Origin: Bacteroidota bacterium
GTDB lineage: Bacteria > Bacteroidota > Bacteroidia > Chitinophagales > BACL12
Reading direction: 5' to 3'
Assembly (NCBI GenBank): GCA_016706255.1
Contig: JADJJZ010000006.1
Location: 486,022-550,021, forward strand
DNA length: 64,000 nt
The notes below the pieces were generated by a model. That model was given only the letters and a program-made list of their open reading frames with translations. It was not told where the DNA came from and searched no databases. How positions within the stretch are numbered: position 1 is the stretch's first letter; each line of letters starts with the position of its first letter. Of this stretch, positions 1 to 64,000 are shown one piece after another. The position numbers and the translations under genes were made by a program.

Positions 1-19
1 ATAAACGCTTGCAGGGAAA

Positions 20-400
20 ATGGAACAATCAATAGCGAATACACAGTTACTGGATTATGCAGCCATTTTTGTGCAATTTATTGTGGCGGCAGGTTTCGTT
101 GTTACCACAATTTATTTCGCTCAAAAAATCGGCCCGAAACATAAGTCGGTAAAGAAATTTGAAAGTTTTGAATGTGGTTTGGATTCCATCGGAAATGCAC
201 GTTTGCCTTTTTCAGTGAAATACTTTCTGGTGGCAATTTTATTTGTGTTGTTTGATGTGGAAGTAATTTTCTTTTATCCCTGGGCCGTTAATTTTCGGGA
301 ACTAGGTGAAGCAGGATTTGTTAAAATGTTAGCGTTCATAGCGCCTCTGCTCCTCGGCTACTTTTATATTATTAAAAAGGGTGCCCTGAAGTGGGAATAA
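20..400 (+). CDS. nuoA: NADH-quinone oxidoreductase subunit A
   Basis: 126-aa, 3-TM protein with the FECG motif. First gene of a contiguous nuoA-N cluster. Confidence 0.9.
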   Translation: MEQSIANTQLLDYAAIFVQFIVAAGFVVTTIYFAQKIGPKHKSVKKFESFECGLDSIGNARLPFSVKYFLVAILFVLFDVEVIFFYPWAVNFRELGEAGFVKMLAFIAPLLLGYFYIIKKGALKWE

Positions 401-484
401 CTTACTGATTTTGAAGCAATTCAAATCAGCCAATCTCGATAAATTAACCGGTTCGCCAAAAACGAATCTTAAAATATTGCCGAA

Positions 485-1021
485 GTGGTAAAAGTTACAG
501 AAGCACCGGAAATGTATACAGGCGAAGGCTACGGTCTTACCCGCCTCGAAAAAATTGTAGGCCTGGCCCGAGCTAACTCGATTTGGCCCCTCCCTTTTGC
601 AACCTCTTGTTGTGGAATCGAATTTATGGCAACCATGGGCGCTACTTACGACCTCGGCCGTTTTGGTGCCGAACGTTTAAGTTTTTCTCCCCGTCAGGCC
701 GATTTATTAATGGTAATGGGTACCATCTCGAAAAAAATGGGACCGGTACTCAAACAGGTGTATATTCAAATGGCTGAACCTAAATGGGTTATTGCTGTTG
801 GAGCCTGCGCATCAAGCGGTGGAATTTTTGATACTTATTCAGTTTTACAAGGTATCGATAAAGTAATTCCTGTTGATGTTTACGTGCCGGGTTGTCCGCC
901 TCCGCCTGAGGCAATCCTCGATGGAATTATTAAAATTCAGGAACTCATTAAAACGGAAAGTTTTAGAAGAAGAGAATCTGATGAATATCAAAAATTATTA
1001 ACCAGCTACGGAATAGAATGA
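485..1021 (+). CDS. nuoB: NADH-quinone oxidoreductase subunit B
   Basis: SCCGIEFMA and PGCPPPPE Fe-S motifs. GTG start. 3' end overlaps the nuoC start (ATGA). Confidence 0.95.
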   Translation: MVKVTEAPEMYTGEGYGLTRLEKIVGLARANSIWPLPFATSCCGIEFMATMGATYDLGRFGAERLSFSPRQADLLMVMGTISKKMGPVLKQVYIQMAEPKWVIAVGACASSGGIFDTYSVLQGIDKVIPVDVYVPGCPPPPEAILDGIIKIQELIKTESFRRRESDEYQKLLTSYGIE

Positions 1022-1527
1022 GCGATAAAGTAGAAAACGGGTTAATCGAAAGCCTCCTCAAAGAGCAATTCGGCGATGCAATCCGCAGCGTGGAAGAATC
1101 ATACGGTATGCTTGATATCGTAGTGAAACGCGAAAAAATTATCGAAATCATTCAATGGCTGCGCGACAGCAATTTATTAAGCTTCAACTTTTTAACCAGC
1201 TTGTGCGGCATGCATTTTCCTGATAATAAAGGTGAAGAATTAGGCGTGGTTTATCACATGCACAGTTTCGCAAATAATAAACGTATCCGCTTACACATTT
1301 TATTTTCTATCAGCGACCCGAAAGTACCAACCGTAACAGGTTTATACAGAACAGCAAACTGGATGGAACGTGAAACTTTCGATTTTTTCGGAATTAATTT
1401 CACCGGTCACCCCGATTTGCGCAGAATATTAAATATGGAAGATATGCAATATCATCCATTGCTAAAACAATATCCGTTAGAAGACGGAACAAGAACAGAT
1501 AAAGACGATAAATATTTCGGAAGATAA
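1018..1527 (+). CDS. nuoC: NADH-quinone oxidoreductase subunit C
   Basis: WMERETFDFFGI signature; position in the operon. Confidence 0.9.
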   Translation: MSDKVENGLIESLLKEQFGDAIRSVEESYGMLDIVVKREKIIEIIQWLRDSNLLSFNFLTSLCGMHFPDNKGEELGVVYHMHSFANNKRIRLHILFSISDPKVPTVTGLYRTANWMERETFDFFGINFTGHPDLRRILNMEDMQYHPLLKQYPLEDGTRTDKDDKYFGR

Positions 1528-1582
1528 TATCCGTAAAAATAAAAATGGTGAAGTTTAATTACTTCTAAGGAATAAAAAAACA

Positions 1583-2827
1583 ATGAGCAATTTACCATTA
1601 AGCAGCGATAAAAAAGACCGCCAGTTTTTAAACGGAGTGGAACAAACCGATGAGGAATTAAAACAATATAATTACCTCAACCTCGGTCCAACCCACCCTG
1701 CTACACACGGTATTTTCCAAAACATCTTAAAGATGGACGGAGAAATTATTGTTGATGCTCAACCTACTATCGGATATATTCATCGCGCATTTGAAAAATT
1801 GGCTGAACATCGCCCGTTTTATCAGGTAACACCAATTACCGACAGGATGAATTATTGCTCCTCGCCAATAAATAATTTCGGCTGGCATATGACAGTCGAA
1901 AAATTATTAAATGTGCAAATCCCTAAAAAAGTGGATTATATGCGCGTGATAATTATGGAGCTTGCACGTATTGCCGATCATATTGTTTGTAATTCAGTTA
2001 TTGCCGTTGATACAGGTGCACTTACCGGATTTTTATACGTGTTTCAGTGGAGAGAAAAAATTTATGAAATATACGAACAAATCTGCGGCGCACGATTAAC
2101 AACAAACATTGGTCGCATTGGTGGATTTGAACGCGATTTTACACCTGATGTATATCGTCGCATTGATGAATTCCTTAAAGATTTTCCAAAGGCATTAAAA
2201 GAATTTGAAAATATGGTAATGCGTAATCGCATTTTCATGGATAGAACAATTAAAACAGGTCCAATTTCCGGTGAACGCGCTTTGGAATACGGATTTACAG
2301 GACCAAATTTACGTGCTGCAGGTGTTGATTATGATGTTCGTGTAATGACGCCTTACAGCAGTTATGAAGATTTCGATTTTATTATTCCAATAGGAACTGC
2401 AGGTGATACTTACGACAGATTTTGTGTTCGTGAAGAAGAAATGTGGCAGAGCTTAAGCATTATTCGCCAGGCATTGGATAAAATGCCAAAAACAAATGAA
2501 TTTTTTGCTGATGTTCCTGAATTTTATTTGCCTCCGAAAGATGCAGTTTATAATACGATGGAAGGATTAATCTGGCATTTTAAAATTGTTATGGGTGAGG
2601 TAGATGTTCCTAAAGGTCAGGTGTATCATTGTGTTGAAGGAGGAAATGGTGAGTTAGGATTTTATTTGGTGAGTGATGGTGGACGACAACCATTCCGTTT
2701 ACATTTCCGCCGACCATGTTTTATTTATTATCAGGCATATCCTGAAATGATTAAAGGTGCGTTGTTGAGTGATGCAATTATTACGATGAGTAGCATGAAT
2801 GTAATTGCAGGAGAATTAGATGCGTAA
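1583..2827 (+). CDS. nuoD: NADH-quinone oxidoreductase subunit D
   Basis: 414 aa with GPTHPATHG and RIGG motifs typical of the 49-kDa subunit. Confidence 0.95.
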   Translation: MSNLPLSSDKKDRQFLNGVEQTDEELKQYNYLNLGPTHPATHGIFQNILKMDGEIIVDAQPTIGYIHRAFEKLAEHRPFYQVTPITDRMNYCSSPINNFGWHMTVEKLLNVQIPKKVDYMRVIIMELARIADHIVCNSVIAVDTGALTGFLYVFQWREKIYEIYEQICGARLTTNIGRIGGFERDFTPDVYRRIDEFLKDFPKALKEFENMVMRNRIFMDRTIKTGPISGERALEYGFTGPNLRAAGVDYDVRVMTPYSSYEDFDFIIPIGTAGDTYDRFCVREEEMWQSLSIIRQALDKMPKTNEFFADVPEFYLPPKDAVYNTMEGLIWHFKIVMGEVDVPKGQVYHCVEGGNGELGFYLVSDGGRQPFRLHFRRPCFIYYQAYPEMIKGALLSDAIITMSSMNVIAGELDA

Positions 2828-2866
2828 TTTATTTATCTCCGTTGTGGAGTAATTTTTATAGAAGTA

Positions 2867-3388
2867 ATGACAGAAGTACAAAAAATAGAATTTTCACCGG
2901 AAGCGATGCTTGAAGTAAGCCGCATTGTGAGTCATTATCCGCAAGATAAAATGAAATCTGCGTTATTGCCGGTGTTACATATTGCACAAAATGAATTTGG
3001 TGGATGGCTAAGCGCAGATGTAATGGATTATGTTGCACGCTTGTTACACATTCAACCAATTGAAGTTTATGAGGTGGCTACTTTTTATTCCATGTACAAT
3101 ACCAAACCTGTCGGCAAAATTTTAATTGAAGTTTGTCAAACAGGACCTTGTTGTTTAAATGGTGCAGAAAAAATAGTGCAATACATTGAAAAAAAATTAA
3201 ATATAAAAGTTGGAGAAACAACAAGAGACAATATGTTCACTTTAAAAACAGTGGAATGTTTAGGTGCTTGTGGTTATGCTCCAATGTTTCAGATTGGTGA
3301 AACTTTTTACGAACATTTAACCGAAGAAAAAGTAGATCAGATATTAGAAAATTTGAAACAGGAAAAATTAAAAGCAATTAATAATTAA
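2867..3388 (+). CDS. nuoE: NADH-quinone oxidoreductase subunit E
   Basis: 2Fe-2S thioredoxin-like motifs (CQTGPCC, CLGACGYAPM). Confidence 0.9.
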   Translation: MTEVQKIEFSPEAMLEVSRIVSHYPQDKMKSALLPVLHIAQNEFGGWLSADVMDYVARLLHIQPIEVYEVATFYSMYNTKPVGKILIEVCQTGPCCLNGAEKIVQYIEKKLNIKVGETTRDNMFTLKTVECLGACGYAPMFQIGETFYEHLTEEKVDQILENLKQEKLKAINN

Positions 3389-3414
3389 TGCTATAAAGCA
3401 TAGCAAACGAATAT

Positions 3415-4761
3415 ATGGGTCGCAAATTATTATTAGAACATCTCAATAAAGCAAACATCAATACGATGGAGGGATATCTGCAAAATGGCGGCTATCGTTC
3501 GGTTGAGAAAGCTTTAAAAAAAATGACACCTGATGAAGTTACTGAAGAAGTAAAAAAATCAGGATTACGCGGTCGCGGCGGCGCGGGGTTTGCTACCGGA
3601 ATGAAGTGGAGTTTCCTGGATAAAAATTCCGGTAAACCAAGATATTTATTATGCAATGCAGATGAAAGTGAGCCCGGAACTTTTAAAGACAGATTATTAA
3701 TGGAAAAAATCCCGCATTTATTAATTGAAGGGATGATTGTTTCCAGTTATGCTTTGGGTTGCCGCACAGCGTATATTTATATACGTGGTGAATATATGTT
3801 CATTTTGCGCATCCTCGAAAAAGCAATTGCTGAAGCATACGCAAAAGGTTATTTGGGAGAAAACATTTTAGGCAGCGGTTACGCACTCGATTTACATGTG
3901 CATCCCGGTGCAGGCGCATATATCTGTGGGGAAGAAACGGCATTAATTGAATCGCTGGAAGGCAAACGTGGTAATCCGCGTATTAAACCACCTTTTCCGG
4001 CAATTGCAGGTTTGTGGGGATGTCCTACTATTGTAAATAATGTTGAATCAATAGCTGCAGTAGTTCCGATTATTAATGATGGTGGTGATGAATATGCTAA
4101 AATCGGAATCGGAAAATCAACAGGAACAAAATTAATTTCTGCATCAGGAAATATTAATAAACCGGGTGTGTTTGAAATTGAAATGGGAATTTCGGTTGAA
4201 GAATTTATTTATTCAGATGAATATTGTGGTGGGATAAAAAATAATCTCGAATTAAAAGCCTGTGTTCCCGGTGGAAGTTCAGTGCCGATTTTACCAAAAC
4301 ATTTATTATTAAAAATGAGTGATGGTAATCCGCGCTTAATGACTTACGAAAGTTTAAGTGAAGGTGGATTTGCTACAGGAAGTATGTTAGGCTCAGGCGG
4401 ATTTATTGTTTATGATGAAAAAGCATGTATCGTTCGAAACACCTGGAACTTTGCTCGTTTTTATCACCATGAAAGTTGCGGACAATGTTCACCTTGCCGC
4501 GAAGGAACCGGCTGGATGGAACGTGTGTTACATAATATAGAATACGGTCATGGTAAAATGGAAGACATTGATTTATTATGGGATATTCAACGCAAAATTG
4601 AAGGAAATACCATTTGTCCTTTAGGTGATGCAGCAGCATGGCCGGTAGCAGCAGCAATTCGCCATTTCCGTCATGAATTTGAATATCATGTGAAATATCC
4701 GAATCGTGTATTTGATGAAGATCATGTATACCAGCCGGAAATGAAAATGCAAAGTGTATAA
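3415..4761 (+). CDS. nuoF: NADH-quinone oxidoreductase subunit F
   Basis: GLRGRGGAGFATGMKW FMN/NADH site and ESCGQCSPCREG 4Fe-4S motif. Confidence 0.95.
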   Translation: MGRKLLLEHLNKANINTMEGYLQNGGYRSVEKALKKMTPDEVTEEVKKSGLRGRGGAGFATGMKWSFLDKNSGKPRYLLCNADESEPGTFKDRLLMEKIPHLLIEGMIVSSYALGCRTAYIYIRGEYMFILRILEKAIAEAYAKGYLGENILGSGYALDLHVHPGAGAYICGEETALIESLEGKRGNPRIKPPFPAIAGLWGCPTIVNNVESIAAVVPIINDGGDEYAKIGIGKSTGTKLISASGNINKPGVFEIEMGISVEEFIYSDEYCGGIKNNLELKACVPGGSSVPILPKHLLLKMSDGNPRLMTYESLSEGGFATGSMLGSGGFIVYDEKACIVRNTWNFARFYHHESCGQCSPCREGTGWMERVLHNIEYGHGKMEDIDLLWDIQRKIEGNTICPLGDAAAWPVAAAIRHFRHEFEYHVKYPNRVFDEDHVYQPEMKMQSV

Positions 4762-4789
4762 AACAATTTAATTGTTATAAGTTAATAAA

Positions 4790-5740
4790 ATGCCAAAAGT
4801 AACAATCGACGATATCAGCATTGAAGTTCCTGCAGGAACAACCATTTTGGAAGCTGCAAGAATGATTGGTGAAAATGTGCCACCTGCAATGTGTTATTAT
4901 TCAAAACTAAAAGGCAGCGGTGGAAAATGTCGTGTGTGTTTGGTGAAAGTAACCAAAGGCAGCGAAAAAGATCCCCGCCCAATGCCGAAACTGGTTGCAA
5001 GTTGCCGCACAGCAGTAATGGATGGCATGGAAGTTAAAAATGTAACTTCTCCGGAAGTAATTGAAGCAAGAAAAGGTGTTGTTGAATTTTTACTGGTTAA
5101 TCATCCGCTCGATTGCCCCGTTTGCGATCAGGCCGGTGAATGTCATTTACAAGATTTAAGTTACGAACACGGCGCAGCAAAAAGTCGCTACGAATTTAAA
5201 CGCAGAACTTTTCCAACAATAGATATCGGCGATAAAATTAAATTGCACATGAATCGTTGCATTTTATGTTATCGCTGCACACAAGTTGCCGATCAGTTAA
5301 CCGATGAACGTGTTCATGGTATTATTGGCAGGGGAGAAGTTTCAGAAATTTCAACATATATCGAAAAAGCAATCGACAACGATTTTTCCGGCAACATGAT
5401 TGATGTTTGTCCGGTTGGTGCATTAACAGATAAAACATTCCGATTTAAATCGCGCGTTTGGTTTACAAAACCTGTGTATGCACATAGAAATTGTACAAAA
5501 TGTACAGGTAGTGTTACCTTATGGTATCAAGGCGAAGAAGTTTTACGTGTAACCAGCAGAAAAGATCAATGGGGCGAAAGTGAAGCGTTTATTTGTAATG
5601 AATGCCGCTTCGATAAAAAACATACGGCAGACTGGAAAATTGAAGGCCCGGCGCATATCGATCGTCACTCAGTGATTTCACAAAATCATTACGAGCTGCC
5701 GTTTGAATTACCGGTTACGCAGAAGAAATTGAATGGGTAA
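4790..5740 (+). CDS. nuoG: NADH-quinone oxidoreductase subunit G (short Fe-S form)
   Basis: N-terminal 2Fe-2S (CRVCLV) and HPLDCPVCDQAGEC motifs. 316 aa, as in the short Bacteroidota type. Confidence 0.85.
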   Translation: MPKVTIDDISIEVPAGTTILEAARMIGENVPPAMCYYSKLKGSGGKCRVCLVKVTKGSEKDPRPMPKLVASCRTAVMDGMEVKNVTSPEVIEARKGVVEFLLVNHPLDCPVCDQAGECHLQDLSYEHGAAKSRYEFKRRTFPTIDIGDKIKLHMNRCILCYRCTQVADQLTDERVHGIIGRGEVSEISTYIEKAIDNDFSGNMIDVCPVGALTDKTFRFKSRVWFTKPVYAHRNCTKCTGSVTLWYQGEEVLRVTSRKDQWGESEAFICNECRFDKKHTADWKIEGPAHIDRHSVISQNHYELPFELPVTQKKLNG

Positions 5741-5749
5741 GAGGAGATA

Positions 5750-6053
5750 GAATTTGAACAGCCGATTGAGCAAGATTGAACAAAATTGAACAAAATTGAA
5801 CAAGATTGATCAAAATTGAAATAAGATTGAAACAGAATTGAACAAGATTGAACAAAATTGATCAAAATTGAAACAAGATTGAAACAATCCCGATAGTTGT
5901 CGGGAGAACAAAATTGAACAATCGAATTAGGATAAACTGAATTGAAAAAAATAATAAATAAATTTTATAAATAAAAAGAACAAACCGAAGCAAAATTTAC
6001 AAGTATAAACCAAACCAAAATCTTGTTCAATTCTGTTTCAATTTTGTTCAATT
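5750..6053. repeat. Composite intergenic element: ~14 degenerate 10-bp tandem units, a hairpin, an AT-rich core and inverted units
   Basis: Forward units CAARATTGAA at 5750-5887. Hairpin TCCCGATAGTTGTCGGGA at 5888-5905. Reverse-complement units TCTTGTTCAATTCTGTTTCAATTTTGTTCAATT at 6021-6053. Confidence 0.85.
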
Positions 6054-6080
6054 AAAAAATTAACACCCCGCATCATTCCA

Positions 6081-7121
6081 ATGATCGACCCGATATTAAT
6101 ATTTAAAATAATTCTCGTTGTAGTGCTTTTTGCATTATCACTTGCAATTGCGGCATATAGTACTTATGCTGAACGTAAAGTAGCAGCATTTATGCAAGAC
6201 CGCCTAGGACCAAACCGCGCAGGACCATTTGGGTTGTTACAACCTTTAGCCGATGGTGTTAAAATGTTTATGAAAGAGGATTTTATTCCAGCGGCGTCTA
6301 ATAGATTTTTATTTATTGCTGGTCCCGCTATTACCATGATTACGGCATTAATGACAAGCGCGGTAATTCCATGGGGGCCAAATGTTACCATTAATGGAAC
6401 TAGTGTACCATTGCAGGTAGCTGATATTAATATTGGTGTTTTATATGTTTTAGGAGTTGTGAGTTTGGGAGTTTACGGTATCATGATTGGTGGATGGGCA
6501 TCAAACAATAAATATTCATTACTCGGTGCCGTTCGTGCATCCAGTCAAATGATTAGTTATGAACTTGCCATGGGCATGAGCATAATTGCTGTGGTAATGT
6601 CAACCGGCTCATTAAGTTTAGGCAATATTGTAAATGCACAAAGCGATTGGGCAGGCATGAACTGGAATGTTTTTGTGCAACCGCTCGGATGTTTAATATT
6701 TATTATTTGTGCGTTTGCAGAATGTAATAGAACACCATTCGATTTACCGGAATCAGAAACAGAACTTGTGGGCGGATTTCATACCGAATATAGCTCCATG
6801 AAACTCGGATTTTATTTATTTGCAGAATATGTAAATATGTTTATTTCCAGTGCAATGATTACGTGTTTATATTTTGGTGGATACAATTTTCCGGGTATGG
6901 AAGCAGTGCAGGGTTCGGTAGGTGATATATGGTTTGTGCTGATTTGTGTAGCCGTGATGTTTGCAAAAGTATTGTTCTTCGTTTTCTTCTTTATGTGGAT
7001 TCGCTGGACAATACCAAGATTCCGTTTTGATCAGTTGCTGAATTTAGGATGGAAGGTGTTATTGCCGTTGTCGATATTGAATGTGTTAATTACGGGAGCG
7101 GTGATAATATTTTTTAATTGA
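6081..7121 (+). CDS. nuoH: NADH-quinone oxidoreductase subunit H
   Basis: 346-aa polytopic protein with the ERKVAAFMQDRLGPNR signature. Confidence 0.95.
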   Translation: MIDPILIFKIILVVVLFALSLAIAAYSTYAERKVAAFMQDRLGPNRAGPFGLLQPLADGVKMFMKEDFIPAASNRFLFIAGPAITMITALMTSAVIPWGPNVTINGTSVPLQVADINIGVLYVLGVVSLGVYGIMIGGWASNNKYSLLGAVRASSQMISYELAMGMSIIAVVMSTGSLSLGNIVNAQSDWAGMNWNVFVQPLGCLIFIICAFAECNRTPFDLPESETELVGGFHTEYSSMKLGFYLFAEYVNMFISSAMITCLYFGGYNFPGMEAVQGSVGDIWFVLICVAVMFAKVLFFVFFFMWIRWTIPRFRFDQLLNLGWKVLLPLSILNVLITGAVIIFFN

Positions 7122-7292
7122 AGCAAGATTGAAACAAGATTGAAGCAAGATTGAAGCAGAATTGAATTGAACAAAATTGAACAAAATTGAAACAAGATTG
7201 AACAACATTGAGCAGATTTATACAATCCCGATAACCATCTCGATAGTTATCGAGAATAAAAATTTAAAAATTTTGCCTCAATTTTGATCAAT
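7117..7292. repeat. Second copy of the decamer-repeat element (forward units, hairpins, inverted units)
   Basis: ATTGAAGCAAGATTGAAACAAGATTGAAGC... starts at the nuoH stop codon. Hairpin CTCGATAGTTATCGAG near 7240-7255. Inverted unit block at 7268-7292. Confidence 0.85.
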
Positions 7293-7340
7293 AAACAAAT
7301 AAATAAATAATTTATCCTTTAACCCTTAGAAATAACATTT

Positions 7341-7730
7341 GTGAATCCTGAATTATTAAAAGCCAGGACGAAGAATTTTGCAATTGAGTGTTTAAAAGTT
7401 TGCAAACAAATTCCTCCGGGAGTAGAAAACAACGTTCTTAAAATACAATTATCAAAATCCGGCACTTCAGTGGGAGCGAACTATCGGGCAGCTTGTAGGG
7501 CAAGATCTCAAAATGAGTTTATTGCTAAGTTATCAATAGTAAATGAAGAAGCAGACGAAAGCTGCTATTGGTTAGAAGTGATTACGGAAGGCGAAGTATT
7601 AACTGATACGGTAACCTTTAACCTGCTTAAAGAAGCAAACGAATTAAATGCTATTTTCACAGCATCCGCAAAAACAGCAAAAATGAATCGTTGGCGCAAG
7701 CAACAAGGTGATGATGAGGTTAATAATTAA
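7341..7730 (+). CDS. Four-helix-bundle protein (23S rRNA intervening-sequence protein family, Avd-like superfamily)
   Basis: 129 aa. The pattern ...QLSKSGTSVGANYRAACRARSQNEFIAKLSIVNEEADESCYWLEV... matches the family core (R/K-S-x-S-I/V-x-x-N-x-x-E/A ... F-x-x-K-L ... E-x-x-E). GTG start. Inserted between nuoH and nuoI. Confidence 0.8.
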   Translation: MNPELLKARTKNFAIECLKVCKQIPPGVENNVLKIQLSKSGTSVGANYRAACRARSQNEFIAKLSIVNEEADESCYWLEVITEGEVLTDTVTFNLLKEANELNAIFTASAKTAKMNRWRKQQGDDEVNN

Positions 7731-7813
7731 AAAAAATAAAAACCAGATTAAACTTTCGAATTTACGGAAGTGGAAGCTTGTTTGAACAAATGTGCAAATG
7801 ATAGTTTAAACCT

Positions 7814-7850
7814 AAATTTTGCCTCAATTTTGTTCAATTCTGCTTCAATC
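7814..7850. repeat. Inverted decamer units downstream of the four-helix-bundle gene
   Basis: AAATTTTGCCTCAATTTTGTTCAATTCTGCTTCAATC. The first 25 nt repeat 7268-7292 with 1 mismatch. Confidence 0.85.
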
Positions 7851-7866
7851 AAAAAATAATTAAACA

Positions 7867-8415
7867 ATGCAAAGTCTAACAAATAGAAGCAAAATCGTAA
7901 CCAACAAGAAGATGACACTGTCGGAGCGTCTCTATCTGCCAGCTATACTTGGAGGCTTACGCATTACCATGTCGCACTTTTTTACAAAAAAGGTGACTGT
8001 AAATTATCCTGAAGAAACGCGTGAACATAGTAAGGTGTTTCGCGGTGTGCATGTATTGAAACGTGATGAAGAAGGTCGTGAAAATTGCACTGCTTGCGGA
8101 TTATGTGCTGTTGCCTGCCCTGCAGAAGCAATTACCATTGTTGCAGATGAGCGTCAGAAAGGGGAAGAACATTTATACCGCGAAGAAAAATATGCGGCTG
8201 AATATAATATTAATATGTTGCGTTGCATTTTTTGCGGATTATGTGAGGAAGCTTGTCCGAAAGATGCTATTTATTTAACCGACAGAATTGCACCGAGCAA
8301 TTATCAGCGCGATCAATTCATTTTTACAAAAGATATGTTGGTTGAACCGGTAGCGAAAGACAAAAGAATTGATATCAGCGAAAGAAGAAAAGGAATTCGC
8401 GAAGGCGCCATGTAA
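7867..8415 (+). CDS. nuoI: NADH-quinone oxidoreductase subunit I
   Basis: Two 4Fe-4S ferredoxin motifs: CTACGLCAVACP and CIFCGLCEEACP. Confidence 0.95.
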   Translation: MQSLTNRSKIVTNKKMTLSERLYLPAILGGLRITMSHFFTKKVTVNYPEETREHSKVFRGVHVLKRDEEGRENCTACGLCAVACPAEAITIVADERQKGEEHLYREEKYAAEYNINMLRCIFCGLCEEACPKDAIYLTDRIAPSNYQRDQFIFTKDMLVEPVAKDKRIDISERRKGIREGAM

Positions 8416-8454
8416 CATTAAATCATAAAACCCAATAATACAGAACCCTAAACA

Positions 8455-8958
8455 ATGAGTGAAATATTTTTTTATGCACTTTCCGCAGTTGCGATAGCAT
8501 GTAGCCTGCTCATGTTATTTCAACGAAATGCCATGTATAGTGTATTATATCTATTGGTTTGTTTTTTTGCAGTAGCCGGTTTATATATTATGCTTGATGC
8601 ACAGTTTTTAGCTATCGTTCATATTATAGTATATGCGGGAGCTATTATGGTACTGTTTTTATATGTGCTGATGTTCCTTAATCTGAATGCACCATCCGTT
8701 TTTACAAAAAGTAATATGCTGCGTATGGCTGCTATATTAACAGGTGGCTCTGTGTTTTTATTATTGTTTGCATCTTTTTATAAAACTGAATTGGTGCAGT
8801 TACCGATGGTTGAAGGAAATACAACCGGTAGTGTGCAAACATTAGGACAAGTATTGTTTAACGAATTTCTCATTCCGTTCGAATTAAGCAGTGTGCTTTT
8901 TTTATCTGCTATGGTCGGCGTGATTATTATGAACAAAAAAGATAAAGCAAATGGATAA
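8455..8958 (+). CDS. nuoJ: NADH-quinone oxidoreductase subunit J
   Basis: 167-aa membrane protein; position in the operon. Confidence 0.9.
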   Translation: MSEIFFYALSAVAIACSLLMLFQRNAMYSVLYLLVCFFAVAGLYIMLDAQFLAIVHIIVYAGAIMVLFLYVLMFLNLNAPSVFTKSNMLRMAAILTGGSVFLLLFASFYKTELVQLPMVEGNTTGSVQTLGQVLFNEFLIPFELSSVLFLSAMVGVIIMNKKDKANG

Positions 8959-9289
8959 TGCAGTTGCGCTTAGTGAACAAATGCGGGTAATACCACTCGA
9001 AAATTATATTATGCTTTCGCTGATATTATTCAGCATTGGCGTAATGGGTATTTTAATGCGCAGAAACCTGATCGTTGTTTTTTTAAGTATCGAATTAATG
9101 TTGAATGCCATCAATTTAATGGCTGCAGCATTTTCATCTTACCATAACGACCCGCAGGGACAAGCATTTGTATTTTTTATTATGGTGGTGGCAGCAGCAG
9201 AAGTTGCTGTTGGTTTAGCCATGCTCGTAATGATTTACAGAAATACAAAATCAATCGACATTAATTCATTAGATAAACTAAAATGGTAA
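8951..9289 (+). CDS. nuoK: NADH-quinone oxidoreductase subunit K
   Basis: 112 aa, 3 TM, typical LSIELMLNAINL segment. Overlaps the nuoJ 3' end. Confidence 0.9.
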   Translation: MDNAVALSEQMRVIPLENYIMLSLILFSIGVMGILMRRNLIVVFLSIELMLNAINLMAAAFSSYHNDPQGQAFVFFIMVVAAAEVAVGLAMLVMIYRNTKSIDINSLDKLKW

Positions 9290-9370
9290 TCCGTTTACGG
9301 AATAAAAAATAAAAATAATTACCGGTTTAAGCACTGAAAAGCGATTACACCGAATTAAAAATTAAATAAA

Positions 9371-11266
9371 GTGAGTCAAAATACCCTAAATATTATCACC
9401 ACCCTCATTCCGGCGCTGCCACTGCTTGGATTTTTTATTCATGTTTTCATGAAAAGTAAAATTTCCGAAAAAATGGCAGGTATACACGCGTCATTATGGG
9501 TGGGCATCGCATTTGTATTATCGCTGGTTTTATTTAATCAGCTTAATTCAACTGATGTTATAGAAGTTACTTTAACAAATTGGTTTCAGGTTGGGGGTTT
9601 AACAATTCCATTTGCCTTTCAAATCGACCACCTTAGTATTATTATGATGATGGTAATAACCGGCATCGGTTGTTTGATTCATATTTATTCTATTGGCTAT
9701 ATGCATGGCGATGAAGGATTTAACCGCTTCTTCTCCTATTTAAATTTATTTATTTTCTTCATGCTCCTCCTCGTAATGGCGAACAATTACATTTTAATGT
9801 TTGTCGGCTGGGAAGGCGTGGGGTTATGCTCTTATCTCTTAATCGGCTTCTGGTTCAAAAATCAGGAGTATAATAAAGCTGCTAACAAAGCATTTATCAT
9901 GAACCGCATCGGCGATTTAGCCATGTTGTTCGGATTATTTTTATTATTCCAATATGCAGGCTCATTAACCTTTACCGGTGTGAACGATAGTTTAACACGC
10001 CTGGTGCCGGATGAATCAATGTTAACTGTTATAACGCTTTTATTATTTATTGGAGCTTGCGGTAAAAGCGCGCAAATTCCTTTATATACCTGGTTACCCG
10101 ATGCCATGGCCGGCCCGACTCCTGTTTCTGCATTAATCCATGCAGCAACCATGGTTACAGCCGGTATTTATATGATTGTGCGCAGTAATTTATTATTTTC
10201 CATGGCGCCCGATACATTAAATGTTATCATGATTGTTGGTATTGCTACCGCAATTTTCGCCGGTTCAATTGCATTAAAACAAAATGATATTAAAAAAGTA
10301 CTGGCCTACTCAACGGTAAGTCAGCTCGGTTTAATGTTTTTTGCAATTGGTGTCGGCGCATATGAAGCTGCCATGTTCCACTTAATTACACATGCATTTT
10401 TTAAAGCATTATTATTCCTTAGCGCAGGCAGTGTTATTCACGGTTTAGGTGGCGAACAGGATATTCGTAAAATGGGTGGATTAGATAAACGTATGAAAAT
10501 TACCCACTGGGTTTTCGGATTTGGTGTATTAGCAATTATGGCAGTGCCTCCGTTCTCAGGGTTCTTTTCTAAGGATAGTATTTTAGTTGCTGCATATCAT
10601 ATTTCACCTGCACTTTGGGTAATTGGATTATTTGCCGGATTACTTACTGCATATTATATGATGCGTCTTTACGCAGTTGTTTTCAGAGGAGATGAAAGAA
10701 TGTCGGAACACGTTAGCAGCCATATTCATGAATCACCACGTGTAATTACAACACCATTAATTATTTTATCGGTGCTTGCAGTATTTGGCGGATTATTAAA
10801 CGTGCCACATCTATTTGGTGGTAATAAAATGATGATGCATTATTTAAGTCCGGTTGTGCCAATGGATGAAAAACATATGACCATGAATACGGAAATAATT
10901 TTAATGGTTATTGCATCATTGGCTATTTTCCTGACCATTTATTTTGCACATTTAAAATATAAAATCAAAAAAACAGTGCCGGAACCCGATGCACAAATTG
11001 TTGGATTTGGCAAGGTATTAAATCACAAATATTATATCGATGAACTATATAATACAATTGTTGTAAAACCATTACATACATTCGGTAATTTCTTATATAA
11101 AATTATCGACCTGCAGGTAATCGACGGGTTTGTAAATGGTACAGCACGATTAACAGCGTATTGTTCAACACAATTAAAAAATTTACAGACAGGTGCTGTG
11201 AGTTTTTATTTATTTGCCATGGCCATTGGTATGGTTGGAATTTTATTATTAATTATTTTGATGTAA
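9371..11266 (+). CDS. nuoL: NADH-quinone oxidoreductase subunit L
   Basis: 631-aa antiporter-like subunit with WEGVGLCSYLLIGFW. Confidence 0.95.
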   Translation: MSQNTLNIITTLIPALPLLGFFIHVFMKSKISEKMAGIHASLWVGIAFVLSLVLFNQLNSTDVIEVTLTNWFQVGGLTIPFAFQIDHLSIIMMMVITGIGCLIHIYSIGYMHGDEGFNRFFSYLNLFIFFMLLLVMANNYILMFVGWEGVGLCSYLLIGFWFKNQEYNKAANKAFIMNRIGDLAMLFGLFLLFQYAGSLTFTGVNDSLTRLVPDESMLTVITLLLFIGACGKSAQIPLYTWLPDAMAGPTPVSALIHAATMVTAGIYMIVRSNLLFSMAPDTLNVIMIVGIATAIFAGSIALKQNDIKKVLAYSTVSQLGLMFFAIGVGAYEAAMFHLITHAFFKALLFLSAGSVIHGLGGEQDIRKMGGLDKRMKITHWVFGFGVLAIMAVPPFSGFFSKDSILVAAYHISPALWVIGLFAGLLTAYYMMRLYAVVFRGDERMSEHVSSHIHESPRVITTPLIILSVLAVFGGLLNVPHLFGGNKMMMHYLSPVVPMDEKHMTMNTEIILMVIASLAIFLTIYFAHLKYKIKKTVPEPDAQIVGFGKVLNHKYYIDELYNTIVVKPLHTFGNFLYKIIDLQVIDGFVNGTARLTAYCSTQLKNLQTGAVSFYLFAMAIGMVGILLLIILM

Positions 11267-11269
11267 TTC

Positions 11270-12733
11270 ATGTTCACATTACTACTCATATTATTACCCA
11301 TCGTTGCAGGTTTAGGTTTGCTGCTTTTACCACAGCAAATGGCTAAACAAATTGCATTGGTAACCACATTGGCTACCTTAGCATTAACGGTAGCAACCTA
11401 TTTTCAATTTGACCCGCATGCAGGTGCGCAATTTGTTACAAATGTTCCTTGGATCGACATGCTCGGTGTTCGGTTCCATATTGGTATTGATGGAATTAGT
11501 ATGGTGATGCTCATTTTGAGCAATATCCTGGCACCATTAATTATACTTTCTTCATTTAAAGATGATTATTCTAAACCCGGACTGTTTTTTGGTTTAATGC
11601 TCATCATGCAGGGTGCAATGAACGGTGTATTTGTTTCATTGGATATGTTCCTCTATTATATTTTCTGGGAACTGGCATTAATTCCTGCTTATTTTTTAGT
11701 GTTATGGTGGGGCAGGGGCGAAACAACAAAAATTACATTCAAATTCTTTATTTATACCTTATTCGGAAGTTTGTTTATGCTGGTGGCTATCATTTGGTTG
11801 AGCGGACAAGGCGCAACAAATTCTACCGACATCAGTAATGTTTACGCGTTACAAATTCCGGCTTCAACACAATTGTATATTTTCCTGGCATTTATGCTGG
11901 CATACGCAATTAAAATTCCGGTATTTCCATTTCATACCTGGCAACCGGATACTTACACCTTTTCACCATCACCCGCAACCATGTTGTTATCGGGTGTGAT
12001 GTTAAAAATGGGATTGTATTCTATTATCCGTTGGATTCTACCTGTAGTGCCTGAAGCAGTTAATGAATACGGCCGAATTATTATGATACTCGCAGCAGTT
12101 GGCGTTTTTTATGCTTCCGCTATTGCCTGGTTACAAAAAGATTTAAAAAGATTATTCGCATATAGTTCTATTGCTCACGTTGGATTAATTACTGCCGGAA
12201 TTTTAACTGCAACAGAAATTGGTTTGCAAGGCAGTATGTTACAAATGATGGCACACGGTATCAACGTTGTCGGATTATTTTATGTTTGCCAGATTCTATA
12301 TAGGAAATTCGGTAATCACGATGTAAATGCAATGGGTGGCCTGCGTTTAAATGCACCGTTGTTTGCAGGATTATATCTGGTAATTATGCTCGCATCTGTT
12401 GCCTTGCCATTAACCAATGCTTTTCCCGGCGAATTTATGTTGCTGAATGCAGTGTATGGTGTAAGTCCGTGGATTTGTTTGTTTGCAGGAAGTGGCGTCA
12501 TTTTAGGTGCAGTGTATATGTTCACCAGCTATCAGAAAGTAATGCTCGGTGAATTAAACGGAAAAACAAATACTTTTACTGAAATTGATAATATGGATAA
12601 ATGGGTGTTGATTCCAATTGTAATTTTAATTTTTGCATTGGGAATTTATCCTTCATTTATTACCAACTTATCAGAACAATCAGTTCAAGATATAATTAAT
12701 ATTTATAAGACCAAAATTGGTGTTTCAATTTAA
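11270..12733 (+). CDS. nuoM: NADH-quinone oxidoreductase subunit M
   Basis: 487-aa antiporter-like subunit; position in the operon. Confidence 0.95.
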   Translation: MFTLLLILLPIVAGLGLLLLPQQMAKQIALVTTLATLALTVATYFQFDPHAGAQFVTNVPWIDMLGVRFHIGIDGISMVMLILSNILAPLIILSSFKDDYSKPGLFFGLMLIMQGAMNGVFVSLDMFLYYIFWELALIPAYFLVLWWGRGETTKITFKFFIYTLFGSLFMLVAIIWLSGQGATNSTDISNVYALQIPASTQLYIFLAFMLAYAIKIPVFPFHTWQPDTYTFSPSPATMLLSGVMLKMGLYSIIRWILPVVPEAVNEYGRIIMILAAVGVFYASAIAWLQKDLKRLFAYSSIAHVGLITAGILTATEIGLQGSMLQMMAHGINVVGLFYVCQILYRKFGNHDVNAMGGLRLNAPLFAGLYLVIMLASVALPLTNAFPGEFMLLNAVYGVSPWICLFAGSGVILGAVYMFTSYQKVMLGELNGKTNTFTEIDNMDKWVLIPIVILIFALGIYPSFITNLSEQSVQDIINIYKTKIGVSI

Positions 12734-12739
12734 GTATAA

Positions 12740-14188
12740 ATGACTTCAGTAATCGTTTTAGCAGCAGCAGGTATTGCGTCCATGTTTGTGGGTGTGTTTA
12801 ATATTAAACGCCTTGCTTTACCGTTGGTTTTACTGGCATGTTTAGCCGCGCTCGGAATTATTATCATGCATTATAATGGTGGTTATGAAAACCTCATGCA
12901 TAACATGCTGGCATTTGATGCTTATTCTTATGGCTTTAGTGTTATCATGATTCTGCTTACCATGGGCATTTTGGTAATCAGCAATTTTTATTACCGCAAT
13001 AATATTGAACACTTAAGCGATATCTATGCCTTGTTTATATTCTCATTAATTGGTGGTATTTTATTGTGTTCTTATAATAGTTTGGTGATGTTGTTTTTGG
13101 GCATCGAAATTTTAAGTATTCCATTATATATTCTTGCAGCAAGTAATCGTCGTAATTTATTCAGCAATGAAGCCGGTTTGAAATATTTTTTAATGGGTTC
13201 GTTCGCAAGTTGTTTTTTATTACTGGGAATTACCTTTATTTATGGAACGGCTCAAACATTTGATCTGCAACAAATTGCTGCTTATGTAAATGCCAACCCC
13301 GGAAATTTATCACCATTATTTGTAACAGGATGTGTGCTCATTTTAGGTGCATTTATATTTAAAATTTCTGCAGTGCCTTTTCATTTTTGGGCGCCCGATG
13401 TTTACCAGGGTTCACCAACGGTGGTAACAGCATTTATGGCTACTGTTGTAAAAACTGCAGCTTTTGGCGGATTAATTCGTTTTATAAACGGAACCATTTT
13501 TCCCGAAACAGCAATATGGACCGACATCTTAACCGTTGTTGCAATACTTACGCTGATAGGCGGAAATATTTTAGCTTTATATCAAACTAATTTAAAACGA
13601 TTATTGGCTTATTCAGGTATTGCCAATGCAGGTTATATATTAGTTGCAGTAGCTACATTAAATGAAAATGCCTACACCTATATTTTATATTACCTCGCTG
13701 CTTACGGCGTGGGAAGTATGCTGGCGTTTACCGTTTATTTTATCGTTAAAGATCAAACCGGTGTGGATACTATTGCAGGCTTGCGTGGATTATTTGCAAA
13801 AAATAAATTCCTCGCTACCGTTTTGGCAATTGCCATGTTATCATTAGCAGGTATTCCACCACTGGCCGGATTTTTTGGTAAGTATGCCATCTTTGTAAAT
13901 GCAATAGGTGCCAATGAAATTAAATTGGTTATTGTTGCCATTCTCACTTCATTAATAGGCGTTTATTATTATTTACGAGTAATGAGCACTGCCCTGTCTG
14001 CCGGCGATGAAATTCCGGAGCTCGACATTCATCTCAGCTATAAAATTGTACTAACCATTGGCGTTATTATTTTGCTGGCACTCGGTATAATGCCCGATTT
14101 GGTCTCGTCCATAATGGCTGCTATTCTGCAATTTTCCCCATGCACCAATTTATCAATATTTTACCCTGCAGCAACTAATGTTATTTAA
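12740..14188 (+). CDS. nuoN: NADH-quinone oxidoreductase subunit N
   Basis: 482-aa antiporter-like subunit; last gene of the operon. Confidence 0.9.
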   Translation: MTSVIVLAAAGIASMFVGVFNIKRLALPLVLLACLAALGIIIMHYNGGYENLMHNMLAFDAYSYGFSVIMILLTMGILVISNFYYRNNIEHLSDIYALFIFSLIGGILLCSYNSLVMLFLGIEILSIPLYILAASNRRNLFSNEAGLKYFLMGSFASCFLLLGITFIYGTAQTFDLQQIAAYVNANPGNLSPLFVTGCVLILGAFIFKISAVPFHFWAPDVYQGSPTVVTAFMATVVKTAAFGGLIRFINGTIFPETAIWTDILTVVAILTLIGGNILALYQTNLKRLLAYSGIANAGYILVAVATLNENAYTYILYYLAAYGVGSMLAFTVYFIVKDQTGVDTIAGLRGLFAKNKFLATVLAIAMLSLAGIPPLAGFFGKYAIFVNAIGANEIKLVIVAILTSLIGVYYYLRVMSTALSAGDEIPELDIHLSYKIVLTIGVIILLALGIMPDLVSSIMAAILQFSPCTNLSIFYPAATNVI

Positions 14189-14281
14189 ATTCCATTAAAA
14201 TAATGGTCACTAAGGGGGGCTAATCTTTCATAACAAACTTAATTTAATAATACTATATTTATAACCTCAAAAACAAATTTT

Positions 14282-14995
14282 ATGAAAAAACTAATTCCAT
14301 CTACCCTCGTTGTAATGCTCATCACAAGTATGGCATTAGCGTGCCAATCGTTTAGCGCGAGCAAATTAAACCCTGATTCAAAAGACTTCCCGATACAAGC
14401 ATTTAATGCCGTTTCCGTGGGTGGTGCTTTTGAGGTGCAGTTTACACAAGGTGCTAATACTACTGCCCGTGCCGAAGGTAGTGCCGACGATCTCGCAAAT
14501 GTGGTAATGGAAGTAAAAGATAATGAACTCACTATCTCCACAAAAAAGAATAGCAATATTAAACACGTAACTATTTATTTATCTACACCCGAATTAAATA
14601 AAATAGGTATTGCCGGAAGTGGAACTTTTAAAACATTGAATACTTTAACTACAAATAAAACTTTGCATGTTGAAATTGCAGGCTCAGGTACTATTACTGC
14701 TACAATTGATGCGCAAGATGTAGAAGCTGAAATTGCAGGCAGTGGTGATATCAATTTATTCGGAAAATCAACTAATTCAGATATCGAAATTGCAGGTAGC
14801 GGTAATTATAAAGCACAAGACTTAACTACAGGAAATGCTGATGTAGAAATTGCAGGTAGTGGAAGCGTTTACCTACAGGCATCAGGAAAATTAGATGCAG
14901 AAATTGCAGGCTCAGGTTCAGTTTATTATAAAGGTCAGCCGAGCGCAATTGACAAATCTGTTGCAGGTTCAGGAAGAATTAAACAAATGGATTAA
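14282..14995 (+). CDS. DUF2807 / GIN-domain (adhesin-head-like) lipoprotein
   Basis: Signal peptide plus Cys (MALAC). Reiterated EIAGSG beta-helix-like repeats. Confidence 0.7.
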   Translation: MKKLIPSTLVVMLITSMALACQSFSASKLNPDSKDFPIQAFNAVSVGGAFEVQFTQGANTTARAEGSADDLANVVMEVKDNELTISTKKNSNIKHVTIYLSTPELNKIGIAGSGTFKTLNTLTTNKTLHVEIAGSGTITATIDAQDVEAEIAGSGDINLFGKSTNSDIEIAGSGNYKAQDLTTGNADVEIAGSGSVYLQASGKLDAEIAGSGSVYYKGQPSAIDKSVAGSGRIKQMD

Positions 14996-15132
14996 ATAAA
15001 GTTATAGTTATTAAAATATTTCAACCCGGTAAATATTATTAATTCCCTTATTTACTACCGAAAAAAATGTAGTTGAAATAATTAAATTCATATACCGATG
15101 CAAAAACCTTGCTTAAGTATATAATCCAAAAT

Positions 15133-15169
15133 AAAAAATCGAATACTGCATGTAAGTATTCGATTTTTT
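15133..15169. terminator. Bidirectional rho-independent terminator candidate
   Basis: AAAAAATCGAATACT-GCATGTA-AGTATTCGATTTTTT: a perfect 10-bp stem flanked by A and T runs, between convergent genes. Confidence 0.6.
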
Positions 15170-15194
15170 AATTAAATAATTTGTCTGCAGTTGC

Positions 15195-15300
15195 TCTAGC
15201 CCGGATAGTAGTGAAAACTGCTTATGAGGCACGAATAAGCAGTTGCAACGAATAGCCGGAACGATTGTGCGGGTATAGAAAAAGTAGCTCGCTCCAAAAA
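15195..15300. repeat. Diverged member of the GC-rich intergenic repeat family (copy A)
   Basis: Shares CTAGCCCGG ... GTAG.G.AAA ... AGCCGGAACG with the copies at 18500-18624 and 60787-60905. Internal hairpin CTGCTTAT/ATAAGCAG. Confidence 0.4.
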
Positions 15301-15333
15301 TAAAATATTGTATTAATTAGTTGAAGCAGTATT

Positions 15334-16473
15334 TTATCTCAAAATACTTCTGCCAATTACAATACGTTGCACTTCGCTGGTGCCTTCATAAATTTGTGTA
15401 ATTTTTGCATCGCGCATTAAACGTTCAACGTGATATTCTTTCACATACCCGTAACCACCGTGAATTTGTACCGCTTCAACAGTAGTTTTCATAGCCACTT
15501 CACTTGCAAAAACTTTCGCCATACTTGATGCCAGATCATAATTTTCGTGCGCATCTTTTAATTGTGCCGCTTTATAAATTAATAAACGTGCAGCTTCAAT
15601 TTCAGTTGCCATATCAGCAAGTTTAAATTGAATGGCTTGATGTTGTGCAATTTCTTTACCAAATGCTTTGCGCACTTTTGCATAATCTAACGATAATTCA
15701 TAAGCACCTGCAGCAATACCTAAAGCTTGCGACGCAATACCAATACGACCACCACTTAATGTTTTCATGGCAAAAGTAAATCCGAAACCATCGTCGCCAA
15801 TGCGATTTTCTTTTGGCACTTTTACATCATTAAATAATAAGGTATGTGTATCACTTGCTCTAATGCCTAATTTATCTTCTTTAGCCCCAACAATAAATCC
15901 GGGCATCTCTTTTTCTACGATTAAACAGTTAATGCCTTTATGACCTTTCGCAACATCTGTTTGTGCCATTACCAAATAAACACTTGCAGTGCCACCATTG
16001 GTAATCCAGTTTTTTGTTCCGTTTAATAAATAGTAATCACCTTTATCTTCTGCAGTGGTACGTTGCGAAGTTGCATCACTTCCCGCTTCCGGTTCGCTTA
16101 AACAAAAGGCACCAATTTTTTTACCCGATGCTAAATCCGGTAAATATTTTCTTTTTTGTTCCTCAGTTCCAAATTGTTCCAGTCCCCAGCATACCAGCGA
16201 ATTATTTACACTCATAATTACCGAGCATGAGCTGTCAACTTTCGAAATTTCTTCCATCGCTAAAACATAACTCATGGTATCCATTCCACCGCCACCGTAT
16301 TCGGGCGATACCATCATACCTAAAAATCCAAGCTCACCCATTTGTTTCACTTCCTCATACGGGTAACGCATCTCGCGGTCGCGATCAATTACGCCCGGTT
16401 TTAAAACATTCTGCGCAAAATCTCTTGCCGCTTGTTTAATCATGAGTTGTTCTTCTGTTAATTCGAAATGCAT
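15334..16473 (-). CDS. Acyl-CoA dehydrogenase
   Basis: 379 aa, full-length ACAD pattern (…GGGMDTMSY…, …IYEGTSEVQRIVIGR…). Confidence 0.9.
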   Translation of the reverse strand: MHFELTEEQLMIKQAARDFAQNVLKPGVIDRDREMRYPYEEVKQMGELGFLGMMVSPEYGGGGMDTMSYVLAMEEISKVDSSCSVIMSVNNSLVCWGLEQFGTEEQKRKYLPDLASGKKIGAFCLSEPEAGSDATSQRTTAEDKGDYYLLNGTKNWITNGGTASVYLVMAQTDVAKGHKGINCLIVEKEMPGFIVGAKEDKLGIRASDTHTLLFNDVKVPKENRIGDDGFGFTFAMKTLSGGRIGIASQALGIAAGAYELSLDYAKVRKAFGKEIAQHQAIQFKLADMATEIEAARLLIYKAAQLKDAHENYDLASSMAKVFASEVAMKTTVEAVQIHGGYGYVKEYHVERLMRDAKITQIYEGTSEVQRIVIGRSILR

Positions 16474-16512
16474 AAAATCTCAATTGTGGTTTAAAAAATA
16501 ATAGTCAGCTAT

Positions 16513-17001
16513 TTATTTTCTTTCGAGTATTAATGTTGTTGAATAATTATTTAAATAAGGCACTATAACAACCTGCCCGCCGGAGCTTTTCATAATATCT
16601 GCCCCAACAATATTTTCAGCAGTATAATCGCCACCTTTTACAAGGTAATCAGGTTTAATTGTTTTAATTAATTCATATGGTGTGTCTGCATCAAATAAAA
16701 TAACCGCATCAACACCATGCATATTGGCAAGCATTAATGCGCGATCCTCTTCATTATTAATGGGTCTGTTTTCACCTTTTAATTTTTTAACCGATGCATC
16801 AGTATTTATGGCGACAATTACTGCAGCATTATATCCCAAATCGCCACATGCATTAATAATATGTGCATGACCTTTATGTAAAATATCAAAACAACCGTTG
16901 GTAAAAACAATCTTGCGGTTTTGAAATCGCCATACTGCGATTTGTTGTAACAAATCCTTTATTTGAAACAATTTATTTTGGGCAATTTCAGTTCGTTTCA
17001 T
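16513..17001 (-). CDS. D-glycero-beta-D-manno-heptose 1-phosphate adenylyltransferase-like (RfaE domain II, cytidylyltransferase family)
   Basis: VFTNGCFDILHKGHAHII nucleotidyltransferase HxGH motif; 162 aa. Confidence 0.8.
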   Translation of the reverse strand: MKRTEIAQNKLFQIKDLLQQIAVWRFQNRKIVFTNGCFDILHKGHAHIINACGDLGYNAAVIVAINTDASVKKLKGENRPINNEEDRALMLANMHGVDAVILFDADTPYELIKTIKPDYLVKGGDYTAENIVGADIMKSSGGQVVIVPYLNNYSTTLILERK

Positions 17002-18010
17002 CTGCGGTGGTTAAAGGTTTAACGCGGGATAAAAGTAATAATGAAATTACTCCAATAAAAATTATCATCACAGTTTGTGCACTCCAGGCCAGCCAGCTAT
17101 AGCTAATGGCATAAGCTCGGTCTAAACCATACAGCGCCACAAGTGTTTCGGTAACAATTAGCTGATAAGCGCCAATACCACCCGGGGTGCTTATAATACC
17201 GATGGTGCCAAATACCAGCACCGCCAGCGCCTCAGTTAAACCGAGGTGCATGGTTTGTTCCAGGGCGTAAAAACACACCCAAACCATCGCAAAATAACAC
17301 ACCCAGATAAACACCGAATAAAAAATAAATAAGGGGAAATTTTTCAGATGACGCACAGCGTAAATACCATCACGCACATTCATAATCATAATACGCAGGC
17401 GCACATAAGCCTCTGTATGTTTAAAACGACGAATTAAAAAATAAGTCACCAAACCCAATGCAATTGCACAACCCCCTAAAATGAGCAGCATATTTAAACC
17501 CGACGAAAATTTATCGCTGATTGGCGTAACTACCTTTTCAATAAAAAAACTATAAATCAGTGAAAACTGAACCAAAAACATTAAAATAATTACCAAAATA
17601 AGGCAAAGTAAATCCACAGCCCGCTCCACTACAATTGTTCCCAGTCCTTTTTCTACCGGAACCTTTTCATAACGTTGTAAAATTCCGCAGCGGGTAACCT
17701 CGCCAATATATGAAACGGCCATTTTGGTGAGGTAAGCCACCATAACAGCATAAAAAGTAGTTGAAATACGCGGATTATAACCCATCGGCTGCATCATCAT
17801 TTTCCAGCGCAGGGCACGCACATAATGACTTAAAATACCAATCGCAATCGATAGCCCCACCCACCAGTAATTGGCATTGCGAAATGAGTTGCGCACTTCC
17901 AGTTTTTGCTCGGCGGTAAGGTCTTTAGTGATATACCAAATAAGCAATAAACCGATACCCAGAAAAACAACAAATTTTAAAATATTAAAAAACAGTTTCC
18001 GGTTGAGCAT
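16988..18010 (-). CDS. UPF0104 / lysylphosphatidylglycerol-synthase-TM-region-like membrane protein
   Basis: 340-aa polytopic membrane protein. Conserved partner downstream of panD in Bacteroidota (from memory of synteny). Confidence 0.65.
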   Translation of the reverse strand: MLNRKLFFNILKFVVFLGIGLLLIWYITKDLTAEQKLEVRNSFRNANYWWVGLSIAIGILSHYVRALRWKMMMQPMGYNPRISTTFYAVMVAYLTKMAVSYIGEVTRCGILQRYEKVPVEKGLGTIVVERAVDLLCLILVIILMFLVQFSLIYSFFIEKVVTPISDKFSSGLNMLLILGGCAIALGLVTYFLIRRFKHTEAYVRLRIMIMNVRDGIYAVRHLKNFPLFIFYSVFIWVCYFAMVWVCFYALEQTMHLGLTEALAVLVFGTIGIISTPGGIGAYQLIVTETLVALYGLDRAYAISYSWLAWSAQTVMIIFIGVISLLLLSRVKPLTTADETN

Positions 18011-18360
18011 CAGCGCAAGGAGTTTGTTTTACTATCCGGAAAAATCACCGTTGGGACAAATTTTTTCGCTTCCTCAAAATCCATCGAGGCATAGGCACAA
18101 ATAATCACAACATCTTCAGGTTCCACTTTTCTGGCGGCAGGCCCGTTCAAACAAATTGTGCCCGAACCGCGTTCACCTTTAATAATGTAGGTCTCCAAAC
18201 GCTCGCCATTCGCCACATTCAGCACCTGCACCTTTTCATTTTCAATCATGTTTGCCGCATCCATCAAATCCTCATCAATTGTAATGCTGCCAATATAATT
18301 CAAATTAGCCTCCGTAACCCGAACCCTGTGGATCTTGCTTTTCAAAATTTCTATACGCAT
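18010..18360 (-). CDS. panD: Aspartate 1-decarboxylase
   Basis: [32 protein letters not shown], including the GS self-cleavage site; 116 aa. Confidence 0.95.
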
Positions 18361-18397
18361 AGCGAGTGCAAAGGTAGGGGTTTTTAGTAATATCGAC

Positions 18398-18475
18398 CAC
18401 CGCTATGCACGGTCTCCGACCACCCGCTATGCTTGGTCTCCGACCATGCATCAGAATCCGGGTCACCGACCCACT
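18398..18475. repeat. REP-like hairpin cluster (three GGTCTCCGACC-type modules)
   Basis: CCGCTATGCACGGTCTCCGACCACCCGCTATGCTTGGTCTCCGACCATGCATCAGAATCCGGGTCACCGACCC. Confidence 0.8.
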
Positions 18476-18499
18476 AAAAACAGAAAAGTAGTTGTTTAT

Positions 18500-18624
18500 C
18501 CATATTTGGAGCATCACCATCCCCCACGCCAACAAAATCCCTTCCGGTGCTCCGCTCCAAGTCCTCGTCGCCTCCACTGCGTTCCGGCTCCTGCGGGCTT
18601 TCCGCTACGCCCCGGGCTAGGTCA
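18500..18624 (-). repeat. GC-rich ~125-bp repeat, copy B (inverted relative to copy C)
   Basis: The reverse complement GACCTAGCCCGGGGCGTAGCGGAAAGCCCGCAGGAGCCGGAACGCAGTGGAGGCGACGAGGACTTGGAGCGGAGCACCGGAAG...GGCGTGGGGGATGGTGATGCTCCAAATATGG aligns along its length with 60787-60905. Confidence 0.8.
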
Positions 18625-18837
18625 CCTTTTTCAGTTGCTATCACAAAAACGATTTGTAAAAATTTAAGTAAAAAGTGACATTCAAATTATGGGAAAAAAA
18701 TAAAAATTATGGCTTGTAGGCATTTAAATTTAGAAAAAATGATATTTGAATTATCCAAAAATGTGACATTTTGTTTTTTCCTCAAAAATGCGTTTAACAA
18801 CAAAAATGATTTAATTGTGCTACCTTAAATTTGATAA

Positions 18838-19542
18838 ATGAAAAAGAATCTACAATCTGTTTACTGTGGTATAATTGCCCCAATAATTTTTGTGTTAATT
18901 TTTACAATTGAAGGTGCTTTTCGCGATAATTATTCACCAATAAAAAATTTTATTAGCGAATTATCCCTCGGAGAAAGAGGTTGGATTCAAATTGTCAATT
19001 TTTTAATATTTGGCTTTTTATTGTTTGTATTTAGTTTTCAATTAATAATCGATTTTCGCAAAACCAAGTTATCGGTTGCAGGGCCGGTTTTGCTTTTGAT
19101 TCTCTCCGTTTGTTTCTTTTTTTCCGGCCCGTTTGTAACCGACCCCAATACAATATTTGCAGATCAAAAAAGTATTCATGGGATAATCCATGGTGTTTTA
19201 GGAGGGTTAGTATTTTTAATTATTCCAATAAGTTTGTGGGTGTTTCTAAAACTATTCAAAAAAATAGCATATTTAAATCCATTAAAAAACGTAACCCTCT
19301 TTTTTGCTATAACTTCAACAATATTTTTTATCTGCTTTACCTATGTAACCAAAGTTCCTGCAGCGCAAAATATTTTTTCAAACTGTAATGGCCTGTTTCA
19401 ACGCTTTGCATTAATTCCTTTTATGGTTTGGGTTGTTTATTTTGCCTACTTTATAAAAAATAAAATGTCCCGCTATGCATGGTCTCCGACCATACATCCG
19501 AACAGCGGCCTCCCGACCGCTAAAATTAAATTTGATAAATAA
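18838..19542 (+). CDS. DUF998-like polytopic membrane protein
   Basis: 234 aa, 6-7 TM. The last ~24 codons are read from the REP-like element at 19469-19520. Confidence 0.55.
   Translation: MKKNLQSVYCGIIAPIIFVLIFTIEGAFRDNYSPIKNFISELSLGERGWIQIVNFLIFGFLLFVFSFQLIIDFRKTKLSVAGPVLLLILSVCFFFSGPFVTDPNTIFADQKSIHGIIHGVLGGLVFLIIPISLWVFLKLFKKIAYLNPLKNVTLFFAITSTIFFICFTYVTKVPAAQNIFSNCNGLFQRFALIPFMVWVVYFAYFIKNKMSRYAWSPTIHPNSGLPTAKIKFDK
19469..19520. repeat. REP-like double hairpin
   Basis: CCCGCTATGCATGGTCTCCGACCATACATCCGAACAGCGGCCTCCCGACCGC. Confidence 0.85.
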
Positions 19543-19575
19543 ATTTCATTATTTTTAAAAAAAGCATGAAACACT

Positions 19576-20013
19576 ATGGTTGATCCAAACATTGTATTCC
19601 CGATACTTGAGCTTACCGACTGGGTTTTCGAAGGTGAATGTGTTTATGAACTAGAAACTAAATGGGGTGGCCCATTTTATATAAAGGAAAATGAATTAGA
19701 AAAACATTTACAACGATTAATTATCGATAGTGAAGGAAAGGTTTTAAAAGTCACTTTTGAAAAAATAATCAGTAGAGAAACTACTATTTTTTCATTTTTT
19801 ATGCCAACAAAAAACCTTATGGAATTGAATTTGGAATTAACTGATAGAAAAATGACTTTAGATGAAGTTAAACGAAAAATCATCTCCAATACCGAAAAAA
19901 ATTTTATTATAAAACGTTATAAAGAAATTTCTGAAGCTGATTTTAATAATAAACTACGTGCAGCACCAAATTTTGTGAAATTATTCGAAATCGCATCAAT
20001 GGAGGATGAATAA
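19576..20013 (+). CDS. Hypothetical protein
   Basis: 145-aa ORF, no recognisable motif. Followed directly by a REP-like element. Confidence 0.45.
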   Translation: MVDPNIVFPILELTDWVFEGECVYELETKWGGPFYIKENELEKHLQRLIIDSEGKVLKVTFEKIISRETTIFSFFMPTKNLMELNLELTDRKMTLDEVKRKIISNTEKNFIIKRYKEISEADFNNKLRAAPNFVKLFEIASMEDE

Positions 20014-20025
20014 ATAGCATTAAAA

Positions 20026-20074
20026 GCTATGCATGGTCTCCGACCATGCATCCGAACCGCGGTCTCCCGACCGC
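20026..20074. repeat. REP-like double hairpin
   Basis: GCTATGCATGGTCTCCGACCATGCATCCGAACCGCGGTCTCCCGACCGC: a 10-bp perfect stem with TCC loop, then a 6-bp stem with TCCC loop. Confidence 0.9.
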
Positions 20075-20146
20075 TAGCTCCAATTCAACATATTCAAAAT
20101 AAAACCGCTAATTTGCAATCCCAATAACCCAAATAAAACCACCTCA

Positions 20147-20695
20147 ATGCAAACCAACGACACAAAAATCAGCAAATTTCTAAGCCTGGTTTTACGACAT
20201 CAACCCGAATTAATCGGTCTTCAACTCGACCAAAATGGCTGGGCAGATGTAGCAGTATTAATTGAAAAAGTAAATGCGCATGGCATTAAAATCGACCAAA
20301 CAATTTTAAACCATATTGTTGCAACAAATCCCAAAAAGCGATTTGCTTTTAACGATACACAAGATAAAATTCGTGCAAGTCAGGGCCATTCCATAGAAAT
20401 AGAATTAGGATATACCAATCAGCAACCACCCGAAATATTATATCATGGAACAGGTGAAAAATCTGTCGCTTCAATTTTACAATCCGGCCTTGAAAAGCGC
20501 AACCGTCAACACGTCCATTTAAGCGCCGATATCACCACCGCCATCAAAGTCGGACAACGCCACGGAAAACCAAAAATATTCAAAGTGTTTGCCCAACAAA
20601 TGTTCAACGACAACTACATTTTCTACATTTCAGACAACGGCGTATGGCTAACAGATAATGTGCCTGTCAGGTATTTACAAATTAATGATGAATAA
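20147..20695 (+). CDS. kptA: RNA 2'-phosphotransferase (Tpt1/KptA family)
   Basis: ISKFLSLVLRHQPE...GWADV...RASQGHS...LYHGT...HVHLS motifs. Confidence 0.85.
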   Translation: MQTNDTKISKFLSLVLRHQPELIGLQLDQNGWADVAVLIEKVNAHGIKIDQTILNHIVATNPKKRFAFNDTQDKIRASQGHSIEIELGYTNQQPPEILYHGTGEKSVASILQSGLEKRNRQHVHLSADITTAIKVGQRHGKPKIFKVFAQQMFNDNYIFYISDNGVWLTDNVPVRYLQINDE

Positions 20696-20766
20696 AAACG
20701 CACTTCCACACAACCTAATTGTAATTTATAACACCTTTAAAATCGCATAATATCAAAACCTAAACA

Positions 20767-21264
20767 ATGAAATTAACTGTACAAATCACGCGTCAGGAGT
20801 ATTATGAATTTACCAAGTACCATTTTTATCATACGCAGTTTAAAAAAAATGTAATATCAATGGTAATTATGGTTGCGGTACTCGAGATAGTATTAAGTCT
20901 AAATGGGTTTAATTTGTTTGCAACCATCATTTCAGTAATTGGTGCCGGCTTGTTTTATTATTTTGCAATTTCCAGAATTTTAAAAAGAGCTAAAAATGTT
21001 CCCGACAATGATGGAGCAATTTTGGGTGAAAATGTGTATACATTTAACGAAGAACAAATTCTGTTTAATTCCCAAAACTCAGAAGCTGTGCATCGCTGGC
21101 AGGTTATTAAAAGTTTCAAAGAAGCCGCCAAAGCATATTATTTGTTTATGGATTCCAACATGGCAATAGTAATCCCAAAACGCGTATTTAGCAACCCAGA
21201 GGAAGAAACTGAATTTAAAGCATTGGTTCAACGAAAATTACTATCAAATTTACAAACCCCATAA
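20767..21264 (+). CDS. YcxB-like membrane-anchored protein
   Basis: Two central TM helices followed by a C-terminal domain with ...AYYLFMDSNMAIVIPKRVF.... Confidence 0.55.
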   Translation: MKLTVQITRQEYYEFTKYHFYHTQFKKNVISMVIMVAVLEIVLSLNGFNLFATIISVIGAGLFYYFAISRILKRAKNVPDNDGAILGENVYTFNEEQILFNSQNSEAVHRWQVIKSFKEAAKAYYLFMDSNMAIVIPKRVFSNPEEETEFKALVQRKLLSNLQTP

Positions 21265-21277
21265 ATAAAATAAATAA

Positions 21278-21328
21278 CCCGCTATGCATGGTCTCCGACC
21301 ATGCATCCGAACCCGGGTCTCCCGACCC
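21278..21328. repeat. REP-like double hairpin
   Basis: CCCGCTATGCATGGTCTCCGACCATGCATCCGAACCCGGGTCTCCCGACCC. Confidence 0.9.
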
Positions 21329-21344
21329 TTAGCTCCTCACAAAA

Positions 21345-21797
21345 ATGCTAATTAAAACCACCCACGCCGCCTACATTTTCACACTCAGCATACTCTTATA
21401 TGCCCTTGGACTATATTATTACCACGGCTTTAGTAATTATTTCTTAATAATTCCCGGATGGCATATACAATTTAATAATACGTATTTGTACATCGCTTGC
21501 AGTATACTTGGTATTCTAAATATTTTGTTATACAAACAACTCTCAAAACGAAGTCCCACAATTAAAGTTTACAAGCTAATATTACATATTTTACTTACTG
21601 TCCCACTTTGGATGTTATGTCAGTATTTGCAAATTTCTGTATTGCAAAATCAATTTATGGACTATGTGCGTGAAGGCCAATTGGGAAATTATTATTTAAA
21701 AACATTTTTTTATTCAATGATTTTGATAGTTGTAATTCAAATTTATTATTGGTATAACTTATTTAAAACTACCCATTCAAATACCGGCGCTAAATAA
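21345..21797 (+). CDS. Hypothetical membrane protein
   Basis: 150 aa, 4 predicted TM helices. Confidence 0.45.
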   Translation: MLIKTTHAAYIFTLSILLYALGLYYYHGFSNYFLIIPGWHIQFNNTYLYIACSILGILNILLYKQLSKRSPTIKVYKLILHILLTVPLWMLCQYLQISVLQNQFMDYVREGQLGNYYLKTFFYSMILIVVIQIYYWYNLFKTTHSNTGAK

Positions 21798-21822
21798 TTT
21801 TTAATTTATTTAAACAGGTGAT

Positions 21823-21870
21823 GCTATGCATGGTCTCCGACCATGCATCCGAACCGCGGTCTCCCGACCG
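21823..21870. repeat. REP-like double hairpin
   Basis: GCTATGCATGGTCTCCGACCATGCATCCGAACCGCGGTCTCCCGACCG. Confidence 0.9.
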
Positions 21871-21926
21871 TTAGGCAAATTACATTCAAATGCTTAAAAT
21901 TAGAATTATTGCACTCCCCATCATCC

Positions 21927-23768
21927 CTACTGCAACACTAAATCAAAATAATAAACCTTTTCTCCTGATATCATTCTAAGTAAATAATATCCTTTTGCAA
22001 ATTTCGAAAAGTCCAATATAATTAAGTTATGGAAATCAAAATTGGTTTCCCACACTATCCCTTGAAACGATAACATTTCAAGATGAGCTTCCGGCAGGTA
22101 TAATTCATTTTTCGACTCAATTTGCACAACACCAAATGAGGGATTGGGATATAATATTAACGCGTCAGTTAATAATCTACAATCGGTTACTACAACAGTG
22201 TCACTTAATATTTTGCATAGCGTAGTGCTGGTCACATAATAACGACCTGTATCCTGAATGATTATTTCCTGCGTGGTTGCACCTGTATTCCATAAATAGT
22301 TGGATAAAACACCTGCATTTAATACAGCAGTATAATTTCCTGTTTCACATAAATCAATTGAATCACCTAAATCAATAACGGCATCTTTATAAGCATCCTC
22401 ATAAATGGTTACATAATCAAAAAAATCATAACAAGGAACTGAATAATGAACGCTATATGTGCCTGGTTGTAAAATCGAAACAGATTGTGTGGTATCTCCG
22501 GTACTCCACAAATAATGTTCCATATTGGCAGGGGCAGTTAATGTAATCGGTTCATTAGTTGCACAAAATACAATATCATTGAAATCGAAAAATAAAATAC
22601 TGTCGGGCGGAAGTGGTGGCGCAATTACATTAAACGAATCAATATAGGTATTACACTTTAAGCGGCTTGTTAAAATAGTGGTGCCGTTTTCAAATATTTC
22701 AGCAGATGCAGTTGTGTATCCATTACTCCATAAATAGGTTTCATAAACTGCAGGACTATATAATGTTATTGGTAGCTCGTCGTTACAAATTGAGGTGTCC
22801 ATTGCAGATGTAAAAACGGAATCTACATGTTCTGATACATAGGTACTATCAGCAACAATTTGGAACCCATTATCATATTGCAACCAGTATAACCCTGCAT
22901 CGGTTATATGAATTGTTTTACCGGTTTCGCCGGTACTCCATAAGTAGTTGCCTTCGCCAAGATTTATATCCAGCACAAGTGTATCATTTTCACAAATCAT
23001 GGTATCCTGCAAAAAATGTTGTGGTGCATGTGTTAAAGAAACATCATCAATAAAAAAATACGATTTCCAATGTTCTATACAGGGGCAATATTCATCGGGT
23101 AAAAAAAGGGTATCTGTTGTTTCATCCGGTTTAAAGTTGCCAATGGTCATCCACTTTTCGCCACCTGTTGCTAAATAATATCCATTCATTTGGTTCCAGG
23201 TACCGGGGTTTAAAATGTAATTGCCATCTAAATTGGAAAGATGTGCATCAACGCCCAGTGTATCACTTTCGGCAAAATCGGTAATTCTGTTTTTAGAAAA
23301 ATAAACACCGATGTCATCGCTGGTAAAAAATTTTGTTGTCTCCCAAAAAATATCCAATTGGCGCATAGCAGTTGCCAGCCATGTTTCAAAATAATAAAAT
23401 TCACCGGCAACCAACGAATCGGTTAACTGCACCTGAATATATTCTCTATGGCTTGCCTGGTCAGAAATAATCGTTAAGCCGACATAGGCATTCCCACTGT
23501 GAGTTGGTTGATTCTCAGTGTACATGTTAAATGGTATGTATACCATTGAGTCAAACGTTAAGCCATCACAAACATTAAAATAATCCGGACTGCCATCAGT
23601 GGCTGCATGCCAATCTGCTATAAATGTGTTAGAAACCTGAAATATTGTAGCTGTGTCATAGGGACAATAATCATGCAACTCAAAACTTGGATTTGGGACC
23701 AAATTTTGAGCCCTTACACTTAAGTGCAAAACAGTAATGCAACAGAGCATAAAAACGAAACGGGGCAT
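21927..23768 (-). CDS. Secreted protein with T9SS C-terminal sorting domain
   Basis: N-terminal signal peptide. Repeated ...YLWSTG(E/D)T... modules. C-terminal LYPNPSFGVVQIES...YYLLRM...V tail typical of Por/T9SS cargo. Confidence 0.7.
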   Translation of the reverse strand: MPRFVFMLCCITVLHLSVRAQNLVPNPSFELHDYCPYDTATIFQVSNTFIADWHAATDGSPDYFNVCDGLTFDSMVYIPFNMYTENQPTHSGNAYVGLTIISDQASHREYIQVQLTDSLVAGEFYYFETWLATAMRQLDIFWETTKFFTSDDIGVYFSKNRITDFAESDTLGVDAHLSNLDGNYILNPGTWNQMNGYYLATGGEKWMTIGNFKPDETTDTLFLPDEYCPCIEHWKSYFFIDDVSLTHAPQHFLQDTMICENDTLVLDINLGEGNYLWSTGETGKTIHITDAGLYWLQYDNGFQIVADSTYVSEHVDSVFTSAMDTSICNDELPITLYSPAVYETYLWSNGYTTASAEIFENGTTILTSRLKCNTYIDSFNVIAPPLPPDSILFFDFNDIVFCATNEPITLTAPANMEHYLWSTGDTTQSVSILQPGTYSVHYSVPCYDFFDYVTIYEDAYKDAVIDLGDSIDLCETGNYTAVLNAGVLSNYLWNTGATTQEIIIQDTGRYYVTSTTLCKILSDTVVVTDCRLLTDALILYPNPSFGVVQIESKNELYLPEAHLEMLSFQGIVWETNFDFHNLIILDFSKFAKGYYLLRMISGEKVYYFDLVLQ

Positions 23769-23845
23769 ATTTCAAATTTACAGTTTTTCCGTTTATAAGT
23801 ATAATTTGAAGTCAATTTTTTGCACTTTGGAGCTGCTCAGAGCCA

Positions 23846-24601
23846 ATGGCACAGCTAAAAGTTGCAATTCATAAATCAAAATGGGTAGATTTGAATGCAG
23901 TTATTTTAAACATGCAAAAAAACAATATGTCTAAAGTCCTCCAAAACCTGATTGAAGCTGAACAAAAAGCCGAACAACTTTTTGATGCAATATCAGCACG
24001 CAATTTAATTACCCCCGGTAAAACCGAACAACAATTAAATACCGAAATATTTAATCTCGCAAATGAATTATTCGGCATCGAAAAATATTGGCATAAACGA
24101 ATTGTGCGCGCAGGAAAAAATACACTGGTTCCATATGATGAAAATCCACCTGATTTAACCATACAAGATGATGATATTTTATTTCTCGACTTCGGGCCCA
24201 TTTTCGAAGAATGGGAAGCCGATTTTGGAAGAACATTTGTAATTGGTAATGACCCGCTGAAAATGAAATTAAAACAGGACATTGAAAAAGCATGGTATGA
24301 AGCTAAAAATTGGTATTTGCAACATAACAGTTTAACCGGCGCCGATTTTCATGCATACATCTGCAACCTCGCAAAAATATATGGCTGGGAATATGGCGGA
24401 CAACTTGCAGGTCACCTTATCGGACATTTTCCGCATGAACGACTCGAACCTCAAAATTATGGTTTATACGTCCACCCCGGCAACCCAAACGATATGTTTT
24501 TACCCGATGCAAACGGCAACAAACGCCATTGGATTTTAGAAATCCATTTCATTGACCGGGAAAAAGAAATTGGCGGATTTTTTGAGCAATTGATGGTGTA
24601 A
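23846..24601 (+). CDS. M24-family metallopeptidase-like protein
   Basis: Pita-bread-fold pattern (…DDILFLDFGPIFEEWEADFGRTF…HLIGH…). The true start is probably an internal Met (MQKNNM/MSKV). Confidence 0.6.
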   Translation: MAQLKVAIHKSKWVDLNAVILNMQKNNMSKVLQNLIEAEQKAEQLFDAISARNLITPGKTEQQLNTEIFNLANELFGIEKYWHKRIVRAGKNTLVPYDENPPDLTIQDDDILFLDFGPIFEEWEADFGRTFVIGNDPLKMKLKQDIEKAWYEAKNWYLQHNSLTGADFHAYICNLAKIYGWEYGGQLAGHLIGHFPHERLEPQNYGLYVHPGNPNDMFLPDANGNKRHWILEIHFIDREKEIGGFFEQLMV

Positions 24602-24864
24602 ATCTGTCAACTTGTTTAGTATATCATTCTTGTATATTTTACTCTGTAAATACAATATAAATTCATTAATAATTAACATGTGTGTTCTTGTTTCCATTGG
24701 TATAGCAGAGCTCGTAAAATTAAAAATGAATTAGTAGTTGTATTGTTTTCTGATGACTAATATATTTTATCAGTAACTCAAGTATGAATTTTTGAATAAA
24801 GTAACTTCGCCATTTATTGCTAATTAAAGCCAATATATTATTAAACCTATTAAATTGTCAAAAT

Positions 24865-26292
24865 TTATAATACCCGATTAATGTGCTCTTCGTTTTCCAA
24901 ATCGCTTTTTTCAAGGTGCATTACCTGCTCTATTTGTTTATCAATGTTTACAAATTGTAGCACAAACCACGCTAATGCAATAATACCTGCGAATGCAAGT
25001 AGTGAAATTTGCCAGTTAAAATTTTCTGTCATTGGTCCTATAAATGTAGCAAATGTCATTTGCCCCATATTGGCAATAGTCATATATAATGTAAACTGGC
25101 TCGCTGAAATCTTTTTCCAGCAGCATTGCATAGCAACAGCATAAACGGCTATACAGTTTAACGTAAAAATTATATTTTGTGCAATCATAAAAGCCAATAT
25201 AAAACTTTTATCTGACCAATACACTTTAGAAAATGATAAAATGGAAACGAAAAGTATAAAACAAAAAAAGTAAATATTGATCATTTTCTTTTTGCCATAT
25301 CTATCTATAAGAATTCCGCCAATGACCATTCCCAAAATTCCACCAATGAGTTTTGCAGAAGCGTAATAATTAGAATATTCAACATTTGTCCACCCCAATT
25401 CTTTAACAGTAAAAATAGGAAGTAAAGTGCCCATATATTTTGAACCTCCCTGACAAATAAATAACATCAAGGCAATGAGTAAAGAATTACGTAATGTAAA
25501 TACTTTAAATAAAGATTTGAAAATGGCCCGCCAGTCATTCAGTTGCAAATTTTGCGTATCCGATGAAGGTTTACCTTTTGACCATGGGGCTAATTTTTCA
25601 CCATTTCTTTCCCTTAAAAATGCAGGAACTAACATGATAACTCCGATTGCAACTGCCACTGTAAGCATTGCAGTCTTAAAGTCATATATATTTAAAATTA
25701 AACTACATGCTGCAAGTGAAACCGATAAGCCAATCACTTTTGAACCCCACATTAAACCATTGGCTTTTGCCTGTTGGTCTCCCGGAATTAAATCAACTGC
25801 CATGCCATCCGTAGCAATATCCTGAAAAGCACCAAAGCAGGAAACAAAAAATGCGGCTATCATTAATTGATTTAAGTTGTTTAAAGGATCCGGAACATAC
25901 GCCATATAAATACAACTGAGCACCAAACCCAGTTGCCCCAAAAGCACCCACGGTCGTTTTCTTCCCATCGGTAAATAAGTATATCGATCCATCATTGGTG
26001 CCGCAATAAATTTAAAACTCCATGGCAAAACAATTATGATAGCAAATGCAGAAATTTCGCCAGGCGTTTTCCCGTTCATAGCCATCCACGCAGGTATACC
26101 CAAAGCAAGCATTCCTTCAGGCACACCCTGAGCAAAATACAAGGCTATAAAATTGAAATATCGCAGTAATTTATTTTCAGCGAGCGCCGGTAAAATCCTA
26201 TTTTTCCTTTGCTGAATTGTCAAAGTTGTTTGCATGATATTCTTGTTAAGAGCTTGAAAGAGGGAAGAGCAATAAATTATTACTCTTCCCAT
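24865..26292 (-). CDS. MFS transporter (AmpG-like)
   Basis: 12-TM pattern with MMDRYTYLPMGRKRPW loop motif. Likely start at MQTTLT (near 26235). Confidence 0.75.
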   Translation of the reverse strand: MGRVIIYCSSLFQALNKNIMQTTLTIQQRKNRILPALAENKLLRYFNFIALYFAQGVPEGMLALGIPAWMAMNGKTPGEISAFAIIIVLPWSFKFIAAPMMDRYTYLPMGRKRPWVLLGQLGLVLSCIYMAYVPDPLNNLNQLMIAAFFVSCFGAFQDIATDGMAVDLIPGDQQAKANGLMWGSKVIGLSVSLAACSLILNIYDFKTAMLTVAVAIGVIMLVPAFLRERNGEKLAPWSKGKPSSDTQNLQLNDWRAIFKSLFKVFTLRNSLLIALMLFICQGGSKYMGTLLPIFTVKELGWTNVEYSNYYASAKLIGGILGMVIGGILIDRYGKKKMINIYFFCFILFVSILSFSKVYWSDKSFILAFMIAQNIIFTLNCIAVYAVAMQCCWKKISASQFTLYMTIANMGQMTFATFIGPMTENFNWQISLLAFAGIIALAWFVLQFVNIDKQIEQVMHLEKSDLENEEHINRVL

Positions 26293-26325
26293 TTGAAATG
26301 GTTTTAATTAACTAAAGTGGCTGTA

Positions 26326-27069
26326 TTATTTTGAGCCTAAATCTTTCTTCACAAAAAGCAATTCACTCCAGCTTTGCTCAAGATATTCTGCAAGGTCTTT
26401 CTGATATTGCGCATAGGATCCTTGTCCGTTTACTTCTTCATACGCATCTTTAAATGGTTTGCGGAAACCGGGAGTTTTTTCTTTTAAACCTTCTTTATAC
26501 CTTGTCACAATTAAATAATGAAATTGCCCTGACGAGTTTGATTTATACACAGCAACCGAAACCCCGGACGCTTCCCAAGTTTTTTGTAATCTTTTAATCA
26601 TGAGTACCACATTATCGTTTTGACCCATTTTCGGATACACATGTGTAATATTTATTTTATCTGTAACATCACCTATCGCAACTGAACTTAGTGAATCAAT
26701 AAATTCATAGTAGCCTGCCGATTGTTTGTCGGTTAAATAAATTGCAACGTTTTTGTTCCAATCTTCCATATGGGCAGCACCAAGGTCGCCTCTGGAATCT
26801 TCACTTTCCCATGTTTTTGGTCCTTCAGTAATTTGATATCCACCCATATCAGGACCTGTTTGAATTGCAAAAACCCTCCAGGCAGCATCACCTGAATGAT
26901 ATTTTTGAGCATGATTGGCAAGTGCGCGCTCAAATTCGCTTACCTTATCAATTTTTGGAAATACCCGGTGTGTAGATATTACATTTTTGGTTTGTGCCAT
27001 ACTCCAAAGTGGCATTACCATAATAAGCAGCATAAAAGCAAGTGGCTTTAGGTTTAATTTGATTTTCAT
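26326..27069 (-). CDS. Secreted hypothetical protein
   Basis: 247 aa with signal peptide; no recognised domain. Confidence 0.5.
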   Translation of the reverse strand: MKIKLNLKPLAFMLLIMVMPLWSMAQTKNVISTHRVFPKIDKVSEFERALANHAQKYHSGDAAWRVFAIQTGPDMGGYQITEGPKTWESEDSRGDLGAAHMEDWNKNVAIYLTDKQSAGYYEFIDSLSSVAIGDVTDKINITHVYPKMGQNDNVVLMIKRLQKTWEASGVSVAVYKSNSSGQFHYLIVTRYKEGLKEKTPGFRKPFKDAYEEVNGQGSYAQYQKDLAEYLEQSWSELLFVKKDLGSK

Positions 27070-27318
27070 TTTCTTTTGATTTTGTGGTTAATTATTATTT
27101 TAGAAATCATAAATTATTCCAGCAAAATTCCACCATACACGCATTTTTCATGCGCATAGATTAACCAAAAAACCGAATTTTTCATGCAAAGAATAGGACA
27201 AATGGCCCAACTATAGGACAAAATCACCATACTTTAAATCAATTGCCAATTTTGTAGTCAGGAAGTGTAAATAATTGCGTTTTGAATTTACCTTTATTGG
27301 CAAATCTTTCTGCTTTAT

Positions 27319-30300
27319 ATGAAAGTCATCCTGTTTTTAACCCTTTTGCTCGGTTGTTTTTTAATGCCTGTGCATGCACAGCTTAAATATGATTGGCTTA
27401 CAACCTCGGATGGCTTATCACAGGGGTACATTCATGATATTATTCAGGATAGGGATGGTTTTATGTGGTTCGGAACTAAGGATGGACTCAACCGCTACGA
27501 TGGATACACTTTTAAAGAATACACCTATAATATATATGACCCCAATTCAATAAGCAACAACACCGTGCATCATTTATATGAAGACAGCAAAGGGAGAATT
27601 TGGGCTATAACGGATAATGGAATAAATATTTATGATAAAAACAGGGATAGTTTTCGACGCATTATGCACGACCCCAAAAATGAAAATAGCCTTGCCGATG
27701 ATAAAATCTCATTACCGATTATTGAATTAAATGATGGGCGTTTTTTAGTAATGCCTGAAGAAGAAAGTATTCATCTTATAACCTTACCTGACGATTTCTT
27801 TGAAAAAGACCTGGACCCGGAAATTGTTCGTTTGAAAACACCTGAAGTGCACAATGCTTCACATTTATATAAAGATAAACATGGAAAAGTATGGCTTATT
27901 GCAGATGGCATCTTGTATGAATTTATTCCGGGCACCAGTTCACTAATCCGGAGAAAAGAAAATATGAATTTTGGTCAATCCTATACTGATGAAACAGGTG
28001 AAGTTTGGATTAACGATATGTTTTTCAGTAAAATTGAAGACACGGAATTATATTCTTTATTTTCAAAAAATATAGCTAAAGGGCACGGTACATTTTTCTT
28101 GCTTGAAGCAGATAAAAACAGATTGTGGCTGGGCATTACTGATTCAGCCAAATTAGAAATTTATGATACTAAAAACTGGACGAAAGGCAAGCCGCTTGAT
28201 CCGGAAAAATGCCGCGTTTATAGTTTTTCGGATATAACACCTACAAAATTTTATAAGGACCGTTCAGGCATTGTGTGGGTAGGTACGAATGGTTATGGTG
28301 TTAGAAAATATACAACCGATGCCGAACAATTTAATCATATCGGATCCGGATTCAGTGTTCGCAAAATACTGGAATTGCAAAATGATCAGCTTTATGCTGT
28401 CGGTTGGGGAGGAGTTAAAAAGTTTGATGCCCACCTAAAAACAATTACAGAAGATAAAGACAAATTTCTCTTCGACAATTATGAATTTATTGCTGGAAAT
28501 GATAGAACAATTTGGGGCTTACGCAAAAAAAGGGGTGGCCCAAATGGAAGTGTTGTGGATGTAATTGAGCACATAAACCCTGTAACAGGAGCTGTTGAAA
28601 TTTATAAGATTAATGCCGAGATATCGAAATTACTCAGTGAACCGAAAATAGAAGATAGGAAAGGGTATATCTGGTTTATTGGTTTTGGCGGAACCATATA
28701 TGTATTAGATCCTAAAACTGGAGAAGGTAAAATTGTTTCCATAAATACGAATCTTATTAATCCAATGCTTAAAGGTGCACAAATAACTGCGTTATATGAG
28801 GATGTGCAGGGCACTGTGTGGGCAGGAACTGAAACAGGTCTGGCAAAAATTAACTTTGAATTTAACGCGCCTTCTAAAACTCAGGTAAGATGGTATAATA
28901 CCAATCCTGATGATATTAAAGCCTTAAGCTATAGCCACGTTTCTAGTATTATGGATGACCCCGCTGATAAAAATATTTTATGGGTTGCTACAAAAGGTGG
29001 TGGATTAAACAGGTTAGATAAACGCTCAAATACATTTTTCCATATTACTACTAAAGAAGGTTTGTGTAATAATGTGGTGTATGGAATTTTATCGGATGCA
29101 GAAGGTAATATCTGGGGGAGTACCAATAATGGAATTTTTTGTTTGCTGATGAATGCAAATAAAGTAAGTAATGGCTGGCAATTCAGACATTTCACCAAAG
29201 CTGCGGGACTACAGGAAGATGAATTTAATACCCACGCTTACACCAAACTCGATAATGGGTATTTAGCTTTTGGTGGTGTAAATGGATTAAATATTTTTGA
29301 TCCTGCTGTTGTATTGCGGAAAGGATTTATACCAAACGTTTTTATTACAAAAATACTGCTAGGTAACAATGAAATTTTACCTGACGACGAAAGCGGAGTT
29401 ATGCAGCAAAGTATAGAATTTGTGCATGGCATTACACTCAACTATAAACAGGATATTATAACACTTGAATTTTCATCGCTTGATTTTACTGCTCCTGGTC
29501 AAAATAAATACAGGTATAAATTAGAAGGTATAGATGAAGGCTGGGTGGAAAGCGGTGACCGACGAACAGCAACCTATGTGCATCTGCCGTCAGGAAATTA
29601 CACGTTTAAGTTGCAGGGAAGTAACAGTAAAGGTGAATGGAGCAGTAAAATTGTGGAATTAGATGTTATAATTCTGCCACCCTGGTGGCGAACATGGTGG
29701 GCTTATACTTTTTATATTTTAGTAGTTGCAATAGGCATTGGAAGTTATTTTAAATTCAGATTAAATAAAGCAAAATTAAAAGCACAATTAAATTTTGAAC
29801 AGCAGGAAGCCATAAGAATTAAAGAATTAGATGTCGTAAAAACACAGCTCTACACAAATATTACACATGAATTTCGAACACCGCTCACCGTTATTCTGGG
29901 TATGGCGAACCAGGTTAAAAATGATCCTGATAAATTTTTAGATAAAGGTGTGGACATGATTCTTCGAAATGGAGAAAATTTATTGAAGTTAGTAAATGAA
30001 ATGCTGGATCTTTCGAAATTGGAAAGCGGAAAAATGATTTTAAACTTGCGCGATGGCGATTTTATTGCTTATTTAAGATATATCGTAGAGTCTTTTCAAT
30101 CCCTGGCATCAGCTCAGCAAAAACAATTTCACTTTTTAGCAAATGCAGATGAACTGCAGGTAGTTTTTGATGCAGAAAAAACAAGACAAATAATTACAAA
30201 TTTGTTTTCAAATGCATTGAAATTTACACCCGAATATGGCAATATTTATGTGAGTGTTTCTTATGAACCAATTAGCAGTAGTAATATGGTTGAAGTGGAA

Positions 30301-31449
30301 ATAAAAGTTAAAGACACGGGCATCGGTATTCCTGAAAATCTAATTCCACATATTTTCGACCGCTTTACACAATTAGATAACAGTCACACACGAAAAGCAG
30401 AAGGTACAGGCATCGGACTTGCTCTTACGAAGGAATTAATAAAATTAATGAATGGTACCATTGGTGTAAAAAGCCCGCCGGTTGGTGCAAGTAAGGGGAC
30501 AGAATTTATTATCCGAATCCCTATGACTAAATCAGATTTAATTGATGCGTCAATTAATTTAATACCTGAGCACGATGAAAAAAATGTAAAGGTTAATATT
30601 GAGGAAAAATTAAAAATAAATTATGTAAATGAAACCATAAGCCACAGCACTATCCCTTTAATTTTGCTAGTGGAAGATAATGAGGATGTGGTGGGCTATA
30701 CTGCCGGATGTTTGACCGATTACAGATTGTTGGTTGGAAGAGATGGGAGAGAAGGTTTTGACATAGCAATTGAAAATATACCTGATATTATTATTACAGA
30801 TGTTATGATGCCTTATGTTGATGGCTTTGAAATGGTGAAAAAACTGAGAATGGATGAGCGCACGAGTCATATTCCTATCATTATTTTAACTGCCAAAGCA
30901 GATATTCAAAGTAAGTTAGAAGGATTGGAAAGTGGAGCGGATGTGTATTTGCAAAAACCATTTCATAAAGAGGAGCTCTTATTGCGTATAAAAAAATTAT
31001 TAGAGTTGCGCAAAAGCCTGCAACAGTATTACCGCAAACAAATAGGGATAACAACACCCGATGAAGATAACAAAAAAGAAAAACCGGAAACTAGTATTGA
31101 AGAAAAACCGGAGCATGAATTTGTAAAAAAGGTAAGGGAAATAATAGAAGCAAACTTTAATAACTATACATTCAGTGTTGAGCAATTATGCAAATTAATA
31201 TTTATGAGCCACTCACAATTGCATCGTAAATTATATGCGCTCATCGATTGTTCTCCAAATAAATTTATACGAATTGTACGATTGAATAAATCAAAAGAAT
31301 TGTTGACTGATCATTCATTGAGTATTGCTACTGTAGCTTTAGCATGTGGATATAATGACCCGGGATACTTTACCCGTGTATTTAAACAGGAATTTGGAAT
31401 AACCCCCCAAGAGTGGCGACAAAGCAGTAGTGAATTTCAATCGAAGTAG
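27319..31449 (+). CDS. Hybrid two-component system sensor kinase / response regulator with AraC HTH (HTCS type)
   Basis: 1376 aa. Periplasmic beta-propeller repeats, one TM, HisKA (ITHEFRTPLT), HATPase (GTGIGLALTKE), receiver (DVMMPYVDG) and AraC-type HTH C-terminus. Confidence 0.9.
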   Translation: MKVILFLTLLLGCFLMPVHAQLKYDWLTTSDGLSQGYIHDIIQDRDGFMWFGTKDGLNRYDGYTFKEYTYNIYDPNSISNNTVHHLYEDSKGRIWAITDNGINIYDKNRDSFRRIMHDPKNENSLADDKISLPIIELNDGRFLVMPEEESIHLITLPDDFFEKDLDPEIVRLKTPEVHNASHLYKDKHGKVWLIADGILYEFIPGTSSLIRRKENMNFGQSYTDETGEVWINDMFFSKIEDTELYSLFSKNIAKGHGTFFLLEADKNRLWLGITDSAKLEIYDTKNWTKGKPLDPEKCRVYSFSDITPTKFYKDRSGIVWVGTNGYGVRKYTTDAEQFNHIGSGFSVRKILELQNDQLYAVGWGGVKKFDAHLKTITEDKDKFLFDNYEFIAGNDRTIWGLRKKRGGPNGSVVDVIEHINPVTGAVEIYKINAEISKLLSEPKIEDRKGYIWFIGFGGTIYVLDPKTGEGKIVSINTNLINPMLKGAQITALYEDVQGTVWAGTETGLAKINFEFNAPSKTQVRWYNTNPDDIKALSYSHVSSIMDDPADKNILWVATKGGGLNRLDKRSNTFFHITTKEGLCNNVVYGILSDAEGNIWGSTNNGIFCLLMNANKVSNGWQFRHFTKAAGLQEDEFNTHAYTKLDNGYLAFGGVNGLNIFDPAVVLRKGFIPNVFITKILLGNNEILPDDESGVMQQSIEFVHGITLNYKQDIITLEFSSLDFTAPGQNKYRYKLEGIDEGWVESGDRRTATYVHLPSGNYTFKLQGSNSKGEWSSKIVELDVIILPPWWRTWWAYTFYILVVAIGIGSYFKFRLNKAKLKAQLNFEQQEAIRIKELDVVKTQLYTNITHEFRTPLTVILGMANQVKNDPDKFLDKGVDMILRNGENLLKLVNEMLDLSKLESGKMILNLRDGDFIAYLRYIVESFQSLASAQQKQFHFLANADELQVVFDAEKTRQIITNLFSNALKFTPEYGNIYVSVSYEPISSSNMVEVEIKVKDTGIGIPENLIPHIFDRFTQLDNSHTRKAEGTGIGLALTKELIKLMNGTIGVKSPPVGASKGTEFIIRIPMTKSDLIDASINLIPEHDEKNVKVNIEEKLKINYVNETISHSTIPLILLVEDNEDVVGYTAGCLTDYRLLVGRDGREGFDIAIENIPDIIITDVMMPYVDGFEMVKKLRMDERTSHIPIIILTAKADIQSKLEGLESGADVYLQKPFHKEELLLRIKKLLELRKSLQQYYRKQIGITTPDEDNKKEKPETSIEEKPEHEFVKKVREIIEANFNNYTFSVEQLCKLIFMSHSQLHRKLYALIDCSPNKFIRIVRLNKSKELLTDHSLSIATVALACGYNDPGYFTRVFKQEFGITPQEWRQSSSEFQSK

Positions 31450-31492
31450 ATATTGTTGTGAGCGAATAGATAATGTACCAATTTCCGAATGT

Positions 31493-31647
31493 ACCAATCG
31501 AACTGCCGATTTTGAGTAATCATTTCATACGAAGCTCCGTAGGGGCTGACCCATTTGTCAGCCCAATGTGCTGCAAACCTGATAATTTGCTTATGTGGCA
31601 ACCTCGGTGGCTGCTGTTCGAACAGCCGAATTTGAGCACGATTGTCC
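31493..31647 (+). repeat. 155-bp direct repeat, copy 1
   Basis: Matches 43286-43440 with about 9 mismatches by eye. Contains GAACAGCCGATTTTGAG at both ends and the hairpin AGCTCCGTAGGGGCT. Confidence 0.9.
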
Positions 31648-31701
31648 AAGCCATTTGTATTTTGATTATTCTGCATCAAAAAATATAATGCTACCTTTGA
31701 T

Positions 31702-33069
31702 TTGGAATTTTTAAAACAGGAAGTGAAACAAGTTTTAATTATAGACGACGAAGAGAAACTACGGTTGTTGCTGGCAAGAATTATCGGCCTGGAAGGATTC
31801 GATGTTATTCATGCAGGTGATGCGAAATCGGCGTGGAAAAAATTAGAACAGCATGATATAAATGTTGTGCTCTGTGATGTAAAGTTGCCAGACGATAATG
31901 GTGTAGACCTGTCAAAAAAAATTAAAGAGAAATACCCACTTATCGAAATTATTTTACTTACTGCCTATGGCACAATTTCCGATGGCGTTCAGGCCATTAA
32001 AAATGGTGCATTCGATTACATTACAAAAGGTGATGATAATAATAGAATCGTCCCGCTTTTAAATCGTGCATTCGAAAAAGCAGAATTGGCACAACGTGTT
32101 CAGCAGCTTTCAAAACAATTAGCCAACACATATTCCTTCGAAAATATAATTGGTCAATCAAAACTAATTACCGATGCCATTGCCCTGGCAAAAAAAGTTG
32201 CGCCCACCGATACAACTGTTTTGTTAACCGGAGAAACCGGCACAGGAAAAGAAATTTTTGCTCAGGCTATTCATCAGGCAAGCCCGCGTTGTAAACATAA
32301 TTTTGTTGCTGTTAACTGTTCAGCATTTAGTAAAGAATTGTTGGAAAGTGAAATGTTTGGGCATAAAGCAGGTGCATTTACAGGGGCGATTAAAGACCAG
32401 AAAGGTTTATTCGCCGAAGCAAATAACGGGACTATATTTTTGGATGAAATTGGTGAATTAGCTTTAGACCTGCAGGCGAAATTATTACGTGTACTTGAAA
32501 CAGGAGAATTTATCCGCGTTGGTGATTCAAAGCCTACAAAAATTAACGTACGAATTATTTCTGCTACAAATCGTGACCTGCAAAAGGAAATAAGTGCAGG
32601 AAATTTCAGACAGGATTTGTTTTATCGGATTTCCGTTTTTGAAATTCACTTACCTCCGCTGCGTGAAAGAATTGCAGATATTCCCTTATTTGTCCGACAT
32701 TTTTTAACCTTATTTGCAGGCAAATCTGGCAAAAAAATAAATACTGCTTCCCAACAATTTATTGATGCATTAAAACAACATGAATGGCAGGGTAATATTC
32801 GTGAGTTGAAGAACATAATTGAACGTTGCGTTATATTAACTGACGATAGTGAGTTAAATCTAGTCAGTTTGCCAACAGAATTTAGAGAAAAACTAGTGCA
32901 TCATGAAGCAGGTAAACAATTATCCGCATTTGATTTGGCCAGTGCAGAAAAAATACATATCCAAAAGGTTTTAAATTACACAAATGGCAATAAAACAAAA
33001 ACTGCAGAATTACTCAATATTGCCTTAACTACCCTATACAGAAAGATTACCGAATACGGTTTAGAATAA
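31702..33069 (+). CDS. Sigma-54-dependent response regulator (NtrC family)
   Basis: Receiver domain, AAA+ core (GETGTGKE, GAFTGA, ESELFGH-like) and C-terminal Fis-type HTH. TTG start in the ORF track. Confidence 0.9.
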   Translation: MEFLKQEVKQVLIIDDEEKLRLLLARIIGLEGFDVIHAGDAKSAWKKLEQHDINVVLCDVKLPDDNGVDLSKKIKEKYPLIEIILLTAYGTISDGVQAIKNGAFDYITKGDDNNRIVPLLNRAFEKAELAQRVQQLSKQLANTYSFENIIGQSKLITDAIALAKKVAPTDTTVLLTGETGTGKEIFAQAIHQASPRCKHNFVAVNCSAFSKELLESEMFGHKAGAFTGAIKDQKGLFAEANNGTIFLDEIGELALDLQAKLLRVLETGEFIRVGDSKPTKINVRIISATNRDLQKEISAGNFRQDLFYRISVFEIHLPPLRERIADIPLFVRHFLTLFAGKSGKKINTASQQFIDALKQHEWQGNIRELKNIIERCVILTDDSELNLVSLPTEFREKLVHHEAGKQLSAFDLASAEKIHIQKVLNYTNGNKTKTAELLNIALTTLYRKITEYGLE

Positions 33070-33095
33070 ACTACCCTTTCAAAACGCTATGCTGC

Positions 33096-33122
33096 ACCCT
33101 GTCGAAACGATAGGGTTTTTTA
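33096..33122 (+). terminator. Rho-independent terminator candidate
   Basis: ACCCTGTCG-AAA-CGATAGGGT followed by TTTTTT, 27 nt after the regulator stop. Confidence 0.5.
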
Positions 33123-33321
33123 ATTTAAATTTTATTGTAAAAACTTCAAACCCACGCTAAGTAAGGGTTTTGGCGGATGTGCATTTTGCGGAACAAGAAT
33201 TGAAACATCTGTTTCGAAATCAAAATATTTTTTATGGATATGTTGTTTTTTATTGGATTGGGCATATTGATTTATGCCGTTTTCTACAAATTTATTAATT
33301 GGTTCGAAAAAATTTGATGTT

Positions 33322-33399
33322 ATGATCATATTATTAATTATTGCGATTTGCGTATTTGGATATATGTGCTATGTGCTTATTAAACCTGAAAAATTTTAA
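33322..33399 (+). CDS. kdpF: K+-transporting ATPase subunit F (small hydrophobic peptide)
   Basis: 25-aa ORF MIILLIIAICVFGYMCYVLIKPEKF, ending 4 nt before the kdpA ATG. Not in the ORF track because it is under 60 aa. Confidence 0.6.
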   Translation: MIILLIIAICVFGYMCYVLIKPEKF

Positions 33400-33403
33400 T
33401 GCT

Positions 33404-35107
33404 ATGAACTCTGAACTTATAGGCGTAATTAGTATGTATGGTATTGCCATTATTTTGGCGATACTGCTAGGAAAATATATCGGCAAGATTTTCAACTATG
33501 AAAAAACTTGGTTGGATAAACTGTTTAATCCACTTGATAAATTGTTTTTCAAACTCAGTGGCATTGATCCATTAAATCCAATGAACTGGAAGCAACACCT
33601 TTCAGCATTACTTACAATCAACCTGATTTGGTTTATTATATGTATGCTCGTTTTAACCAATATGCATTGGTTGCCACTAAATCCGGATCAAAATCCAAGT
33701 ATGAAAGCTGATTTGGCGTTTAACACTGCTGTCAGTTTTGTTACAAATACAAATCTTCAACATTATTCCGGAGAAACCGGCTTGTCGTATTTCGGCCAAT
33801 TAATTTTAATGTTATGGCAATTTATCAGCGCTGCAACGGGAATTGCAATTTGTGCAGTTGTTTTTCATGCCATGAAAGAAAGAACCGCCGCTAACCTCGG
33901 CAACTTTTATTCTTTTTTTGTAAGGAGTGCTACGCGTATTTTATTTCCTATTGCATTTGTAGTAGCTGTTTTATTAATATTAAACGGCACACCAATGACC
34001 TTTAACGGAAAGGATACAATTACCACTGTGGAAGGCAACGAGCAACAAATTAGTCAGGGACCTGTTGCTGCTTTTGTTGCTATAAAACAAATAGGAACAA
34101 ATGGAGGAGGTTTTTATGGACCAAATTCTGCAAACCCGATGGAGAACCCGAATTACCTGACCAATTTCATCGAAAATGTGTCAATTATTTTAATTCCGAT
34201 AGCTATGATATTTGCTATGGGCCATGTTTTACGCAGGAAAAAATTGGCATGGACAATTATGGGTGTAATGACATTCGGATTTTTAATGCTGGCAATACCT
34301 ACAATCAATTTTGAAATGCATGGTAACCCGGAAATAACAGAAATGGGAATAAATCAGTCGTTGGGTAGTATGGAGGGAAAAGAAGTGCGATTTGGTTCGG
34401 CGGCTTCTGCTTTTTGGGCAACAAGTACCACCGCAACCAGTAATGGATCAGTAAATTCGATGCACGATAGTATGACACCACTAACCGGATTAACCACTTT
34501 ATTAGGTATGATGATTAATTGTTTTTATGGTGGGGTAGGCGTTGGGTTTTTAAACTTTTACATTTTTATAATTCTTGCAGTATTTATCAGTGGTTTAATG
34601 GTTGGCAGAACACCCGAATTTTTAGGTAAAAAAATCGAAGCGCGGGAAATGAAAATAGCAATGATAATTGCGCTGTTACATCCGTTTTTAATATTGGTTG
34701 CAACTGCAATTTCAAGCTTTTTATATATGTCGGATCCCGTTGCATATGCCGGATGGTTAAACAACCCCGGATTTCACGGGTTTAGCGAAATGTTGTATGA
34801 ATTTACATCCTCAAGCGCTAATAATGGCAGTGGTTTTGAAGGCTTGGGCGACAACACACCGTTTTGGAATATTGCCTGTGGAATTGTCATGTTACTGGCA
34901 AGGTATTTACCTATTATCGGACCTGTAGCCATTGCAGGAATTTTGTATCAAAAAAAATATATCCCGGAAAGCAACGGTACCTTAAAAACCGATACCACTA
35001 CATTCGGTCTTTTAGTTTTTGCTATTATTTCAATAGTTGCAGCACTTGCATTTTTTCCGGTGCTCACACTTGGACCAATAGCAGAATATTTTTCAATGAT
35101 TAAATAA
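33404..35107 (+). CDS. kdpA: K+-transporting ATPase subunit A
   Basis: Full-length polytopic KdpA (…NTNLQHYSGE…, …GTNGGGF…). Start at MNSELIG. Confidence 0.9.
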   Translation: MNSELIGVISMYGIAIILAILLGKYIGKIFNYEKTWLDKLFNPLDKLFFKLSGIDPLNPMNWKQHLSALLTINLIWFIICMLVLTNMHWLPLNPDQNPSMKADLAFNTAVSFVTNTNLQHYSGETGLSYFGQLILMLWQFISAATGIAICAVVFHAMKERTAANLGNFYSFFVRSATRILFPIAFVVAVLLILNGTPMTFNGKDTITTVEGNEQQISQGPVAAFVAIKQIGTNGGGFYGPNSANPMENPNYLTNFIENVSIILIPIAMIFAMGHVLRRKKLAWTIMGVMTFGFLMLAIPTINFEMHGNPEITEMGINQSLGSMEGKEVRFGSAASAFWATSTTATSNGSVNSMHDSMTPLTGLTTLLGMMINCFYGGVGVGFLNFYIFIILAVFISGLMVGRTPEFLGKKIEAREMKIAMIIALLHPFLILVATAISSFLYMSDPVAYAGWLNNPGFHGFSEMLYEFTSSSANNGSGFEGLGDNTPFWNIACGIVMLLARYLPIIGPVAIAGILYQKKYIPESNGTLKTDTTTFGLLVFAIISIVAALAFFPVLTLGPIAEYFSMIK

Positions 35108-35115
35108 TTATAGAT

Positions 35116-37146
35116 ATGAAAAAGAATAATTCATTATTTCAAAAAGAAATTATTGCATCTGCTTTTAAACAGGCATTTGTAAAATTGAATCCCAAGATGA
35201 TGTTGCGAAATCCTGTAATGTTTACTGTAGAAATAGGAACAGCAATCATGTTTGGTGTTTGTTTGTGGATTATTTCAGGCGAACAATCACAGGGAAGTTT
35301 AATATATAATTGCATTGTATTTTTAGTATTATTCTTAACCTTATTGTTTGCCAATTTTGCAGAAGCAATTGCAGAAGCAAGAGGCAAAGCCCAAGCAGAC
35401 AGTTTGAGGAAAACACGCGAAGAAACACCCGCACGAAAAATGCCCGGTATTGGTAAAATATTTTCTGATGAAGTGGAAATTATTCCCTCTTCTCAATTAA
35501 AAAAGGTGATTTGTTTTATTGTGAAGCCGGAGATATTATCCAATAGACGGTGAAATTGTTGTGGGTCTCGCTACAATAGATGAAAGTGCTATTACAGGTG
35601 AAAGTGCTCCTGTTATTCGTGAAGCCGGTGGTGATAAAAGTTCTGTTACCGGCGGAACTAAAGTTTTATCTGACAGTATTCAGGTTCGTGTTACAACGGA
35701 TCCGGGTGAAAGTTTTTTAGATAAAATGATTGCCCTCGTTGAAGGTGCCAGCCGCCAGAAAACACCAAACGAAATTGCATTAACTATTTTACTAGCCGGA
35801 TTTACATTAGTATTTATTATAGTAACAGTAACATTAAAACCTTTTGCCGATTACGCAAACACACCAATTACTATTGCTGCATTTATTTCATTGTTTGTCT
35901 GCCTTATTCCAACTACCATAGGAGGTTTACTTTCAGCCATTGGTATTGCAGGAATGGACCGTGCATTGCGGGCTAACGTAATTACAAAAAGCGGAAAAGC
36001 TGTTGAAACTGCAGGTGATATTGATGTGTTATTGCTGGATAAAACCGGAACAATAACCATTGGTAACCGAAAAGCTACACATTTATATCCGGCAAAAGGT
36101 ATAGATGAAAAACACTTTATTAAATCGGTTGTGCTCAGTTCGTTAAGTGATGATACACCTGAAGGTAAATCAATAATTGAGTTGGCTGGATTAAAAACAA
36201 CTGATTTAAATCCGGAAAATCCGCGATTTATAAAATTTACGGCAGAAACAAGAAGTTCAGGAGTTGATTTTGGAAATACCAGAATCAGAAAAGGTGCATT
36301 TGATGCAATTAAAAAATTAACTGAAAGTGCAGGCAATATTTTTCCTGAAGATATTCATGCTATCGTTACTACAATTTCCAGTAATGGCGGCACACCATTA
36401 GTTGTTGCAGAAAATGAAAAAATTATTGGTGTAATAGAATTACAGGATATCATTAAAACAGGTATTAAAGAACGTTTTGAGCGCCTGCATAAAATGGGTA
36501 TCAAAACTGTAATGGTAACAGGCGACAATCCCTTAACCGCAAAGTACATTGCTGAAAAAGCCGGTGTTGATGATTTTATTGCAGAGGCAAAACCTGAAGA
36601 TAAAATGAATTACATTCGCGCCGAACAGGCAAATGGCCGTTTGGTTGCCATGATGGGCGATGGTACAAATGATGCACCCGCTTTAGCACAGGCCGATGTT
36701 GGTGTTGCCATGAACAGCGGAACACAAGCCGCAAAGAAGCAGGCAATATGGTTGATTTGGATAATGATCCAACCAAATTAATTGAGGTTGTAGAAATTGG
36801 AAAACAATTGTTAATGACCAGAGTACTCACTACATTTAGTATTGCAAACGATGTGGCAAAATATTTTGCAATTATTCCGGCTTTATTTATTGTGGCTATA
36901 CCTTCTTTGCAAAGCCTAAATATCATGCAATTATATAGCCCCGAAAGTGCAATTTTATCAGCAATAATATTTAATGCAATTATTATCCCATTACTTATTC
37001 CGTTGGCACTAAAAGGCGTTGCATATAAACCGATTGGCGCAAGTGCACTACTGCGTAGAAATTTATTAATATATGGATTAGGAGGAGTGTTGGTGCCTTT
37101 TATCGGTATTAAATTAATTGATATGGTAGTTGCTTTAATCATATAA
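35116..37146 (+). pseudogene. kdpB: K+-transporting ATPase subunit B, two frameshifts
   Basis: Three ORF pieces: 35116-35553, 35561-36781, 36748-37146. DKTGTIT and [12 protein letters not shown] motifs are present. The frame is restored by adding one A to the A-runs at 35499-35504 and 36733-36735. Confidence 0.9.
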
Positions 37147-37156
37147 AATAAAAAAA

Positions 37157-37707
37157 ATGAAAAATAATTTAATTCCTGCTATTCGATTAACACTTGTTTG
37201 TCTGGTGTTTTTCTGCGGCTTTTATACACTTTCTTTATTGGGAATTGCAAAAATTGCTCCCGACAATTTAACCTTTTCGAAAAATGAAAACGGTTATTAT
37301 CAAAACGTAGGACAAAGTTTTACGGATGATAAATATTTTTATTCACGCCCATCAGCTGTAAATTATAATGCTGCCGGTTCCGGTGGTAGTAATAAAGGCC
37401 AACCAATCCTGATTATTTGGCTTTGGTTGAAGCCAGAATAGACATTTTTTTAGTGCATAATCCGGATGTAAAAAAAGAAGACATACCTGCTGACCTAGTA
37501 ACTGCAAGTGGAAGCGGAATTGATCCGCATATTTCGGTACAAGCAGCACAAGTCCAAATAAAAAGAATTGCTAAGATTCGAAATGTAGATGAGGCAACTT
37601 TACATACTTTAGTAAACGATGCTATTGAACGCCCTTTATTAGGGTTATTTGGCCCGGAGAAAATTAATGTGACTAAATTAAATTTAACATTAGATAATTT
37701 AAAATAA
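37157..37707 (+). pseudogene. kdpC: K+-transporting ATPase subunit C, one frameshift
   Basis: Two pieces. Reading GSGGSNKG-PTNPDYLALVEARI is restored by one extra C at 37399-37400. Confidence 0.85.
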
Positions 37708-37712
37708 TTAAT

Positions 37713-38888
37713 ATGAAACGATTAGTAACTTTAAAAGTTGTGTTTATAAGTTGTTTAATAATATGTAATTTTTACTGAAGTGCACAGGACCAGGGCGCGG
37801 AATTAGTTTCAAATAATTTTAATCAACAACCGGACAGTCTCAACGTTGATTCTATAAATGCTATTCAAACAGAGGTTATTCCAAATAAAGGTAATTTATC
37901 GGGCTATTTGGAGGTTTATTATGGTTATGACTTTAGTAACCCTGAGAATCATACAAGGCCTTCTTTTGTTTATTCTCATAACAGACATAATGAAGTAAAT
38001 TTGAATTTGGGATTAATTAAATATAATTACACGAGTAATTTAGTTCGGTCAAATTTTGCCCTGATGGCTGGGACATATGCTAATGCAAACCTTGCAGCGG
38101 AACCTGGTGTACTCAAAAATATTTATGAAGCTAATGTGGGTGTAAAAATTAGTAAAAAAAATGAAATTTGGGTTGATGCCGGTATTATGCCTTCACATAT
38201 TGGGTTTGAAAGTGCCATAAGTAAAGATTGTTGGAATCTTACCCGTAGTTTACTGGCAGAAAATTCTCCATATTATGAAAGTGGTGTAAAAATTTCTTAC
38301 ACGAACAAAAGCCAAAAATTGTTCTTAAGTGGATTATTGCTTAACGGATGGCAACGTATGCAACGTGTTAATGGTTACAATGTACCTGCGTTTGGTCATC
38401 AGTTAACCTATAAACCTAATGATAAAATAACATTAAACAGCAGTTCATTTATTGGCAGTGATTTGCCCGACAGTTTAAAAACAATACGTTATTTTCATAA
38501 TTTTTACGGATGGTTTAAGTTGAATCCTAAATTGGAGCTTATGGTGGGTTTCGACATTGGTGCAAATCACAAAAATTCGGACACTATGTTTACTCAAATT
38601 TGGTATTCACCGGTGCTGATTGCTAAAATTCCGGTTACAAAAAATATGACTATAGCAGCAAGAGCTGAATATTATAGTGATAAAAACGAAGTGATTATTG
38701 CAACAGGAACAGCAAATGGATTTCAAACATTTGGGTATTCGGTAAATTTGGATTACCTTATTGCAGACTTAATGTTATGGCGAATGGAAGTAAGAGGTTT
38801 GCAAAGTAAGGACAGTATATTTTATGCAGAAGATAAATTGGTAAATACTAATTATTTTATAACAAGCTCACTGGCTATTTCATTTTAA
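37713..38888 (+). pseudogene. kdp-associated outer-membrane porin-like protein with in-frame TGA after the signal peptide
   Basis: MKRLVTLKVVFISCLIICNFY-TGA(37776-37778)-SAQDQG... is continuous with ORF 37908-38888. Beta-barrel-like alternating pattern ending ...SLAISF. Confidence 0.6.
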
Positions 38889-40013
38889 ATGGCAGATAAA
38901 GAAAACACCGTTCAGCATTTTCTCGACCTGATTAAAAAATCGAGGCGCGGGAAATTTAAAATCTATATCGGCATGAGCGCCGGTGTAGGTAAAACATATC
39001 GTATGTTGCAGGAGGCGCATACTTTACTGAAAAGTGGTATCGATGTAAAAATCGGTTACATTGAAACACATTCCAGAAAAGAAACACACGACTTATTGCT
39101 CGGACTGCCCTTAGTGCCCAGAAGAAAAATATTTTACAAGGGTAAAGAACTCGAAGAAATGGATGTGCAGGCAATTATTAATCTGCGACCTGAAGTTGTT
39201 ATTGTTGATGAACTGGCGCATACCAATGTAGAAGGCAGTAAAAATGAAAAACGCTGGCAAGATGTAATGGATATTCTTGCAGCTGGAATAAACGTAATTT
39301 CGGCCTTAAATATTCAGCATATAGAAAGTTTGAATGAAGAAGTTAAAGGCATTACCGGTATTGAGATAAAAGAAAGAGTCCCTGATAGTGTTTTGGCTCA
39401 GGCCGATGAAGTGGTTAACATTGATTTAACTGCCGACGAATTAATTACAAGACTTAAAGAAGGAAAAATTTACCAGGCGGAAAAAATTGAACTGGCCTTA
39501 CAAAATTTTTTTAAAAGTGACCATATCCTTCAATTAAGAGAATTAGCTTTGAAAGAGGTTGCCTCGCAGGTTGAACGCAAAGTGGAAACCGAAGTAACCC
39601 GATCAAATGTATTAAAACATGAACGGTTTATGGCTTGTATCAGCAGTAATGAACTCACAGCAAAAACGGTAATTCGGAAAACAGCAAGGCTGGCGAATTA
39701 TTATAATAGTAAATGGTATACGCTATATGTTCAAACGCCTAAGGAAAAAGCGGATAAAATTCCACTCGACAAACAGCGACACCTGATTAATAATTTTAAA
39801 TTAGCTACAGAACTGGGGGCGGAAATTATTAAAGTGGAAAATATTTCCATATCGAGAGCCATTATAGAACAGGCTGTAGAACGAAATATCACCACAATTT
39901 GTATCGGGAAACCACATTTAAATTTGTTAAAAATAATTTTGGCGACAAATGTGTTTAATGAACTTATTAAGAAGTTGTCGTCTAATGATATTGATATTGT
40001 AATTCTTTCATAA
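38889..40013 (+). CDS. kdpD: KdpD N-terminal sensor domain protein (KdpD-N plus USP-like)
   Basis: GKFKIYIGMSAGVGKTYRML P-loop, NIQHIESLN motif and C-terminal USP-like region. Confidence 0.85.
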   Translation: MADKENTVQHFLDLIKKSRRGKFKIYIGMSAGVGKTYRMLQEAHTLLKSGIDVKIGYIETHSRKETHDLLLGLPLVPRRKIFYKGKELEEMDVQAIINLRPEVVIVDELAHTNVEGSKNEKRWQDVMDILAAGINVISALNIQHIESLNEEVKGITGIEIKERVPDSVLAQADEVVNIDLTADELITRLKEGKIYQAEKIELALQNFFKSDHILQLRELALKEVASQVERKVETEVTRSNVLKHERFMACISSNELTAKTVIRKTARLANYYNSKWYTLYVQTPKEKADKIPLDKQRHLINNFKLATELGAEIIKVENISISRAIIEQAVERNITTICIGKPHLNLLKIILATNVFNELIKKLSSNDIDIVILS

Positions 40014-40014
40014 C

Positions 40015-41736
40015 ATGAAAATTAAAACTAAATTAAATTTAGGAGTCGGTGCCTTGTTTATGCTCATTTTATTATTGGGTATAGTTGGCGCTTTTAATAT
40101 CAACGCTTTAAAAAATGATACTGAAAAAATATTAACTGCTAATTATAACAGTTTGCAATATTGTCGAAACATGCTTGATTTGCTGGATGAACAAACTGAT
40201 GCAGGTTTTATGCTTTTTGAGTTTAATTTAAATAACCAGGAAGCGAATATTACTGAAACTGGTGAAGCAGAAGTAACCAAAAAATTGCGGACTGAATTTG
40301 AAAAACTGAAATCGAATCATACAGACAGTATTTCTGTATTGTTAATCCGGCAAAGTTTGTTTGAGATTATGGATATGAATATGCATGCCATTCAGTATAA
40401 AAGTGAAGTGGCAGCTAATACTGCCGGCAATGCGGTGCTGTGGATTGCAATTAGTGGCACATTGTGTTTTATTATTAGTTTTATTTTGCTGATTAACCTG
40501 CCTTCAAATATTGCTAATCCAATTCGGGAACTTACTGATAGTATAAAACAAATTGCCTCGGAAAATTATAAAGAACGTGTTCATTTTGAAAGTCATAACG
40601 AATTTGGGCAGTTGGCCAAATCGTTTAATACTATGGCTATGAAGCTGGAAGAATACAACAATAGTAATCTGGCTAAATTAATGATGGAAAAAACGCGTAT
40701 TGAAACACTCATTAACAATATGCATGACCCTGTTATTGGTTTGGATGAAAATTTGGTGATTCTGTTTGCAAATGAAGAAGCCATAAAAATTTCAGGATTA
40801 AGTTCAAACGATTTACTCGGTAAACGAAGAGTTGACCTGGCCGTTAAAAACGACCTTATAAGAACCCTGATTCAGGATTTAATGCAGGAAGACACACTTC
40901 GAAAAATCGAAACAAGCACCTATAAAAATTTATGCTCAAAACAAAGAAAGTTATTTTGAAAAAGAAAACCTTGCATATTAACATAACGCCAACAGGTGAG
41001 CAAGTTCCGCGGTTGGTTGGGCATGTAATATTTTAAGAAACGTGACCAATTATAAGGAAATGGATTATGCGAAAACCAATTTTATTGCCACTGTTTCACA
41101 TGAATTTAAAACACCGATTTCATCAATAAAAATGAGTTTACAATTATTGGAAAACGAAAAAACCGGTAAACTCAATGATGACCAGATTAATTTGCTCGAC
41201 AGTATCAGAGATGATGCCGACAGATTATTAAAATTACAGGTGAACTACTAAATATGTCGCAGGTTGAAAGTGGAAATATACAATTAGCAATAATTCCGGC
41301 CGGCCCGAAAGAAATTTTGATGTATGCAATTAATGCAACTAAAATACAGGCAGATCAAAAACATATTACCATTAAAATTGATTGTGATGAAGTGATAGAT
41401 AAAGTGCAGGCAGATCAGGATAAAACTGCCTGGGTATTAACCAATTTAATTTCCAATGCCATACGTTATTCGTATGAGCAATCAAGCATTTTTTATTTAT
41501 TAAACAAACACAATCGCATATTATTTTTACGGTAAAAGATACAGGCCAGGAATTGCCCTCAATATTTAAATAAAATATTTGATCGCTACTTCCGTGTTCC
41601 GGAACAAAAAAAGGGCACCGGCCTAGGTTTAGCAATCAGCAAAGAATTTATAGAAGCCCAAGGGGGTGGGATTTCGGTTGAAAGTGATTTTGGTTCTGGG
41701 AGCACTTTTACAGTGGTATTGAATAAAGCAAATTAA
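40015..41736 (+). pseudogene. Sensor histidine kinase (HAMP-PAS-HisKA-HATPase), at least 4 frame disruptions
   Basis: Pieces at 40015-40959, 41042-41251 ([13 protein letters not shown]-box), 41254-41535 (N-box LISNAIRYS), and a tail with [18 protein letters not shown] in another frame. Confidence 0.8.
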
Positions 41737-41940
41737 TGTGCTGATGTGCTAATGTGCGGATGTACTAATTGCACTGCGGTTCGGTATGATTCTCATTCAG
41801 AGCTCCGTTGGTAACAAATTATGTGCTTATGTGCTATGTTGGTGCTGATTAGCTGCAGATAGTTGCTTTTCAGTGAAGCCCTTAGGAAGTTAAAGACAGT
41901 TGGTGATGGTGGTTATAAATGCTAACATTTTTCGAGTCGA

Positions 41941-43010
41941 TTAAAAATCAATAATGTTAAAATAGTTCATCAGATGTTGCCTAATCATGCCTGATATTGT
42001 AGAATAAGCCCAATGCTTATTTCCTGTTTGGTTAACTGTTTTTTGTATTATTCTCACTAATAAATCACATATCAAAGTTGCCCATATTTGTATTTCTATT
42101 GCATTGGGATTATCGCCTAAAAAATATTTTAATGGATAACGTTGTTTTATGCGCTTGAATAATGTTTCAATTTGCCATCTGCGCTTATACAAGTCTGCAA
42201 TGACTTCCGGATCGCTAGTAATCATTACAAACAAATTGAAACATGCGTTGCTTTTCCTCATCCCAAAATTCAACTACTCGGGCTTTAATTAAGGATTTTT
42301 TCGATTACTTGGCCGACCTAATTCCACATAATTATCAGAGCGGACACCTGAGTCATAGGCTGCTTCCGACACAGGGCGGCACCAGCACTTTTACAGAAGC
42401 ATCCTTTTAAGTCGGCTTACCCATCTAATACCGTGATTACCCCATTCAGCGAACTGCTTGTAATTGGTGTAGGCTTTATCAAACAACACAGTAGAGTTAT
42501 CAGGCACTTTAAGTTGGTGTAAGAAAGTTAAATCATGTTCTTTGGCTTCACTAAAAAACAAATGCAGGTAAATCATGTTTGGCATTTATCATCACAGTGC
42601 GCTTTAACACCACCTCTTTTTCCATTTTTGTTTAGCGGACGGCACCGCGCATCACTGAATTAAAGAGACTAAATGTTGTTGAATCGATGAAAATAAGTCA
42701 TCATCGATATTTAATGGACGGCGGCTGTCCGGTAAACCGAAATAGGTATCATAAAGCATGTGATACACACTTTCGAAGAATTTGGCAGGACGGCGTTGAT
42801 TTGCTTCTGATAACGCAATTTTTGTGTATCAGCAACCCTAAATGATTGGAGTTTATTTAGGCCGTAACCCCATTCCTGTAGTGATTTCACGCAAATTGGT
42901 GGCATTGAAAAAGCCATAACATCGTGATCAAATGGTCATATGCCATAAATTTCTTGCAATATCGATTTGCATTATGCTAGACAAACGCTCGATTTGTGCC
43001 CGGGTATTAG
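41941..43010 (-). mobile_element. IS4-family (DDE_Tnp_1) transposase remnant, multiply frameshifted
   Basis: Fragments at 42711-42917, 42391-42585 (DKAYTNYKQFAEWGNHGIRWVSRLK) and 41941-42273 (KRRWQIETLFKRIKQ). The GGCTGTCCGGTAAA motif recurs at about 42723 and 43028, and inverted at about 43141-43158. Confidence 0.75.
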
Positions 43011-43285
43011 AAGTAGTTGATTGAATACCGGCTGTCCGGTAAAAAAAGTACCTTTGCGCATAAGTTTAGTTTTTGGTCGCAAATCAAAACTAACACTTAT
43101 TGGGAGTTCTTCGGAGCTCCCTTTTTATTTATTATTATTTTTTACCGGACAACAGTGATGTACCAATGTGCAAATGGAACAGCCGGATTTAGAGTAAGAT
43201 TTTCATACGAAGCTCCGTTGGGAGCTATAAAAAATTAATTGCTGCTGTGCAAATTGAGCAGCCGGAGAATGCCCAATGTGCGGAT

Positions 43286-43440
43286 ACCAATGGAACAGCC
43301 GATTTTGAGTAATCATTTCATACGAAGCTCCGTAGGGGCTGACCCATGTGTCTGCCCAATGTGCTTCAAACCTGATAATTTGCTAATGTGGCAACCTCGT
43401 TGACTGCTGTTCGAACAGCCGATTTTGAGCACGATTGTCC
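43286..43440 (+). repeat. 155-bp direct repeat, copy 2
   Basis: See 31493-31647. A partial third core lies at about 43170-43225 and a diverged core at about 41780-41830. Confidence 0.9.
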
Positions 43441-43604
43441 TCTAACCTCCGAACCCCATCAGCTAATTTGCTAATCGGCTAATTTGCTAATTAACTAATG
43501 TGTCTCCACGTCAACTAATTGGCAAGCAGCCAATTATAAGCATGATTGTCCTCTAACCTCTGAACCCCATCAGCTAATTTGCTAATCAACTAATTTGCTA
43601 ATTA
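43433..43604 (+). repeat. Two 61-bp direct repeats with CTAATTTGCTAAT low-complexity motif
   Basis: GATTGTCCTCTAACCTC(C/T)GAACCCCATCAGCTAATTTGCTAATC..CTAATTTGCTAATTA at 43433-43493 and 43544-43604. Confidence 0.85.
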
Positions 43605-43610
43605 AAAGTA

Positions 43611-43883
43611 TTAATCTTTCTTCTTGATCTCAATCTCAGTAGTCCCGTCTTTAATCTCGATGCTGGTTTTGTTGTCACCATTTTTGTTTCCACTTTCGCA
43701 CCTTTTTCGCCAATAATGATTTCGGTAGATTTTTTGAGGGTCTTTTGTTTCTACTTCAACTGTTTTAGTTTCTGTAGTTGTTGTGGTTTCAGGCAGGGTT
43801 TCGGTTTCATCTACTTTCTTTTCAGAGCAAGACGCTAACACACCGGTAATTATTACTATAATGAATATTTTGATTTTTCTCAT
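43611..43883 (-). CDS. Small lipoprotein (hypothetical)
   Basis: MRKIKIFIIVIITGVLASC lipobox; Thr/Glu-rich. Confidence 0.4.
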   Translation of the reverse strand: MRKIKIFIIVIITGVLASCSEKKVDETETLPETTTTTETKTVEVETKDPQKIYRNHYWRKRCESGNKNGDNKTSIEIKDGTTEIEIKKKD

Positions 43884-44151
43884 TTACCAAAGTTACTCTA
43901 TTTAAGGCAGCATTTGCGTTTTGCGGTGCATTGTTTGATTATTTATTAGAAAGTAACCATTGAGGGATGTCTTATAAGTGGTTTTGTTGCAAAAATTTAT
44001 TATACTTCACAAAACTTGGCGAAAAATGAGATTCGAATTTTATTTGTTAAGCAACGGTAGTCTTATTTCTAGCCACATACAAAAGCATCTTCTTTTATAT
44101 GCATTTTTGCATTGTATTTGTAGGTTTGAAATCTAAGATTAATCCGATTAT

Positions 44152-44457
44152 TTAATGCATATGATGATGCTTTAGTTGGCAATATACTTCAATAACATAA
44201 TATGGAACAACATATAATAAATGGTCTTCATAATGATGTGGCATTAATTCATCACTTCCAATACCAACATCCTTTGTTAAATCAATCCCTAATTCTTTAT
44301 CAAGTCCTTTAAATTCATTTATGATGCTTTTTTAGTTGACCTAAATAATTTTGACAATCATTACAATTACATATAAAAGCCGGCTTATCCATATAATAAT
44401 CTACTGTGGATTGACATCAACATTTAAAATTATATTTCCGATTGCGATTTGTGTCAT
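44152..44457 (-). pseudogene. Cassette ORF (Cys-rich hypothetical), 2 frame disruptions
   Basis: ATG lies 8 nt after the GTCATAAC core. Pieces MTQIAIGNIILNVDVNPQ / YMDKPAFICNCNDCQNYLGQLKK / IINEFKGLDKELGIDL...HHHMH. Confidence 0.45.
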
Positions 44458-44465
44458 GGTTATTG

Positions 44466-44536
44466 GTTATGACGGTTTCGGGCTTTGCTATGGTCGACTT
44501 TTGAAACCAAAAACTGTCTCCCAGCACCATCATTAA
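44466..44536 (-). repeat. attC-like site (short, degenerate)
   Basis: Minus strand: TTAATGATGGTGCTGGGAG ... AGCCCGAAACCGTCATAAC. The arms are mutually complementary with bulges. Confidence 0.4.
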
Positions 44537-44853
44537 TTAATTAATCAAATTTTTTTTTTATACTGCCTGCTAACAAAGGCAAACCAATATTAGCAGGCAT
44601 TATTTCTATCCTTTTATAAATTTGTCGATTTTTCTTTTGTAAACATACCGATTGTTGTAAAACCTTTGCATTTTCTTCAATATCTCCGTTTTCTTGTCAA
44701 AGTGTGCATGCGCATTTGGTCATTTACAAAAATATTTATTTCGTCTATGCTGTCTGAAACATAAAAGTCAAATATGTTTCTGTTACCACCAAAAGGATAA
44801 AGCGATAGATGCTTACTAGTCAATTCGTTTTTTGGGATTTTTTACAAATCCAA

Positions 44854-45264
44854 TTAAAAAGTCCGCATGGTAAATATTTTATTACTGATTGTGTCCTGAA
44901 ACCGTATACTGAACCATTCTTGCTGTTCACCCCTCCAGTCAAACCATTTGATATAAAGTGTGTCACTGTGACCTGTTGAAGAAATTGTCTCAACACGGTT
45001 GTGATTATTAGTTGTGTCGAAAGTCAAAAAATATTTTTGATTTGTTTCAGTAAATACACCTTCTCCATACCAATATTGCATATCATCAGTACCACTATAT
45101 TGTATGAAAGTCCCAAAGTTGTCAGATTTGTTTTTTTAAATAAAAATATAATTGTTTGAAAACATTGATGCGTTCTCCTGTAGGTAAATAGTTGTGTCTT
45201 GCGCGAATAATTGCCCAATGACAGCCATGAATAATATTGTAAATATGATATTAAGTCGTTTCAT
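44854..45264 (-). pseudogene. Cassette ORF, secreted hypothetical, disrupted
   Basis: Signal peptide MKRLNIIFTILFMAVIGQLFAQ, then a stop inside an A-run near 45135. Coding-like frames continue down to about 44600. Confidence 0.45.
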
Positions 45265-45275
45265 TTATTAATGAC

Positions 45276-45367
45276 TGCTGACGGTTTAACACTTTGCGTT
45301 TTGAAAGCACTTCACTATCTTCCTCACAAACTTAATAAAAATTTCTACACTTGCTGTGCGGTTAGAA
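45276..45367 (-). repeat. attC-like site
   Basis: Minus strand starts TTCTAAC (45367-45361) and ends AAACCGTCAGCA (45276-45282). The next ATG is 11 nt downstream. It shares the ACGGTTT arm with the sites at 44466, 46630 and 59360. Confidence 0.45.
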
Positions 45368-45398
45368 TTTTTATCACTTCCATATTTTTTAATGAGTT

Positions 45399-46163
45399 TT
45401 AATAATGGAAATACTTTTCTCTCAATTGGTTTATCCAACGTTTTTCTTTATTGTCAGACTGCGCATTTGCGATATCATTTTGATCGTCTGCATGATTATT
45501 CAATTCTAAATCAAAACTTTCGTTTTCGTCTGGTGGTTGTTTCAAGTCTGCACCACCTTTGTGTGCAAATTGAATATAGTTTTTTGGTGGTGTAGGTAAT
45601 TTACTTTCACATTCTTTGAACAGAGATTTACCAGTAGAGGTAGAATGTCAGTACTACTGTTAACGAAATCCAAAGTTGATTTGTTTGCTCATAAGTCATG
45701 GACTTGTCACAAACACAACATTTTACAGTGTCGCTAAAATACCTAACTGGATTGTCTTTTAATGAGGGAAATTCCATTCTGTTTTCCAATTACCAACCAA
45801 AGCTCTAGTGCTTACTCTGCTGTGTTTAAGATTTTTACACCTTGTAATTTCATAAGGAAACCAATTTTAATTCATATGAAGTATATGGATCGAAATATTC
45901 AAGTAATTCCATTTCACCAATTTCCGGTGGAATACGTTTTAACTTACTGCCATAAAGCCAAACCTTTTTAACTTTTTTTAGTTTTGATATTGTCTCCGGT
46001 AATATGTTTATTTGGGCAAACAATTTTTCTCCAGGCTCTTCTACGGGGAAAATTCGTCACTGTTTTCTGCCGCAACCTTTTCAACATAATCGCAAAGTTT
46101 TTTCCAGGCAACAGAATTTCTGTCTTGAATATCATGCTCTATTTTGGACATATTTTTAACCAT
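45399..46163 (-). pseudogene. Cassette ORF: leucine-rich-repeat protein, several frameshifts
   Basis: ...LPETISKLKKVKKVWLYGSKLKRIPPEIGEMELLEYF... and ...FPSLKDNPVRYFSDTVKCCVCDK... are read in shifting frames. Confidence 0.55.
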
Positions 46164-46199
46164 TGTTTGTTTTTGCTTGGCAATGCGTCTATCCTTGTT

Positions 46200-46272
46200 A
46201 CTAAAGTTTTGGCGCTTGGCGAAGAATCGTATTTCAAAGCTATAATTCGTTTGCTTTTTTTTATTGTTACCT
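46200..46272 (-). repeat. attC-like site (truncated member of the TTTTGGCGCTT family)
   Basis: The stop TAA of the upstream ORF lies inside AGGTAAC. The plus-strand arm ACTAAAGTTTTGGCGCTTGGCGAAGAA resembles ACGACGTTTTGGCGCTTGACGAAAAA at 56543. Confidence 0.4.
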
Positions 46273-46612
46273 GTCAATTATTTTTATGTCCATTGATTCA
46301 CAATAACTTCGAATATATTCTTCTGTCCATCTATTTCCGTATTTTTGTCCAAGGCTTTGTGACACTTTTATATTATTGTCTTCAATTTCTTTTGTCATAT
46401 TACAACCCACACATTCTATTTTAAAACCATATTTTGTCTCAGGATGGTCAAGATTACAAAATGGACAACCGTCGCCCACATAAAATATATCAATGCAATA
46501 TTTTCGAGCGAATCCTTATTGTTTTATGCACTGTACTATCCGTCTGCCCATAACTACTTTGGCTAAGTGACAGCAATGTTGCGGTCAAGAATATTGTTGT
46601 CCACTTTGTCAT
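46267..46612 (-). pseudogene. Cassette ORF: secreted Cys-rich protein, one frameshift
   Basis: Signal peptide MTKWTTIFLTATLLSLSQSSYGQ starts 17 nt after the core at 46630-46636. The C-terminal 70 aa are in ORF 46267-46479. Confidence 0.5.
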
Positions 46613-46629
46613 TGTCGTTTTTGAATTGG

Positions 46630-46759
46630 TGCTAACGGTTTCAGGCTTAGCGTTCGTGTGCTTTTAAAAGCGAAAATTTTCTGAATTACCAAAGTTAATT
46701 AATTGCACAAATGTTTCTATGTGCACTGTTTACCCAATAACGCAAACCCCATATTAGGC
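46630..46759 (-). repeat. attC-like site
   Basis: Minus strand: GCCTAAT-ATGGGGTTTGCGTTATTGGG ... CGAACGCTAAGCCTGAAACC-GTTAGCA. It begins 4 nt after the stop of ORF 46764-47078. Confidence 0.6.
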
Positions 46760-46763
46760 GCAG

Positions 46764-47078
46764 TTAATTCCTTTTGTCTCCGCATGCAGCACAGAATGTC
46801 GCTTGTTTTGTCCTATATGGTTTGCCACAGCTTTCGCATGGTGGTCCATACTTTTCTATTCTGTGGTGCATTATTGCATTTGGCTCAGTTTCCTGAAAAC
46901 CTGTTACTTCAAAATAGTATTTCAAAAGTTCTTTAAATCGTTCTGGTTTATTGCTTAGACTGACCCCACTATTATTCATTCCTTTTCTATAAAGTAGATA
47001 GGCCTTTTGAAATTCATCTTCGTCAAGCATAGGAATTTCCATTTTACAACGCCAACACCAAAGTTTTTCATTCTTCAA
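46764..47078 (-). CDS. Cassette ORF: small zinc-ribbon protein (hypothetical)
   Basis: 104 aa, intact. CWRC ... CESCG ... CAACG cysteine pairs. Confidence 0.55.
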   Translation of the reverse strand: MKNEKLWCWRCKMEIPMLDEDEFQKAYLLYRKGMNNSGVSLSNKPERFKELLKYYFEVTGFQETEPNAIMHHRIEKYGPPCESCGKPYRTKQATFCAACGDKRN

Positions 47079-47325
47079 TTTCCATTTTAGGTGCAGTAAT
47101 TCTCATATTTCAAGTATTATATCCAACACACCCTGTAAGGCGAAGTTAATGTCTTTCCCAGTTTTTTATGTTGGCTACTAAAATTTCAAATTCGATAATT
47201 TTCGTATGGTCTACTGAATAGTCTTTTTGGAAAATTATTTTGCCATTAGCGAACAATATTGGATTTACAAAACCTTTTCTGCAATAGATATTTTGCATGT
47301 TTCCTGTTTATTAAATGAACTAAAG

Positions 47326-47580
47326 TCAGTGCAGTCTTTGTTCAGCGCCTTCGCTAAGGTATTTGTCGAAGTCAACCTTTTTCCAAAGGTCATTTTCGGA
47401 GATAAAGAATTCTAATTTCTCTGCTTCTTGCTTTTTGACAAGCTCAAAGTCTTTAATTTCTTCGCTTGTTGACGAGCCTTTCGCAAGGTAGTTGGTGATT
47501 GTTTGGATAGTTGCTCCAAACCTAACTTCGCCCTTTCCTGAAAAGAGATTTTGTAAATCATTTTTGATGCTTTTATGCAA
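47326..47580 (-). CDS. Cassette ORF fragment (hypothetical; possible decayed kinase-like gene continuing to about 47145)
   Basis: 84-aa ORF ending ...YLSEGAEQRLH. A further 50-codon ORF (MQNIYCRKGF...) follows in another frame. Confidence 0.35.
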   Translation of the reverse strand: MHKSIKNDLQNLFSGKGEVRFGATIQTITNYLAKGSSTSEEIKDFELVKKQEAEKLEFFISENDLWKKVDFDKYLSEGAEQRLH

Positions 47581-47640
47581 GACTCAAAGTAAGCACATTT
47601 TTTAATAAGTGCAAATGCCGATAGGTGGCGGTGAAATAAC

Positions 47641-47753
47641 CGGTAACGTATTGCAGCTACAAGTTGTGCCGCCATCCGTGAAGTTAAATGGTATAAGTCC
47701 ACCAAAACTTACAATACCGAAATGCGCGGCATAACTTGTCGGTGCTGTTAGGC
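47641..47753 (-). repeat. attC-like site
   Basis: Minus strand: GCCTAAC-AGCACCGACAAGTTATGCCGC ... GCGGCACAACTTGTAGCTGCAATAC-GTTACCG. It begins 5 nt after the stop of ORF 47759-48058. Confidence 0.85.
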
Positions 47754-47758
47754 GTAGT

Positions 47759-48337
47759 TTATTTAAATACGGGTTCAATGTCGTCGATCGTCCAATGTTG
47801 TCCGAGCTTACTTAATTGATATTTGTAATGATAGTCCGAAGGGAAATTAACTAATATTTCAGCAGAATTGGCGTCCTTTTTAAGAACGTCAAAATTAATT
47901 TTGTCCAACTCAGAAAGTCCGGGGTCTTCTTGACTGAATAAGATAAAATCGTATTCGAATCCTTCAGGCGGTCCGTCATTTGCTGGATGATCTTTAAACT
48001 GCTTGTCACACTTTTTAAAGTAGTCACGCCATTTGTCCGAATATTTATTTGAAAGCATGCCTGTCTCGGTTAGCGTCTTAAGATATTTTCTGTTGCAGGA
48101 AAGTTTAGCGTAAAATTTAGTTGAGTCCCATTCAGCGCCTGAATTACCGAAACTAAGTCACTGGCTAAATTAGTCCCATTGTCCTTGTACCATTTGAGGA
48201 AATTTAAAATTGTAGTCTCAGGGCTTGATTCGGCCTCAGATGTCACAAGTCGTCGACGCAGAATTTGTATTGTCTGCAGTCCTTGAACAAGAAAAAAATG
48301 TCCAGATTAATAATATGAAAATTGATGTCCTCTTAAT
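47759..48337 (-). pseudogene. Cassette ORF: lipoprotein (DUF3828-like), disrupted
   Basis: The lipoprotein signal ...SIFILLIWTFFSC starts immediately after the core at 48341-48347, with no canonical ATG. Frames shift before the intact 99-aa C-terminal ORF. Confidence 0.5.
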
Positions 48338-48340
48338 TAC

Positions 48341-48471
48341 GCCTAACGTTATGCAGATTTGCGACGGCGGGTCAGGCAACCGAAAATCTTTAATAAAATA
48401 CGAAGTTTTAGGTTATCGAAAATTAATCTGAGGATGGCGTCGCCCCGCTGGCGCAAATGTGCTTGTTAGCG
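48341..48471 (-). repeat. attC-like site
   Basis: Minus strand: CGCTAAC-AAGCACATTTGCGCCAGCGGGG ... CCCGCCGTCGCAAATCTGCATAAC-GTTAGGC. The TAA stop of ORF 48466-48714 lies inside the inverse core. Confidence 0.85.
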
Positions 48472-48763
48472 GTTGTTTTTCTTGATTAAAATTCTTGCAA
48501 AATGCACCGCCATTATTATTAAGATTTGTATAGGTAAAGCAATAAAAAACACAGGCCCAGCAAATATAAAGGGAGAATTTTCATTATCAAAAATAAAGAG
48601 AGCCAAAGGATAACCAATATTCCAAACAAAATGATTTGGATCAGAGCCTGTATACCTAAATTGCGGCACATTAAATTCAGGATAAAAGTCTATAATCGCA
48701 AAAAATAATTGCAAAAATGATTAACCATTTTAACCAGGGCTTCCTTTTGCTTTTCACTATCAT
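48466..48763 (-). pseudogene. Cassette ORF: small membrane protein, one frameshift in a T-run
   Basis: MIVKSKRKPWLKWLIIFAIIF... joins the 82-aa ORF (…FAIIDFYPEF…) after a 1-nt shift. Confidence 0.5.
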
Positions 48764-48904
48764 ATTTTTAATTCTGCTTCTCTATACAAAATTGGATTTA
48801 ATTTATGTTTATTTGGTTAATAAAATAAATCTCCAATCGTCTCATTCGATTTGCCGTATTAGTTGAAGGATTCATTTCATAGTACCCATATTGTTCTGAA
48901 TTAC

Positions 48905-49036
48905 CGCTAACGTTTTGCAGCTACAAGAAGTTGGCGATTTCGGAGACGAAAACTGTCTGCCAGCACTGAACTTGATACGAAGCACAAAGCTTCATTTAAC
49001 CACTGAACCGCCAATTTCTTGTAGGTGCTGTTACAG
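48905..49036 (-). repeat. attC-like site
   Basis: Minus strand: CTGTAAC-AGCACCTACAAGAAATTGGCG ... CGCCAACTTCTTGTAGCTGCAAAAC-GTTAGCG. The central TTAAATGAAGCTTTGTGCTTCGTATCAA is shared with 56543-56672 and 57385-57515. Confidence 0.85.
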
Positions 49037-49215
49037 GCTGGCGTTTTTTCTGTCGTGGTTTTTCTGTCCATTGTTATTGTCGTTTTTTGTGCGTTGGTTA
49101 GAAAGCTCTTTTGCAATTTTAGGTTTGCGAGTCGCTTGTGCGAATTGCAAATGTGCTTTTGGAGCGAAGGACCTTCCAAAATATAATGGTTAGTTAATTT
49201 CTTTTGCAATATCAT

Positions 49216-49995
49216 TCAGCCAACCAGAAGAAATGGCATAGCGTCTAAGGCCAAGAATTCAATTTCAGAATTTTTAGAGTCAATTACAAAATTTCTTATT
49301 GTCGTTTCAATAGCTATTTTTTTATCTTGGTCATTGTCATAAGAAAGAGCAACGTCTCTTAAATGTTCTCTAAATCTATCTAAAAGACTCCGTCTATTGT
49401 CGTTTAAGTCCTTTCTATCAATTTTGCACTTTTCGATTGTATAAGCAAATCTCACATTATCAGATTCAATAATTCCATTAACTTGAAATCTAATTTCACC
49501 AGAAGAATCGGTTATTTCAGGATTCACCATTTTTGGCAACTCAACTAAATCATAACTAGCAGAACTATTATTAATACTTCGCAAATTAGCTTCAGTGTTA
49601 TTAAAAGTAACTGCGGTACCTTCTAATTCAAAATTCACACCTTTGTTTTGGTTACATGTCGGACAAGATAACATTAAGTTGTCCCAAGAGAATGCAAGCC
49701 AATAGTAAGTAGCTTTAGGTCTATAATGTTCAACGTGATATTGCTCAACTTTTTGCTCACAAAAAGCACATGTACCTTTATAGATTGAAGTTAATCCGCT
49801 GCGGATTTCGGCCAACTTATATCTATCATTAAAAGGGGAAGTATCATTGTATGCTCCCGCATTAATAACAGACATCCTTTTTTCATGGGTTGTTCTGGAT
49901 TTTATTGGGACTCTTACTTGTCCTGGAAATAGATCAATAAACGCAGGTATTAGAGAAGCGGGAATTGCTGTCAGGTCTTTTTCTAGCTTGATCAT
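49216..49995 (-). CDS. ptuB: HNH endonuclease, PtuB-like (TIGR02646-type)
   Basis: 259 aa. CAFCEQKVEQYHVEHYRPK ... WDNLMLSCPTCNQNKG HNH core. Its start overlaps the ATPase stop by 4 nt. Confidence 0.75.
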   Translation of the reverse strand: MIKLEKDLTAIPASLIPAFIDLFPGQVRVPIKSRTTHEKRMSVINAGAYNDTSPFNDRYKLAEIRSGLTSIYKGTCAFCEQKVEQYHVEHYRPKATYYWLAFSWDNLMLSCPTCNQNKGVNFELEGTAVTFNNTEANLRSINNSSASYDLVELPKMVNPEITDSSGEIRFQVNGIIESDNVRFAYTIEKCKIDRKDLNDNRRSLLDRFREHLRDVALSYDNDQDKKIAIETTIRNFVIDSKNSEIEFLALDAMPFLLVG

Positions 49996-51778
49996 TTTTT
50001 TCCTAATTCATCATTAATAATTCGTTGAATTAATTCATCTATTTCATCGTCTTTGATGAATCCCTTGCCAGCCGCTTTTTGCTTTTCAAGTTCAACTTCC
50101 AGTTTTTTATTAATCCTGTATAACAAATAAGTTTCACTTGTATCAGAATTATTATCCTCAGTATTCATTCTAGAATCATCTAATCCAAATAGCGGAGATG
50201 TTAGAAGTGAGTTAATCATCAAATGATCTAAATTTTTGCGTAAATAAGGATCACTCACTCTCGTTTTACCGTCTTCTTTGTTTCGATAAACTCTAAACAT
50301 AATTGCATCTTCAGATGCTCCTTGAATGATTGTTGGGCTATGAGTAGTGAAAATAAACTGAACATTTGGAAATAGTTTTCTCAATTTGCCAATTATTACT
50401 CTTTGCCATTTTGGATGTAAGTGTAAATCAATTTCGTCTAATAAAACTATACCCTTTAAATCTGTAGGCGTATTTCCTTCGCCAGCATTTTTATTCAATC
50501 TATATAACAAGTCAGACACAAAAATTAAGATACTTTTGTAACCTTCCGATAGTTGATCAAATGTCAGAATCGTTCCTTTCTCCTTAAAAGTTACACCGCT
50601 TCCTTCGATCTTTATTTCAACATTTTTTTCCAATAAATCGAAAAACATTTTTTCAAGTAGTTCGACAGGGAATGAATTTGGTAGTTCTTTAATTTCACCA
50701 ATTGAATTATTTGCATCAAGATTTTTTTCTAGTTCTAATAATTTTTGGTCTTTTAACCATGAAACGGGATTCACTAGTGTTTGCTCGCTATCGAAAAGCG
50801 ACATAAAACCATATTCTTCTGGTTTATCAGTAGAATATCTTCCCGATGAGTTCCATAAGCAAAGAAATTATTCAAAATATTCCCTTTTTTGGGATTGTAT
50901 TCTTGGCCTTTATCATCAACACCAGACAGTCTGATGTTTTTATTATTTCTTATAATATCTGCGGCTTTTCCCGTTCCTTCAAGATCTGTCTTTTCGGTGA
51001 TAGAGTTTCCGTTAAAGGCAAGATAAATTCCCATCAGTATTAAAGATTTCCCATCTCCATTTTCTCCTAAGAAATAAATCTCCTTTGCTTTGTTGAAATT
51101 CAGATTTGTTTCTTCAACCGAAAAGAAGTCAGCAATCTCGACTTTTTCTATATAATTACTTTCATTGTCAATTACACCCTCCAGCCAAGACCTAAATTGA
51201 TCTTCAGAAATACTTAGGGCTTTATGGAAATTATTTGAAAAACATATTCTATAAAAATCATCGTCTCCGATTGCAACATTTGTAAACCTTGAGATGCGCT
51301 CAAGTAAAACTTGTTTAAAAAGTTTACCGACATTCGTGTTCTGTAATATTGGAGTAAAATCGTATGGAACATCTTGTGTACGCCTGTAAATAGGTTTAGC
51401 TGCCCCAGATTCTATTAATGCACTTCTAATATTTGTATATTGTTTCCCTGACTCGATTTTAAAAACACCTTTCATATCCCCAGTAGAATACTTCGAGGCG
51501 AATTCATCAACGATTTCCCCATGTGTAAAAAGTGTTGCGAATAAAGCAAAGAGTTTTTTTTCGTTAGGGTAATTCTGAATTTCAATCCAATAGCTTGGAA
51601 TAGGATCTTCAAGTGAATTAATTCCAAGAAAAGATTTAAGAATAGCTTCGTTAATAATAGCTTTTTTGCTTTTGAAATCTTCTATTATTTGCAAGCTTTC
51701 TATCACTTCCATAACTTGGACAATATCATACTTTGTCCAAGATGTTCTTTGTCTTTTGAAATCAACTTCAATACTCAT
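49992..51778 (-). pseudogene. ptuA: PtuA-like ABC/AAA_15-21-type ATPase with a ~220-aa uncharacterised N-terminal domain; one frameshift
   Basis: Walker A FLGENGDGKSLIL (ORF 50774-51778). Q-loop region, Walker B plus signature VLLDEIDLHLHP and THSPTIIQ (ORF 49992-50804). The frames join near the G-run at about 50855 (…AYGTH / GRYSTDKPEEYGFMSLFDSE…). Confidence 0.75.
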
Positions 51779-51781
51779 GAC

Positions 51782-53015
51782 TTATTTGCGTTTTGCGATT
51801 ATAAGATACTCTTGAACACTTCTACTTTTATCATCTTTTCTACCCATTATGTGTGTTTATATGCAACTTCTTTATAGTCTACATCATAATTATTACCCAG
51901 ATTCTTTTTAGCAATATCAATAATTTCATCTAAACTAATCATCCCCGTATTGCTATAGCTTAAAATTAAACTTGAGTTCTTAATTTTAATTTTTGCAAAC
52001 ATTTTTGCAAAAGCAGGTTTCACTTCTGTTCTCTTGCAGAAAGGGGATTGATGTCGATCTGATACCGACCTTTAAAATCAACTTCTGGATAATCATATTT
52101 TACTAATGTTTCCAACGCATGATAAAATCTTGAATAGTGGACGAAAGCATATGGCGGATCAGCATATACCAAAGAATTGGGTTCAATTTGGTCGAGACAT
52201 TCAAGATAATCTAACGATGTAACCTTATGATTTAAATTGTTCTTATCAAGATAGCCATGCAATATTTTGAACTTATTTATGAAATAAGGCAACATTTCCT
52301 TTTGTCTATAAATTAGAATGTCTGTCTTTGATGACAAGTTTGTCGCATCACGATATTGTGCATAATGACCCGTACTTTGAGAATTATATGACATCGCAAA
52401 CATTAGACTAGAGGATAACATAATGTAAAGGTGTATTTTTATATTCGTCAGCGACTTTACGAAGTGCATCTATCCATAAGCATTGCTGATACGACCAGTA
52501 AGTTCCAGAATAATATTTAATGAAAAGATGGTGTGATAAATTACCAAAATTAAATTCCATTAAATCTTGCTGTTGTTTTTCCAGTTCTACAAATTCTTTT
52601 ATCGTTTTCTTTTCTGAATAGGAAAAAACAAAATCGGGATATTTTTTTTTGACGGATTTTACATATTTAGTAGCCTTTTCAACAATTTCATCTAATATAT
52701 TTGATGGATATTTATCCCACTCGTAATTCGATAAATATGTATTTGCAGTATTGCCGAATATTCTTGAATGTCGTTGGAATGAATAGGAATTAACTTTCCT
52801 AATGCCCCTGATAAAATACTTGTTCCACCAAATAAGTCACACAACTTACCTTCTCGATATGTATCATTAATTGATTCTATAACAAAATCTAAGATATTTC
52901 TTTTTGATCCCATATATTTTATAATATGAGGAACACTCCTGTCGTATTTAGAAAGTAAATCAGGTTTCAAATTTCCTTCTAGAATTATAATGTCTAATGT
53001 TGCTGCTCTGCTCAT
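51782..53015 (-). pseudogene. DNA adenine methyltransferase (D12/Dam family), at least 3 frame disruptions
   Basis: N-terminal YMGSKRNIL and DLFGGTSILSG (SAM site), VYADPPY catalytic motif, and C-terminal ...ILSYSNTGMISLDEI...VQEYLIIAKRK in a third frame. The stop is 4 nt before the ATPase ATG. Confidence 0.8.
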
Positions 53016-53020
53016 TGTTT

Positions 53021-53242
53021 TTATTGAGTGTATTCTAATCTTTGTAGGAAAAGTGGTTCCCTCACATCAACATCTAGAACTTCTGCGATTTCAAAAAGTG
53101 TTTCCATTGTCGGTTGCATTTGGTTTGTACACCACTTAGAAACTGTAGTCCTGTTTTTGCCTAATTCTTCAGCAAGCCAGTTATTGGTTTTTCCCTGTTC
53201 CGCTAAAACAGCTTTAATCCGATTACACGCCTTTTTCTTCAT
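53021..53242 (-). CDS. XRE-family HTH regulator (controller-protein-like)
   Basis: 73 aa. ...KTNNWLAEELGKNRTTVSKWCTNQMQPTMETLFEIAEVLDVDV.... The stop is 6 nt before the methyltransferase start. Confidence 0.75.
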   Translation of the reverse strand: MKKKACNRIKAVLAEQGKTNNWLAEELGKNRTTVSKWCTNQMQPTMETLFEIAEVLDVDVREPLFLQRLEYTQ

Positions 53243-53265
53243 AAAAGAAGTCTTTTACATTAATT

Positions 53266-53286
53266 ATTCTGCAAAATAAGCAGAAT
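53266..53286. promoter_or_regulatory. Candidate operator (C-box-like inverted repeat)
   Basis: ATTCTGC-AAAATAA-GCAGAAT, 24-44 nt upstream of the HTH gene start. Confidence 0.4.
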
Positions 53287-53370
53287 CTGACAACTCTATT
53301 TTGTTCACATTCAGTCTAAAAGCTAAATAATATGCTTAATTAGTATCATAATTCGTCTATTGAGCATAAA

Positions 53371-53676
53371 ATGAATATTTTGAAAAAAATAAAGACTTGT
53401 TTAAAAGTCTATCGCAACAAAAAAATGCTCTTTATGAAAGCTAAGAACAAGAAAAAACTTATTCTATCTCTGATCAAAGATGATTTAATAAATGCCAAGC
53501 TAGTAAATGGTTTGAATGAGATCGGTCTGAATGCAGATAATTATTCTCTGCACCTGAGCGATACAATTTTTAACCTCATGAGATTTGAGGATAACGAGGA
53601 AACGGAAACAACTTTCGAACGATATATGGAGTTGGCTAAAGAGATCAATGTTCATAGATATTTCACAGTCTCATAA
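53371..53676 (+). CDS. Hypothetical protein (only plus-strand ORF in the cassette region)
   Basis: 101-aa ORF. Probable start at an internal Met (MLFMKAKNKKK...). Confidence 0.4.
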   Translation: MNILKKIKTCLKVYRNKKMLFMKAKNKKKLILSLIKDDLINAKLVNGLNEIGLNADNYSLHLSDTIFNLMRFEDNEETETTFERYMELAKEINVHRYFTVS

Positions 53677-54320
53677 GCCTATGGATGATTTAGCTTTACA
53701 AATTTATACTGAAATATTGTCTCGAAAGCCCAATGATTAATATTATTGCGGGTGGGTGATTTGGCTCTTTTGATTTTGCCTTTTGTGTCGGCTCGTGCGT
53801 TGGGGGCAAAAGCAAATGTGCCAAATGTGTGTCGGCAAAGTCGAAATGTGTCGGGTTGCAATAAATTGTCTACGGAGATAAAATAAACATTTTTGTCGGA
53901 ATGTAAGTCGCCCGATTTTTAGTAGGAATTGTCAAGGTTGCACTGTCGTCCGACGCTTGCCCTATAACTTGATTATTTGAGAAGTGTTCCCCAAAAAACC
54001 TCTCCAAATCCTACTTCAGTGCTTGAATCAGTAGGTTTAACTTTTTAAAACTACCTCTTATTTTTTTATTCAACCATTTAATAGCTACAAATTAATTTGA
54101 CCTTAATCCGAAATGTTTTACCACCTCAACGCATTCAACCCTACCACATCTTTCAATCTCTAATCCTGGAGCTAAATGCTTTATCAGTATTTTAAAAAAT
54201 TACCGCTCCAAATTCACGGAAAACCGTTAATCTTAAAATGTCACATTTTTAAAATTACGAACGCAATAAAATCAATACTTTTGGGCAAATGGGATTCATT
54301 TTCGCCACTTTACCATGTCA

Positions 54321-54432
54321 CACTGAAGTAGAAGCTGTTTTTTGCACCGCAAAAAATCCACTTCACTTAAAATAGAACATTTATCCTTCCAACTTTACTT
54401 AAGTGGCAGCAAAAAACAGCTTCACTTTAGTG
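54321..54432. other. Long imperfect hairpin in the ORF-free zone
   Basis: CACTGAAGTAGAAGCTGTTTTTTGC (54321-54345) pairs with GCAAAAAACAGCTTCACTTTAGTG (54409-54432) with 1 mismatch and 1 bulge. An inner 6-bp stem CCACTT/AAGTGG is also present. Confidence 0.6.
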
Positions 54433-54804
54433 CAAGCACTCAACCCTTTTCATTCCAATAATATTCCCGATTTCTATTTATTTCCATGCATCTTCATCTT
54501 TCTTTATATTTTAAAGAAACTTTCGAAGACTCCGTCGAAGTTTATGGGTTCAAGATGCTCATCATTAAACTCGGTAATGTCATCAATTTTATTTGTCGTG
54601 TTAAATAATACAATGTCCCAGCTCATATTACTGTAATTTTTGAATTTGTTAAAAATGGCACAGTCGTTTTTTTATTTGTCACTTGAAATTTCTTCTCTAT
54701 CTATTAATCCTTCTTTATTCGTTGGCTCTTCTTCGTTAGCAGATCTATCAAATAAATTTCTTAGTCTTCTAATTTGCCTTTGCCTATTAAAAGTTTCATC
54801 ACAG

Positions 54805-55241
54805 CTAAGTTGGTAAAAAAGCTAATATCCAAATTCCGATTGTTGATAAAGTTGACAAGCCATAAGCTGCAGAAATCATGCTAATCAACATAAATGAAAT
54901 AAATCCGAGCCATGAATAATAACTTGCTTGTTTAGATTTTAAAACATAACCGTCATCTCTAAAATTTTGCCTTACAGCAAAGGAAACCAAATAAAAAAGA
55001 ATAGATTTTTTTGAAGGAAATTCAAGTCATCAACAATGTTATATCTAATGCGTTTGACTGCTTTCTCAATTTGGTCGTTTTTATAATTTTTAATATCGTC
55101 CTCTGAAACATTTCTTTTTGATATTTCTTCTAAAGCAACAGTTACTGCTGTTTCGGTATAGCTAAATTTTTCATCAAGAATTTCTAATAACTCTTGAGTT
55201 GAAAGTTTTGAATAAGTTTCTTGTAATTCTTCTCGTGTCAT
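54805..55241 (-). pseudogene. Cassette ORF: membrane-anchored hypothetical, one frameshift
   Basis: ORFs 54972-55241 and 54805-54990 join across an A/T run (…DDLNFLQK / …VSFAVRQNFRDDGYV…). Confidence 0.5.
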
Positions 55242-55342
55242 AATAAAATGGTTAACTTTTGGAGCTAAAGAAAGTGCATAATAAAAACTTCCTAACTGTC
55301 TAATTGAACTAAAGGTATAAAATGTTCCAAGTTCATCGCAAG

Positions 55343-55420
55343 TGCAAACAGTGTCTTACCGCTGAAAATTTGCGCATGCAATTTACACTTACCTCCGCAT
55401 TTTTTTAGCCTGCGTTACCA
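55343..55420 (-). repeat. attC-like site (short)
   Basis: Minus strand: TGGTAAC-GCAGGCTAAAAAAATGCGG ... GCGCAAATTTTCAGCGGTAAGACACT-GTTTGCA. It starts 1 nt after the stop of the upstream ORF. Confidence 0.4.
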
Positions 55421-55421
55421 G

Positions 55422-56013
55422 CTAACGTTTATTTTTTCTAGCGTCTGCTCGCATTCCTAATTCCATTTCAAGTTGTGCTTGCCAAAATCCGTCTTCGGAT
55501 GTTGTTCGGTTGTCAGCAAGTTTCAACCTTTGTTTTAGTGTTTCAAATTGTTCGTCAGTAAAGTTGGAGTTTATGAAAGCGTCTTCGCCATTTTCTTTTT
55601 GAACAGTTAAAACAAAGTCTCGGTAAATTATTAAACAATTTGTCAACGTCTTGATAGAACAATTAAAAAACCGAGATGAAAAATAATCTTCGTGGTCAAG
55701 CCATTCTATTTCGTCATTTTGTCTGTATTAATAACTATCGCGTCACCGTCAGCGCATGAACCAATTACTACATACTTTTCGTATTCAGATTCAAGAAAGT
55801 CGTATTGGGTAGTCAGTTTATTTATACCTTCATAAAGATCATTGGTGTTTTTGCAAACGATAAAAACGGTGCTGCCTCAACCGGTAGTCCAATGTTGGTT
55901 AAAAAGTCTATTGTGTCAGGCTTGAGATTTAAGTTTCTAAGACTGTCTTTGTCGATTGGAGAAAGCTTGTCGCCTGTTGATGTCCAAATATTTTTAAATT
56001 GGTCTGAAGTCAT
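55422..56013 (-). pseudogene. Cassette ORF: SUKH-superfamily (SUKH-4-like) immunity-type protein, multiple frameshifts
   Basis: ...FLTNIGLPVEAAPFLSF..., ...YVVIGSCADGDAIVINTD..., ...WLDHEDYFSS... and the C-terminal ORF 55422-55646 lie in different frames. ATG is 11 nt after the core at 56025-56031. Confidence 0.55.
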
Positions 56014-56024
56014 TTTACGCTTGC

Positions 56025-56154
56025 TGTTAACGTTTGCGTTTCTGCAGCGGTGACTTTCGAAGCCGCGGCCTGTCCCACGAAACAAAAGTGTTGAACGAAG
56101 ATAAAACTTTAAATCAACAGGTCACAGCACCAATGCAGAAACATACTGTTATAC
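56025..56154 (-). repeat. attC-like site
   Basis: Minus strand: GTATAAC-AGTATGTTTCTGCATTGGTGCTGTGAC ... GTCACCGCTGCAGAAACGCAAAC-GTTAACA. Confidence 0.8.
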
Positions 56155-56348
56155 GCAGTTAATTTATACGTCCCACTTGTTTTGAAACTTGTATATACTT
56201 GTCAGACATTATAAAATCTACACAGTCGTTAATCATTTGTCTTAGAGTCCTTTTTCATTTTCAATTATTTTTGTCCCCAGTCCGCACCATTTATTGCAGA
56301 AATAATTTTTGATTCTAACGCTGACCGAATTCCTATTTCTTTTTTTGT

Positions 56349-56531
56349 CTAGTAGCAAACTTCAGGGTAAGGCAAATTGTCGCGTTTCTCTAAGTATGCT
56401 TTTTGCACAAATTCTATTTCAAAAATTTTAGATTCTTTGTCCATCATTAACAATGTCACTGAACCACCGTCCATCCAAGCATGAACCTCCTCAATAGTCA
56501 ATTGTCCTGTAGGGTTGAATAATCTATCCAT
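56349..56531 (-). CDS. Cassette ORF (hypothetical)
   Basis: 60 aa. ATG is 11 nt after the core at 56543-56549. The TAG stop is followed by 27 further sense codons in frame. Confidence 0.4.
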   Translation of the reverse strand: MDRLFNPTGQLTIEEVHAWMDGGSVTLLMMDKESKIFEIEFVQKAYLEKRDNLPYPEVCY

Positions 56532-56542
56532 ATATTAATCAA

Positions 56543-56672
56543 GCACGACGTTTTGGCGCTTGACGAAAAAGCGGATTTCGAATCACTAAATTGTCTGGCA
56601 GCCCTATTTGATACGAAGCACAAAGCTACATTTAAGTAAAGAACCCACTTTTTTGCCAAATGCAGGATATGT
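56543..56672 (-). repeat. attC-like site (inverse core degenerate)
   Basis: Aligns along its length with 57385-57515 (…TTAAATGTAGCTTTGTGCTTCGTATCAA…GCCAGAC…AAATCCGCTTTTTCGTCAAGCGCCAAAAC-GTCGTGC). Confidence 0.6.
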
Positions 56673-56676
56673 GCCT

Positions 56677-57375
56677 CTATTCGTTGCATATGTCAATTAT
56701 TTTATGACTTTTTTGTTTCCAAGTATTTGTCCTTATGTTAAGTTGGTAAATGTGTTCACCTAAACCACAAACGCCTGCAGGCACGTACGTAATCAAAGTG
56801 TTGCTCTTATTTTTTATTTTTGACGGAAAATAAGTCATTGAGTCCGTCAAGAATTTATTTAAAGTGAATTTATTGTCTATGCCTTGCAAGTAATAGCTAT
56901 AAAATGTCCCACCATTTCCACCAGAATCATTGATTACTGCTATGTCGTCTTTATTATCAAAGTTTAGGTCAGCAACTATTAGGTCGCCATAATAATTATC
57001 AACTACTTCTTTGTCGAGATTAATTTTGGTAGAGTATGAAATAACATTTTTACAGTTCATAAAAACGTCCCTGAAATAAAAGTGCGAGCTTACTGATATA
57101 TTATCAATCACTTTCTTTGTGGTCTTGTCTGTAAGGAACAATTTAACAATACAGGAGTCATGATGCTCTTTGGAATTTGTGTGTCGCTCAAAATTAACTT
57201 TAATGTCAAACTGTTCAGATAGGTTCAAGTGCTCACACGCTGTACTTGTAAAGGAATCGTATATTGACATAGGTTTAGTCATAGAAATTATTGAATCAGT
57301 ATTTTCAAACTGTTTAGATTGTTTTGTTGAACAACTGTAAATTAATATTGTTAATATGAATAGTGTTTGTTTCAT
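56677..57375 (-). CDS. Cassette ORF: lipoprotein with FG-GAP/VCBS-like motif
   Basis: MKQTLFILTILIYSC lipobox starts 9 nt after the core at 57385-57391. DLNFDNKDDIAVINDSGGNGG motif. The ORF-track start at 57465 lies inside the attC-like site and is probably spurious. Confidence 0.6.
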   Translation of the reverse strand: MKQTLFILTILIYSCSTKQSKQFENTDSIISMTKPMSIYDSFTSTACEHLNLSEQFDIKVNFERHTNSKEHHDSCIVKLFLTDKTTKKVIDNISVSSHFYFRDVFMNCKNVISYSTKINLDKEVVDNYYGDLIVADLNFDNKDDIAVINDSGGNGGTFYSYYLQGIDNKFTLNKFLTDSMTYFPSKIKNKSNTLITYVPAGVCGLGEHIYQLNIRTNTWKQKSHKIIDICNE

Positions 57376-57384
57376 TTTAGTGGC

Positions 57385-57515
57385 ACATAACGTTTTGGCA
57401 CTTAGCACAAAAGCGGATTTAGAAGCACTGAATAGTCTGCCGGCACTTACCTTACTAACAAGCACAAAGCTTCATTTAACCGCTGATCCCGCTTTTTGCT
57501 AAGCGCCTGTTAGGG
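57385..57515 (-). repeat. attC-like site
   Basis: Minus strand: CCCTAAC-AGGCGCTTAGCAAAAAGCGGG ... CCGCTTTTGTGCTAAGTGCCAAAAC-GTTATGT. Confidence 0.85.
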
Positions 57516-57575
57516 TAGGTTTTATAAATACAAAATTTATATTAGAAAATAAGGCTGGGTCTTGAATTGCAATCA

Positions 57576-57819
57576 TTACAACTCAGATTTTTCCCAGAAA
57601 ATTTCTAATTCATTATTAGCGCAAAATGCTCTTTCAAGTATGTTCACCAACTCATTATCTGCTCCGTTCTCACGGAATGTTCAATATGCTTAGGTCTAAC
57701 CAATATTCCTGATCATCTTTACTTTCTTCCTCAAGTTGATCAATTAGAAATTGTAACTGCATTTCATTAATTAAGCCAATTTCCTGGTTTGTCTCTTTGT
57801 TTTTTAATTTGTACATCAT
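57576..57819 (-). pseudogene. Cassette ORF: small acidic protein, one frameshift
   Basis: MMYKLKNKETNQEIGLINEMQLQFLIDQLEEESKDDQEYWLDLSILN then a shift to ...ENGADNELVNILERAF..NNELEIFWEKSEL. Confidence 0.5.
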
Positions 57820-57968
57820 TAAATTAGATTTTAAAATTATTGTTTGTTTCGTTTTTTAGAGTGGTCTCTGGACTCCACTATTATTGTTTGTGGAAAATTA
57901 AATTCATGAATTGTCGATCTGAATTGTTAGTCGAATATTTCTTGCCTCAATATGTCTTTTAAATTTGC

Positions 57969-58097
57969 ACTTAACGTTTGTGTTTATGACGGCAGGTTTT
58001 CGAAGAGCGTCACTGCCCCATTTTGCTGAACGAAATTAAGAAAACAAAACTTAAAACCTACACATCACCCCAAGCTGGCATAAACATTTTGTTACCT
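57969..58097 (-). repeat. attC-like site
   Basis: Minus strand: AGGTAAC-AAAATGTTTATGCCAGC ... CCTGCCGTCATAAACACAAAC-GTTAAGT. Confidence 0.8.
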
Positions 58098-58110
58098 GCT
58101 GTTTCTAGCA

Positions 58111-58763
58111 CTACCAAAATTTCCAAAAAGGTCTTTTGTCGTCCTTTATTTCCGATAATATTTGAACAACTCTTTCTTCCCCCCAATCCTGGTCATCAGG
58201 TATCTTCTTCCAGTCAATATCTTTTATTTCTATCCGTTCATCGGCTGACCCCGACCAATCAACTTTGAATCCATTCTTCCTTAGTTTTCAATAATTTTTT
58301 GCTATCAGAATCGCTTCATTGTTCTCCTCAGCTGTTAAAGCCAAGATACAAGCTCCTTGATTCTGGATCAACCGCTCTTCCCAAATCTTGAGAATGATAA
58401 TAGCAAAAACCTACTGCTTTAATTCCAAGCTCATCAAGTCTCTCTATTGTCTCCATACAATCTTCCTCACCGTCTGATCTTGTAAAACCCCACATTGTGC
58501 AAACAAACAATTCTTTCAGATATAAGCTCATCGAATATTTTAGCAAGCCGTTCGAAGTCGGTAGGATGTGTCCAGTGAAGACTTTCACTTTGATGTTTTG
58601 AATACCTATCCGATATTTTATCTTAAACCAAACCCTCGTCAAAATCACTTTCGTCATAAAACATTTCTCGAATACTTTCAAAAGTTCGTCTTCATTCTCA
58701 AAGCCAAACTTTATGTCGAGCTCTAATTGGTCAATGGCTTCTTTCTTTATTTCACTCTGTCAT
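58111..58763 (-). pseudogene. Cassette ORF: DUF6891-like (immunity-type) protein, several frameshifts
   Basis: ...GFTRSDGEEDCMETIERLDELGIKAVGFCYYHSQDLGRAVDPESRSLYLGF... then ...AEENNEAILIAK... and ...KNGFKVDWSGSADERIEIKDIDWKK... in other frames. Confidence 0.5.
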
Positions 58764-58789
58764 ATCTAGTGGCTAATCAATGAAATAGC

Positions 58790-58922
58790 TGGTAACGTTA
58801 TAGATTTGCGATAGACGGGCGGTTTTCCATTACAAATGTTCATTCTAAGATACAAACTTTCTGTAACCACAAAACCGTTCAGGAGCGGTAAGCCCCGCCT
58901 ACGTTAAAATGTGCTGTTATGC
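58790..58922 (-). repeat. attC-like site
   Basis: Minus strand: GCATAAC-AGCACATTTTAACGTAGGCGGGG ... CCGCCCGTCTATCGCAAATCTATAAC-GTTACCA. Confidence 0.8.
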
Positions 58923-58932
58923 GTAGTAGTCC

Positions 58933-59319
58933 TCAGTCCCGATTGGCGTCAATTATTTTTTTAACGAATTCTCTTCCATTAGTCAAACTTTCATCACCTC
59001 GAAATTCACTTGTTTCGATTGTTCCGTCATTAAAGACTTCTATTTCGAGTCTTGCCCCAACAATTGTTACACAAATCATTACGGAATTGTCTCTGGTACG
59101 TTCTAATTGATAGTAAATTTTGGCGCTGTCAAGTTCTTCCAATATCTAATAGAGTGGGTGATTGCTTTTGATGGTTTTCAGTTTCTTTATTATAAAACCA
59201 ATCACATAGTCTGGCTGAGTAGTAATGGAAAGGTCTTTGTTTTTGACAAGCTCTTTCAAAGCCTTCTCAACAGTTTTCCACTCTTTCAAAGATTTATATT
59301 CAACGTATGGTGACTTCAT
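58933..59319 (-). pseudogene. Cassette ORF (hypothetical) with an in-frame TAG, or two short ORFs
   Basis: MKSPYVEYKSLKEWKTVEKALKEL...SNHPLY-TAG(59146-59148)-ILEELDSAKIYYQLER...; a continuous frame of 128 codons. Confidence 0.45.
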
Positions 59320-59359
59320 GATTTACAATTTATTCGGATACGGATGGTCTTCCTTTACG

Positions 59360-59491
59360 CGCTAACGGTTTGCGGCTACCCGAAGGGCGGGACATTTACC
59401 ACAAAACTTGATTTTGAAAACTAATGTTTGATTAACCACAAAACTGTCCTTGGAACACAAAACCCCGCCTTTTGGGTAGGTGCTGTTATGC
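59360..59491 (-). repeat. attC-like site
   Basis: Minus strand: GCATAAC-AGCACCTACCCAAAAGGCGGGG ... CCCGCCCTTCGGGTAGCCGCAAACC-GTTAGCG. Confidence 0.85.
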
Positions 59492-59602
59492 GTATGGCGT
59501 TTCTGTTCTGTCATAGTAAGTTTGTTCTATCATTGCTGTCCTTAATTTCTCATATTTTTCTTTAAGTTCTTTTGGTGGTTCTTGACCACAACAATATCTC
59601 AT
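59486..59602 (-). CDS. Cassette micro-ORF (38 aa)
   Basis: MRYCCGQEPPKELKEKYEKLRTAMIEQTYYDRTETPYA. The TAA stop is embedded in the inverse core GCATAAC. Confidence 0.35.
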   Translation of the reverse strand: MRYCCGQEPPKELKEKYEKLRTAMIEQTYYDRTETPYA

Positions 59603-59637
59603 TTTTCTTGTCGTAATTTGTCAAACTCTACTTTTAG

Positions 59638-59728
59638 GTCGCTACGTTGTGGAAATAAATAATTCTTGAATTTGTATTAATGTGTCCGCCAAATTCTGTG
59701 CAGAGTAATAAACTGTCACGTTAGCTAA
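59638..59728 (-). repeat. attC-like site (short, degenerate)
   Basis: Minus strand: TAGCTAAC-GTGACAG ... TTCCACAAC-GTAGCGAC. The GTT core has lost one T. Confidence 0.35.
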
Positions 59729-60174
59729 ACTGTATTCTTTTGCTTTTCAAGTTCTTGCAACTGAATTTTTAATTGTCCGATTATATTATAGAAGTCGTAA
59801 ATTAAGTTTATTGAGTCAGAGGAAAGGTAAAGCATATTGTCTGCAATGTCTGTGTGGCATTTGCTTACAGAATTGTCAAACTTTTTCAATGCGTCATTTA
59901 TACAAGAAGTGTCAACACACGTTCCTGATAATGAAACGTGCAATTGTTGAACATCAAAAAGTATTTTGGATAAAGAAGCATAAACTTTTTTCTCCTGTTC
60001 ACGAATATCGTCTTTGGATTTATACTGCAAATCGAGATTTTTTTCGATTCTCTTTAATTGTCGGTTATTGCGATTTGTTAACCACAATATTCCCAATGGC
60101 AGAAATACGCCAGTCAAAATAATATTTACAAGGCCAGGGTTATTGTCAAGAATGTGTTTGAGTGTTTCGTTCAT
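59725..60174 (-). CDS. Cassette ORF: N-terminal TM plus coiled-coil protein (hypothetical)
   Basis: 149 aa, intact. TM helix LVNIILTGVFLPLGILWL. Starts 5 nt after the stop of ORF 60179-60553. Confidence 0.5.
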   Translation of the reverse strand: MNETLKHILDNNPGLVNIILTGVFLPLGILWLTNRNNRQLKRIEKNLDLQYKSKDDIREQEKKVYASLSKILFDVQQLHVSLSGTCVDTSCINDALKKFDNSVSKCHTDIADNMLYLSSDSINLIYDFYNIIGQLKIQLQELEKQKNTV

Positions 60175-60178
60175 TGGT

Positions 60179-60553
60179 TTAAATATTTTTTCTGCGAATT
60201 ACTGACCACCTCGGTTCAGGCACCATTTCAAAATCTTTGCTATGCGTTAAAAAGTAAAATGTCATTTCCGTTGAGCCAATATTTGTTATTCGTATTAAAG
60301 TCATTCCGTTTAATAAATGGTCGTGACAATTTTGACTTGATACTTTTAATTTATTCCAAGAAATACTATTGTCGGCTGTACCTTTTATTTCATAATTCTC
60401 AACAACACCATTTATTGAAGTTGAAAGGTCAATTCCGTTTCGATTTGTAATAAAAGTGGTCGTGCCATTTATTGAAAAGAAATACAACTTTGCTATTTCA
60501 ACTGCCAATTTACCAACGCCGCTTTTTTTTTCCAGTGTTTGATAAAGTGTCAC
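60179..60553 (-). CDS. Cassette ORF: small PD-(D/E)xK-like (DUF3883-like) protein
   Basis: 124 aa, intact, GTG start. ...NGIDLST...ENYEIKGT... fits D...ExK spacing. Confidence 0.4.
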   Translation of the reverse strand: MTLYQTLEKKSGVGKLAVEIAKLYFFSINGTTTFITNRNGIDLSTSINGVVENYEIKGTADNSISWNKLKVSSQNCHDHLLNGMTLIRITNIGSTEMTFYFLTHSKDFEMVPEPRWSVIRRKNI

Positions 60554-60786
60554 AAGCCGTTAAGTTGGTCTTGAGTTATTGAAAAAATTATGTGTCGTCA
60601 TTTTGTTCTGTTGTCTTTACGCTTACGCATAACAATATATTTGCGAATATACAAAATTCCAAAATACGAATCTGAAATACAACTCATTGATTATCAATAA
60701 TAAAAATTGTAGTTTTTTGGATATACAAATTGAAGTAAGTTGCGCAAAGCCGTTTTGGCAAGTTGTAATAGGGCCTCAAAAGTTTA

Positions 60787-60905
60787 ACCTAGCCGGGCCG
60801 CAAAAGAAAAGCCCGCAGACCTGAGGAACGAAGGGACGAGGACTTGGAGCGGAGGGCCGGCAGCGATGTTGTGGGTGTGGGGGATGTTGATGCTTCAAAT
60901 TCAGG
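60787..60905 (+). repeat. GC-rich ~125-bp repeat, copy C
   Basis: ACCTAGCCGGGCCGCAAAAGAAAAGCCCGCAGACCTGAGGAACGAAGGGACGAGGACTTGGAGCGGAGGGCCGGCAGCG...GGGTGTGGGGGATGTTGATGCTTCAAATTCAGG. Inverted homologue of 18500-18624. Confidence 0.8.
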
Positions 60906-60953
60906 ATATTACCATATTGTCGAGCAGTCGCACGCCGTCTACTATTACGGCGG

Positions 60954-61749
60954 TTATGATGACAATTCGGTTTGTTGGGGTTTCGGGGTTATGGGTTTTA
61001 GGTTGTCGGCGTTGAGTAATAAAAAATAATCGACGTTGAAGCCTTCGAGTGTGTTGAGGGCTGCTGTTGCAGCGTGTTGAATTTCGTGCGGGGTAAGTAT
61101 GTTGACCATGGTAGCTGCATATTGTAAGCTGGCGTAAATGGCACCTGCTTTTTGGAGAATTTTGGGGTTGAGGCGGACATTGCGGGAACTCATTGCCAAG
61201 CCGTGGGGCTCGCGGTAAATGGGGCACATGACCAATTCTACCGGCATTTTGAGGCTATTGATGAGTTGCGTTAGGATGAGGCATTGCTGAAAATCTTTTT
61301 GTCCGAGAAACAAAATATCGGGACGGGTTATCTCCAGTAATATCTTAACCACCTGGGCTACACCGGCGAAATGCCCCGGCCGGCTTGCACCTTCCAGCTC
61401 CAGGTCGAGGCCGGCGAGATCAAATTTATCGGTCACTTGGGTAACCGGACCATAAATATCACTCGCTTCGGGCAGATATAAGATGTCGCAACCCGCAGCT
61501 TCCAGCATTTGGATATCCTGCTCGATTGGACGCGGATACTTTTCTAAATCTTTGGGGTCGTTGAACTGTGTCGGGTTCACAAATATGCTTACAATGGTGA
61601 TATTGGAGCGTTTTTTGCTTGTTTCCACCAGCGAAATATGCCCCTGATGCAGGGCTCCCATAGTGGGGAACGAAGCCTATTTTGGCCCCTTCAGCCTTTA
61701 ATCGGGTGCTCAAAGGGGTGAGTTGGTCGCGTTGTTTGATTATCTGCAT
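60954..61749 (-). pseudogene. panC: Pantoate--beta-alanine ligase with one frameshift
   Basis: MQIIKQRDQL...KIGFVP then the PTMGALHQGH motif in the other frame. There is one extra G in the GGGG run at 61665-61668 (plus strand). Confidence 0.85.
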
Positions 61750-61930
61750 GCTTAGTGGTTTAAGGGTTTTAGGCGAATTTACCGTGGTTTTAACAAAGTT
61801 TGACTTTGGGTTGCATAAGTAAATTCTAAACTATATTTTGTAATTTTGCAGCTTCAAAATTAAACTTCTGAGCAGACTTAAGAAGTAAACACTTCGCAAA
61901 ATAACCTAACAGTCAAGTAACTAGTTATAT

Positions 61931-62750
61931 ATGGACAAGAAAAGAGTGTTGATCATCACCCAGGAAATGCAGCCTTACTTAAATGGGACCGATATCGGGA
62001 ATATAGCAAGGGAATTACCACAATACGTTCAGGATAAAGGAAATGAAATCAGGGTTTTGATGCCGCGTTACGGTGTAATCAACGAACGCCGTCACCGCCT
62101 GCACGAGGTTGTGCGCCTGAGTGGAATGAATATTATTTTGAATGATGATGATTATCCGCTGATCATTAAAGTTGCTTCTGTGCCCGGCGCCAGAATGCAG
62201 GTTTATTTTTTAGATAACGATGACCTGTTTAAGCCAAAATACGTTTTTCACGATGACAATGAAAAATCTTATGAAGATAACGCCGAACGTATGGTGTTTT
62301 TCTGCAAAGCAGCGCTTGAAACGGTAAAAAAATTCCAGTGGGCACCGGATATTATTCACTGCCACGGCTGGATGACCAGTTTGATTCCGCTATACATTAA
62401 AACAGCTTATAAAAATGAGCCGGTATTCCAAAATTCAAAAGTGGTTTACTCGATGTATAAAGGTGCATTTGAAGGTCATTTAGATAAAGCGAAATTTTTA
62501 GAAAAAGCACCTATTAATACCATGGTTGAACCTGAACACTTAAATGCGTTTAAAGATTACGACCATCTTGGATTAAGCAAAGGTGCTGCCGCATATGCCG
62601 ATGGTGTTATTATTGGTAGTGCAGTTATTGAAAAAGAAATCAGCAAATATCTTAAAGCGCAAGGTAAACCGTGCTGAATTTACTGAAGAAGAATACCTCG
62701 ATAAATACGCTGAATTTTATGACAATTTAGCTCCAATAATTTCAAAATAA
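61931..62750 (+). pseudogene. Short glycogen/starch-synthase-like protein, frameshift near 62670
   Basis: 248-aa ORF. The conserved C-terminal ...EFTEEEYLDKYAEFYDNL... continues in another frame. Confidence 0.65.
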
Positions 62751-62766
62751 ATCCGTTATAGGCAGG

Positions 62767-64000
62767 ATGAACAAGGTTGTGTATTTATTGATTGGCGGTT
62801 TGATTGTGTTAGCAGCATCGTGCCGAAAAGATAATTTTATTGGTGAAGAATTACTACCCGAAGAAGACTTCTTAAATTCAACAAGGGTTGATACGTTTAA
62901 AATGATAACGTATACCGATTATGATGATTCGGTAGTTACCAGTCAAAATCCGTTTTATGCACTCGGCAGTATGACCAGCGAATTTTATGGTAAAGCAACT
63001 GCAGGCATTTTTGCACAGGTGGTTTTACCGGCCAACAATTTATTTTTTGGTGATAATCCGCATGTTGACTCTGTAGTGCTAACTTTAGATTATGCTAGCT
63101 ATTACGGCGATACCACTGCCACACATTGTGTTTCTGTTTATCGTTTAACAGAACCGATGCGCAATAACAGAAATTATTATTCGAATCAGCAATTTCATCA
63201 CCTCAATATTCCTGTCGGCAAAAAAAATGAATTCTTGGCAAAAACACGCGATAGCGTAACACTTGCTGATGGTTCACTTTGGGAGCCACATTTACGTATT
63301 AATTTATTTGATGCGTTCGGACAAAATATTGCTGATTTAGATTCCAGTGTGTTGGAAAATGACACTACCTTTTTACAATATTTACAAGGTTTATATATTG
63401 CAGCAGATACACTTACCGATGGTTATTCACGTGGTATGATGTATTTTGATATGTCGTCTGTAATTTCCGGTGTGCGTGTTTATTACAGCAATTCGGAAGC
63501 GGATTCATTAAGTGTATTATTTCCGTTTGCAGGTGTAAAAACAAATTATTTTACCAATAATTTTCCGGTTGAAACACCGGCTTATCAGGCGCTTGCAAAT
63601 CAGGATACCACCAATGGCAATGCTGCAACTTATGTAAAAGGATTTACCGGTTTGCGTACCATAATAAAATTACCTACGCTTACCGATTTACAGGATGTTT
63701 CGATTAATAAAGCAGAATTAACTTTTACTGCAGTGTATGATGATGGCAGATTATTTAATCCGCCACCGAAATTATTATTAATTCCGCAAGATTCACTTGG
63801 TCATAATACTTACATTGTTGCATTTTACAGTGAAGAATATTTTTCTACGATAATTGATGATAATTTAGGTCAAACCAGTATTGGTGGTACTTTATTAAAA
63901 TCGATATCACCGGAAACAGGAAGAACAATTTATCAATATAAATTTATCATAACACGTCACGTTCAGGAAATTTTGGAAGGTTCGCTCGATAATAATGGAT
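62767..64000 (+). CDS. DUF4270-family lipoprotein (partial, runs off the window)
   Basis: MNKVVYLLIGGLIVLAASC lipobox. Open frame to the window end; not in the ORF track because it has no stop. Confidence 0.6.
   Translation, partial: MNKVVYLLIGGLIVLAASCRKDNFIGEELLPEEDFLNSTRVDTFKMITYTDYDDSVVTSQNPFYALGSMTSEFYGKATAGIFAQVVLPANNLFFGDNPHVDSVVLTLDYASYYGDTTATHCVSVYRLTEPMRNNRNYYSNQQFHHLNIPVGKKNEFLAKTRDSVTLADGSLWEPHLRINLFDAFGQNIADLDSSVLENDTTFLQYLQGLYIAADTLTDGYSRGMMYFDMSSVISGVRVYYSNSEADSLSVLFPFAGVKTNYFTNNFPVETPAYQALANQDTTNGNAATYVKGFTGLRTIIKLPTLTDLQDVSINKAELTFTAVYDDGRLFNPPPKLLLIPQDSLGHNTYIVAFYSEEYFSTIIDDNLGQTSIGGTLLKSISPETGRTIYQYKFIITRHVQEILEGSLDNNG

Follow-up and report, generated by a model that had tools for sequence, protein, structure and literature searches.

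A probable composite plasticity zone between panC and panD in a Chitinophagales genome, framed by Flavo-1-family repeats

In the window analysed here, 64,000 nucleotides of a Bacteroidota genome, panC and panD lie 42.5 kb apart, both on the minus strand. We consider it probable, at roughly 70%, that the intervening DNA is composite and arose by lineage-specific expansion of the ancestral spacer between the two genes in a Chitinophagales clade, and that it represents a long-lived plasticity zone and not a single mobile element.

Results

A preliminary description of this DNA had given an adjacent panC-panD pair with these flanks as the norm in Bacteroidota, and the loci that we compared agree with it. 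panC lies directly upstream of panD in 70 of 80 Bacteroidota loci, and the near-empty Chitinophagales locus L110 carries GlmS-BamH-GlgA-panC and panD-LPGsyn-CTPtransf-ACAD with one gene between; L111 likewise has both flanks of the window separated by one gene. Taken with the 70 adjacent pairs, the arrangement of L110 implies that the 42.5 kb are derived, and locus comparison shows that the two core flanks were once contiguous. The flanking genes of that description were located by Pfam on their respective sides, Glyco_transf_5 and DUF4270 (current name BamH) on that of panC and LPG_synthase_TM (UPF0104) and a cytidylyltransferase on that of panD. panD is intact (PF02261 Asp_decarbox, 171.8 bits), with an identical protein copy on 23+ metagenome or MAG contigs. 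For panC (PF02569) the presence and strand were correct but the end, given as 60954, was not, as frame analysis places the start at 61749 and the stop codon at 60901-60903. Two 1-nt frameshifts, both in G/C runs, fall within panC; L094 and 25 same-species protein clusters contain an intact orthologue of 282 aa. The region from 35 to 63 kb is rich in frameshifts, core genes included, and these are probably errors of the long-read assembly.

Table 1. Features of the panC-panD region (window coordinates)
Feature	Position	Strand	Description
R3	15193-15298	+	canonical Flavo-1, outside the block, between acyl-CoA dehydrogenase and DUF2807 genes
panD	18010-18360	-	aspartate 1-decarboxylase; left core border
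D2, first copy	18406-18481		REP-like double-hairpin repeat; repeat search, 5 copies
R1	18504-18623	-	Flavo-1-family repeat, long central hairpin; 144 nt upstream of panD, same strand
Left segment	18838-27069		species-conserved; Pfam and same-species alignment
D2, other copies	19452, 20006, 21261, 21803		between small genes of the left part
Sensor kinase	27319-31449	+	hybrid two-component, with AraC domain; Pfam
156-nt repeat, copy 1	31492-31647		dispersed; families D3, D6, D7
kdp regulon	31702-41535	+	Pfam; missing from L096
Insertion sequence	41900-43150	-	degraded, IS4/IS5-type; DDE domain ~42069-42552
156-nt repeat, copy 2	43285-43440		dispersed; family D3
Cassette array	48344-60632	-	integron-like; nine attC-like elements and small ORFs; Pfam
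attC-like elements 7-9	55422-55253, 49035-48908, 48473-48344
Longer array stretch	49216-53254		HNH, split AAA_21/AAA_15 ATPase, split Dam methylase, HTH gene
attC-like elements 4-6	57515-57388, 56675-56546, 56155-56028
attC-like elements 1-3	59492-59422, 58923-58793, 58099-57972
Conserved stretch	60633-60785	-	~155 nt between R2 and array; shared down to ~60630
R2	60786-60900	+	Flavo-1-family repeat, antisense to panC
panC	60901-61749	-	pantoate-beta-alanine ligase; right core border

The split itself is old, since lineages with a PanC identity of 64-94% also have it, enclosing other contents. The earlier idea of a single inserted block does not fit this, nor does it fit the sub-segments, which alignment shows to differ in distribution and in phylogenetic depth: the part near panD is conserved within the species and genus, the middle holds kdp and an IS remnant, and the part near panC is hypervariable among strains. 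The claim that everything between the two genes is accessory was also too broad, as 18.8-25.2 kb is common to every same-species contig extending there and 24.8-31.5 kb is shared at 90% with a sister species.

The left segment encodes DUF998, a 145-aa ORF, Tpt1/KptA, YcxB and a 150-aa ORF, followed by a T9SS C-terminal-tail protein, an M24 peptidase, an MFS transporter and a 247-aa ORF. L081-L089 match the window at 97-99% identity from 18.4 kb to ~25.2 kb, where those loci stop. L081 differs from the window by a 3.1-kb indel, at which the two aligned blocks share the D2 copy at 21261-21336. The sister species L096 carries the sensor kinase, the 247-aa ORF and the MFS gene directly after panC; its positions 11019-17724 match 31498-24790 of the window at 89.6%, and it is without 31.5-60.86 kb, including the kdp operon and IS remnant (31.5-43.3 kb). 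The kdp regulon comprises an NtrC-type sigma-54 activator, kdpA, kdpB (three ORF pieces) and kdpC (two pieces), then a BBP2 porin, a KdpD sensor domain and a histidine kinase (three pieces), and the DDE domain of the IS remnant is PF01609 (E=2.5e-14, six-frame Pfam scan). This segment is bracketed by the two copies of the 156-nt repeat, a direct pair at 94%, with related copies near sodA-glmS in L106.

The hypervariable part beside panC (43.5-60.6 kb) is built like an integron cassette array without an adjacent integrase, of the CALIN type, a CALIN being a cluster of attC sites that lacks an integrase. It probably continues down to ~44.5 kb. The elements are putative attC sites on the strength of hand-checked features: seven of the nine in the window and all three from other strains are 128-132 nt long and have the form ..YAAC-arm-centre-arm'-AAAAC-GTTA, and in 6 of 12 the arms pair better than in shuffled controls. 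In five of eight window cassettes, as well as in L094 and L107, the cassette opens with 8-9 nt that are reverse-complementary to the 5' end of its closing element; this start/R'' complementarity fails in 3/8 of the window cassettes. The ORFs among the elements encode proteins of 124 aa and 149 aa, a DUF6891 protein, one of 262 aa and a homologue of a 193-aa gene.

The stretch between R2 and the array ends in ...AATATATTG|TTA. When the window is aligned with L094, L100, L106, L107 and L108 (BLAST breakpoints 60630-60631), every strain diverges at exactly that nucleotide, which makes it an attI-like insertion point for the first cassette. Cassettes join here at a fixed G|TT point ~270 nt downstream of panC, and a sigma-70-like hexamer pair (60662-60634), a weak match to the consensus, is directed into the array. 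No integrase was found for the array, and the fixed insertion point has no adjoining intI gene. What fills the first slot after panC differs between the window, L094, L100, L106 and L107/L108; three of these five variants carry defence systems (AAA_21 with RloB, helicase-PRTase with DprA, and Shedu, all in other strains). Internal array segments are common to L106 and L107 in the same order.

The inverted GC-rich repeat of ~120 bp that had been described at the block borders is confirmed. Without gaps its arms (18504-18574 and 60830-60900, 71 nt) are 85% complementary, the match with gaps covers ~120 nt, and a core of 26 nt, CCGGNNCTCCGCTCCAAGTCCTCGTC, has exactly two occurrences in the window, one on each strand, with 0 expected from 100 shuffles. 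The repeats are indeed GC-rich, at 59-66% against 31-41% for nearly the whole window, and lie exactly at both borders, which are likewise occupied in other species. R1 is kept in every same-species contig examined, and it resembles the panC-side repeat of other strains as far as 18646 (138-143 nt ungapped, 86%). The first base of R2 follows directly after the panC stop codon. The third copy, placed near 15195-15300, was recovered as R3 and matches Rfam Flavo-1 (RF01705) at 53.8 bits, above the threshold of 42 bits. R1 (26.3 bits, E=0.002) falls under that cutoff and the window copy of R2, degraded by a 5-nt deletion, is undetected by the Rfam model. With a custom covariance model the scores are 136.7 bits for R1, 79.4 for R2, 82.5 for R3 and 130-140 for the intact R2 orthologues of L092, L094, L100 and L106-L108. 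R1 and R2 are shown to be diverged long-hairpin Flavo-1 elements, members of a dispersed family and not the special marker that had been supposed.

The sister species L001 has a canonical Flavo-1 (58.4 bits) at the R1 position, and species L097 has one (46.3 bits, above the cutoff) at the R2 position, both in the same orientation as in the window. Since the same two borders hold canonical copies in sister species, whose islands between the Flavo-1-bearing borders contain wholly different genes, the inverted pair appears to be an old frame. L109 has the split and no Flavo-1 beside panC, and L110 and L111 have no Flavo-1.

Discussion

One alternative is that the two flanking copies are a coincidence, Flavo-1 being an abundant intergenic repeat with no historical or functional link to the island. 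Flavo-1 is indeed a widespread dispersed motif, with sense, antisense and untranscribed copies in Flavobacterium psychrophilum (PMC9723704), the window is rich in several other repeat families, and all three of its Flavo-1 copies lie in ordinary intergenic DNA. However, there are 3 copies in 64 kb and ~55 intergenic regions, and both borders would be occupied by chance in ~0.2% of cases, an estimate that draws on ~64 kb and flanks. No convincing copy was found beyond these three sites in ~1.7 Mb of fetched loci, and with so few copies in the searched DNA two occupied borders are not expected by chance. The border copies are moreover the most similar pair, and sister species have canonical copies at both of these positions, oriented alike. 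We therefore regard a coincidence as improbable.

It is still more doubtful that the block or its ancestor was one transposon-like element with Flavo-1-like terminal inverted repeats of 120-143 nt and later remodelled cargo. The inverted repeats do lie exactly at the ends, the outer ends abutting the panC stop and facing panD, and R1 and R2 are mutually closest relatives with a unique hairpin expansion in common. The near-empty L110 without Flavo-1 would fit too, suggesting that the repeats arose in the same lineage as the large insertions. Against this, no integrase or transposase was found at the block ends, the sole DDE fragment belonging to the internal IS4/5 remnant, and a target-site duplication is lacking, as the bases flanking the arms belong to the inverted match and are not direct repeats. 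There is no compositional anomaly, the GC of the block equalling that of its flanks with no deviation across it, and no tRNA was found. L109 has the split without Flavo-1, a solo copy exists in R3, and contents vary piecewise among relatives, never being present or absent as a unit.

Very unlikely, in our judgement, is that R1 and R2 recombine, homologously or site-specifically, so as to make the 42-kb segment invertible, or that successive inversions of this kind made the split. The two repeats are in inverted orientation with an identity of 86-89% across 120-143 nt, and R1 differs from R2 of the same species at 13-15 positions whereas R2 of the L100 species differs from that R2 at 16-21, counts that are based on few sites. 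This slightly closer likeness would be compatible with gene conversion. Yet all 10 left-junction contigs read panD-R1-DUF998 and all 12+ right-junction contigs read panC-R2-conserved stretch-cassettes, with no hybrid junction and no inverted form in ~25 independent junction contigs. L096 has the sensor kinase-247 aa-MFS segment in unchanged orientation, a single inversion would have left panC and panD on different strands, whereas both are on the minus strand, and no invertase gene was found. Hardly credible is a chimeric join in a long-read metagenome assembly: the window comes from a single 1,147,475-bp contig, which with partial overlaps carries same-species continuity over 25-60 kb, it has frameshifts at 35-63 kb even in core genes, short-read contigs break close to both borders and no independent contig spans the whole block, but both junctions recur in many independent assemblies, L106 and L107 share ordered internal array segments, and L096 (tying panC to sensor kinase-MFS) and L081-L086 (tying MFS to panD) together connect across the block, with order and orientation preserved.

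In a lineage-specific plasticity zone, Flavo-1 copies could have taken hold early in the lineage in both of the new intergenic regions, or come with the first insertion, and the pair may then have persisted as a passive frame while the enclosed DNA turned over. R1 and R2 have their hairpin expansion in common and resemble each other slightly more than R2 orthologues of different species do, a hint of occasional gene conversion between the two. This turnover could proceed by cassette recombination with an integrase encoded elsewhere, by IS activity and by homologous recombination between dispersed repeats.

To our knowledge integrons of Bacteroidota are little studied. The array resembles integrons and CALINs (Cury et al. 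2016, PMC4889954) in that its cassettes are co-oriented and short (~0.2-1.2 kb), each is closed by an imperfect palindrome of ~130 nt with YAAC and GTTA cores, crossover is at G|TT, and the bases that open a cassette complement the 5' core of the site that ends it. The uniform site length, and the defence systems in the first slot of other strains, recall sedentary chromosomal integrons, which have been described as stores of defence genes (bioRxiv 10.1101/2024.07.02.601686). Integrons have been reported in Bacteroidota (PMC8618304), but the host here is a Chitinophagales MAG, panC and a Flavo-1 copy, not intI, lie beside the fixed insertion point, and some slots hold multi-gene systems or, in L100, a 10-kb island with a Mu-like transposase.

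The rAID-1 arrays of Bacteroidales have a conserved XerD-family recombinase at one end and skewed GC (Ross et al., bioRxiv 10.1101/471110), both unseen in the window. The two systems have in common their phylum, small and mostly unannotated genes, intergenic repeats reminiscent of integrons and variability among strains; as candidate homologues of immunity genes there are a DUF6891 match and a DUF5071 match.

We know of no function for the Flavo-1 family and of no earlier description of it at island borders. REP/REPIN-type elements are intergenic repeats to which Flavo-1 can be compared, as its copies are short, structured, dispersed and intergenic, and the inverted R1 and R2 resemble a REP doublet pulled apart by insertions. 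An origin from a REP-like doublet is speculation, and neither a RAYT-type transposase nor closely spaced doublets were seen here. Like the Flavo-1 RNA motif (Weinberg et al. 2010, PMC2864571), our elements occur in Bacteroidota; R3 and the L001 and L097 copies pass the Rfam threshold and R1 and R2 align throughout, sharing the outer CCGG/CCGG stem, two AGCGGA-type boxes and covarying inner stems. R1 and R2 differ in a central hairpin that is 13-14 nt longer, in a GC content of 59-66% and in their sub-threshold Rfam scores, and the conserved element runs ~35 nt past the 3' end of the Rfam model.

The panC-panD island is an instructive case of a hotspot type that is already known, and it represents no new mechanism. 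Like other core-gene hotspots it has fixed flanks, sharp boundaries and contents that vary by strain and species, among them AbiE and TOTE conflict systems in L001, Shedu in L100 and RloB in L107. What differs is that a two-gene biosynthetic pair is split, that the site has been kept over considerable divergence (PanC 64-97%), and that an inverted pair of a structured repeat frames the island.

Expansion of the panC-panD spacer

We read the DNA between panD and panC, with a probability of about 0.7, as an old and composite plasticity zone that has grown in the panC-panD spacer of a Chitinophagales lineage. Judged from its sequence, part of this block is an integrase-less, integron-like array with strain-specific defence genes, and an inverted pair of repeats of the Flavo-1 family frames the whole. 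The panC reading frame is interrupted twice in the window (Pfam and frame analysis), and joining three frames with the intact orthologue of locus L094 as reference (97.5% DNA identity) gives a gene that runs from 61749 down to a TGA at 60901-60903. The block is therefore 18361-60900, or 42.5 kb. The preliminary description had the limits of panD right and ended panC at 60954, which the frame reconstruction moves to 60901. The flanking genes it named agree with the Pfam annotation on both sides, with a Glyco_transf_5 gene and a DUF4270 gene (currently named BamH) beyond panC, and LPG_synthase_TM (UPF0104), cytidylyltransferase and acyl-CoA dehydrogenase genes beyond panD.

Its argument from synteny was also right. 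In 80 Bacteroidota loci fetched around PanD relatives, panC is directly upstream of panD in 70, usually with a divergent GlgA-like gene beyond panC, and the pair is nearly contiguous in a more distant Chitinophagales MAG (L110/L111, PanC 55% identical). The order there is GlmS-BamH-GlgA on one strand, panC, a single methyltransferase gene on the opposite strand, and then panD-LPG_synthase-cytidylyltransferase-acyl-CoA dehydrogenase. Since both flanks of the window are contiguous in this MAG, the 42.5 kb is an expansion of the panC-panD spacer. The near-empty site carries no insertion footprint and no repeat, and the custom covariance model described below finds no Flavo-1 copy in the locus. 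With this almost empty ancestral site as reference, a two-gene biosynthetic pair is seen to have turned, in a lineage of uncultured wastewater Chitinophagales, into a persistent hotspot of accessory and defence genes. The split is not recent, as panC or panD appears with other neighbours in several lineages (see the table).

Features of the window and of the comparison loci (contigs or MAGs of the same or related species)
Feature	Locus	Position	Strand	Remark
panD	window	18010-18360	minus	intact; Pfam Asp_decarbox
R1, repeat beside panD	window	18504-18623
R2, repeat beside panC	window	60786-60900
R3, third copy	window	15194-15266
REP-like double-hairpin repeat	window	18406-18481, 19452-19527, 20006-20081, 21261-21336, 21803-21878		among small genes beside panD
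Dispersed intergenic family of the 156-nt copies	window	43186-43222, 43395-43605
Dispersed intergenic family of the 156-nt copies	L106	1981-2233
Integron-like cassette array	window	48344-60632	minus	~130-nt imperfect-palindrome end sites
End site elsewhere	L106	10870-10990
End site elsewhere	L107	8190-8316
End site elsewhere	L094	105-232
First slot	window			two small ORFs, 124 aa and 149 aa
First slot	L094			201-aa secreted protein
First slot	L106			DEAD-helicase/phosphoribosyltransferase protein and DprA-like protein
First slot	L107, L108			AAA_21 and RloB
First slot	L100-L105			ImmA/IrrE-HTH, DUF3368, radical SAM, UDG, Shedu SduA, kinase, Mu-like transposase
Island upstream of panD	L001	234-9246		AbiEi/AbiEii; TOTE-type archaeo-eukaryotic primase fused to helicase; HNH protein; PLD-helicase-DUF3427 protein
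panC/panD with other neighbours	L109			PanC 64%
panC/panD with other neighbours	L097-L099			PanC 81%
panC/panD with other neighbours	L096			PanC ~92%
panC/panD with other neighbours	L100-L105			PanC 94%
panC/panD with other neighbours	L001			PanD 91%
panC/panD with other neighbours	L006
panC/panD with other neighbours	L043, L058, L060			more distant loci
Frameshifted genes	window			kdpB, kdpC, histidine kinase, AAA ATPase, Dam methylase, DUF6891, panC, GlgA-like (outside the block)
10-nt tandem arrays	window	5759-5892, 6018-6056, 7150-7211, 7815-7852

Composition of the block

The segment next to panD, 18.4-25.2 kb, is 97-99% identical to ten same-species contigs (from ENA metagenomes and two NCBI MAGs) as far as those loci reach. 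It contains, from panD, the repeat R1, DUF998, Tpt1, YcxB, a T9SS-tail protein, an M24 peptidase and an MFS gene. One 3.1-kb, three-gene indel separates the window from other strains here (L081), and the alignment blocks beside the indel overlap on the copy at 21261-21336 of a REP-like repeat with a pair of GC-rich hairpins (ATGCATGGTCTCCGACCATGCAT and GCGGTCTCCCGACCGC). The segment at 24.8-31.5 kb comprises the MFS gene, an ORF of 247 aa and the gene for a hybrid sensor kinase of 1376 aa. It is 89.6% identical in the sister species L096, where its counterpart begins ~180 nt after panC in the same orientation. L096 lacks the segment that follows, 31.5-43.3 kb, which consists of kdpABC together with genes for a sigma-54 activator, a porin, a KdpD sensor domain and a histidine kinase, and of a degraded IS4/5 element. 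Direct copies of a 156-nt repeat (94%), at 31492-31647 and 43285-43440, bracket the kdp operon and the IS remnant, and the related copies in L106 lie between sodA and glmS. The remaining part, 43.5-60.6 kb, is hypervariable between strains.

As an observation apart, the regulatory set of the kdp cluster (31702-41535) is unusual, with an NtrC-type sigma-54 activator upstream of the kdp genes, a BBP2 (OmpL-like) porin between kdpC and a stand-alone KdpD sensor/Usp protein, and a separate HAMP-PAS histidine kinase at the end of the cluster.

One reading of the block is a single accessory insertion with terminal repeats of its own. The bracketing arms do have the form of terminal inverted repeats of a transposon or IS, being 120-143 nt long and 85-89% identical. 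This reading nevertheless does not hold, as the segments differ in distribution and the ends show neither a transposase nor a duplication. Relatives differ piecewise in the content of the block, and presence or absence as one unit is not seen. The only transposase or recombinase in the Pfam scans is the internal degraded IS4/5 DDE domain at 42069-42552, and no direct repeat that could be a target-site duplication lies outside the R1/R2 arms. In the ORF-poor zones, scanned as six-frame fragments over 41.5-49 kb and 53-60.9 kb, Pfam detected a DDE transposase fragment, DUF6891, an HTH domain, a kinase ATPase tail and nothing else. A tRNA- or att-targeted integrative island was rejected as well: there is no tRNA in the window, no integrase (PF00589) among its long ORFs and the six-frame fragments, the flanking repeats are inverted, and the block, at 31-39% GC, does not deviate from its flanks (34-41% on the panD side). 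An invertible segment can be set aside, given a single orientation in ~25 junction contigs and no recombinase found.

The composite plasticity zone adds one more example to kinds of element already known, and its one lead is a possible role of Flavo-1 at such borders. These findings overturn no current ideas; their value lies in a well-delimited example and in that lead.

Integron-like organization beside panC

All panC-side contigs share R2 and ~155 further bases, ending ...AATATATTG|TTA, and then diverge completely at one nucleotide, near 60633/60632 of the window. The insertion point, G|TT, is fixed ~270 nt after panC, and the first slot beyond it is filled differently from strain to strain, with differing defence systems in other strains. 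The strains rejoin downstream at common cassettes, for example at a 193-aa gene (window 55255-54479), and in three strains, each with its own upstream neighbour ahead of the same downstream cassette, the joint is exactly RTTA|(A/T)CCATTTT.

The elements at the cassette ends take the form ..YAAC-arm-centre-arm'-AAAAC-GTTA, and 10 of the 12 are 128-132 nt long. Their arms vary between elements and pair within each, with six of the 12 beating at least 292 of 300 shuffles; the folding z-score of one attC-like element, E8, is -4.2. A MAFFT alignment of these elements misaligned the arms and predicted no pairs, and the pairing of arms was instead tested element by element. The minus strand of the window carries seven candidate elements between 59.5 and 55.25 kb and a further two at 49.0-48.3 kb, recognised by such features and not by an attC covariance model.

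A complete integron needs intI beside attI, which is by definition absent in a CALIN, a cluster of attC sites lacking an integrase. No intI adjoins the insertion point, and the window has no PF00589 match. IntegronFinder calls a CALIN where one strand carries two or more attC sites with less than 4 kb between them (PMC4889954). An attC site has inverted core sites RYYYAAC ... GTTRRRY and is an imperfect palindrome of 57-141 nt with conserved structure and variable sequence. The 12 elements have this architecture, with YAAC and GTTA as cores, the strict consensus being matched only in the AAC and GTT parts. Five of the eight window cassettes, and that of L094, start with 8-9 nt that are, with at most one mismatch, the reverse complement of the 5' end of their own end element, for which the chance is ~0.005 per site. 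This complementarity holds in L107 with a one-base indel and fails in three window cassettes, L100 and L106. On this count we took the logic of cassettes (crossover at G|TT, start complementary to the own 5' core) to be present. The panC-side part would thus be built like integron cassettes that recombine at G|TT, and its architecture matches that of attC sites and, putatively, of a CALIN.

Integrons are known in Bacteroidota (PMC8618304), and chromosomal integron arrays are known to store defence systems (10.1101/2024.07.02.601686). What the panC side adds is an integron-type array in this little-studied phylum as far as integrons are concerned; its defence cassettes are strain-specific, and no integrase adjoins it. 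Membership in rAID-1 was considered and not adopted, with no XerD-type recombinase and no GC skew.

The bracketing repeats and Flavo-1

The inverted repeat reported at the ends of the block is real and non-random. Without gaps, the arms (18504-18574 and 60830-60900) show 85% complementarity, and the gapped similarity of R1 and R2 extends over ~120 nt. The window has exactly two occurrences of a 26-nt core, one on each strand, where 100 shuffles give an expectation of none. The panC-side copy is undamaged in other strains, where its ungapped match to R1 covers 138-143 nt at 86%. The copies are 59-66% GC in a window of ~36% GC. In a distance matrix R1 differs from same-species R2 copies at 13-15 of 120 positions, and the R2 of the L100 species differs from both at 16-21 positions; these distances weakly suggest occasional gene conversion or concerted evolution. 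A metagenome scan with a 20-nt core of the repeat returned five contigs, of which two held true panC-side copies and three were unrelated, so that it yielded junction variants and not a genome-wide copy number.

A third, diverged copy, R3, had been noted near 15195-15300. It matches the Flavo-1 RNA motif (RF01705) with 53.8 bits and passes the Rfam gathering threshold of 42 bits. R1 scores 26.3 bits (E=0.002 in a 501-nt search, on the panD strand), under that threshold, while R2 of the window has no match at E<=10 and the intact R2 of L094 none at E<=0.1. When R1, five R2 orthologues, R3 and two canonical copies of sister species are aligned they form one family, with CTAGCCCGG, an AGCGGAAA box, a central hairpin, a TTGxAGCGGAG box and CCGGAA in common, and they are also alike for ~35 nt past the 3' end of the Rfam model. 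The main difference is a central hairpin that is 13-14 nt longer in R1 and R2 than in the canonical copies. The consensus fold of eight copies (RNAalifold) has 11 pairs, five of them with compensatory changes, in an alignment that is small and partly redundant; an outer CCGG/CCGG stem encloses the covarying stems and the variable central hairpin. A custom covariance model built from the family alignment was run on 1.73 Mb of fetched loci and found convincing copies at three kinds of site only, namely upstream of panD, downstream of panC and at the R3 site. Its other matches were a truncated panC-side remnant (L096) and three weak ones of 17-26 bits. By the alignment and this model, R1 and R2 are homologous but divergent relatives of Flavo-1.

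Copies occupy the same borders in other species. L001, the nearest other species on the panD side, has a canonical Flavo-1 (58.4 bits) 104 nt upstream of panD by the custom model, on the panD strand as R1 is, and past it an unrelated defence island. On the panC side, L097-L099 carry a canonical Flavo-1 (46.3 bits) that is antisense to panC, as R2 is, and lies 33 nt after it; unrelated genes follow. The L100 species has the long-hairpin R2 type by the custom model, and in L096 R2 is reduced to its outer 60 nt. The presence of Flavo-1 at the same borders in species with unrelated genes indicates that the inverted pair predates the present contents of the island. The window has three copies in ~55 intergenic regions, and the chance that both border regions would be occupied is ~0.2%. 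In L109 the split is present and Flavo-1 beside panC is absent. The repeats would have come with a first insertion or would have settled later, both orders being compatible with these loci.

The first description of Flavo-1, in 2010, presented it as a candidate structured RNA found in Bacteroidetes (PMC2864571). In the transcriptome of Flavobacterium psychrophilum its matches are sense, antisense and outside transcribed regions, and no function is indicated (PMC9723704). Such a pattern is no less consistent with a DNA-level dispersed repeat than with an RNA gene. R2 was considered as a terminator and rejected, with no terminator-like site within 60400-61000. It is conceivable, though we think it improbable, that Flavo-1 is a functional border element of recombination hotspots and not a passive repeat. 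The inverted pair, antisense after panC and sense before panD, would then frame an integrase-less cassette platform, and Flavo-1 would direct recombination, as a DNA site or as RNA; alternatively, it would shield panC and panD from transcription leaving the island. If such a border role were true, it would give the orphan motif of 2010 its first functional context. Flavo-1 in any case gains a concrete and testable context, conserved and inverted at both borders of a variable region.

Reliability of the sequence

The window is part of a contig of 1,147,475 bp, which indicates a long-read assembly. All genes in 1-35 kb are intact and the window aligns there gap-free to short-read contigs. From ~35 to 63 kb most of the longer genes are broken. 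A reading of the frameshifted genes as true pseudogenes is the less favoured one. Consensus error of the long reads is the more probable explanation, given that the panC indels are single bases in G/C homopolymer runs, that core genes outside the block (panC, the glgA-like gene) are also affected, that the contig measures 1.15 Mb and that the genes are intact in short-read assemblies, with a 282-aa PanC in 25 protein clusters of the same species. Real decay retains a substantial minority share, and some differences are not in homopolymers, such as a 10-nt deletion in the 193-aa gene. The region at 35-63 kb is probably unpolished long-read consensus in a strain-variable region. Exact-protein look-ups with the GlgA-like protein, KdpA, the HNH protein and the 613-aa T9SS protein gave no match, which we attribute to strain differences or the choice of start codon, and no single independent contig spans the whole block.

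Short-read assemblies of the species break repeatedly near both borders. The L090 contig ends at window position 18744, 120 nt inside R1, and most panC contigs (protein clusters P0001-P0025) are only 1-13 kb long. These breaks are consistent with strain heterogeneity at the edges of the island.

Other features outside the block

Two further places stand out. Around 14100-14234 is a small variable spot, ~1 kb from R3. Other strains of the species (L081:14344-17902) encode two extra proteins there, between DUF2807 and nuoN, a T9SS-tail protein of 876 aa and one of 308 aa, which the window and L083 do without; this region differs in L006 too. Within the nuoA-N operon a 10-nt unit (ATTGAACAAA and variants) forms tandem arrays in either orientation. 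These lie on both sides of nuoH and also of a gene at 7341-7730, inserted between nuoH and nuoI, that belongs to the 23S_rRNA_IVP (four-helix bundle) family.

Follow-up and report, generated by a model that had tools for sequence, protein, structure and literature searches.

Does a 16-kb run of small genes and hairpin-forming sites on a Bacteroidota chromosome represent a genuine integron-style cassette array, and which enzyme may have moved its genes? Darracq et al. (2024 preprint, 10.1101/2024.07.02.601686) list Bacteroidota with the clades in which earlier work had found no integrons, and there are reports of Bacteroidota integrons (PMC8618304, PMC9668308). Our analysis of the 64-kb stretch of DNA that contains the run (the window) shows that it is such an array.

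The cassette array of the window

The array is located on the minus strand at 44470..60790 and extends from a GTTAAAC core behind the terminator hairpin of panC to its final site, which is truncated. This strand carries, between 44.5 and 59.5 kb, eight intact, two degenerate and two truncated imperfect palindromes, each preceded by a co-oriented ORF. A cassette comprises a single ORF or a few ORFs, promoterless and co-oriented, with an imperfect palindrome of ~130 nt at the end. The eight intact sites are 113-133 nt long, start with nnnTAAC and end with GTTAnnn, and all of them contain both attC-type cores, RYYYAAC (5') and GTTRRRY (3').

A covariance model (R1) was built from the eight intact sites; because sites of the window itself served for its training, its scan of the window, which returned 10 minus-strand sites, all inside the array, is partly circular. 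Two of the sites recovered had not been used for training (46762-46627, E = 2.9e-4; 56673-56542, E = 2e-3). R1 scores on the plus strand were far below those on the minus strand, no match with E<0.1 was found in the 47 kb of the window outside the array, and a control scan over 1.3 Mb of further Bacteroidota DNA yielded no match at E<=1. An independent nhmmer profile, made from metagenome sites only, gave 11 minus-strand matches (E<=3.5e-4) between 44470 and 59493, among them the truncated site at 44552-44470. The covariance model and the profile support 10-12 sites for the window array, fewer than the 13-16 attC-like sites of the original prediction.

Starting from the panC end, and always on the minus strand, the first intact site (59360..59491; 132 nt, GCATAAC...GTTAGCG; R1 82 bits, nhmmer E 1e-32, and its fold) includes, within its R'' core, the stop codon that ends a 38-aa ORF. 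It is followed by intact sites at 58790..58922 (133 nt, GCATAAC...GTTACCA; R1 65 bits, nhmmer E 2e-9), 57969..58097 (129 nt, AGGTAAC...GTTAAGT; R1 57 bits, sequence reading) and 57385..57515 (131 nt, CCCTAAC...GTTATGT; R1 68 bits, nhmmer E 4.5e-17). The untrained site at 56542..56673 is degenerate, with R' mutated to GTCGTGC and R'' lost (R1 23 bits, E 2e-3; nhmmer E 2e-14, profile positions 17-130). Next to it lies an intact site at 56025..56154 (130 nt, GTATAAC...GTTAACA; R1 57 bits), which shares canonical 5/6-nt spacers with the site at 57969..58097. Three further intact sites are found at 48905..49036 (132 nt, CTGTAAC...GTTAGCG; R1 87 bits, nhmmer E 3e-39), where a large Septu cassette is closed, at 48341..48471 (131 nt, CGCTAAC...GTTAGGC, with a stop codon within the R'' core; R1 60 bits) and at 47641..47753 (113 nt, GCCTAAC...GTTACCG; R1 78 bits). 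The other untrained site, at 46627..46762, is degenerate (R'' GCCTAAT, R' GTTAGCA; R1 26.8 bits, E 2.9e-4; nhmmer E 1e-4), a weak match at 46201..46251 (...GCCAAAACTTTAGT; nhmmer E 0.05 over profile positions 83-133) may be what is left of the 3' end of a site, and the truncated site at 44470..44552 retains its 3' two-thirds with R' decayed to GTCATAA (nhmmer E 3.6e-6, profile positions 49-132).

The site coordinates quoted in the original prediction, such as 47753->47641, 48471->48341, 59491->59360 and 49036->48905, all proved correct on reading the sequence. Start codons shortly behind the GTT core, as it had described, were found at 59319, 57375, 56531, 56013 and 46612 with a spacing of 16-45 nt, and stop codons within the inverse core at 59486, 48466 and 46267. 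The array contains one plausible plus-strand ORF only (53371-53676). The statement that a palindrome follows nearly every small ORF was too sweeping, since no recognisable site is present in 49.2-56.0 kb of the array.

The co-oriented housekeeping gene panC (60954..61749, minus strand), which is frameshifted, lies directly upstream of the array. The GC-rich hairpin 3' of panC is kept in L002, and the GTTAAAC behind it (60784..60790, minus strand; sequence reading), a GTTRRRY-type core, could mark the insertion point, an assignment that is uncertain. Since the closest relative (L001) has no array downstream of panC, the array is an insertion. An IS remnant is located at 41941-42273 and repeats adjoin the array; a separate REP-like repeat family occurs in the same genome, at 31.5 and 43.3 kb. 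As originally predicted for an integrase, a tyrosine recombinase was not found in the 64-kb window (tblastn, Pfam), and neither was a clear attI-like motif.

A Septu anti-phage system is encoded at 49216..51778 on the minus strand (PADLOC PtuA 1e-42, PtuB 4e-38; Pfam AAA_21/AAA_15, HNH). Its PtuA ATPase gene is split by a frameshift (50774-51778 and 49992-50804) and abuts the gene for the PtuB HNH nuclease (49216-49995) at 49992-49995, giving the adjacent ATPase and HNH nuclease genes by which Septu is recognized. A further minus-strand unit (52020..53242) consists of an HTH_3 regulator (53021-53242) and, behind it, a D12-class N6-adenine DNA methyltransferase that is frameshifted (52692-53015 and 52020-52469). 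Apart from the Septu and methyltransferase cargo, most cassettes are ORFans. Many ORFs of the array are broken; the assembly is rich in frameshifts, and because the housekeeping genes panC and kdpB are frameshifted too, assembly errors are probably the reason.

Related sites in metagenomes

An exact 25-base string derived from three window sites occurs in at least 120 metagenome contigs, which bear window-type sites in co-oriented arrays and contain 272 sites. In 75 of the 76 multi-site contigs, sites are found on one strand only. The TAAC/GTTA cores are kept in 146-148 of 150 related sites, paired cells make up 93% of the stems compared with 70% in shuffles, and compensatory changes were seen in 19 of 22 stem pairs of the 150 sites, statistics that overstate independence because these metagenome sites are themselves interrelated. 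The pairing and the compensatory changes indicate that the structure of the site is conserved rather than its sequence.

The bottom strand folds more stably in 181 of 220 related sites (mean -2.4 kcal/mol), and the wobble positions of these 220 sites show a modest asymmetry (398 on the bottom strand, 263 on the top strand). The better folding of the gene-complementary strand suggests a single-stranded substrate, as in integrons.

We took as typical of attC sites a length of ~57-141 bp, a variable central region, an R''-L'' arm that bears two or three extrahelical bases when the bottom strand is folded, and an unpaired central spacer of ~5 + 6 nt between the R and L boxes. The window sites, structure-conserved imperfect palindromes of 113-133 nt, agree with the expected length and structure. 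The two or three extrahelical bases that the original prediction expected on folding are absent from the eight window sites and from the 220 related sites: the folded stems of the former have no bulges, and the latter contain few bulges, which favour neither arm (36 in one, 50 in the other). The spacer geometry is unusual, a 3-bp helix and a C.C mismatch being flanked by unequal lengths of 1 and 5 nt; 1-nt/5-nt spacers with the 3-bp helix are present in 168 of 220 related sites (76%) and also in most window sites, and the C.C/G.G mismatch occupies a fixed position in 155 of 220. A model trained on the window sites weakly recognises class 1 aadA1-type attC sites, with exact ends (E 0.009 and 0.017). 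A T-run is absent from the sites, of which 6 are terminator-like versus 9.3 expected.

The recombinase of related loci

All 10 recombinase-bearing contigs found via the site encode a tyrosine recombinase of 354-405 aa directly upstream and on the same strand. Where contigs were picked by protein, sites lay downstream on the same strand in five of six informative contigs; contig L213 has no site within 5.8 kb. The enzyme is 29-35% identical to IntI1, yet in the alignment it is without the IntI-specific (I2) domain of ~41 aa: a gap is located opposite VchIntIA residues 179-242, TIGR02249 matches in two pieces that skip profile positions ~177-237, and the AlphaFold model has just 17 aa at the expected place of the I2 helix. 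It consists of SAM_4 and catalytic domains with a C-terminal SP(L/F)D and an extra N-terminal beta-rich domain (~100 aa). Its scores of 177-210 bits are to be set against a TIGR02249 cut-off of 265, and its top NCBIfam match is a XerA/integron-integrase model, with all scores under the family cut-offs. The I2 domain reads the extrahelical bulged bases of canonical attC sites and is thought to be essential for integrons. The recombinase beside the related arrays is not a canonical IntI.

In 120 + 14 related loci (~0.8 Mb), canonical IntI was not found, and the tyrosine recombinases belong to the I2-less family only, bar one match in L187, which is isolated, on the opposite strand and confined to the N-terminal domain of that recombinase. 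One related MAG has at least two recombinase platforms.

Behind the recombinase stop codon, most of the recombinase-bearing contigs contain a conserved hairpin and the attI-like ATAAGnnAGTTA, at which the first cassette varies; in complete platforms this site is located ~90-230 nt past the stop codon. The motif was not found behind the recombinase gene in contigs L201 and L202. L207 and L208 are 100% identical over 1200 nt up to ...AAGTTA and 24% beyond; since they are identical through the attI-like GTTA and unrelated thereafter, cassettes have been exchanged at GTTA. Homology between L096 and L105 stops directly behind ...AAAACGTTA, the GTTA of an attC-like site, so that comparison of both pairs reveals modular breaks at the G/TT core. 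The cassettes of L096 carry restriction-modification-type genes (GmrSD/HNH endonuclease, EcoRI-type methylase).

Origin and mobility of the array

We consider it quite probable that the region is a mobile gene-cassette array, with the I2-less recombinase of the related loci as its mover and the window array as an orphan, CALIN-like member. Comparison with related environmental DNA suggests that it is part of a system which is widespread in Bacteroidota and driven by an integrase-like enzyme without the IntI-specific domain. Since the window has neither a recombinase nor a clear attI-like motif, the link to this enzyme comes wholly from other contigs, and further cassette movement would need an enzyme encoded elsewhere in the genome. 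Going by the related loci, the tyrosine recombinase would cut at the GTT(A) core and swap cassettes between sites or with the attI-like site, and a complete platform would carry the recombinase gene directly upstream of the cassettes in the same direction. Sites without bulges would match an I2-less enzyme, with asymmetry possibly arising from the 1-nt versus 5-nt spacer and the fixed C.C (top) or G.G (bottom) mismatch.

A CALIN has at least two attC sites <4 kb apart and no integrase nearby; provided that its sites count as attC under the IntegronFinder model, the window array, with 10-12 sites and no recombinase in 64 kb, is a CALIN. A complete integron has an adjacent intI with the I2 domain and, next to this gene, an attI site at which cassettes enter; the window is without a recombinase and offers just the GTTAAAC behind the panC hairpin, and the related enzymes are without the domain. 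Of the original prediction, the cassette array with attC-type sites and its CALIN-like architecture are upheld, whereas the canonical attC features and the number of sites are not.

The array might also be an ordinary CALIN of a canonical integron, in which an I2-bearing IntI elsewhere in the genome made and moves the cassettes and the I2-less enzyme is a neighbour with another job. The cores do fit RYYYAAC/GTTRRRY, the spacers of two window sites (58097, 56154) measure the canonical 5/6 nt, class 1 attC sites are picked up weakly by the Bacteroidota-trained model, and Bacteroidota integrons are on record (PMC8618304, PMC9668308). We nevertheless regard this as improbable, since the 120 + 14 related loci (~0.8 Mb) yielded no canonical IntI, the recombinase is alike in position and orientation in 10 of 10 contigs with an attI-like GTTA core, the cassettes of L207 and L208 switch exactly at that core, and the sites are without extrahelical bases. 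A reading of the palindromes as repeats of the REP/BIME or MITE kind, as transcription terminators or as RNA elements that take no part in cassette recombination is very improbable, although they are intergenic, at gene 3' ends, in a genome with a REP-like family (31.5, 43.3 kb). They have no T-run and are terminator-like less often than expected (6 vs 9.3), the non-transcribed strand folds better, their cores are invariant and mark the exact points at which homology between loci breaks, and a recombinase is consistently adjacent. The REP/BIME reading, for which the original prediction had named scattering of the palindromes in both orientations as the sign, was rejected, because the sites are confined to co-oriented arrays (75/76 multi-site contigs) and occur neither in the remaining 47 kb of the window nor in the 1.3 Mb of control DNA.

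It is possible, if rather doubtful, that the array is a dead fossil whose cassettes were assembled in an ancestor or donor and are now immobile, the block having come by homologous recombination, IS activity or the like. This would agree with the window being without a recombinase, with the IS remnant (41941-42273) and repeats adjoining the array, and with the many broken ORFs; with four degenerate or truncated sites among the twelve, the array is indeed fossil in part. However, eight sites are intact with both cores and paired stems, the broken ORFs are probably assembly errors, as in panC and kdpB, and action in trans is plausible given the related MAG with at least two recombinase platforms. 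A mobile array served by the I2-less recombinase is the reading that we prefer.

Comparison with known systems

The array resembles the integron system of PMC4889954 (2016) in its small ORFs, which are arranged in tandem and co-oriented, mostly have no promoter and each precede an imperfect RYYYAAC...GTTRRRY palindrome, in the conservation of structure over sequence with a variable central part of the site, in its cassettes of 0.5-1 kb with some large defence cassettes and ORFan cargo, and in the between-locus homology breaks at the GTT core. It differs in that the Bacteroidota sites have no bulged extrahelical bases and show the 1-nt/5-nt spacer, 3-bp helix and fixed C.C mismatch (76% of 220 related sites), and in that the recombinase of the complete relatives has no IntI-specific domain.

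As in 'inverted' integrons of the Treponema denticola type, the recombinase gene of the related loci lies upstream of the cassettes and is co-oriented with them. The IntI proteins of 'inverted' integrons bear the additional domain, whereas the Bacteroidota enzyme is without it and is extended at the N-terminus by a further domain of ~100 aa. Like Xer (XerA), to which it aligns end to end, this enzyme has no large insertion; unlike the Xer recombinases (XerA, XerC/D), it is encoded in several platform copies per genome that adjoin variable cassettes, and the hairpin-forming palindromes of ~130 nt contrast with the 28-bp dif-like sites of Xer/pdif modules. In their cargo, the Septu and methyltransferase genes inside the window array and the restriction-modification-type cassettes of L096 resemble the defence cassettes that Darracq et al. 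(2024 preprint, 10.1101/2024.07.02.601686) describe for sedentary chromosomal integrons, although the systems treated there are Vibrio-type integrons with canonical IntI.

Sites of the Window Array

Reading of the minus strand of the window from 60.8 down to 44.1 kb bore out the arrangement put forward in the original prediction, namely co-oriented small ORFs, with a long imperfect palindrome of the form nnnTAAC...GTTAnnn after each of them. Eight intact attC-like sites of 113–133 nt were found in this array, all on the minus strand, at positions 59491–59360, 58922–58790, 58097–57969, 57515–57385, 56154–56025, 49036–48905, 48471–48341 and 47753–47641; those at 58097–57969 and 56154–56025 have the canonical 5/6-nt spacers. 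As plain MAFFT had misaligned their ends, the variable centres were masked with N, and a covariance model (R1) was built from the eight sites and searched against both strands of the whole window with filters off. The training sites scored 57–87 bits, and two further minus-strand sites outside the training set were identified at 46762–46627 (E = 2.9e-4) and 56673–56542 (E = 2e-3). Across both strands of the whole window, R1 gave no match with E < 0.1 outside the array, and opposite-strand scores were far below those of the minus strand. In 80 unrelated Bacteroidota loci (1.3 Mb), used as a control, R1 gave zero matches at E ≤ 1.

Since R1 was trained on the window itself, a second model, a plain sequence profile, was made from metagenome sites only. 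It returned 11 minus-strand matches (E ≤ 3.5e-4) spanning 44470–59493, among them a 5'-truncated site at 44552–44470, and in addition a weak minus-strand fragment at 46251–46201. The two models support 10–12 sites, fewer than the 13–16 originally claimed, and neither finds any site in the stretch from 49.2 to 56.0 kb. The expected start codons 16–45 nt past the GTT core and stop codons within the inverse core were confirmed. A simple scan for AAC...GTT with complementary arms was dropped as unspecific at low thresholds (26 matches vs 15 in shuffled sequences).

Two short stretches of the array deserve mention. At 55330–55435, the stop codon at 55422 is followed by AAACGTTAGCTGGTAACGCAGG, which resembles the end of an outer core on the GTTA side (R') abutting the start of one on the TAAC side (R'') with no site body; two sites may have been joined here by a deletion that left this scar. 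The ∼120 nt upstream of site 49036 (49037–49155) are a conserved extension, being 72–78% identical to the sequence upstream of attC-like sites in three metagenome contigs (L124, L171 and L121).

Structure of the Sites

Each strand of each site was folded on its own, using DNA parameters. The bottom strand, complementary to the genes, was the more stable one in six of the eight window sites; among 220 related sites this was true of 181, and the difference there averaged –2.4 kcal/mol. Most mismatches between the arms set A against C on the coding strand and become G·T wobbles on the other; this bias is modest (398 vs 263 of the reverse type). A typical site consists of TAAC, 1 nt, a 3-bp helix, a C·C mismatch, a stem of ∼20 bp, a variable centre, the return arm, 5 nt and GTTA; the 1/5 spacing is present in 168 and the C·C mismatch in 155 of the 220 sites. 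The two or three extrahelical bases that had been expected on folding the bottom strands are not present. Because bulges are rare and favour neither arm, the extrahelical bases that define the polarity of canonical attC sites are absent. A reading of the palindromes as transcription terminators was ruled out, as they carry no T-run and terminator-like matches numbered 6 against 9.3 expected.

The Same Sites in Metagenomes

At least 120 metagenome contigs contained an exact 25-base pattern common to three window sites. R1 gave 192 matches in the first 80 of these, and the profile found 272 sites in 120 contigs among the matches listed; in this set, 76 contigs had multiple sites, and in 75 of them every site lay on a single strand. 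In an alignment of 150 sites, the TAAC and GTTA boxes are essentially invariant, pairing holds in 93% of cells (70% in shuffles), and compensatory changes occur in 19 of 22 pairs, while all slid controls collapse. Conserved cores together with a stem conserved as structure are the attC pattern.

Some related arrays contain very large multi-gene units, at 3760–13160 of L096 (GmrSD/HNH and EcoRI-type methylase genes), at 11363–17491 of L203 (five unannotated genes preceding its attC-like site) and at 11529–16876 of L213 (VWA-PP2C-kinase-DUF4407 genes). These units hint at a defence-rich cargo.

A Recombinase Upstream of Related Arrays

In 10 contigs picked by site pattern, the gene just upstream of the array encodes a tyrosine recombinase of 354–379 aa (Phage_int_SAM_4 and Phage_integrase domains) and shares the strand of the sites, the first of which follows 0.8–2.3 kb past the recombinase stop codon. 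A tblastn search of the 120 contigs among the matches listed revealed no tyrosine recombinase from outside this family, apart from L187, where an isolated opposite-strand match to the N-terminal domain of the family was seen. A protein search with the recombinase returned thousands of relatives, the closest named ones being labelled Bacteroidota integrases or XerD. Of six informative contexts picked by this search, five have the same sites downstream of the recombinase gene and on its strand (L202, L203, L207, L209 and, weakly, L201); in L213 no site was found within 5.8 kb. One MAG carries at least two recombinase platforms. At most loci, an attI-like site, consisting of a hairpin and then ATAAGnnAGTTA, is located ∼90–230 nt past the recombinase stop codon; no such hairpin with ATAAGnnAGTTA follows the gene in L201 and L202.

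The best NCBIfam matches of the recombinases were to the XerA/integron-integrase model (194–216 bits, cut-off 220) and to the integron-integrase model TIGR02249 (177–210 bits, cut-off 265). The match to TIGR02249 is split in two, with profile positions ∼177–237 left out between the parts. Likewise, the alignment to VchIntIA (PDB 2A3V) omits residues 179–242 of that protein, whereas that to XerA is continuous. Identity to IntI1 of a class 1 integron is 29–35%, with a C-terminal SP(L/F)D motif in common and 41 residues of the IntI-specific region absent. An AlphaFold model (mean pLDDT 80.8) of the recombinase P0001, encoded at 10001–11140 of L207, has just 17 residues at the position of the helix of the IntI-specific additional domain (I2). 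The model also shows an extra, confidently modelled N-terminal beta-rich domain (residues 1–71), for which no Pfam match was found, joined to the rest by a disordered linker (residues 77–94). Foldseek ranked XerA and VchIntIA equally. The I2 domain is held essential for integron function and regarded as marking the move to single-stranded substrates; as MacDonald et al. reportedly described in 2006 (cited in PMC8138268), it contacts the extrahelical bases in canonical integrons. Here neither the domain nor the bulges are present, which would make a coherent pairing.

Exchange at the Cores

The contigs L207 and L208 stem from different samples and encode the identical recombinase P0001. Around L207 11140–11545 and L208 1183–1590, identity is 100% for the 1200 nt that lead up to ...CCTATAAGTAAGTTA and only 24% beyond it, so that a different first cassette stands at the same core. 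A further contig, L090, is 90% identical upstream and carries a third sequence past the same attI-like GTTA. As all three diverge right past this GTTA, cassettes have been exchanged there. Within arrays, homology between L096 and L105 spans a common cassette with its site and ends just past ...AAAACGTTA, again with the breakpoint at a core. It is probably the I2-less recombinase that performs this recombination, presumably on a single-stranded substrate.

L139 (2686–2760) and L148 (137–211) share an ORF 3' end (94% identity) but differ in the site body after it, the homology ending just past TAACAGC, which suggests that exchange occurs at the R'' side too or that the site was replaced.

Surroundings and Cargo of the Window Array

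Directly upstream of the array and in the same orientation lies panC, with glgA further out. In the closest relative, a MAG (L001), the panC protein is 95% identical and its gene has the homologue of window 31.5–24.8 kb directly after it, so the array is absent there, as is the segment with the kdp operon and an IS remnant. The window was correctly said to hold no recombinase, and tblastn detected no remnant of one either. An integrase was sought among the genes at 31.7–41 kb, where the kdp operon and its regulators were found instead.

The large cassette closed by site 49036 encodes an HTH regulator, a D12-class adenine methyltransferase and a Septu system (PtuA and PtuB); the majority of the remaining cassette ORFs match no Pfam family. 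Compared with the 120 metagenome loci among the matches listed, only the sites match and no cassettes are in common, so that movement of the window's own cassettes has no cassette-level homology to show it. The array may still be mobilisable.

Frameshifts were noted in panC (61650), kdpB (35116–36781), PtuA (50774–50804), the methyltransferase (52469–52692) and several cassette ORFs. Because panC, kdpB and several array genes are affected alike, the assembly is indel-prone, and the broken cassette ORFs are therefore no sign of decay; the pattern points to such an assembly, probably a long-read one, rather than to pseudogenes.

A direct repeat of ∼110 nt containing GGGTCAGCCCCTACGGAGCTTCGTATGAAATGATTACTCAAAATCGGC (31490–31600 and 43310–43420) brackets the segment with the kdp operon and the IS remnant, and one related copy lies between panC and a histidine kinase gene in L001. 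This is a separate REP-like family without relation to the attC-like sites. Between the kdp genes and the array is an IS-scarred zone, in which a DDE_Tnp_1 transposase fragment (41941–42273) adjoins a HAMP-PAS sensor ORF (40015–40959) that stops at 40959 and in which no kinase domain was matched. The only Rfam match in the window above its gathering score is a Flavo-1 RNA (RF01705, 53.8 bits) at 15194–15266; this RNA and the nearest genomes assign the window to Bacteroidota.

Comparison with Integrons

The cassette array is genuine, and the original interpretation was right as to kind but wrong in details such as the site count and the extrahelical bases. The window array is best read as an orphan from an integron-like system whose sites are non-canonical and whose co-oriented recombinase has no I2 domain. 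More tentatively, an undescribed integron-like system could be widespread in environmental Bacteroidota, in which an IntI-related, I2-less recombinase encoded co-directionally upstream captures and swaps cassettes at the GTTA core via attC-like hairpins without extrahelical bases; it might be a surviving pre-I2 stage of integron evolution, or have solved the same problem independently.

Our literature search did not find this recombinase-array family described, absence from the literature searched being no proof of novelty. Integron surveys define the system by the extra domain of IntI and a canonical attC model, and Bacteroidota are then nearly integron-free (PMC9024848; PMC4889954; 10.1101/2024.07.02.601686). 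Néron et al. (2022) list in Bacteroidetes only In0 elements and one Salinibacter integron (PMC9024848), and Darracq et al. (2024) place Bacteroidota with the clades in which no integrons had been found before (10.1101/2024.07.02.601686); two other papers name the phylum among integron carriers (PMC8618304; PMC9668308). Should the arrays be what they look like, a major environmental phylum would hold a large stock of mobile cassettes, anti-phage systems included, that has so far been overlooked.

We also searched three class 1 integrons, the aadA1 attC sequence having been confirmed against plasmids. At E = 0.009 and 0.017, the Bacteroidota-trained model located aadA1-type attC sites in them with both ends placed exactly, and it gave no other comparable match in 30 kb; these integrons gave one attC type and one other, a diversity too low for a fair canonical model. 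In current accounts, single-strand recombination arose with the gain of the I2 helix (PMC4792948; PMC7790495), and an I2-less relative with bulge-free hairpin sites offers a natural test of such accounts of integron evolution, suited to standard recombination assays. In architecture and inferred reaction, the window element is like an integron cassette array and is CALIN-like, that is, an attC cluster without integrase; unlike a canonical integron, it lacks the extrahelical bases and, as judged in related loci, its system lacks the IntI-specific domain.

Follow-up and report, generated by a model that had tools for sequence, protein, structure and literature searches.

Few anti-phage systems are as common as Septu, yet the way in which its PtuAB proteins choose a target is debated, the proposals being DNA nicking, loss of tRNA-Tyr, ATP sensing, and phage proteins. 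In the stretch of DNA analysed here (64,000 nucleotides, hereafter the window), a gene for an adenine DNA methylase lies directly upstream of a Septu-like gene pair. Does the methylase belong to the defence system, and if so, what would it do there? Our answer, to which we give a probability of roughly 60%, is that the region is a cassette-borne, restriction-modification (RM)-like variant of Septu whose core consists of a Dam-fold methylase, a PtuA with an additional N-terminal domain, and PtuB. This conserved three-gene module apparently turns the Septu nuclease into an RM system on an integron-type cassette. A natural clade that couples PtuAB firmly to a DNA methylase and an extra domain offers a direct approach to target choice, and it predicts a methylation-gated, DNA-targeting mode.

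The locus, its cassette boundaries and its lesions

The features of the locus are listed below; L066 is a related locus from another metagenome.

53962-53968, minus strand: GTTATAG core, an R'-type box, 5' boundary of the cassette, where homology to L066 begins
53371-53676, plus strand: 101-aa ORF within the cassette, on the strand opposite to the module, inside the block common to L066
53267-53285, minus strand: palindrome TTCTGC-N7-GCAGAA, candidate operator, read from the sequence
53021-53242, minus strand: HTH regulator, XRE/C-protein-like (Pfam HTH_3, E 6e-12)
51782-53015, minus strand: D12/Dam-fold N6-adenine DNA methyltransferase, 413 aa when repaired (Pfam MethyltransfD12, PADLOC MTase_II)
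51164-51778, minus strand: PtuA N-terminal domain, 205 residues, family-specific, proposed reader or adaptor
49992-51163, minus strand: PtuA ABC-ATPase body (PADLOC PtuA, E 1e-42)
49190-49995, minus strand: PtuB-type HNH nuclease, ancestral frame (PADLOC PtuB, E 4e-38; Pfam HNH, E 3e-7)
48904-49038, minus strand: attC-like recombination site at the 3' end of the cassette, R'' ..TGTAAC.. to R' ..AAAACGTTAGCGG

For the four minus-strand genes, ORF positions and profile matches agree with the placement given in an earlier note on this DNA, and all the motifs quoted there were found (YMGSKR, DLFGG, and DPPY; GENGDGKS and LLDEIDLHLHP; CAFCE, HVEHYRPK, and CPTCNQNKG). The gaps in the four-gene block, first given as 6 nt and 4 nt, measure 5 nt and 3 nt; the 4-nt overlap of ptuA and ptuB stands. 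In the profile search, ptuA (49992-51778) was matched in two frames by AAA_15/AAA_21 and PADLOC PtuA. The 101-aa ORF had no Pfam match, and its block is 81-92% identical to L066. The only Rfam match in the window is Flavo-1.

The proposed pairing of the ATPase and the HNH nuclease as Septu was borne out, since profile searches assigned the two proteins to PtuA and PtuB and to no other family; the PADLOC and profile check gave PtuA (E 1e-42) and PtuB (E 4e-38) as the best matches. A PtuA ATPase and an adjoining PtuB HNH nuclease are thus both present, with ptuA frameshifted once in the window. In a profile search of the PDB, the top matches of PtuA were its counterparts from retron Ec78 (E 5e-28) and from Septu (8ee4, E 7e-21). 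Its Walker A (GENGDGKS), signature (LSEGYKS), Walker B (LLDEIDLHLHP), and H-loop (TTHSP) motifs are invariant in 19 intact related loci. NCBIfam matches were PtuA, PtuB, and TIGR02646, an intact PtuB homologue scoring 51.8 bits on the last against a cut-off of 52.15. Intact relatives of PtuB of 268 aa with at least 90% identity exist, and ptuA and ptuB overlap by 4-17 nt in 19 of 20 loci.

The HTH gene had been taken for a controller-type regulator. An HTH gene is indeed present here, but only about 8 of 23 related loci carry one upstream, so the regulator is accessory to the module. One homologue (P0193) is a fusion of the HTH protein and the methylase. The palindrome lies 25-45 nt ahead of the start codon of the HTH gene. 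L066 has the identical sequence, but is nearly identical to the window there and so does not count as an independent case. In a second HTH class (L004, L006, L017, and L022), the corresponding position is taken by another palindrome, TCTCA..TGAGA.

An attC-like site had also been noted after the HNH gene (at 48905-49036), together with the idea that the module is itself a giant cassette. We found the hairpin at 48904-49038. As single-stranded DNA the site folds imperfectly at -24.9 kcal/mol (z -3.6), its inverted arms (48917-48939 and 49006-49028) being 87% complementary, and an nhmmer profile of the attC-like family of the window matched it at E 1e-31. Members of this family occur on one strand only, that of the site itself. 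In L066 the same block, nearly identical in its HTH-methylase part, lies between two attC-like sites, and its homology to the window begins exactly at the GTTA core: the boundary at the end of the attC-like site reads ..AAAAC|GTTACAGGCAAGC.. in L066 and ..ATCAA|GTTATAGGGCAAGC.. at the same point in the window. These flanks and this starting point support the giant-cassette idea, with a size of about 5 kb. The unit thus has a 3' attC with R''/R' cores and a hairpin, and behaves as a mobile unit bounded at a GTT core. At the 3' end the homology stops inside attC, which differs between the window and L066 beyond its first ~20 nt; this is not the textbook pattern. The cassette array extends up to panC (60954-61661). 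The ORF lists of the window show no integrase gene, and the window has no attI site; the integron integrase may lie elsewhere or have been lost. For integron biology, a self-regulated defence operon of 5 kb is an unusually large cassette, probably with its own promoter and regulator.

The copy in the window carries seven small deletions, which hit all four genes. Those in the methylase, of 1, 2, 4, and 1 nt near 52747, 52414, 52062, and 51852, break the frame, and PtuA has one 1-nt deletion near 50845. In PtuB, a 1-nt deletion near 49250 replaces the last ~19 residues, so that the ORF as written stops at 49216, whereas the ancestral gene of 268 aa ends at 49190. A 2-nt deletion near 53051 alters the C-terminal tail of the HTH protein. 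The earlier count of one frameshift in the ATPase was right and that of at least three in the methylase becomes four, but the damage is not confined to these two genes, as the PtuB and HTH tails are hit too. With each of the four genes broken or altered by these deletions, the copy as written cannot work.

There is, however, nearly an even chance that the breaks are errors of metagenome assembly and that the module of the real organism is intact. The source is a metagenome-assembled genome (a 1.15-Mb contig), the events in the module are deletions without exception, and apart from them the methylase has 98% identity to intact copies. Similar single-base deletions occur in conserved genes elsewhere in the window (twice in kdpB, and in kdpC, a histidine kinase gene, and a glycogen-synthase-like gene); it is these deletions in housekeeping genes that keep assembly error in consideration. 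Against this, ORF layout, the only criterion applied, showed no disruption in the first ~33 kb of the window, the breaks are concentrated in dispensable genes, and two of the events in the module, 2 nt and 4 nt long, lie outside homopolymers. The family is therefore of more interest than this copy, which is either mis-assembled or, as written, without function.

A methylase linked to a long form of PtuA

Defence genes cluster, and to the PADLOC models the parts are a PtuA, a PtuB, and an MTase_II of generic kind; a methylase that is an orphan or belongs to an ordinary RM system could therefore have come to lie beside a standard two-gene Septu by chance. The earlier note had named such a chance arrangement, unique to this genome, as what would speak against it. 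Instead, the adjacency is conserved in homologous loci. All 24 related loci whose PtuA bears the 205-residue N-terminal domain have the methylase directly upstream; it is missing from every one of about 41 loci with a short PtuA. The linkage spans at least three phyla, and one recently spread clone is ruled out because the related loci are 41-86% identical. Gene packing is conserved as well, the gaps ranging from -17 to +9 nt, and the methylase is present wherever PtuA has the N-terminal domain. The chance reading is thus effectively refuted, and we regard it as barely credible. The two-gene self-sufficiency of Septu does not hold in this clade, all 24 members having the methylase and the PtuA N-terminal domain.

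In the 20 complete loci, methylase, PtuA, and PtuB are intact, except for PtuB in L008, and the catalytic motifs of all three are conserved across related loci. Sphingobacterium mizutaii DSM 11724 and Saonia flava DSM 29762 are examples of strains with an intact module. The repaired methylase is 98% identical to intact P0121/P0122, and an intact homologue scores 50.9 bits on Pfam MethyltransfD12 (PF02086). The AF2 model of the methylase has E. coli Dam and DpnM as its best PDB matches. DPPY, FxGxG, and KYMGSK are conserved in the family; the AdoMet motif and DPPY are those of an active methyltransferase of type II RM systems, although the window copy has four frameshifts. At other loci the same methylase clade adjoins BglII-family restriction endonucleases, and thus behaves as an ordinary RM methylase.

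Between the window and L066, identity is 97-99% over the HTH gene, the methylase, and most of the N-terminal domain, and 71-80% over the ATPase and HNH genes. This split indicates that the specificity and effector halves recombine as units. In pairwise comparisons, the divergence of the methylase correlated no better with that of the N-terminal domain than with that of the ATPase or PtuB; in the absence of such an excess, co-evolution of specificity is not demonstrated.

The N-terminal domain and the proposed mechanism

The N-terminal domain is conserved over its full length among the 120 homologues listed. It is roughly neutral (median pI 6.8), and its AF2 model (pLDDT 90.5) had no match better than E 0.4 and no recognisable DNA-binding fold in structure searches of PDB and BFVD. 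A profile search found the domain in 113 representative clusters with several effector types. Its fusion partners are PtuA-type ATPases, proteins of ~375 aa that share a conserved D-x10-ExK nuclease motif (PD-(D/E)xK), McrB (AAA_5 and McrB_lid) followed by an McrC gene, and Hjc/DndB-like proteins. An N6-adenine methylase (D12 or MT-A70) adjoins the domain in 8 of 9 checked loci other than those of PtuA. Methylases of the same D12 clade, at 43-61% identity, occur in L068, L070, L071, L072/73, and L075 (for L075, over the last 65 residues only), and MT-A70 methylases in L076 and L077; L074 has no methylase on its short contig. The association with two unrelated methylase folds favours a reader of DNA or its methylation over a methylase-docking domain. 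Stated in its widest form, that this previously unrecognised domain, whose gene always lies beside that of an N6-adenine methylase, is a plug-in reader of unmethylated DNA on at least four unrelated killing machines (PD-(D/E)xK nucleases, McrBC, DndB/Hjc fusions, and PtuAB), the idea stands a little below even odds in our estimation.

Applied to the module, these observations suggest that the N-terminal domain is a transferable part that recognises unmethylated DNA and through which PtuAB becomes a restriction enzyme. The methylase would mark the host's own DNA, and the N-terminal domain would direct or license the ATPase-nuclease complex on DNA without the mark. The ATPase cycle of PtuA would control PtuB, which would then nick or cut the unmarked DNA; the XRE-type HTH protein found upstream in some lineages may be autoregulatory. 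Methylation would thus protect, the domain would read DNA, and DNA would be the target. That PtuAB is the cognate nuclease for the same unmethylated site is suggested by the recurrence of the domain on nucleases beside adenine methylases. The RM-style layer on Septu proposed in the earlier note is likewise supported by this recurrence on classical restriction-type effectors.

Published work on Septu and retron PtuAB points instead to abortive infection with tRNA-Tyr depletion, and in vitro PtuAB gave only plasmid nicking and no sequence-specific restriction (PMC12819146, PMC13096335). The methylase, or the methylation that it maintains, may restrain PtuAB through the N-terminal domain as in a guard or toxin-antitoxin system, phage interference with either then freeing PtuAB to kill or arrest the cell by abortive infection rather than to restrict foreign DNA. 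In retron Ec78, an N-terminal extension of PtuA that is missing from stand-alone PtuA docks on the reverse transcriptase, in a protein-protein role, and this neighbour-encoded partner sequesters PtuAB (PMC12819146); an adaptor role for the N-terminal domain is therefore a live alternative. Retron PtuA proteins are also the closest solved relatives of the ATPase of the module, and the domain is not basic. Even so, we consider such a guard unlikely: the presence of the domain on PD-(D/E)xK nucleases and McrB/McrC, beside two methylase folds, fits a shared recognition of DNA better, and the methylase clade partners ordinary BglII-family endonucleases too.

A type III-like arrangement, in which the methylase alone recognises the site and the N-terminal domain docks the effector to it as one complex on unmethylated sites, would explain why methylase, domain, and regulator move as one recombination unit and how very different effectors are swapped in. 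We find it more doubtful still, as the domain also pairs with MT-A70 methylases, which share no fold-specific surface with D12, and as methylase and domain show no excess co-variation.

If the reader-based restriction mechanism is true, Septu-type ATPase-HNH pairs, hitherto seen as effectors of abortive infection, can also act as restriction enzymes gated by methylation, and the regulator/methylase/reader half and the ATPase/HNH half would recombine separately, with integron cassettes among the vehicles.

Relation to known systems

A limited literature search found no description of a methylase-linked Septu subtype, and present annotation tools would call the module an ordinary Septu plus a solitary methylase. 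Septu type I, the stand-alone PtuA-PtuB pair (structures 8ee4/8eea) reportedly described by Doron et al. in 2018, has the same ABC-type ATPase (AAA_15/AAA_21) followed by an overlapping TIGR02646-type HNH gene; the module adds an obligatory upstream D12 methylase and the 205-residue domain of PtuA. Stand-alone Septu is described as being under the control of the ATP level or phage proteins and not of DNA methylation (PMC12819146, PMC12065111).

The NCBIfam retron models scored far below their cut-offs (PtuA 138 against 500, PtuB 60.6 against 150), and in the window a reverse transcriptase is absent from the ORF list and Rfam found no retron RNA. Retron type I-A, or Septu type II (Ec78, also called Eco7), comprises reverse transcriptase, ncRNA, PtuA, and PtuB. 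There, as here, an added specificity module has recruited PtuAB as its effector, but the gene added in the present case is a DNA methylase. Retron PtuA likewise has an N-terminal extension linking it to a neighbour-encoded sensor or regulator (PMC12819146). The two N-terminal domains are unrelated, as that of the module had no PDB fold match although retron PtuA structures are in the library.

Hma (helicase, m5C methylase, and ATPase), which is reported to adjoin Septu type I often (PMC8565338), is another methylase-containing gene set associated with Septu loci. It is, however, a three-gene operon of its own with a cytosine-5 methylase and a helicase, often away from Septu, whereas the module has a single adenine methylase packed tightly against ptuA, together with an altered PtuA protein. 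Type II RM systems with a C protein share the Dam-fold methylase (DPPY and FxGxG) and the optional upstream HTH gene with a palindrome, but in the module the restriction role would fall to the ATPase-HNH pair, and the regulator is missing from most loci. With integron cassettes in arrays that lack an integrase (CALIN), the module shares the 3' attC-like site, the GTTA boundary, and the occurrence of the block between attC sites in another metagenome; at ~5 kb and five ORFs, it is far larger than typical cassettes.

The same logic as that proposed for the module is found in LlaJI/McrBC-like RM systems, which are methylase-protected, NTPase-driven, and two-subunit: an N-terminal domain of the NTPase recognises unmodified DNA, and the nuclease is a separate subunit. 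In L068 and L071, the N-terminal domain and the methylase clade indeed lie beside McrB-like and McrC-like genes. The motor of the module is an ABC ATPase instead of an AAA+ GTPase, and its nuclease is HNH instead of PD-(D/E)xK. Methylase-plus-reader and effector modules would thus be exchanged as cassettes among restriction enzymes, McrBC-like systems, and Septu, an exchange that blurs the border between RM and newer defence systems.

Genes and lesions of the copy in the window

All four minus-strand open reading frames (ORFs) listed in the earlier note are present, and profile searches bore out each assignment, as follows.

53021-53242, minus strand: XRE-type helix-turn-helix (HTH) regulator (HTH_3, E 6e-12)
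51782-53015, minus strand: methylase fragments (models of D12 class N6-adenine methyltransferases and PADLOC type II methylases)
50774-51778 and 49992-50804, minus strand: two halves of a PtuA-type ABC ATPase (PADLOC PtuA, E 1e-42; AAA_15/AAA_21)
49216-49995, minus strand: PtuB-type HNH nuclease (PADLOC PtuB, E 4e-38)

The repaired ATPase is 595 amino acid residues long, and the closest solved structures to its family profile were the retron Ec78/Eco7 PtuA (E 5e-28) and the Septu PtuA 8ee4 (E 7e-21). The top NCBIfam matches were PtuA, PtuB, and TIGR02646, every one under its cut-off, TIGR02646 narrowly (51.8 against 52.15 bits). As the PADLOC, PDB, and NCBIfam profiles all gave PtuA or PtuB and none gave a non-Septu family, the pairing stands, and by their profiles the two proteins are of the Septu type, yet not equivalogs of the retron pair. 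The truncated PtuB carries the NCBI label 'TIGR02646 family protein' (window proteins MBK7441994 to MBK7442049).

We aligned the module to its intact relatives L001/L002, L066, and L078 (L numbers denote homologous loci in other genomes or metagenomes). The methylase of L066 is 97-99% identical to that of the window, and L078 reaches 85-98% identity across most of the 3' half. The alignment located seven small deletions, all in the minus-strand genes.

Near 53051, HTH: 2 nt, altering the tail of the regulator
Near 52747, methylase: 1 nt
Near 52414, methylase: 2 nt
Near 52062, methylase: 4 nt
Near 51852, methylase: 1 nt
Near 50845, PtuA: 1 nt, interrupting a stretch that reads AYGTHRGRYSTD in the relatives
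Near 49250, PtuB: 1 nt, replacing the last ~19 residues (ancestral PtuB, 268 residues, ended at 49190)

Thus, the methylase and the ATPase are broken, as had been noticed from the sequence, and the deletions in PtuB and the HTH gene had been missed. The copy in the window is either dead or mis-assembled, and the odds that the deletions are assembly errors and not real decay are roughly even. The source is a metagenome-assembled Bacteroidota genome, and similar single-base deletions occur in other genes of the window: two in kdpB, one in kdpC, several in a histidine kinase gene, and some in a glycogen-synthase-like gene. However, the ORFs of the first ~33 kb are laid out without any sign of disruption, which argues against a uniform error, and two of the deletions in the module are 2 and 4 nt long, both outside homopolymers.

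In the case of kdpB (35116-37146), the gene is split into three ORFs by changes of CCC to CC near 35545 and of AAAA to AAA near 36735. kdpC (37150-37900) is frameshifted, and the histidine kinase gene downstream of the kdp genes (40015-41535) is broken several times. The single-base deletions in the kdp operon reflect either genome decay or indel errors in the assembly. The glycogen/starch-synthase-like gene (61931-62750), which is conserved, encodes 248 residues, where 30 members of its cluster have 273; it ends early because of two single-G deletions near 62674, and the last 24 residues lie in another frame. The nearest protein clusters and relatives of the genome are Chitinophagales bins, and a Flavo-1 small RNA at 15194-15266 (Rfam RF01705, 53.8 bits) is an independent marker of Bacteroidota.

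Linkage of the methylase to long PtuA proteins

At least 120 full-length homologues align with the whole ATPase at 63-86% identity, its first ~205 residues (hereafter the N-domain) included. From GTDB, with each species represented by one genome, a scan gave 65 loci, in which the four repaired proteins were then sought by tblastn. A methylase homologue (48-87% identity) lay immediately upstream and on the same strand in all 24 loci with a long PtuA, which has the N-domain, whereas none of the ~41 loci with a short PtuA, which lacks it, had such a homologue. These counts reject a fortuitous adjacency of methylase and Septu genes, and the arrangement is not unique to the genome of the window. 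PtuB immediately follows the long PtuA in every locus whose contig continues. In the 20 complete three-gene loci, every gene is intact except the PtuB gene of L008, the methylase and PtuA genes are spaced by -17 to +9 nt, and the overlap of PtuA with PtuB is 4-17 nt in all but one. The catalytic motifs of methylase, PtuA, and PtuB are conserved. Most hosts belong to the Bacteroidota (Chitinophagaceae, Sphingobacterium, Kaistella, Chryseobacterium, Saonia, Aequorivita, Dysgonomonas, and others), and the rest include Akkermansia and bins of Methylococcaceae and Burkholderiales. Intact modules are found, for example, in Sphingobacterium mizutaii DSM 11724 (NZ_FNGK01000009.1, ~35.1-39.0 kb) and Saonia flava DSM 29762.

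The controller-type HTH gene that was also proposed for the operon is present in the window; as a core gene it did not hold up, being upstream in only about 8 of 23 loci. The upstream HTH genes fall into two or more unrelated sequence classes, each with its own palindrome ahead of it. One homologous protein of 487 residues (P0193) is a fusion with an XRE HTH domain ahead of the methylase. Such a fusion supports a functional tie between regulator and methylase, and together with the occurrence of the HTH genes it is compatible with autoregulation of the methylase side.

The best structural matches to the methylase model are E. coli Dam and DpnM, which are too distant (~12% identity) for the target site to be deduced from them. 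Members of the methylase clade also lie beside BglII-family endonuclease genes (L071, 2481-4456; L069, 1925-4616), once with an HTH gene of their own, and one methylase of L071 is flanked by a BglII-like enzyme and an McrBC pair that carries the N-domain. By analogy with these partners, there is a hint that the methylase target resembles a GATC-containing site of the BglII/BstYI type, which we do not claim.

Directly after PtuB, L004, L005, L006, and L017, from four genera, carry a conserved three-gene block (at ~10.7-14.0 kb of each locus) of a MORC-like HATPase_c_3 protein of 507 residues and two unknown proteins. In Priestia (L069), an HATPase_c_3 protein also adjoins the methylase/BglII pair. 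Neither this block nor the DndB-like protein of L008 and L012 was accepted as a member of the system, as each lacks the N-domain and occurs in only 3-4 loci; the MORC-like block may be another defence system that travels with the module.

A cassette in an attC-like array

An attC-like array with many small ORFs, a cluster of the CALIN type, extends from 43000 to 59520 (~43 to 59.5 kb), its sites lying on one strand and oriented like the minus-strand genes. Its borders are a transposase remnant (DDE_Tnp_1 fragment, 41941-42273) and panC (60954-61661), and there is no integrase within the window. Because MAFFT aligned the attC sites poorly, they were compared directly and with an nhmmer profile in place of a covariance model. 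The profile gave full-length matches at 59494, 58926, 57515, 56673, and 49040, which are the same sites from which it was built, and partial sites at 46252 and 44529. For the site that follows PtuB, folding gave an imperfect hairpin, as expected. Elsewhere in the array, two adjacent direct repeats of 100 nt (43395-43605; 83% identical, 111 nt apart) terminate in GCTAATTTGCTAAT-type motifs, and related but shorter ones are at 43186 and 43301.

In the metagenome contig L066, the homologous block (9053-14009, corresponding to 53961-49021 of the window) sits between two attC-like sites, and the homology starts precisely with the GTTA core at the end of the upstream site. The module is thus, on sequence, a cassette of ~5.06 kb (53968 to 48904), which supports the earlier idea of a giant cassette. 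It also holds an ORF of 101 residues with unknown function on the opposite strand.

At the 3' end, the homology to L066 covers just the first ~20 nt of the attC (R'' side), which is not the textbook pattern. The rest of the L066 site (14009-14120, against 49016-48904 of the window) resembles the window site at 59366-59512 (88%). Swapping of attC sites between copies is not explicable by crossover at the R' core alone. Within the module, the regulator, the methylase, and most of the N-domain of the window share 97-99% identity with L066, and the ATPase body and PtuB share 71-80%. The change occurs near 51350, and a sharp recombination breakpoint lies inside ptuA (~51250-51400 in the window, ~11650-11800 in L066). 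The 3' half of the window module is closest to L078 (up to 98%). This mosaic supports a modular organization, as judged from the alignments.

The N-domain and comparison with known systems

Pfam and NCBIfam contain no family that matches the N-domain. AlphaFold2 on 36 sequences gave a confident, mainly helical model (pLDDT 90.5), and a fold search with it found no neighbour in the PDB (best E 0.47) or among viral predicted structures (best E 0.6); thus, the fold gives no clue to the function. Among 1.84 billion representative proteins, a profile search found the N-domain in 113 clusters, nearly always at the N-terminus, with the following partners.

PtuA-type ABC ATPases of 585-620, 727, and 817 residues
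A large group of ~375-residue proteins whose C-terminal halves share D-x10-ExK, typical of PD-(D/E)xK nucleases (only weak Hjc/Endonuc_Holl matches in Pfam and NCBIfam)
An McrB-type GTPase (AAA_5 and McrB_lid) with McrC as the next gene
Proteins with Hjc-like and DndB-like domains

In the gene neighbourhoods of architectures other than PtuAB, an adenine methylase again adjoins the N-domain protein, and the full-length neighbours of the same D12 clade are 50-61% identical to the window methylase.

Neighbouring methylases of N-domain proteins
L068: McrB-like protein (domain recognized with an hhalign probability of 99.9%); same D12 clade
L070: 379-residue nuclease; same D12 clade
L071: McrB/McrC; same D12 clade, methylase in two ORFs
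L072/L073: DndB fusion; same D12 clade
L075: 727-residue PtuA; same D12 clade (contig edge, last 65 residues only, 43% identity)
L076, L077: ~375-residue nucleases; unrelated MT-A70 family
L074: no methylase beside the protein on one short contig

The simplest reading is a restriction-modification design, in which the methylase would mark self DNA and the N-domain would bring or license an effector, PtuA-PtuB in the PtuA-carrying clade, on unmarked DNA. The conserved linkage to the methylase and the partners of the N-domain support the restriction-modification view of the earlier note. As two unrelated methylase folds accompany the N-domain, a putative role as a reader of DNA or of its methylation is favoured over docking to one methylase. 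Docking is all that the N-domain would do in a possible variant resembling Type III systems, with the methylase recognizing the site. The main rival follows the logic of retron-Septu, with the N-domain contacting a partner that silences PtuAB. In retron-Septu, an N-terminal extension of PtuA contacts the reverse transcriptase, which silences PtuAB until a phage attacks (PMC12819146), the activity of PtuAB being linked to tRNA-Tyr loss and plasmid nicking and not to site-specific cutting (PMC12819146, PMC13096335). The N-domain is unrelated to that extension, the retron structures having been included in the searched library. Its median pI of 6.8 speaks neither for nor against DNA binding. Among 19 loci, the pairwise identity of the methylase correlated equally with those of the N-domain, the ATPase, and PtuB (r 0.59-0.62; partial 0.20-0.25), with no excess for the N-domain, and hence did not discriminate a shared specificity. 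Neither charge nor co-variation separates the three readings.

The module contains both proteins of Septu, PtuA and PtuB, but departs from its two-gene design in having the methylase as a conserved third gene. It has neither the reverse transcriptase nor the ncRNA of retron type I-A and is not that system. Hma, a methylase-containing operon reported near Septu (PMC8565338), has a different gene set. In the literature searched on Septu/PtuAB and methylases, we found no methylase-linked Septu. The 'methylase-associated' domain MTaX1, as mentioned in PMC10853773 with reference to Krishnan et al. 2020 (doi 10.1093/nar/gkaa726), might overlap the N-domain, and a partial earlier description of the N-domain under that name is possible. 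An McrBC-type arrangement with the same N-domain and methylase is found in L068 and L071. The closest logic is presumably that of restriction-modification of the LlaJI/McrBC kind. The module is Septu in its parts and would resemble restriction-modification in its working, and our analysis supports the interpretation in the earlier note, with the methylase-linked PtuAB family as a Septu variant of testable mechanism.

Follow-up and report, generated by a model that had tools for sequence, protein, structure and literature searches.

The interval 54805-59330 of the window (the whole 64-kb stretch of DNA that was analyzed) belongs to an integron-type array of gene cassettes without integrase, a CALIN, in an environmental Bacteroidota genome. 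The array spans about 15 kb (44465-59491), has 11 attC sites, every one of them on the minus strand, and is flanked by the kdp operon and IS remnants on one side and by panC/glgA on the other; our interval, in which every gene lies on the minus strand, is its 5' third. We consider it likely that the array holds mixed accessory cargo, conflict-related where it can be named, and is no dedicated store of immunity genes. The original prediction, in which the cargo was dominated by immunity-protein-like genes and the locus was an rAID-like array built on true attC-type sites, fares accordingly: the observation is partly confirmed and its interpretation partly supported.

attC sites and cassette movement

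The repeats between the genes are true attC-type sites, as had been suggested. The covariance model R1 finds 11 sites on the minus strand with default filters and the same 11 with the filters off. Compensatory changes occur in 16 of the 17 stem pairs of the attC alignment, and for five of the ten sites folded the DNA folds better than shuffled controls (z-scores from -2.3 to -3.9). The same model also finds about 35 sites in independent arrays. A further 175 sites of this attC family lie in 80 metagenome loci, and the metagenome sites of the family, which number in the hundreds, each adjoin an ORF on the same strand.

Reading along the minus strand, the first site is S1 (59358-59491; R1 90 bits, DNA fold z-score -3.0), the 3' end of the cassette upstream of our interval; over 72 nt (59488-59417) it shares 93% identity with the attC behind Hachiman, an anti-phage system, in the sister array L015. 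It is followed by S2 (58788-58922; 72.2 bits), by S3 (57967-58097; 33.8 bits, E = 3e-5), which belongs to the DUF6891 cassette, by S4 (57383-57515; 119.7 bits, z-score -2.3) and by S5 (56541-56672; 97.9 bits), whose minimum free energy fold is no better than that of shuffles and whose 5' (R'') end looks degraded. S6 (56023-56154; 89 bits) forms the upstream border of a 7-kb unit that is closed by S8 (48903-49036; 133.6 bits, z-score -3.8); between 56023 and 49036, R1 finds no attC even with its filters off.

The cassettes have also moved. The DUF6891 cassette recurs at 95% identity in the arrays L001-L003, where S3 is kept along with it; the attC that precedes it there is another one, with about 90% identity to site S9 of the window, and the join lies exactly at AAC|GTTACCAGC. 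The array thus shows the features of an integron array: at least two co-oriented attC sites, and movement of ORF plus attC with a crossover that falls at G|TT in the R' box. Each cassette consists of an ORF with an imperfect hairpin of about 130 nt (the attC) behind it, and related bacteria cut and paste these cassettes at the G|TT of an AAC|GTTA box.

A motif scan finds no tyrosine recombinase in the 64-kb window, and a tblastn search for one (with an IntI1 query) returns nothing there at E < 3. A complete integron has an adjacent IntI; because no integron integrase lies in the 64-kb window, the array files as a CALIN, and an integrase could lie elsewhere on the 1.15-Mb contig, beyond the window. 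Like other CALINs and the cassette arrays of sedentary chromosomal integrons (IntegronFinder definition, Cury et al. 2016; 10.1101/2022.02.28.482270), ours consists of unidirectional ORF + attC units with crossover at G|TT, its attC sites are conserved by structure rather than sequence, its cargo is mostly ORFans and no integrase is nearby. It differs in its host, a Chitinophagales-like Bacteroidota, and in having one attC-bounded unit that stretches over 7 kb and contains several genes. Protein matches place the host: proteins identical to those of the window are deposited under a Bacteroidota MAG, and relatives in their clusters bear the name Chitinophagales.

The comparison with rAID-1 clusters (Ross et al., 10.1101/471110) turns out otherwise. 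These clusters were described in Bacteroidales, and homologues of T6SS immunity genes from that order belong to their definition; the published criteria call for a 5' XerD-like recombinase and for at least two co-directional downstream genes with a GC content of at most 41%, skewed relative to the recombinase and the flanks. Our array shares with them co-directional small low-GC genes (31-38%), repeated intergenic sequences and orphan members of toxin-immunity families. However, it has no 5' XerD-like recombinase, its host is a Chitinophagales-like Bacteroidota MAG and not one of the Bacteroidales, its flanks are similar in GC (about 33-41%, no skew), its repeats are attC hairpins of about 130 nt, phage-defence genes are interleaved, and only 2 of about 17 genes belong to immunity families. 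With no tyrosine recombinase in the window and a non-Bacteroidales host, the array is therefore a CALIN and not an rAID-1 cluster; immunity families also fail to recur in the census described below.

Cassette genes and their broken reading frames

Since 1-nt indels break most genes of the interval, we used hand-stitched translations throughout. Once the frames are corrected, the SUKH-4 and DUF6891 calls both stand; one intact gene matches the XAC2610-related family of NCBIfam, and the other products of the interval fall in no family.

The gene at 55422-56013 (minus strand) had been called SUKH-4-like, and this call stands: after mending two single-base deletions, mapped against L015, its 197-aa product matches Pfam SUKH-4 (PF14435) over profile positions 19-178 of 179 (E = 1.1e-10, 42.4 bits against a cut-off of 25.5) and shares 94% identity with an intact PF14435 protein of 197 aa. 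Of the 144 homologues found, 120 were listed, and PF14435 is present in nearly all of these. The gene has no toxin beside it, either in the window or in the arrays and loci L015, L019 and L020, which leaves it with neither toxin adjacency nor a poly-immunity locus; it is an orphan of an immunity-associated family. The next gene, C7 (54675-55241, minus strand), is a frameshifted membrane protein of about 193 aa that falls in no family and is 97% identical to a 193-aa gene found right after SUKH-4 in L015-L018, so that the two genes travel together.

SUKH-4 shares its 7-kb attC-bounded unit with three further elements, all on the minus strand: an XRE-type HTH gene (53021-53242; Pfam HTH_3, E = 6e-12), a frameshifted D12-class N6-adenine DNA methyltransferase (51847-53015; Pfam MethyltransfD12 in two fragments, PADLOC MTase_II) and a Septu anti-phage system (49216-51778). 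The latter pairs an AAA ATPase, PtuA (51778-49992, one frameshift; PADLOC 159.5 bits, Pfam AAA_21/AAA_15), with an adjacent HNH nuclease, PtuB (49995-49216; 129.8 bits, Pfam HNH), the two genes overlapping by 4 nt. In the sister array L015, the unit with SUKH-4 contains Hachiman. Integron cassettes that encode anti-phage defence have been studied in Proteobacteria, in mobile integrons and Vibrio (10.1101/2024.07.02.601719; PMC12614218). Septu and a methyltransferase inside an attC-bounded unit, Hachiman in the sister array and the recurrence of nuclease/helicase domains across this attC family all resemble those cassettes; the difference is that the defence system here shares its unit with a SUKH-4 gene.

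Lipoproteins had also been listed among the cargo, and one is well supported. C4 (56677-57378, minus strand) is intact, carries the lipobox LIYSCS (read by eye) and scores 51.9 bits against the XAC2610_fam model of NCBIfam (NF047539, cut-off 35), giving both the domain above the NCBI cut-off and the lipoprotein signal; its best PDB sequence match is XAC2610 itself (4QTQ, E = 0.058). XAC2610 is the lipoprotein inhibitor and immunity protein of XAC2609, a lysozyme-like effector of the Xanthomonas citri X-T4SS (PMC10933484; PDB 4QTQ). C4 is likewise a lipoprotein with an XAC2610-related domain above a curated cut-off, although the similarity covers only about 85 residues and, unlike XAC2610 of this X-Tfi pair, it has no adjacent cognate effector gene: none adjoins C4 here and none lies beside its homologues in Emticicia and in a Chitinophagaceae MAG. 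Judged from its sequence, C4 is a candidate periplasmic immunity protein or lysozyme inhibitor, which would act on an incoming peptidoglycan hydrolase.

The call of a DUF6891-like protein at 58111-58763 (minus strand) is borne out as a family assignment. After about five indels are mended, mapped against L003, the stitched 219-aa product scores 156.6 bits against DUF6891 (PF21831; E = 8.6e-46, gathering score 27) and is 94% identical to the intact 219-aa homologue P0001. A role as a polymorphic-toxin immunity protein finds no support. Its homologues sit in cassette arrays or alone amid sugar-metabolism and housekeeping genes, with no toxin in any context examined, and its model, which is confident (pLDDT 93.8), has no counterpart among the solved folds of the PDB (best E 0.14, TM 0.16).

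The remaining genes, again on the minus strand, are harder to name. C3 (57576-57819), the small acidic protein, which measures about 80 aa and carries a single frameshift, does belong to a real conserved family (about 78 aa, 389 representative clusters at E ≤ 1e-3) but falls in no Pfam or NCBIfam family, and its model (pLDDT 91.6) matches no PDB fold (best E 0.2), so we do not retain it as immunity-like; structure comparison covered DUF6891 and C3, against the PDB. C1 (58936-59319, 128 aa) has an in-frame TAG at 59148-59146, where its homologues have E or Q; all 13 homologues are free of Pfam domains, their full-length forms measure 128-137 aa and no toxin gene lies beside them, and C1 itself falls in no Pfam or NCBIfam family. 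Nor does C5 (56162-56531), a frameshifted gene of about 125 aa stitched from ORF fragments. The LRR protein placed at 45399-46163 is weak: this heavily frameshifted gene (45400-46200), outside our interval, has nothing in Pfam and yields sub-threshold LRR-region matches, the best in NCBIfam at E = 8.4e-6 and 24.7 bits against a cut-off of 450.

How should so many broken genes be read? The frameshifts are probably for the most part consensus errors of long-read sequencing and not decay. Were they real, together with the nonsense codon, most cassettes, SUKH-4 and DUF6891 included, would be pseudogenes in a decaying relic, with no present function. Nearly all cassette genes are indeed broken when set against homologues that are 95-96% identical at the DNA level; the five or so indels in DUF6891, the two in SUKH-4, deletions of 5 and 10 nt, the TAG in C1 and the degraded look of several attC sites all fit such a relic, as does the missing integrase, given that CALINs have been proposed to be degraded integrons (10.1101/2022.02.28.482270). 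We nevertheless think decay unlikely, as the damage reaches beyond the cassettes: ORF integrity collapses from about 40 kb on, with kdpB broken from about 35.5 kb, and the broken genes include the housekeeping genes kdpB (35116-37146), a histidine kinase (40015-41535) and panC. Moreover, most indels remove a single nucleotide and several fall in homopolymers, as is typical of a long-read consensus left unpolished, and C4, C12 and PtuB are intact.

The share of immunity genes in the cargo

Families anchored in immunity account for 2 of the 7 cassette genes in 54805-59330 and 2 of the roughly 17 across the array, and 11 of these 17 or so products fall in no family at all; domination by immunity genes is thus an overstatement. 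The nameable conflict-related cargo comprises an orphan SUKH-4, an orphan XAC2610-like lipoprotein, and Septu with its methyltransferase and XRE regulator. Searches for a cognate toxin found none near SUKH-4 or C4 in the window and none beside homologues of DUF6891, SUKH-4, C4 or C1. To the extent that family membership is a guide, the SUKH-4 and XAC2610-related genes may protect against foreign toxins.

We extended the count to a sample of the same attC family, taking the ORF of at least 50 aa that adjoins each attC found from one attC subfamily seed. Among these 171 ORFs, nuclease/helicase and T9SS-tail domains recur (Por_Secre_tail 7, ResIII 5, HNH 3, GmrSD_N 2). A full scan of the 59 ORFs between 100 and 212 aa turns up a single SUKH-like product, and among 150 cassettes neither a SUKH nor an Imm family occurs repeatedly.

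The diversity of immunity proteins is notorious, and profile searches could overlook some that are hidden among the unnamed cassettes. Taken to its end, this thought makes the locus a stockpile set aside for orphan interbacterial immunity genes, rAID-like on attC sites, in which most unnamed cassettes are immunity proteins too. SUKH-4 and the XAC2610-related lipoprotein lie at most 1.5 kb apart, both are orphans with no toxin nearby, and two genes in about 17 exceeds the genome-wide rate that we would expect (our own estimate, uncomputed). A SMI1_KNR4/SUKH cassette sits in the sister array L003, and the same SUKH-4 family is cargo not only of attC arrays but also of an unrelated platform in Flagellimonas, a tyrosine-recombinase array whose intergenic repeat measures 17 nt. 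We still hold the stockpile to be quite improbable: DUF6891 and C3 give no immunity signal in family, context or fold, what recurs in the census is nuclease/helicase defence and not SUKH or Imm, the unit-mates of SUKH-4 are Septu here and Hachiman in L015, and the window has no recombinase. As for an ordinary genomic island of small genes whose repeats are not recombination sites, the lack of an integrase in the window would suit it, but covariation that conserves structure, the strict strand polarity of the sites, their hundreds of metagenome relatives always beside same-strand ORFs and, above all, the recurrence of one cassette across different arrays, broken at G|TT in the R' box, already contradict it, and we give it almost no credence.

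On present evidence, then, mixed accessory cargo describes the locus best: a cassette array of typical mixed make-up, in which a few genes relate to conflict, a well-delimited example and no new principle. A broader idea, that Bacteroidota attC arrays are shared banks of conflict genes (orphan immunity and anti-phage) convergent with the rAID-1 clusters of gut Bacteroidales, and that several unnamed cassettes are new immunity families, is in our judgment doubtful. If orphan immunity genes did prove to be regular attC cargo, the Bacteroidota would hold a large untapped pool of cassettes, even though the IntegronFinder 2.0 survey of RefSeq highlights very few integrons there, no more than In0 elements and one complete integron in Salinibacter ruber (10.1101/2022.02.28.482270), and integrons would join the defence against contact-dependent bacterial toxins, beyond resistance to antibiotics and phage.

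Cassette boundaries and reading frames

All genes in the interval 54805-59330 are encoded by the minus strand, the majority of them interrupted by small indels, and we joined the reading frames of broken cassette genes by hand. The stitched products of 58763-58111 (219 aa) and 56013-55422 (197 aa) each have the same length as their closest homologue, with 94% identity in both cases, and the cassette gene C1 (59319-58936), stitched to 128 aa, agrees in length with intact homologues, whose residue at the position of the window's TAG codon (59148-59146) is E or Q. The window is clean from 1 to 35 kb and ORF integrity falls sharply beyond roughly 40 kb, with breaks in kdpB already from about 35.5 kb. 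Within 35100-64000 the non-cassette genes are split too (kdpB, the histidine kinase gene at 40015-41535, an IS4/5 transposase and panC), and the differences from close homologues are chiefly 1-nt deletions, several of them within homopolymers, along with 5- and 10-nt deletions. From these comparisons we infer that the frameshifts of 35100-64000 probably reflect an unpolished long-read consensus of a strain-variable region; real decay of the array could also have produced them.

The original prediction that the cassettes are separated by true attC-type sites is borne out by folding, covariation, a covariance model and cassette junctions. Half of the ten folded sites make the classical R''-L''/L'-R' hairpin better than shuffled sequences do (z-scores -2.3 to -3.9), and when nine sites are aligned, changes on both sides leave the pairing of 16 of 17 stem pairs intact. 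The covariance model finds 11 attC sites in the window; they span 59491 to 44465 and share the minus strand. Three metagenome arrays (L001-L003) carry the DUF6891 cassette at 95% identity, preceded by an attC that differs from the one in the window and is instead about 90% identical to the window site at 48472-48340; this preceding attC and the cassette meet exactly at AAC|GTTACCAGC. This junction is the canonical attC crossover point. The stretch that separates the last cassette gene from the IS remnants holds two sets of direct repeats (about 100-115 nt, 43160-43610) with GCTAATTTGCTAAT-type cores, unrelated to the attC sites.

Immunity-associated families among the cargo

The cargo had been described as dominated by immunity-protein genes. 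We find that it is not: two of the seven interval genes belong to immunity-associated families, both as orphans, which is suggestive; no toxin neighbours were present in the genomic contexts examined for homologues of DUF6891, SUKH-4, C1 and the lipoprotein C4. The SUKH-4-like call at 56013-55422 holds after frame correction (Pfam SUKH-4, 42.4 bits, cut-off 25.5), and the literature searched held no link between SUKH/SMI1 and integron cassettes. C4 (57378-56677) is an intact lipoprotein with an XAC2610-related domain (NCBIfam, 51.9 bits, cut-off 35), and its closest solved relative is XAC2610 itself (PDB 4QTQ), the lipoprotein that inhibits XAC2609, an X-T4SS effector resembling lysozyme (PMC10933484). 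This predicted identity is an NCBIfam call absent from the products first listed for the locus.

The DUF6891-like call at 58763-58111 likewise survives frame correction (Pfam, 156.6 bits), while its reading as an immunity-like protein gains no support from neighbours or fold. In the contexts examined its homologues are either borne on cassette arrays, adjoining RtcB, APH, GNAT, TPMT, DUF695, RES-Xre and SMI1_KNR4 genes, or solitary among glycosidase or methionine-synthesis genes, and never have a toxin gene beside them. The AlphaFold model is confident (pLDDT 93.8, from 44 sequences) and matched no solved structure in the PDB (best E 0.14, TM 0.16); the literature searched does not mention the family. 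The small acidic 'EEES' protein C3 (57819-57576) is similarly unsupported as immunity-like, having no Pfam or NCBIfam family and, from a confident model (pLDDT 91.6), no significant PDB match; a match to colicin E3 immunity protein was dismissed as noise (E 0.41, TM 0.32). The C3 family is broad (about 78 aa, 389 representative clusters), and its domain fusions (glycosyltransferase, DinB, HisKA, DUF1269) are occasional, heterogeneous and uninformative.

C1, C5 (56531-56162) and the membrane protein C7 (55241-54675) have no Pfam or NCBIfam family. On two contigs, C1 homologues have T9SS-tail proteins a few genes away, which is not conclusive. Across the whole array, all of the roughly 17 stitched cassette products were scanned against Pfam and NCBIfam and 11 had no family; the nine further products down the array gave only a single borderline FEKKY_dom (46612-46270, 27.3 bits, cut-off 26). 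The predicted LRR protein retains sub-threshold NCBIfam matches to LRR regions, with none above cut-off.

The SUKH-4 gene and its downstream defence genes

The SUKH-4 gene is not a simple cassette. Even run with filters off, the covariance model detects no attC from 56023 to 49036; SUKH-4, C7 and Septu thus fall, with an XRE gene and a D12 methyltransferase, within a single 7-kb attC-bounded unit. A candidate attC between SUKH-4 and C7 (55430-55288) was ruled out (E 4.2, no fold). The XRE gene, the D12 N6-adenine methyltransferase and Septu occupy 49216-53242; PtuA (159.5 bits) is frameshifted and PtuB (129.8 bits) intact. On another contig (L015) the SUKH-4/C7 module is 96% identical and is followed by Hachiman (HamA and a helicase) instead of Septu. 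It appears that one defence system can replace another on the downstream side of an unchanging SUKH-4 module, with no attC in between. The SUKH-4 stop codon lies inside AAACGTTAGC (55420-55440), which resembles the R' end of an attC whose remainder is undetectable; it may be what is left of a cassette boundary that became fused.

Class of the array and the wider cassette pool

On one side the array adjoins the kdp operon, a histidine kinase gene and IS fragments, and on the other panC and a glycogen synthase gene. Two intact minus-strand ORFs without family (149 and 124 aa, 59725-60553) lie upstream of the first attC; the stretch from these to panC has no recognisable attC, attI or integrase, which leaves the array's 5' end undefined. 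Neither a motif scan nor tblastn, the latter with an approximate IntI1 query, found a tyrosine recombinase in the 64-kb window, and the array is a CALIN (an attC array without a nearby integrase) by the IntegronFinder definition. The exact window proteins belong to a 1.15-Mb contig of an NCBI 'Bacteroidota bacterium' MAG and their cluster relatives are named Chitinophagales; a Flavo-1 RNA (RF01705) at 15194-15266 (53.8 bits) is consistent with a Bacteroidota origin.

The proposed likeness to rAID-1 clusters fails. Such clusters are defined by occurrence in Bacteroidales, by GC skew and by an XerD-like recombinase at the 5' end that shares 44% identity or more with that of B. fragilis (10.1101/471110), whereas the window has no such recombinase and its host is Chitinophagales-related. 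A separate locus in Flagellimonas marinaquae (L020 from CP092415.1, positions 1900-12800 of L020) is a rAID-like platform in Flavobacteriaceae with the window's SUKH-4 family as cargo: a split tyrosine recombinase (Phage_int_SAM_5 and Phage_integrase) is followed by some 15 small genes that all run in one direction, among them Hfx_Cass5, DUF7957, SUKH-4 and TANGO2, with a 17-nt intergenic repeat AAGTTCAAATAAACGAT at no fewer than nine positions and no attC matches.

For a census of this attC family we used a 20-nt attC pattern matching at least 120 metagenome contigs, in 80 of which the covariance model found 175 attC sites, and collected 171 non-redundant ORFs ending beside an attC on the same strand. 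The 150 longest include 115 Pfam families, the commonest being Por_Secre_tail (the T9SS C-terminal sorting domain, 7), ResIII (5), HNH (3), SWI2_SNF2, GmrSD_N and AAA_21 (2 each), with no SUKH or Imm family reaching two members. A single SMI1_KNR4/SUKH protein occurs among the 59 ORFs of 100-212 aa, the rest of which include Fic, GNAT, TPMT, Tpt1, HNH, OmdA and cupin proteins, and local HMMs over all 171 recover DUF6891 once and SUKH-4 not at all. The census thus shows a highly diverse cassette pool, the recognisable part of which leans to nucleic-acid defence enzymes and secreted proteins rather than immunity proteins; from the frequency of Por_Secre_tail, secreted proteins seem to be common cargo in these Bacteroidota arrays. 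The locus is best classed with the CALIN-type arrays, as a Chitinophagales example whose cargo is mixed and conflict-leaning.
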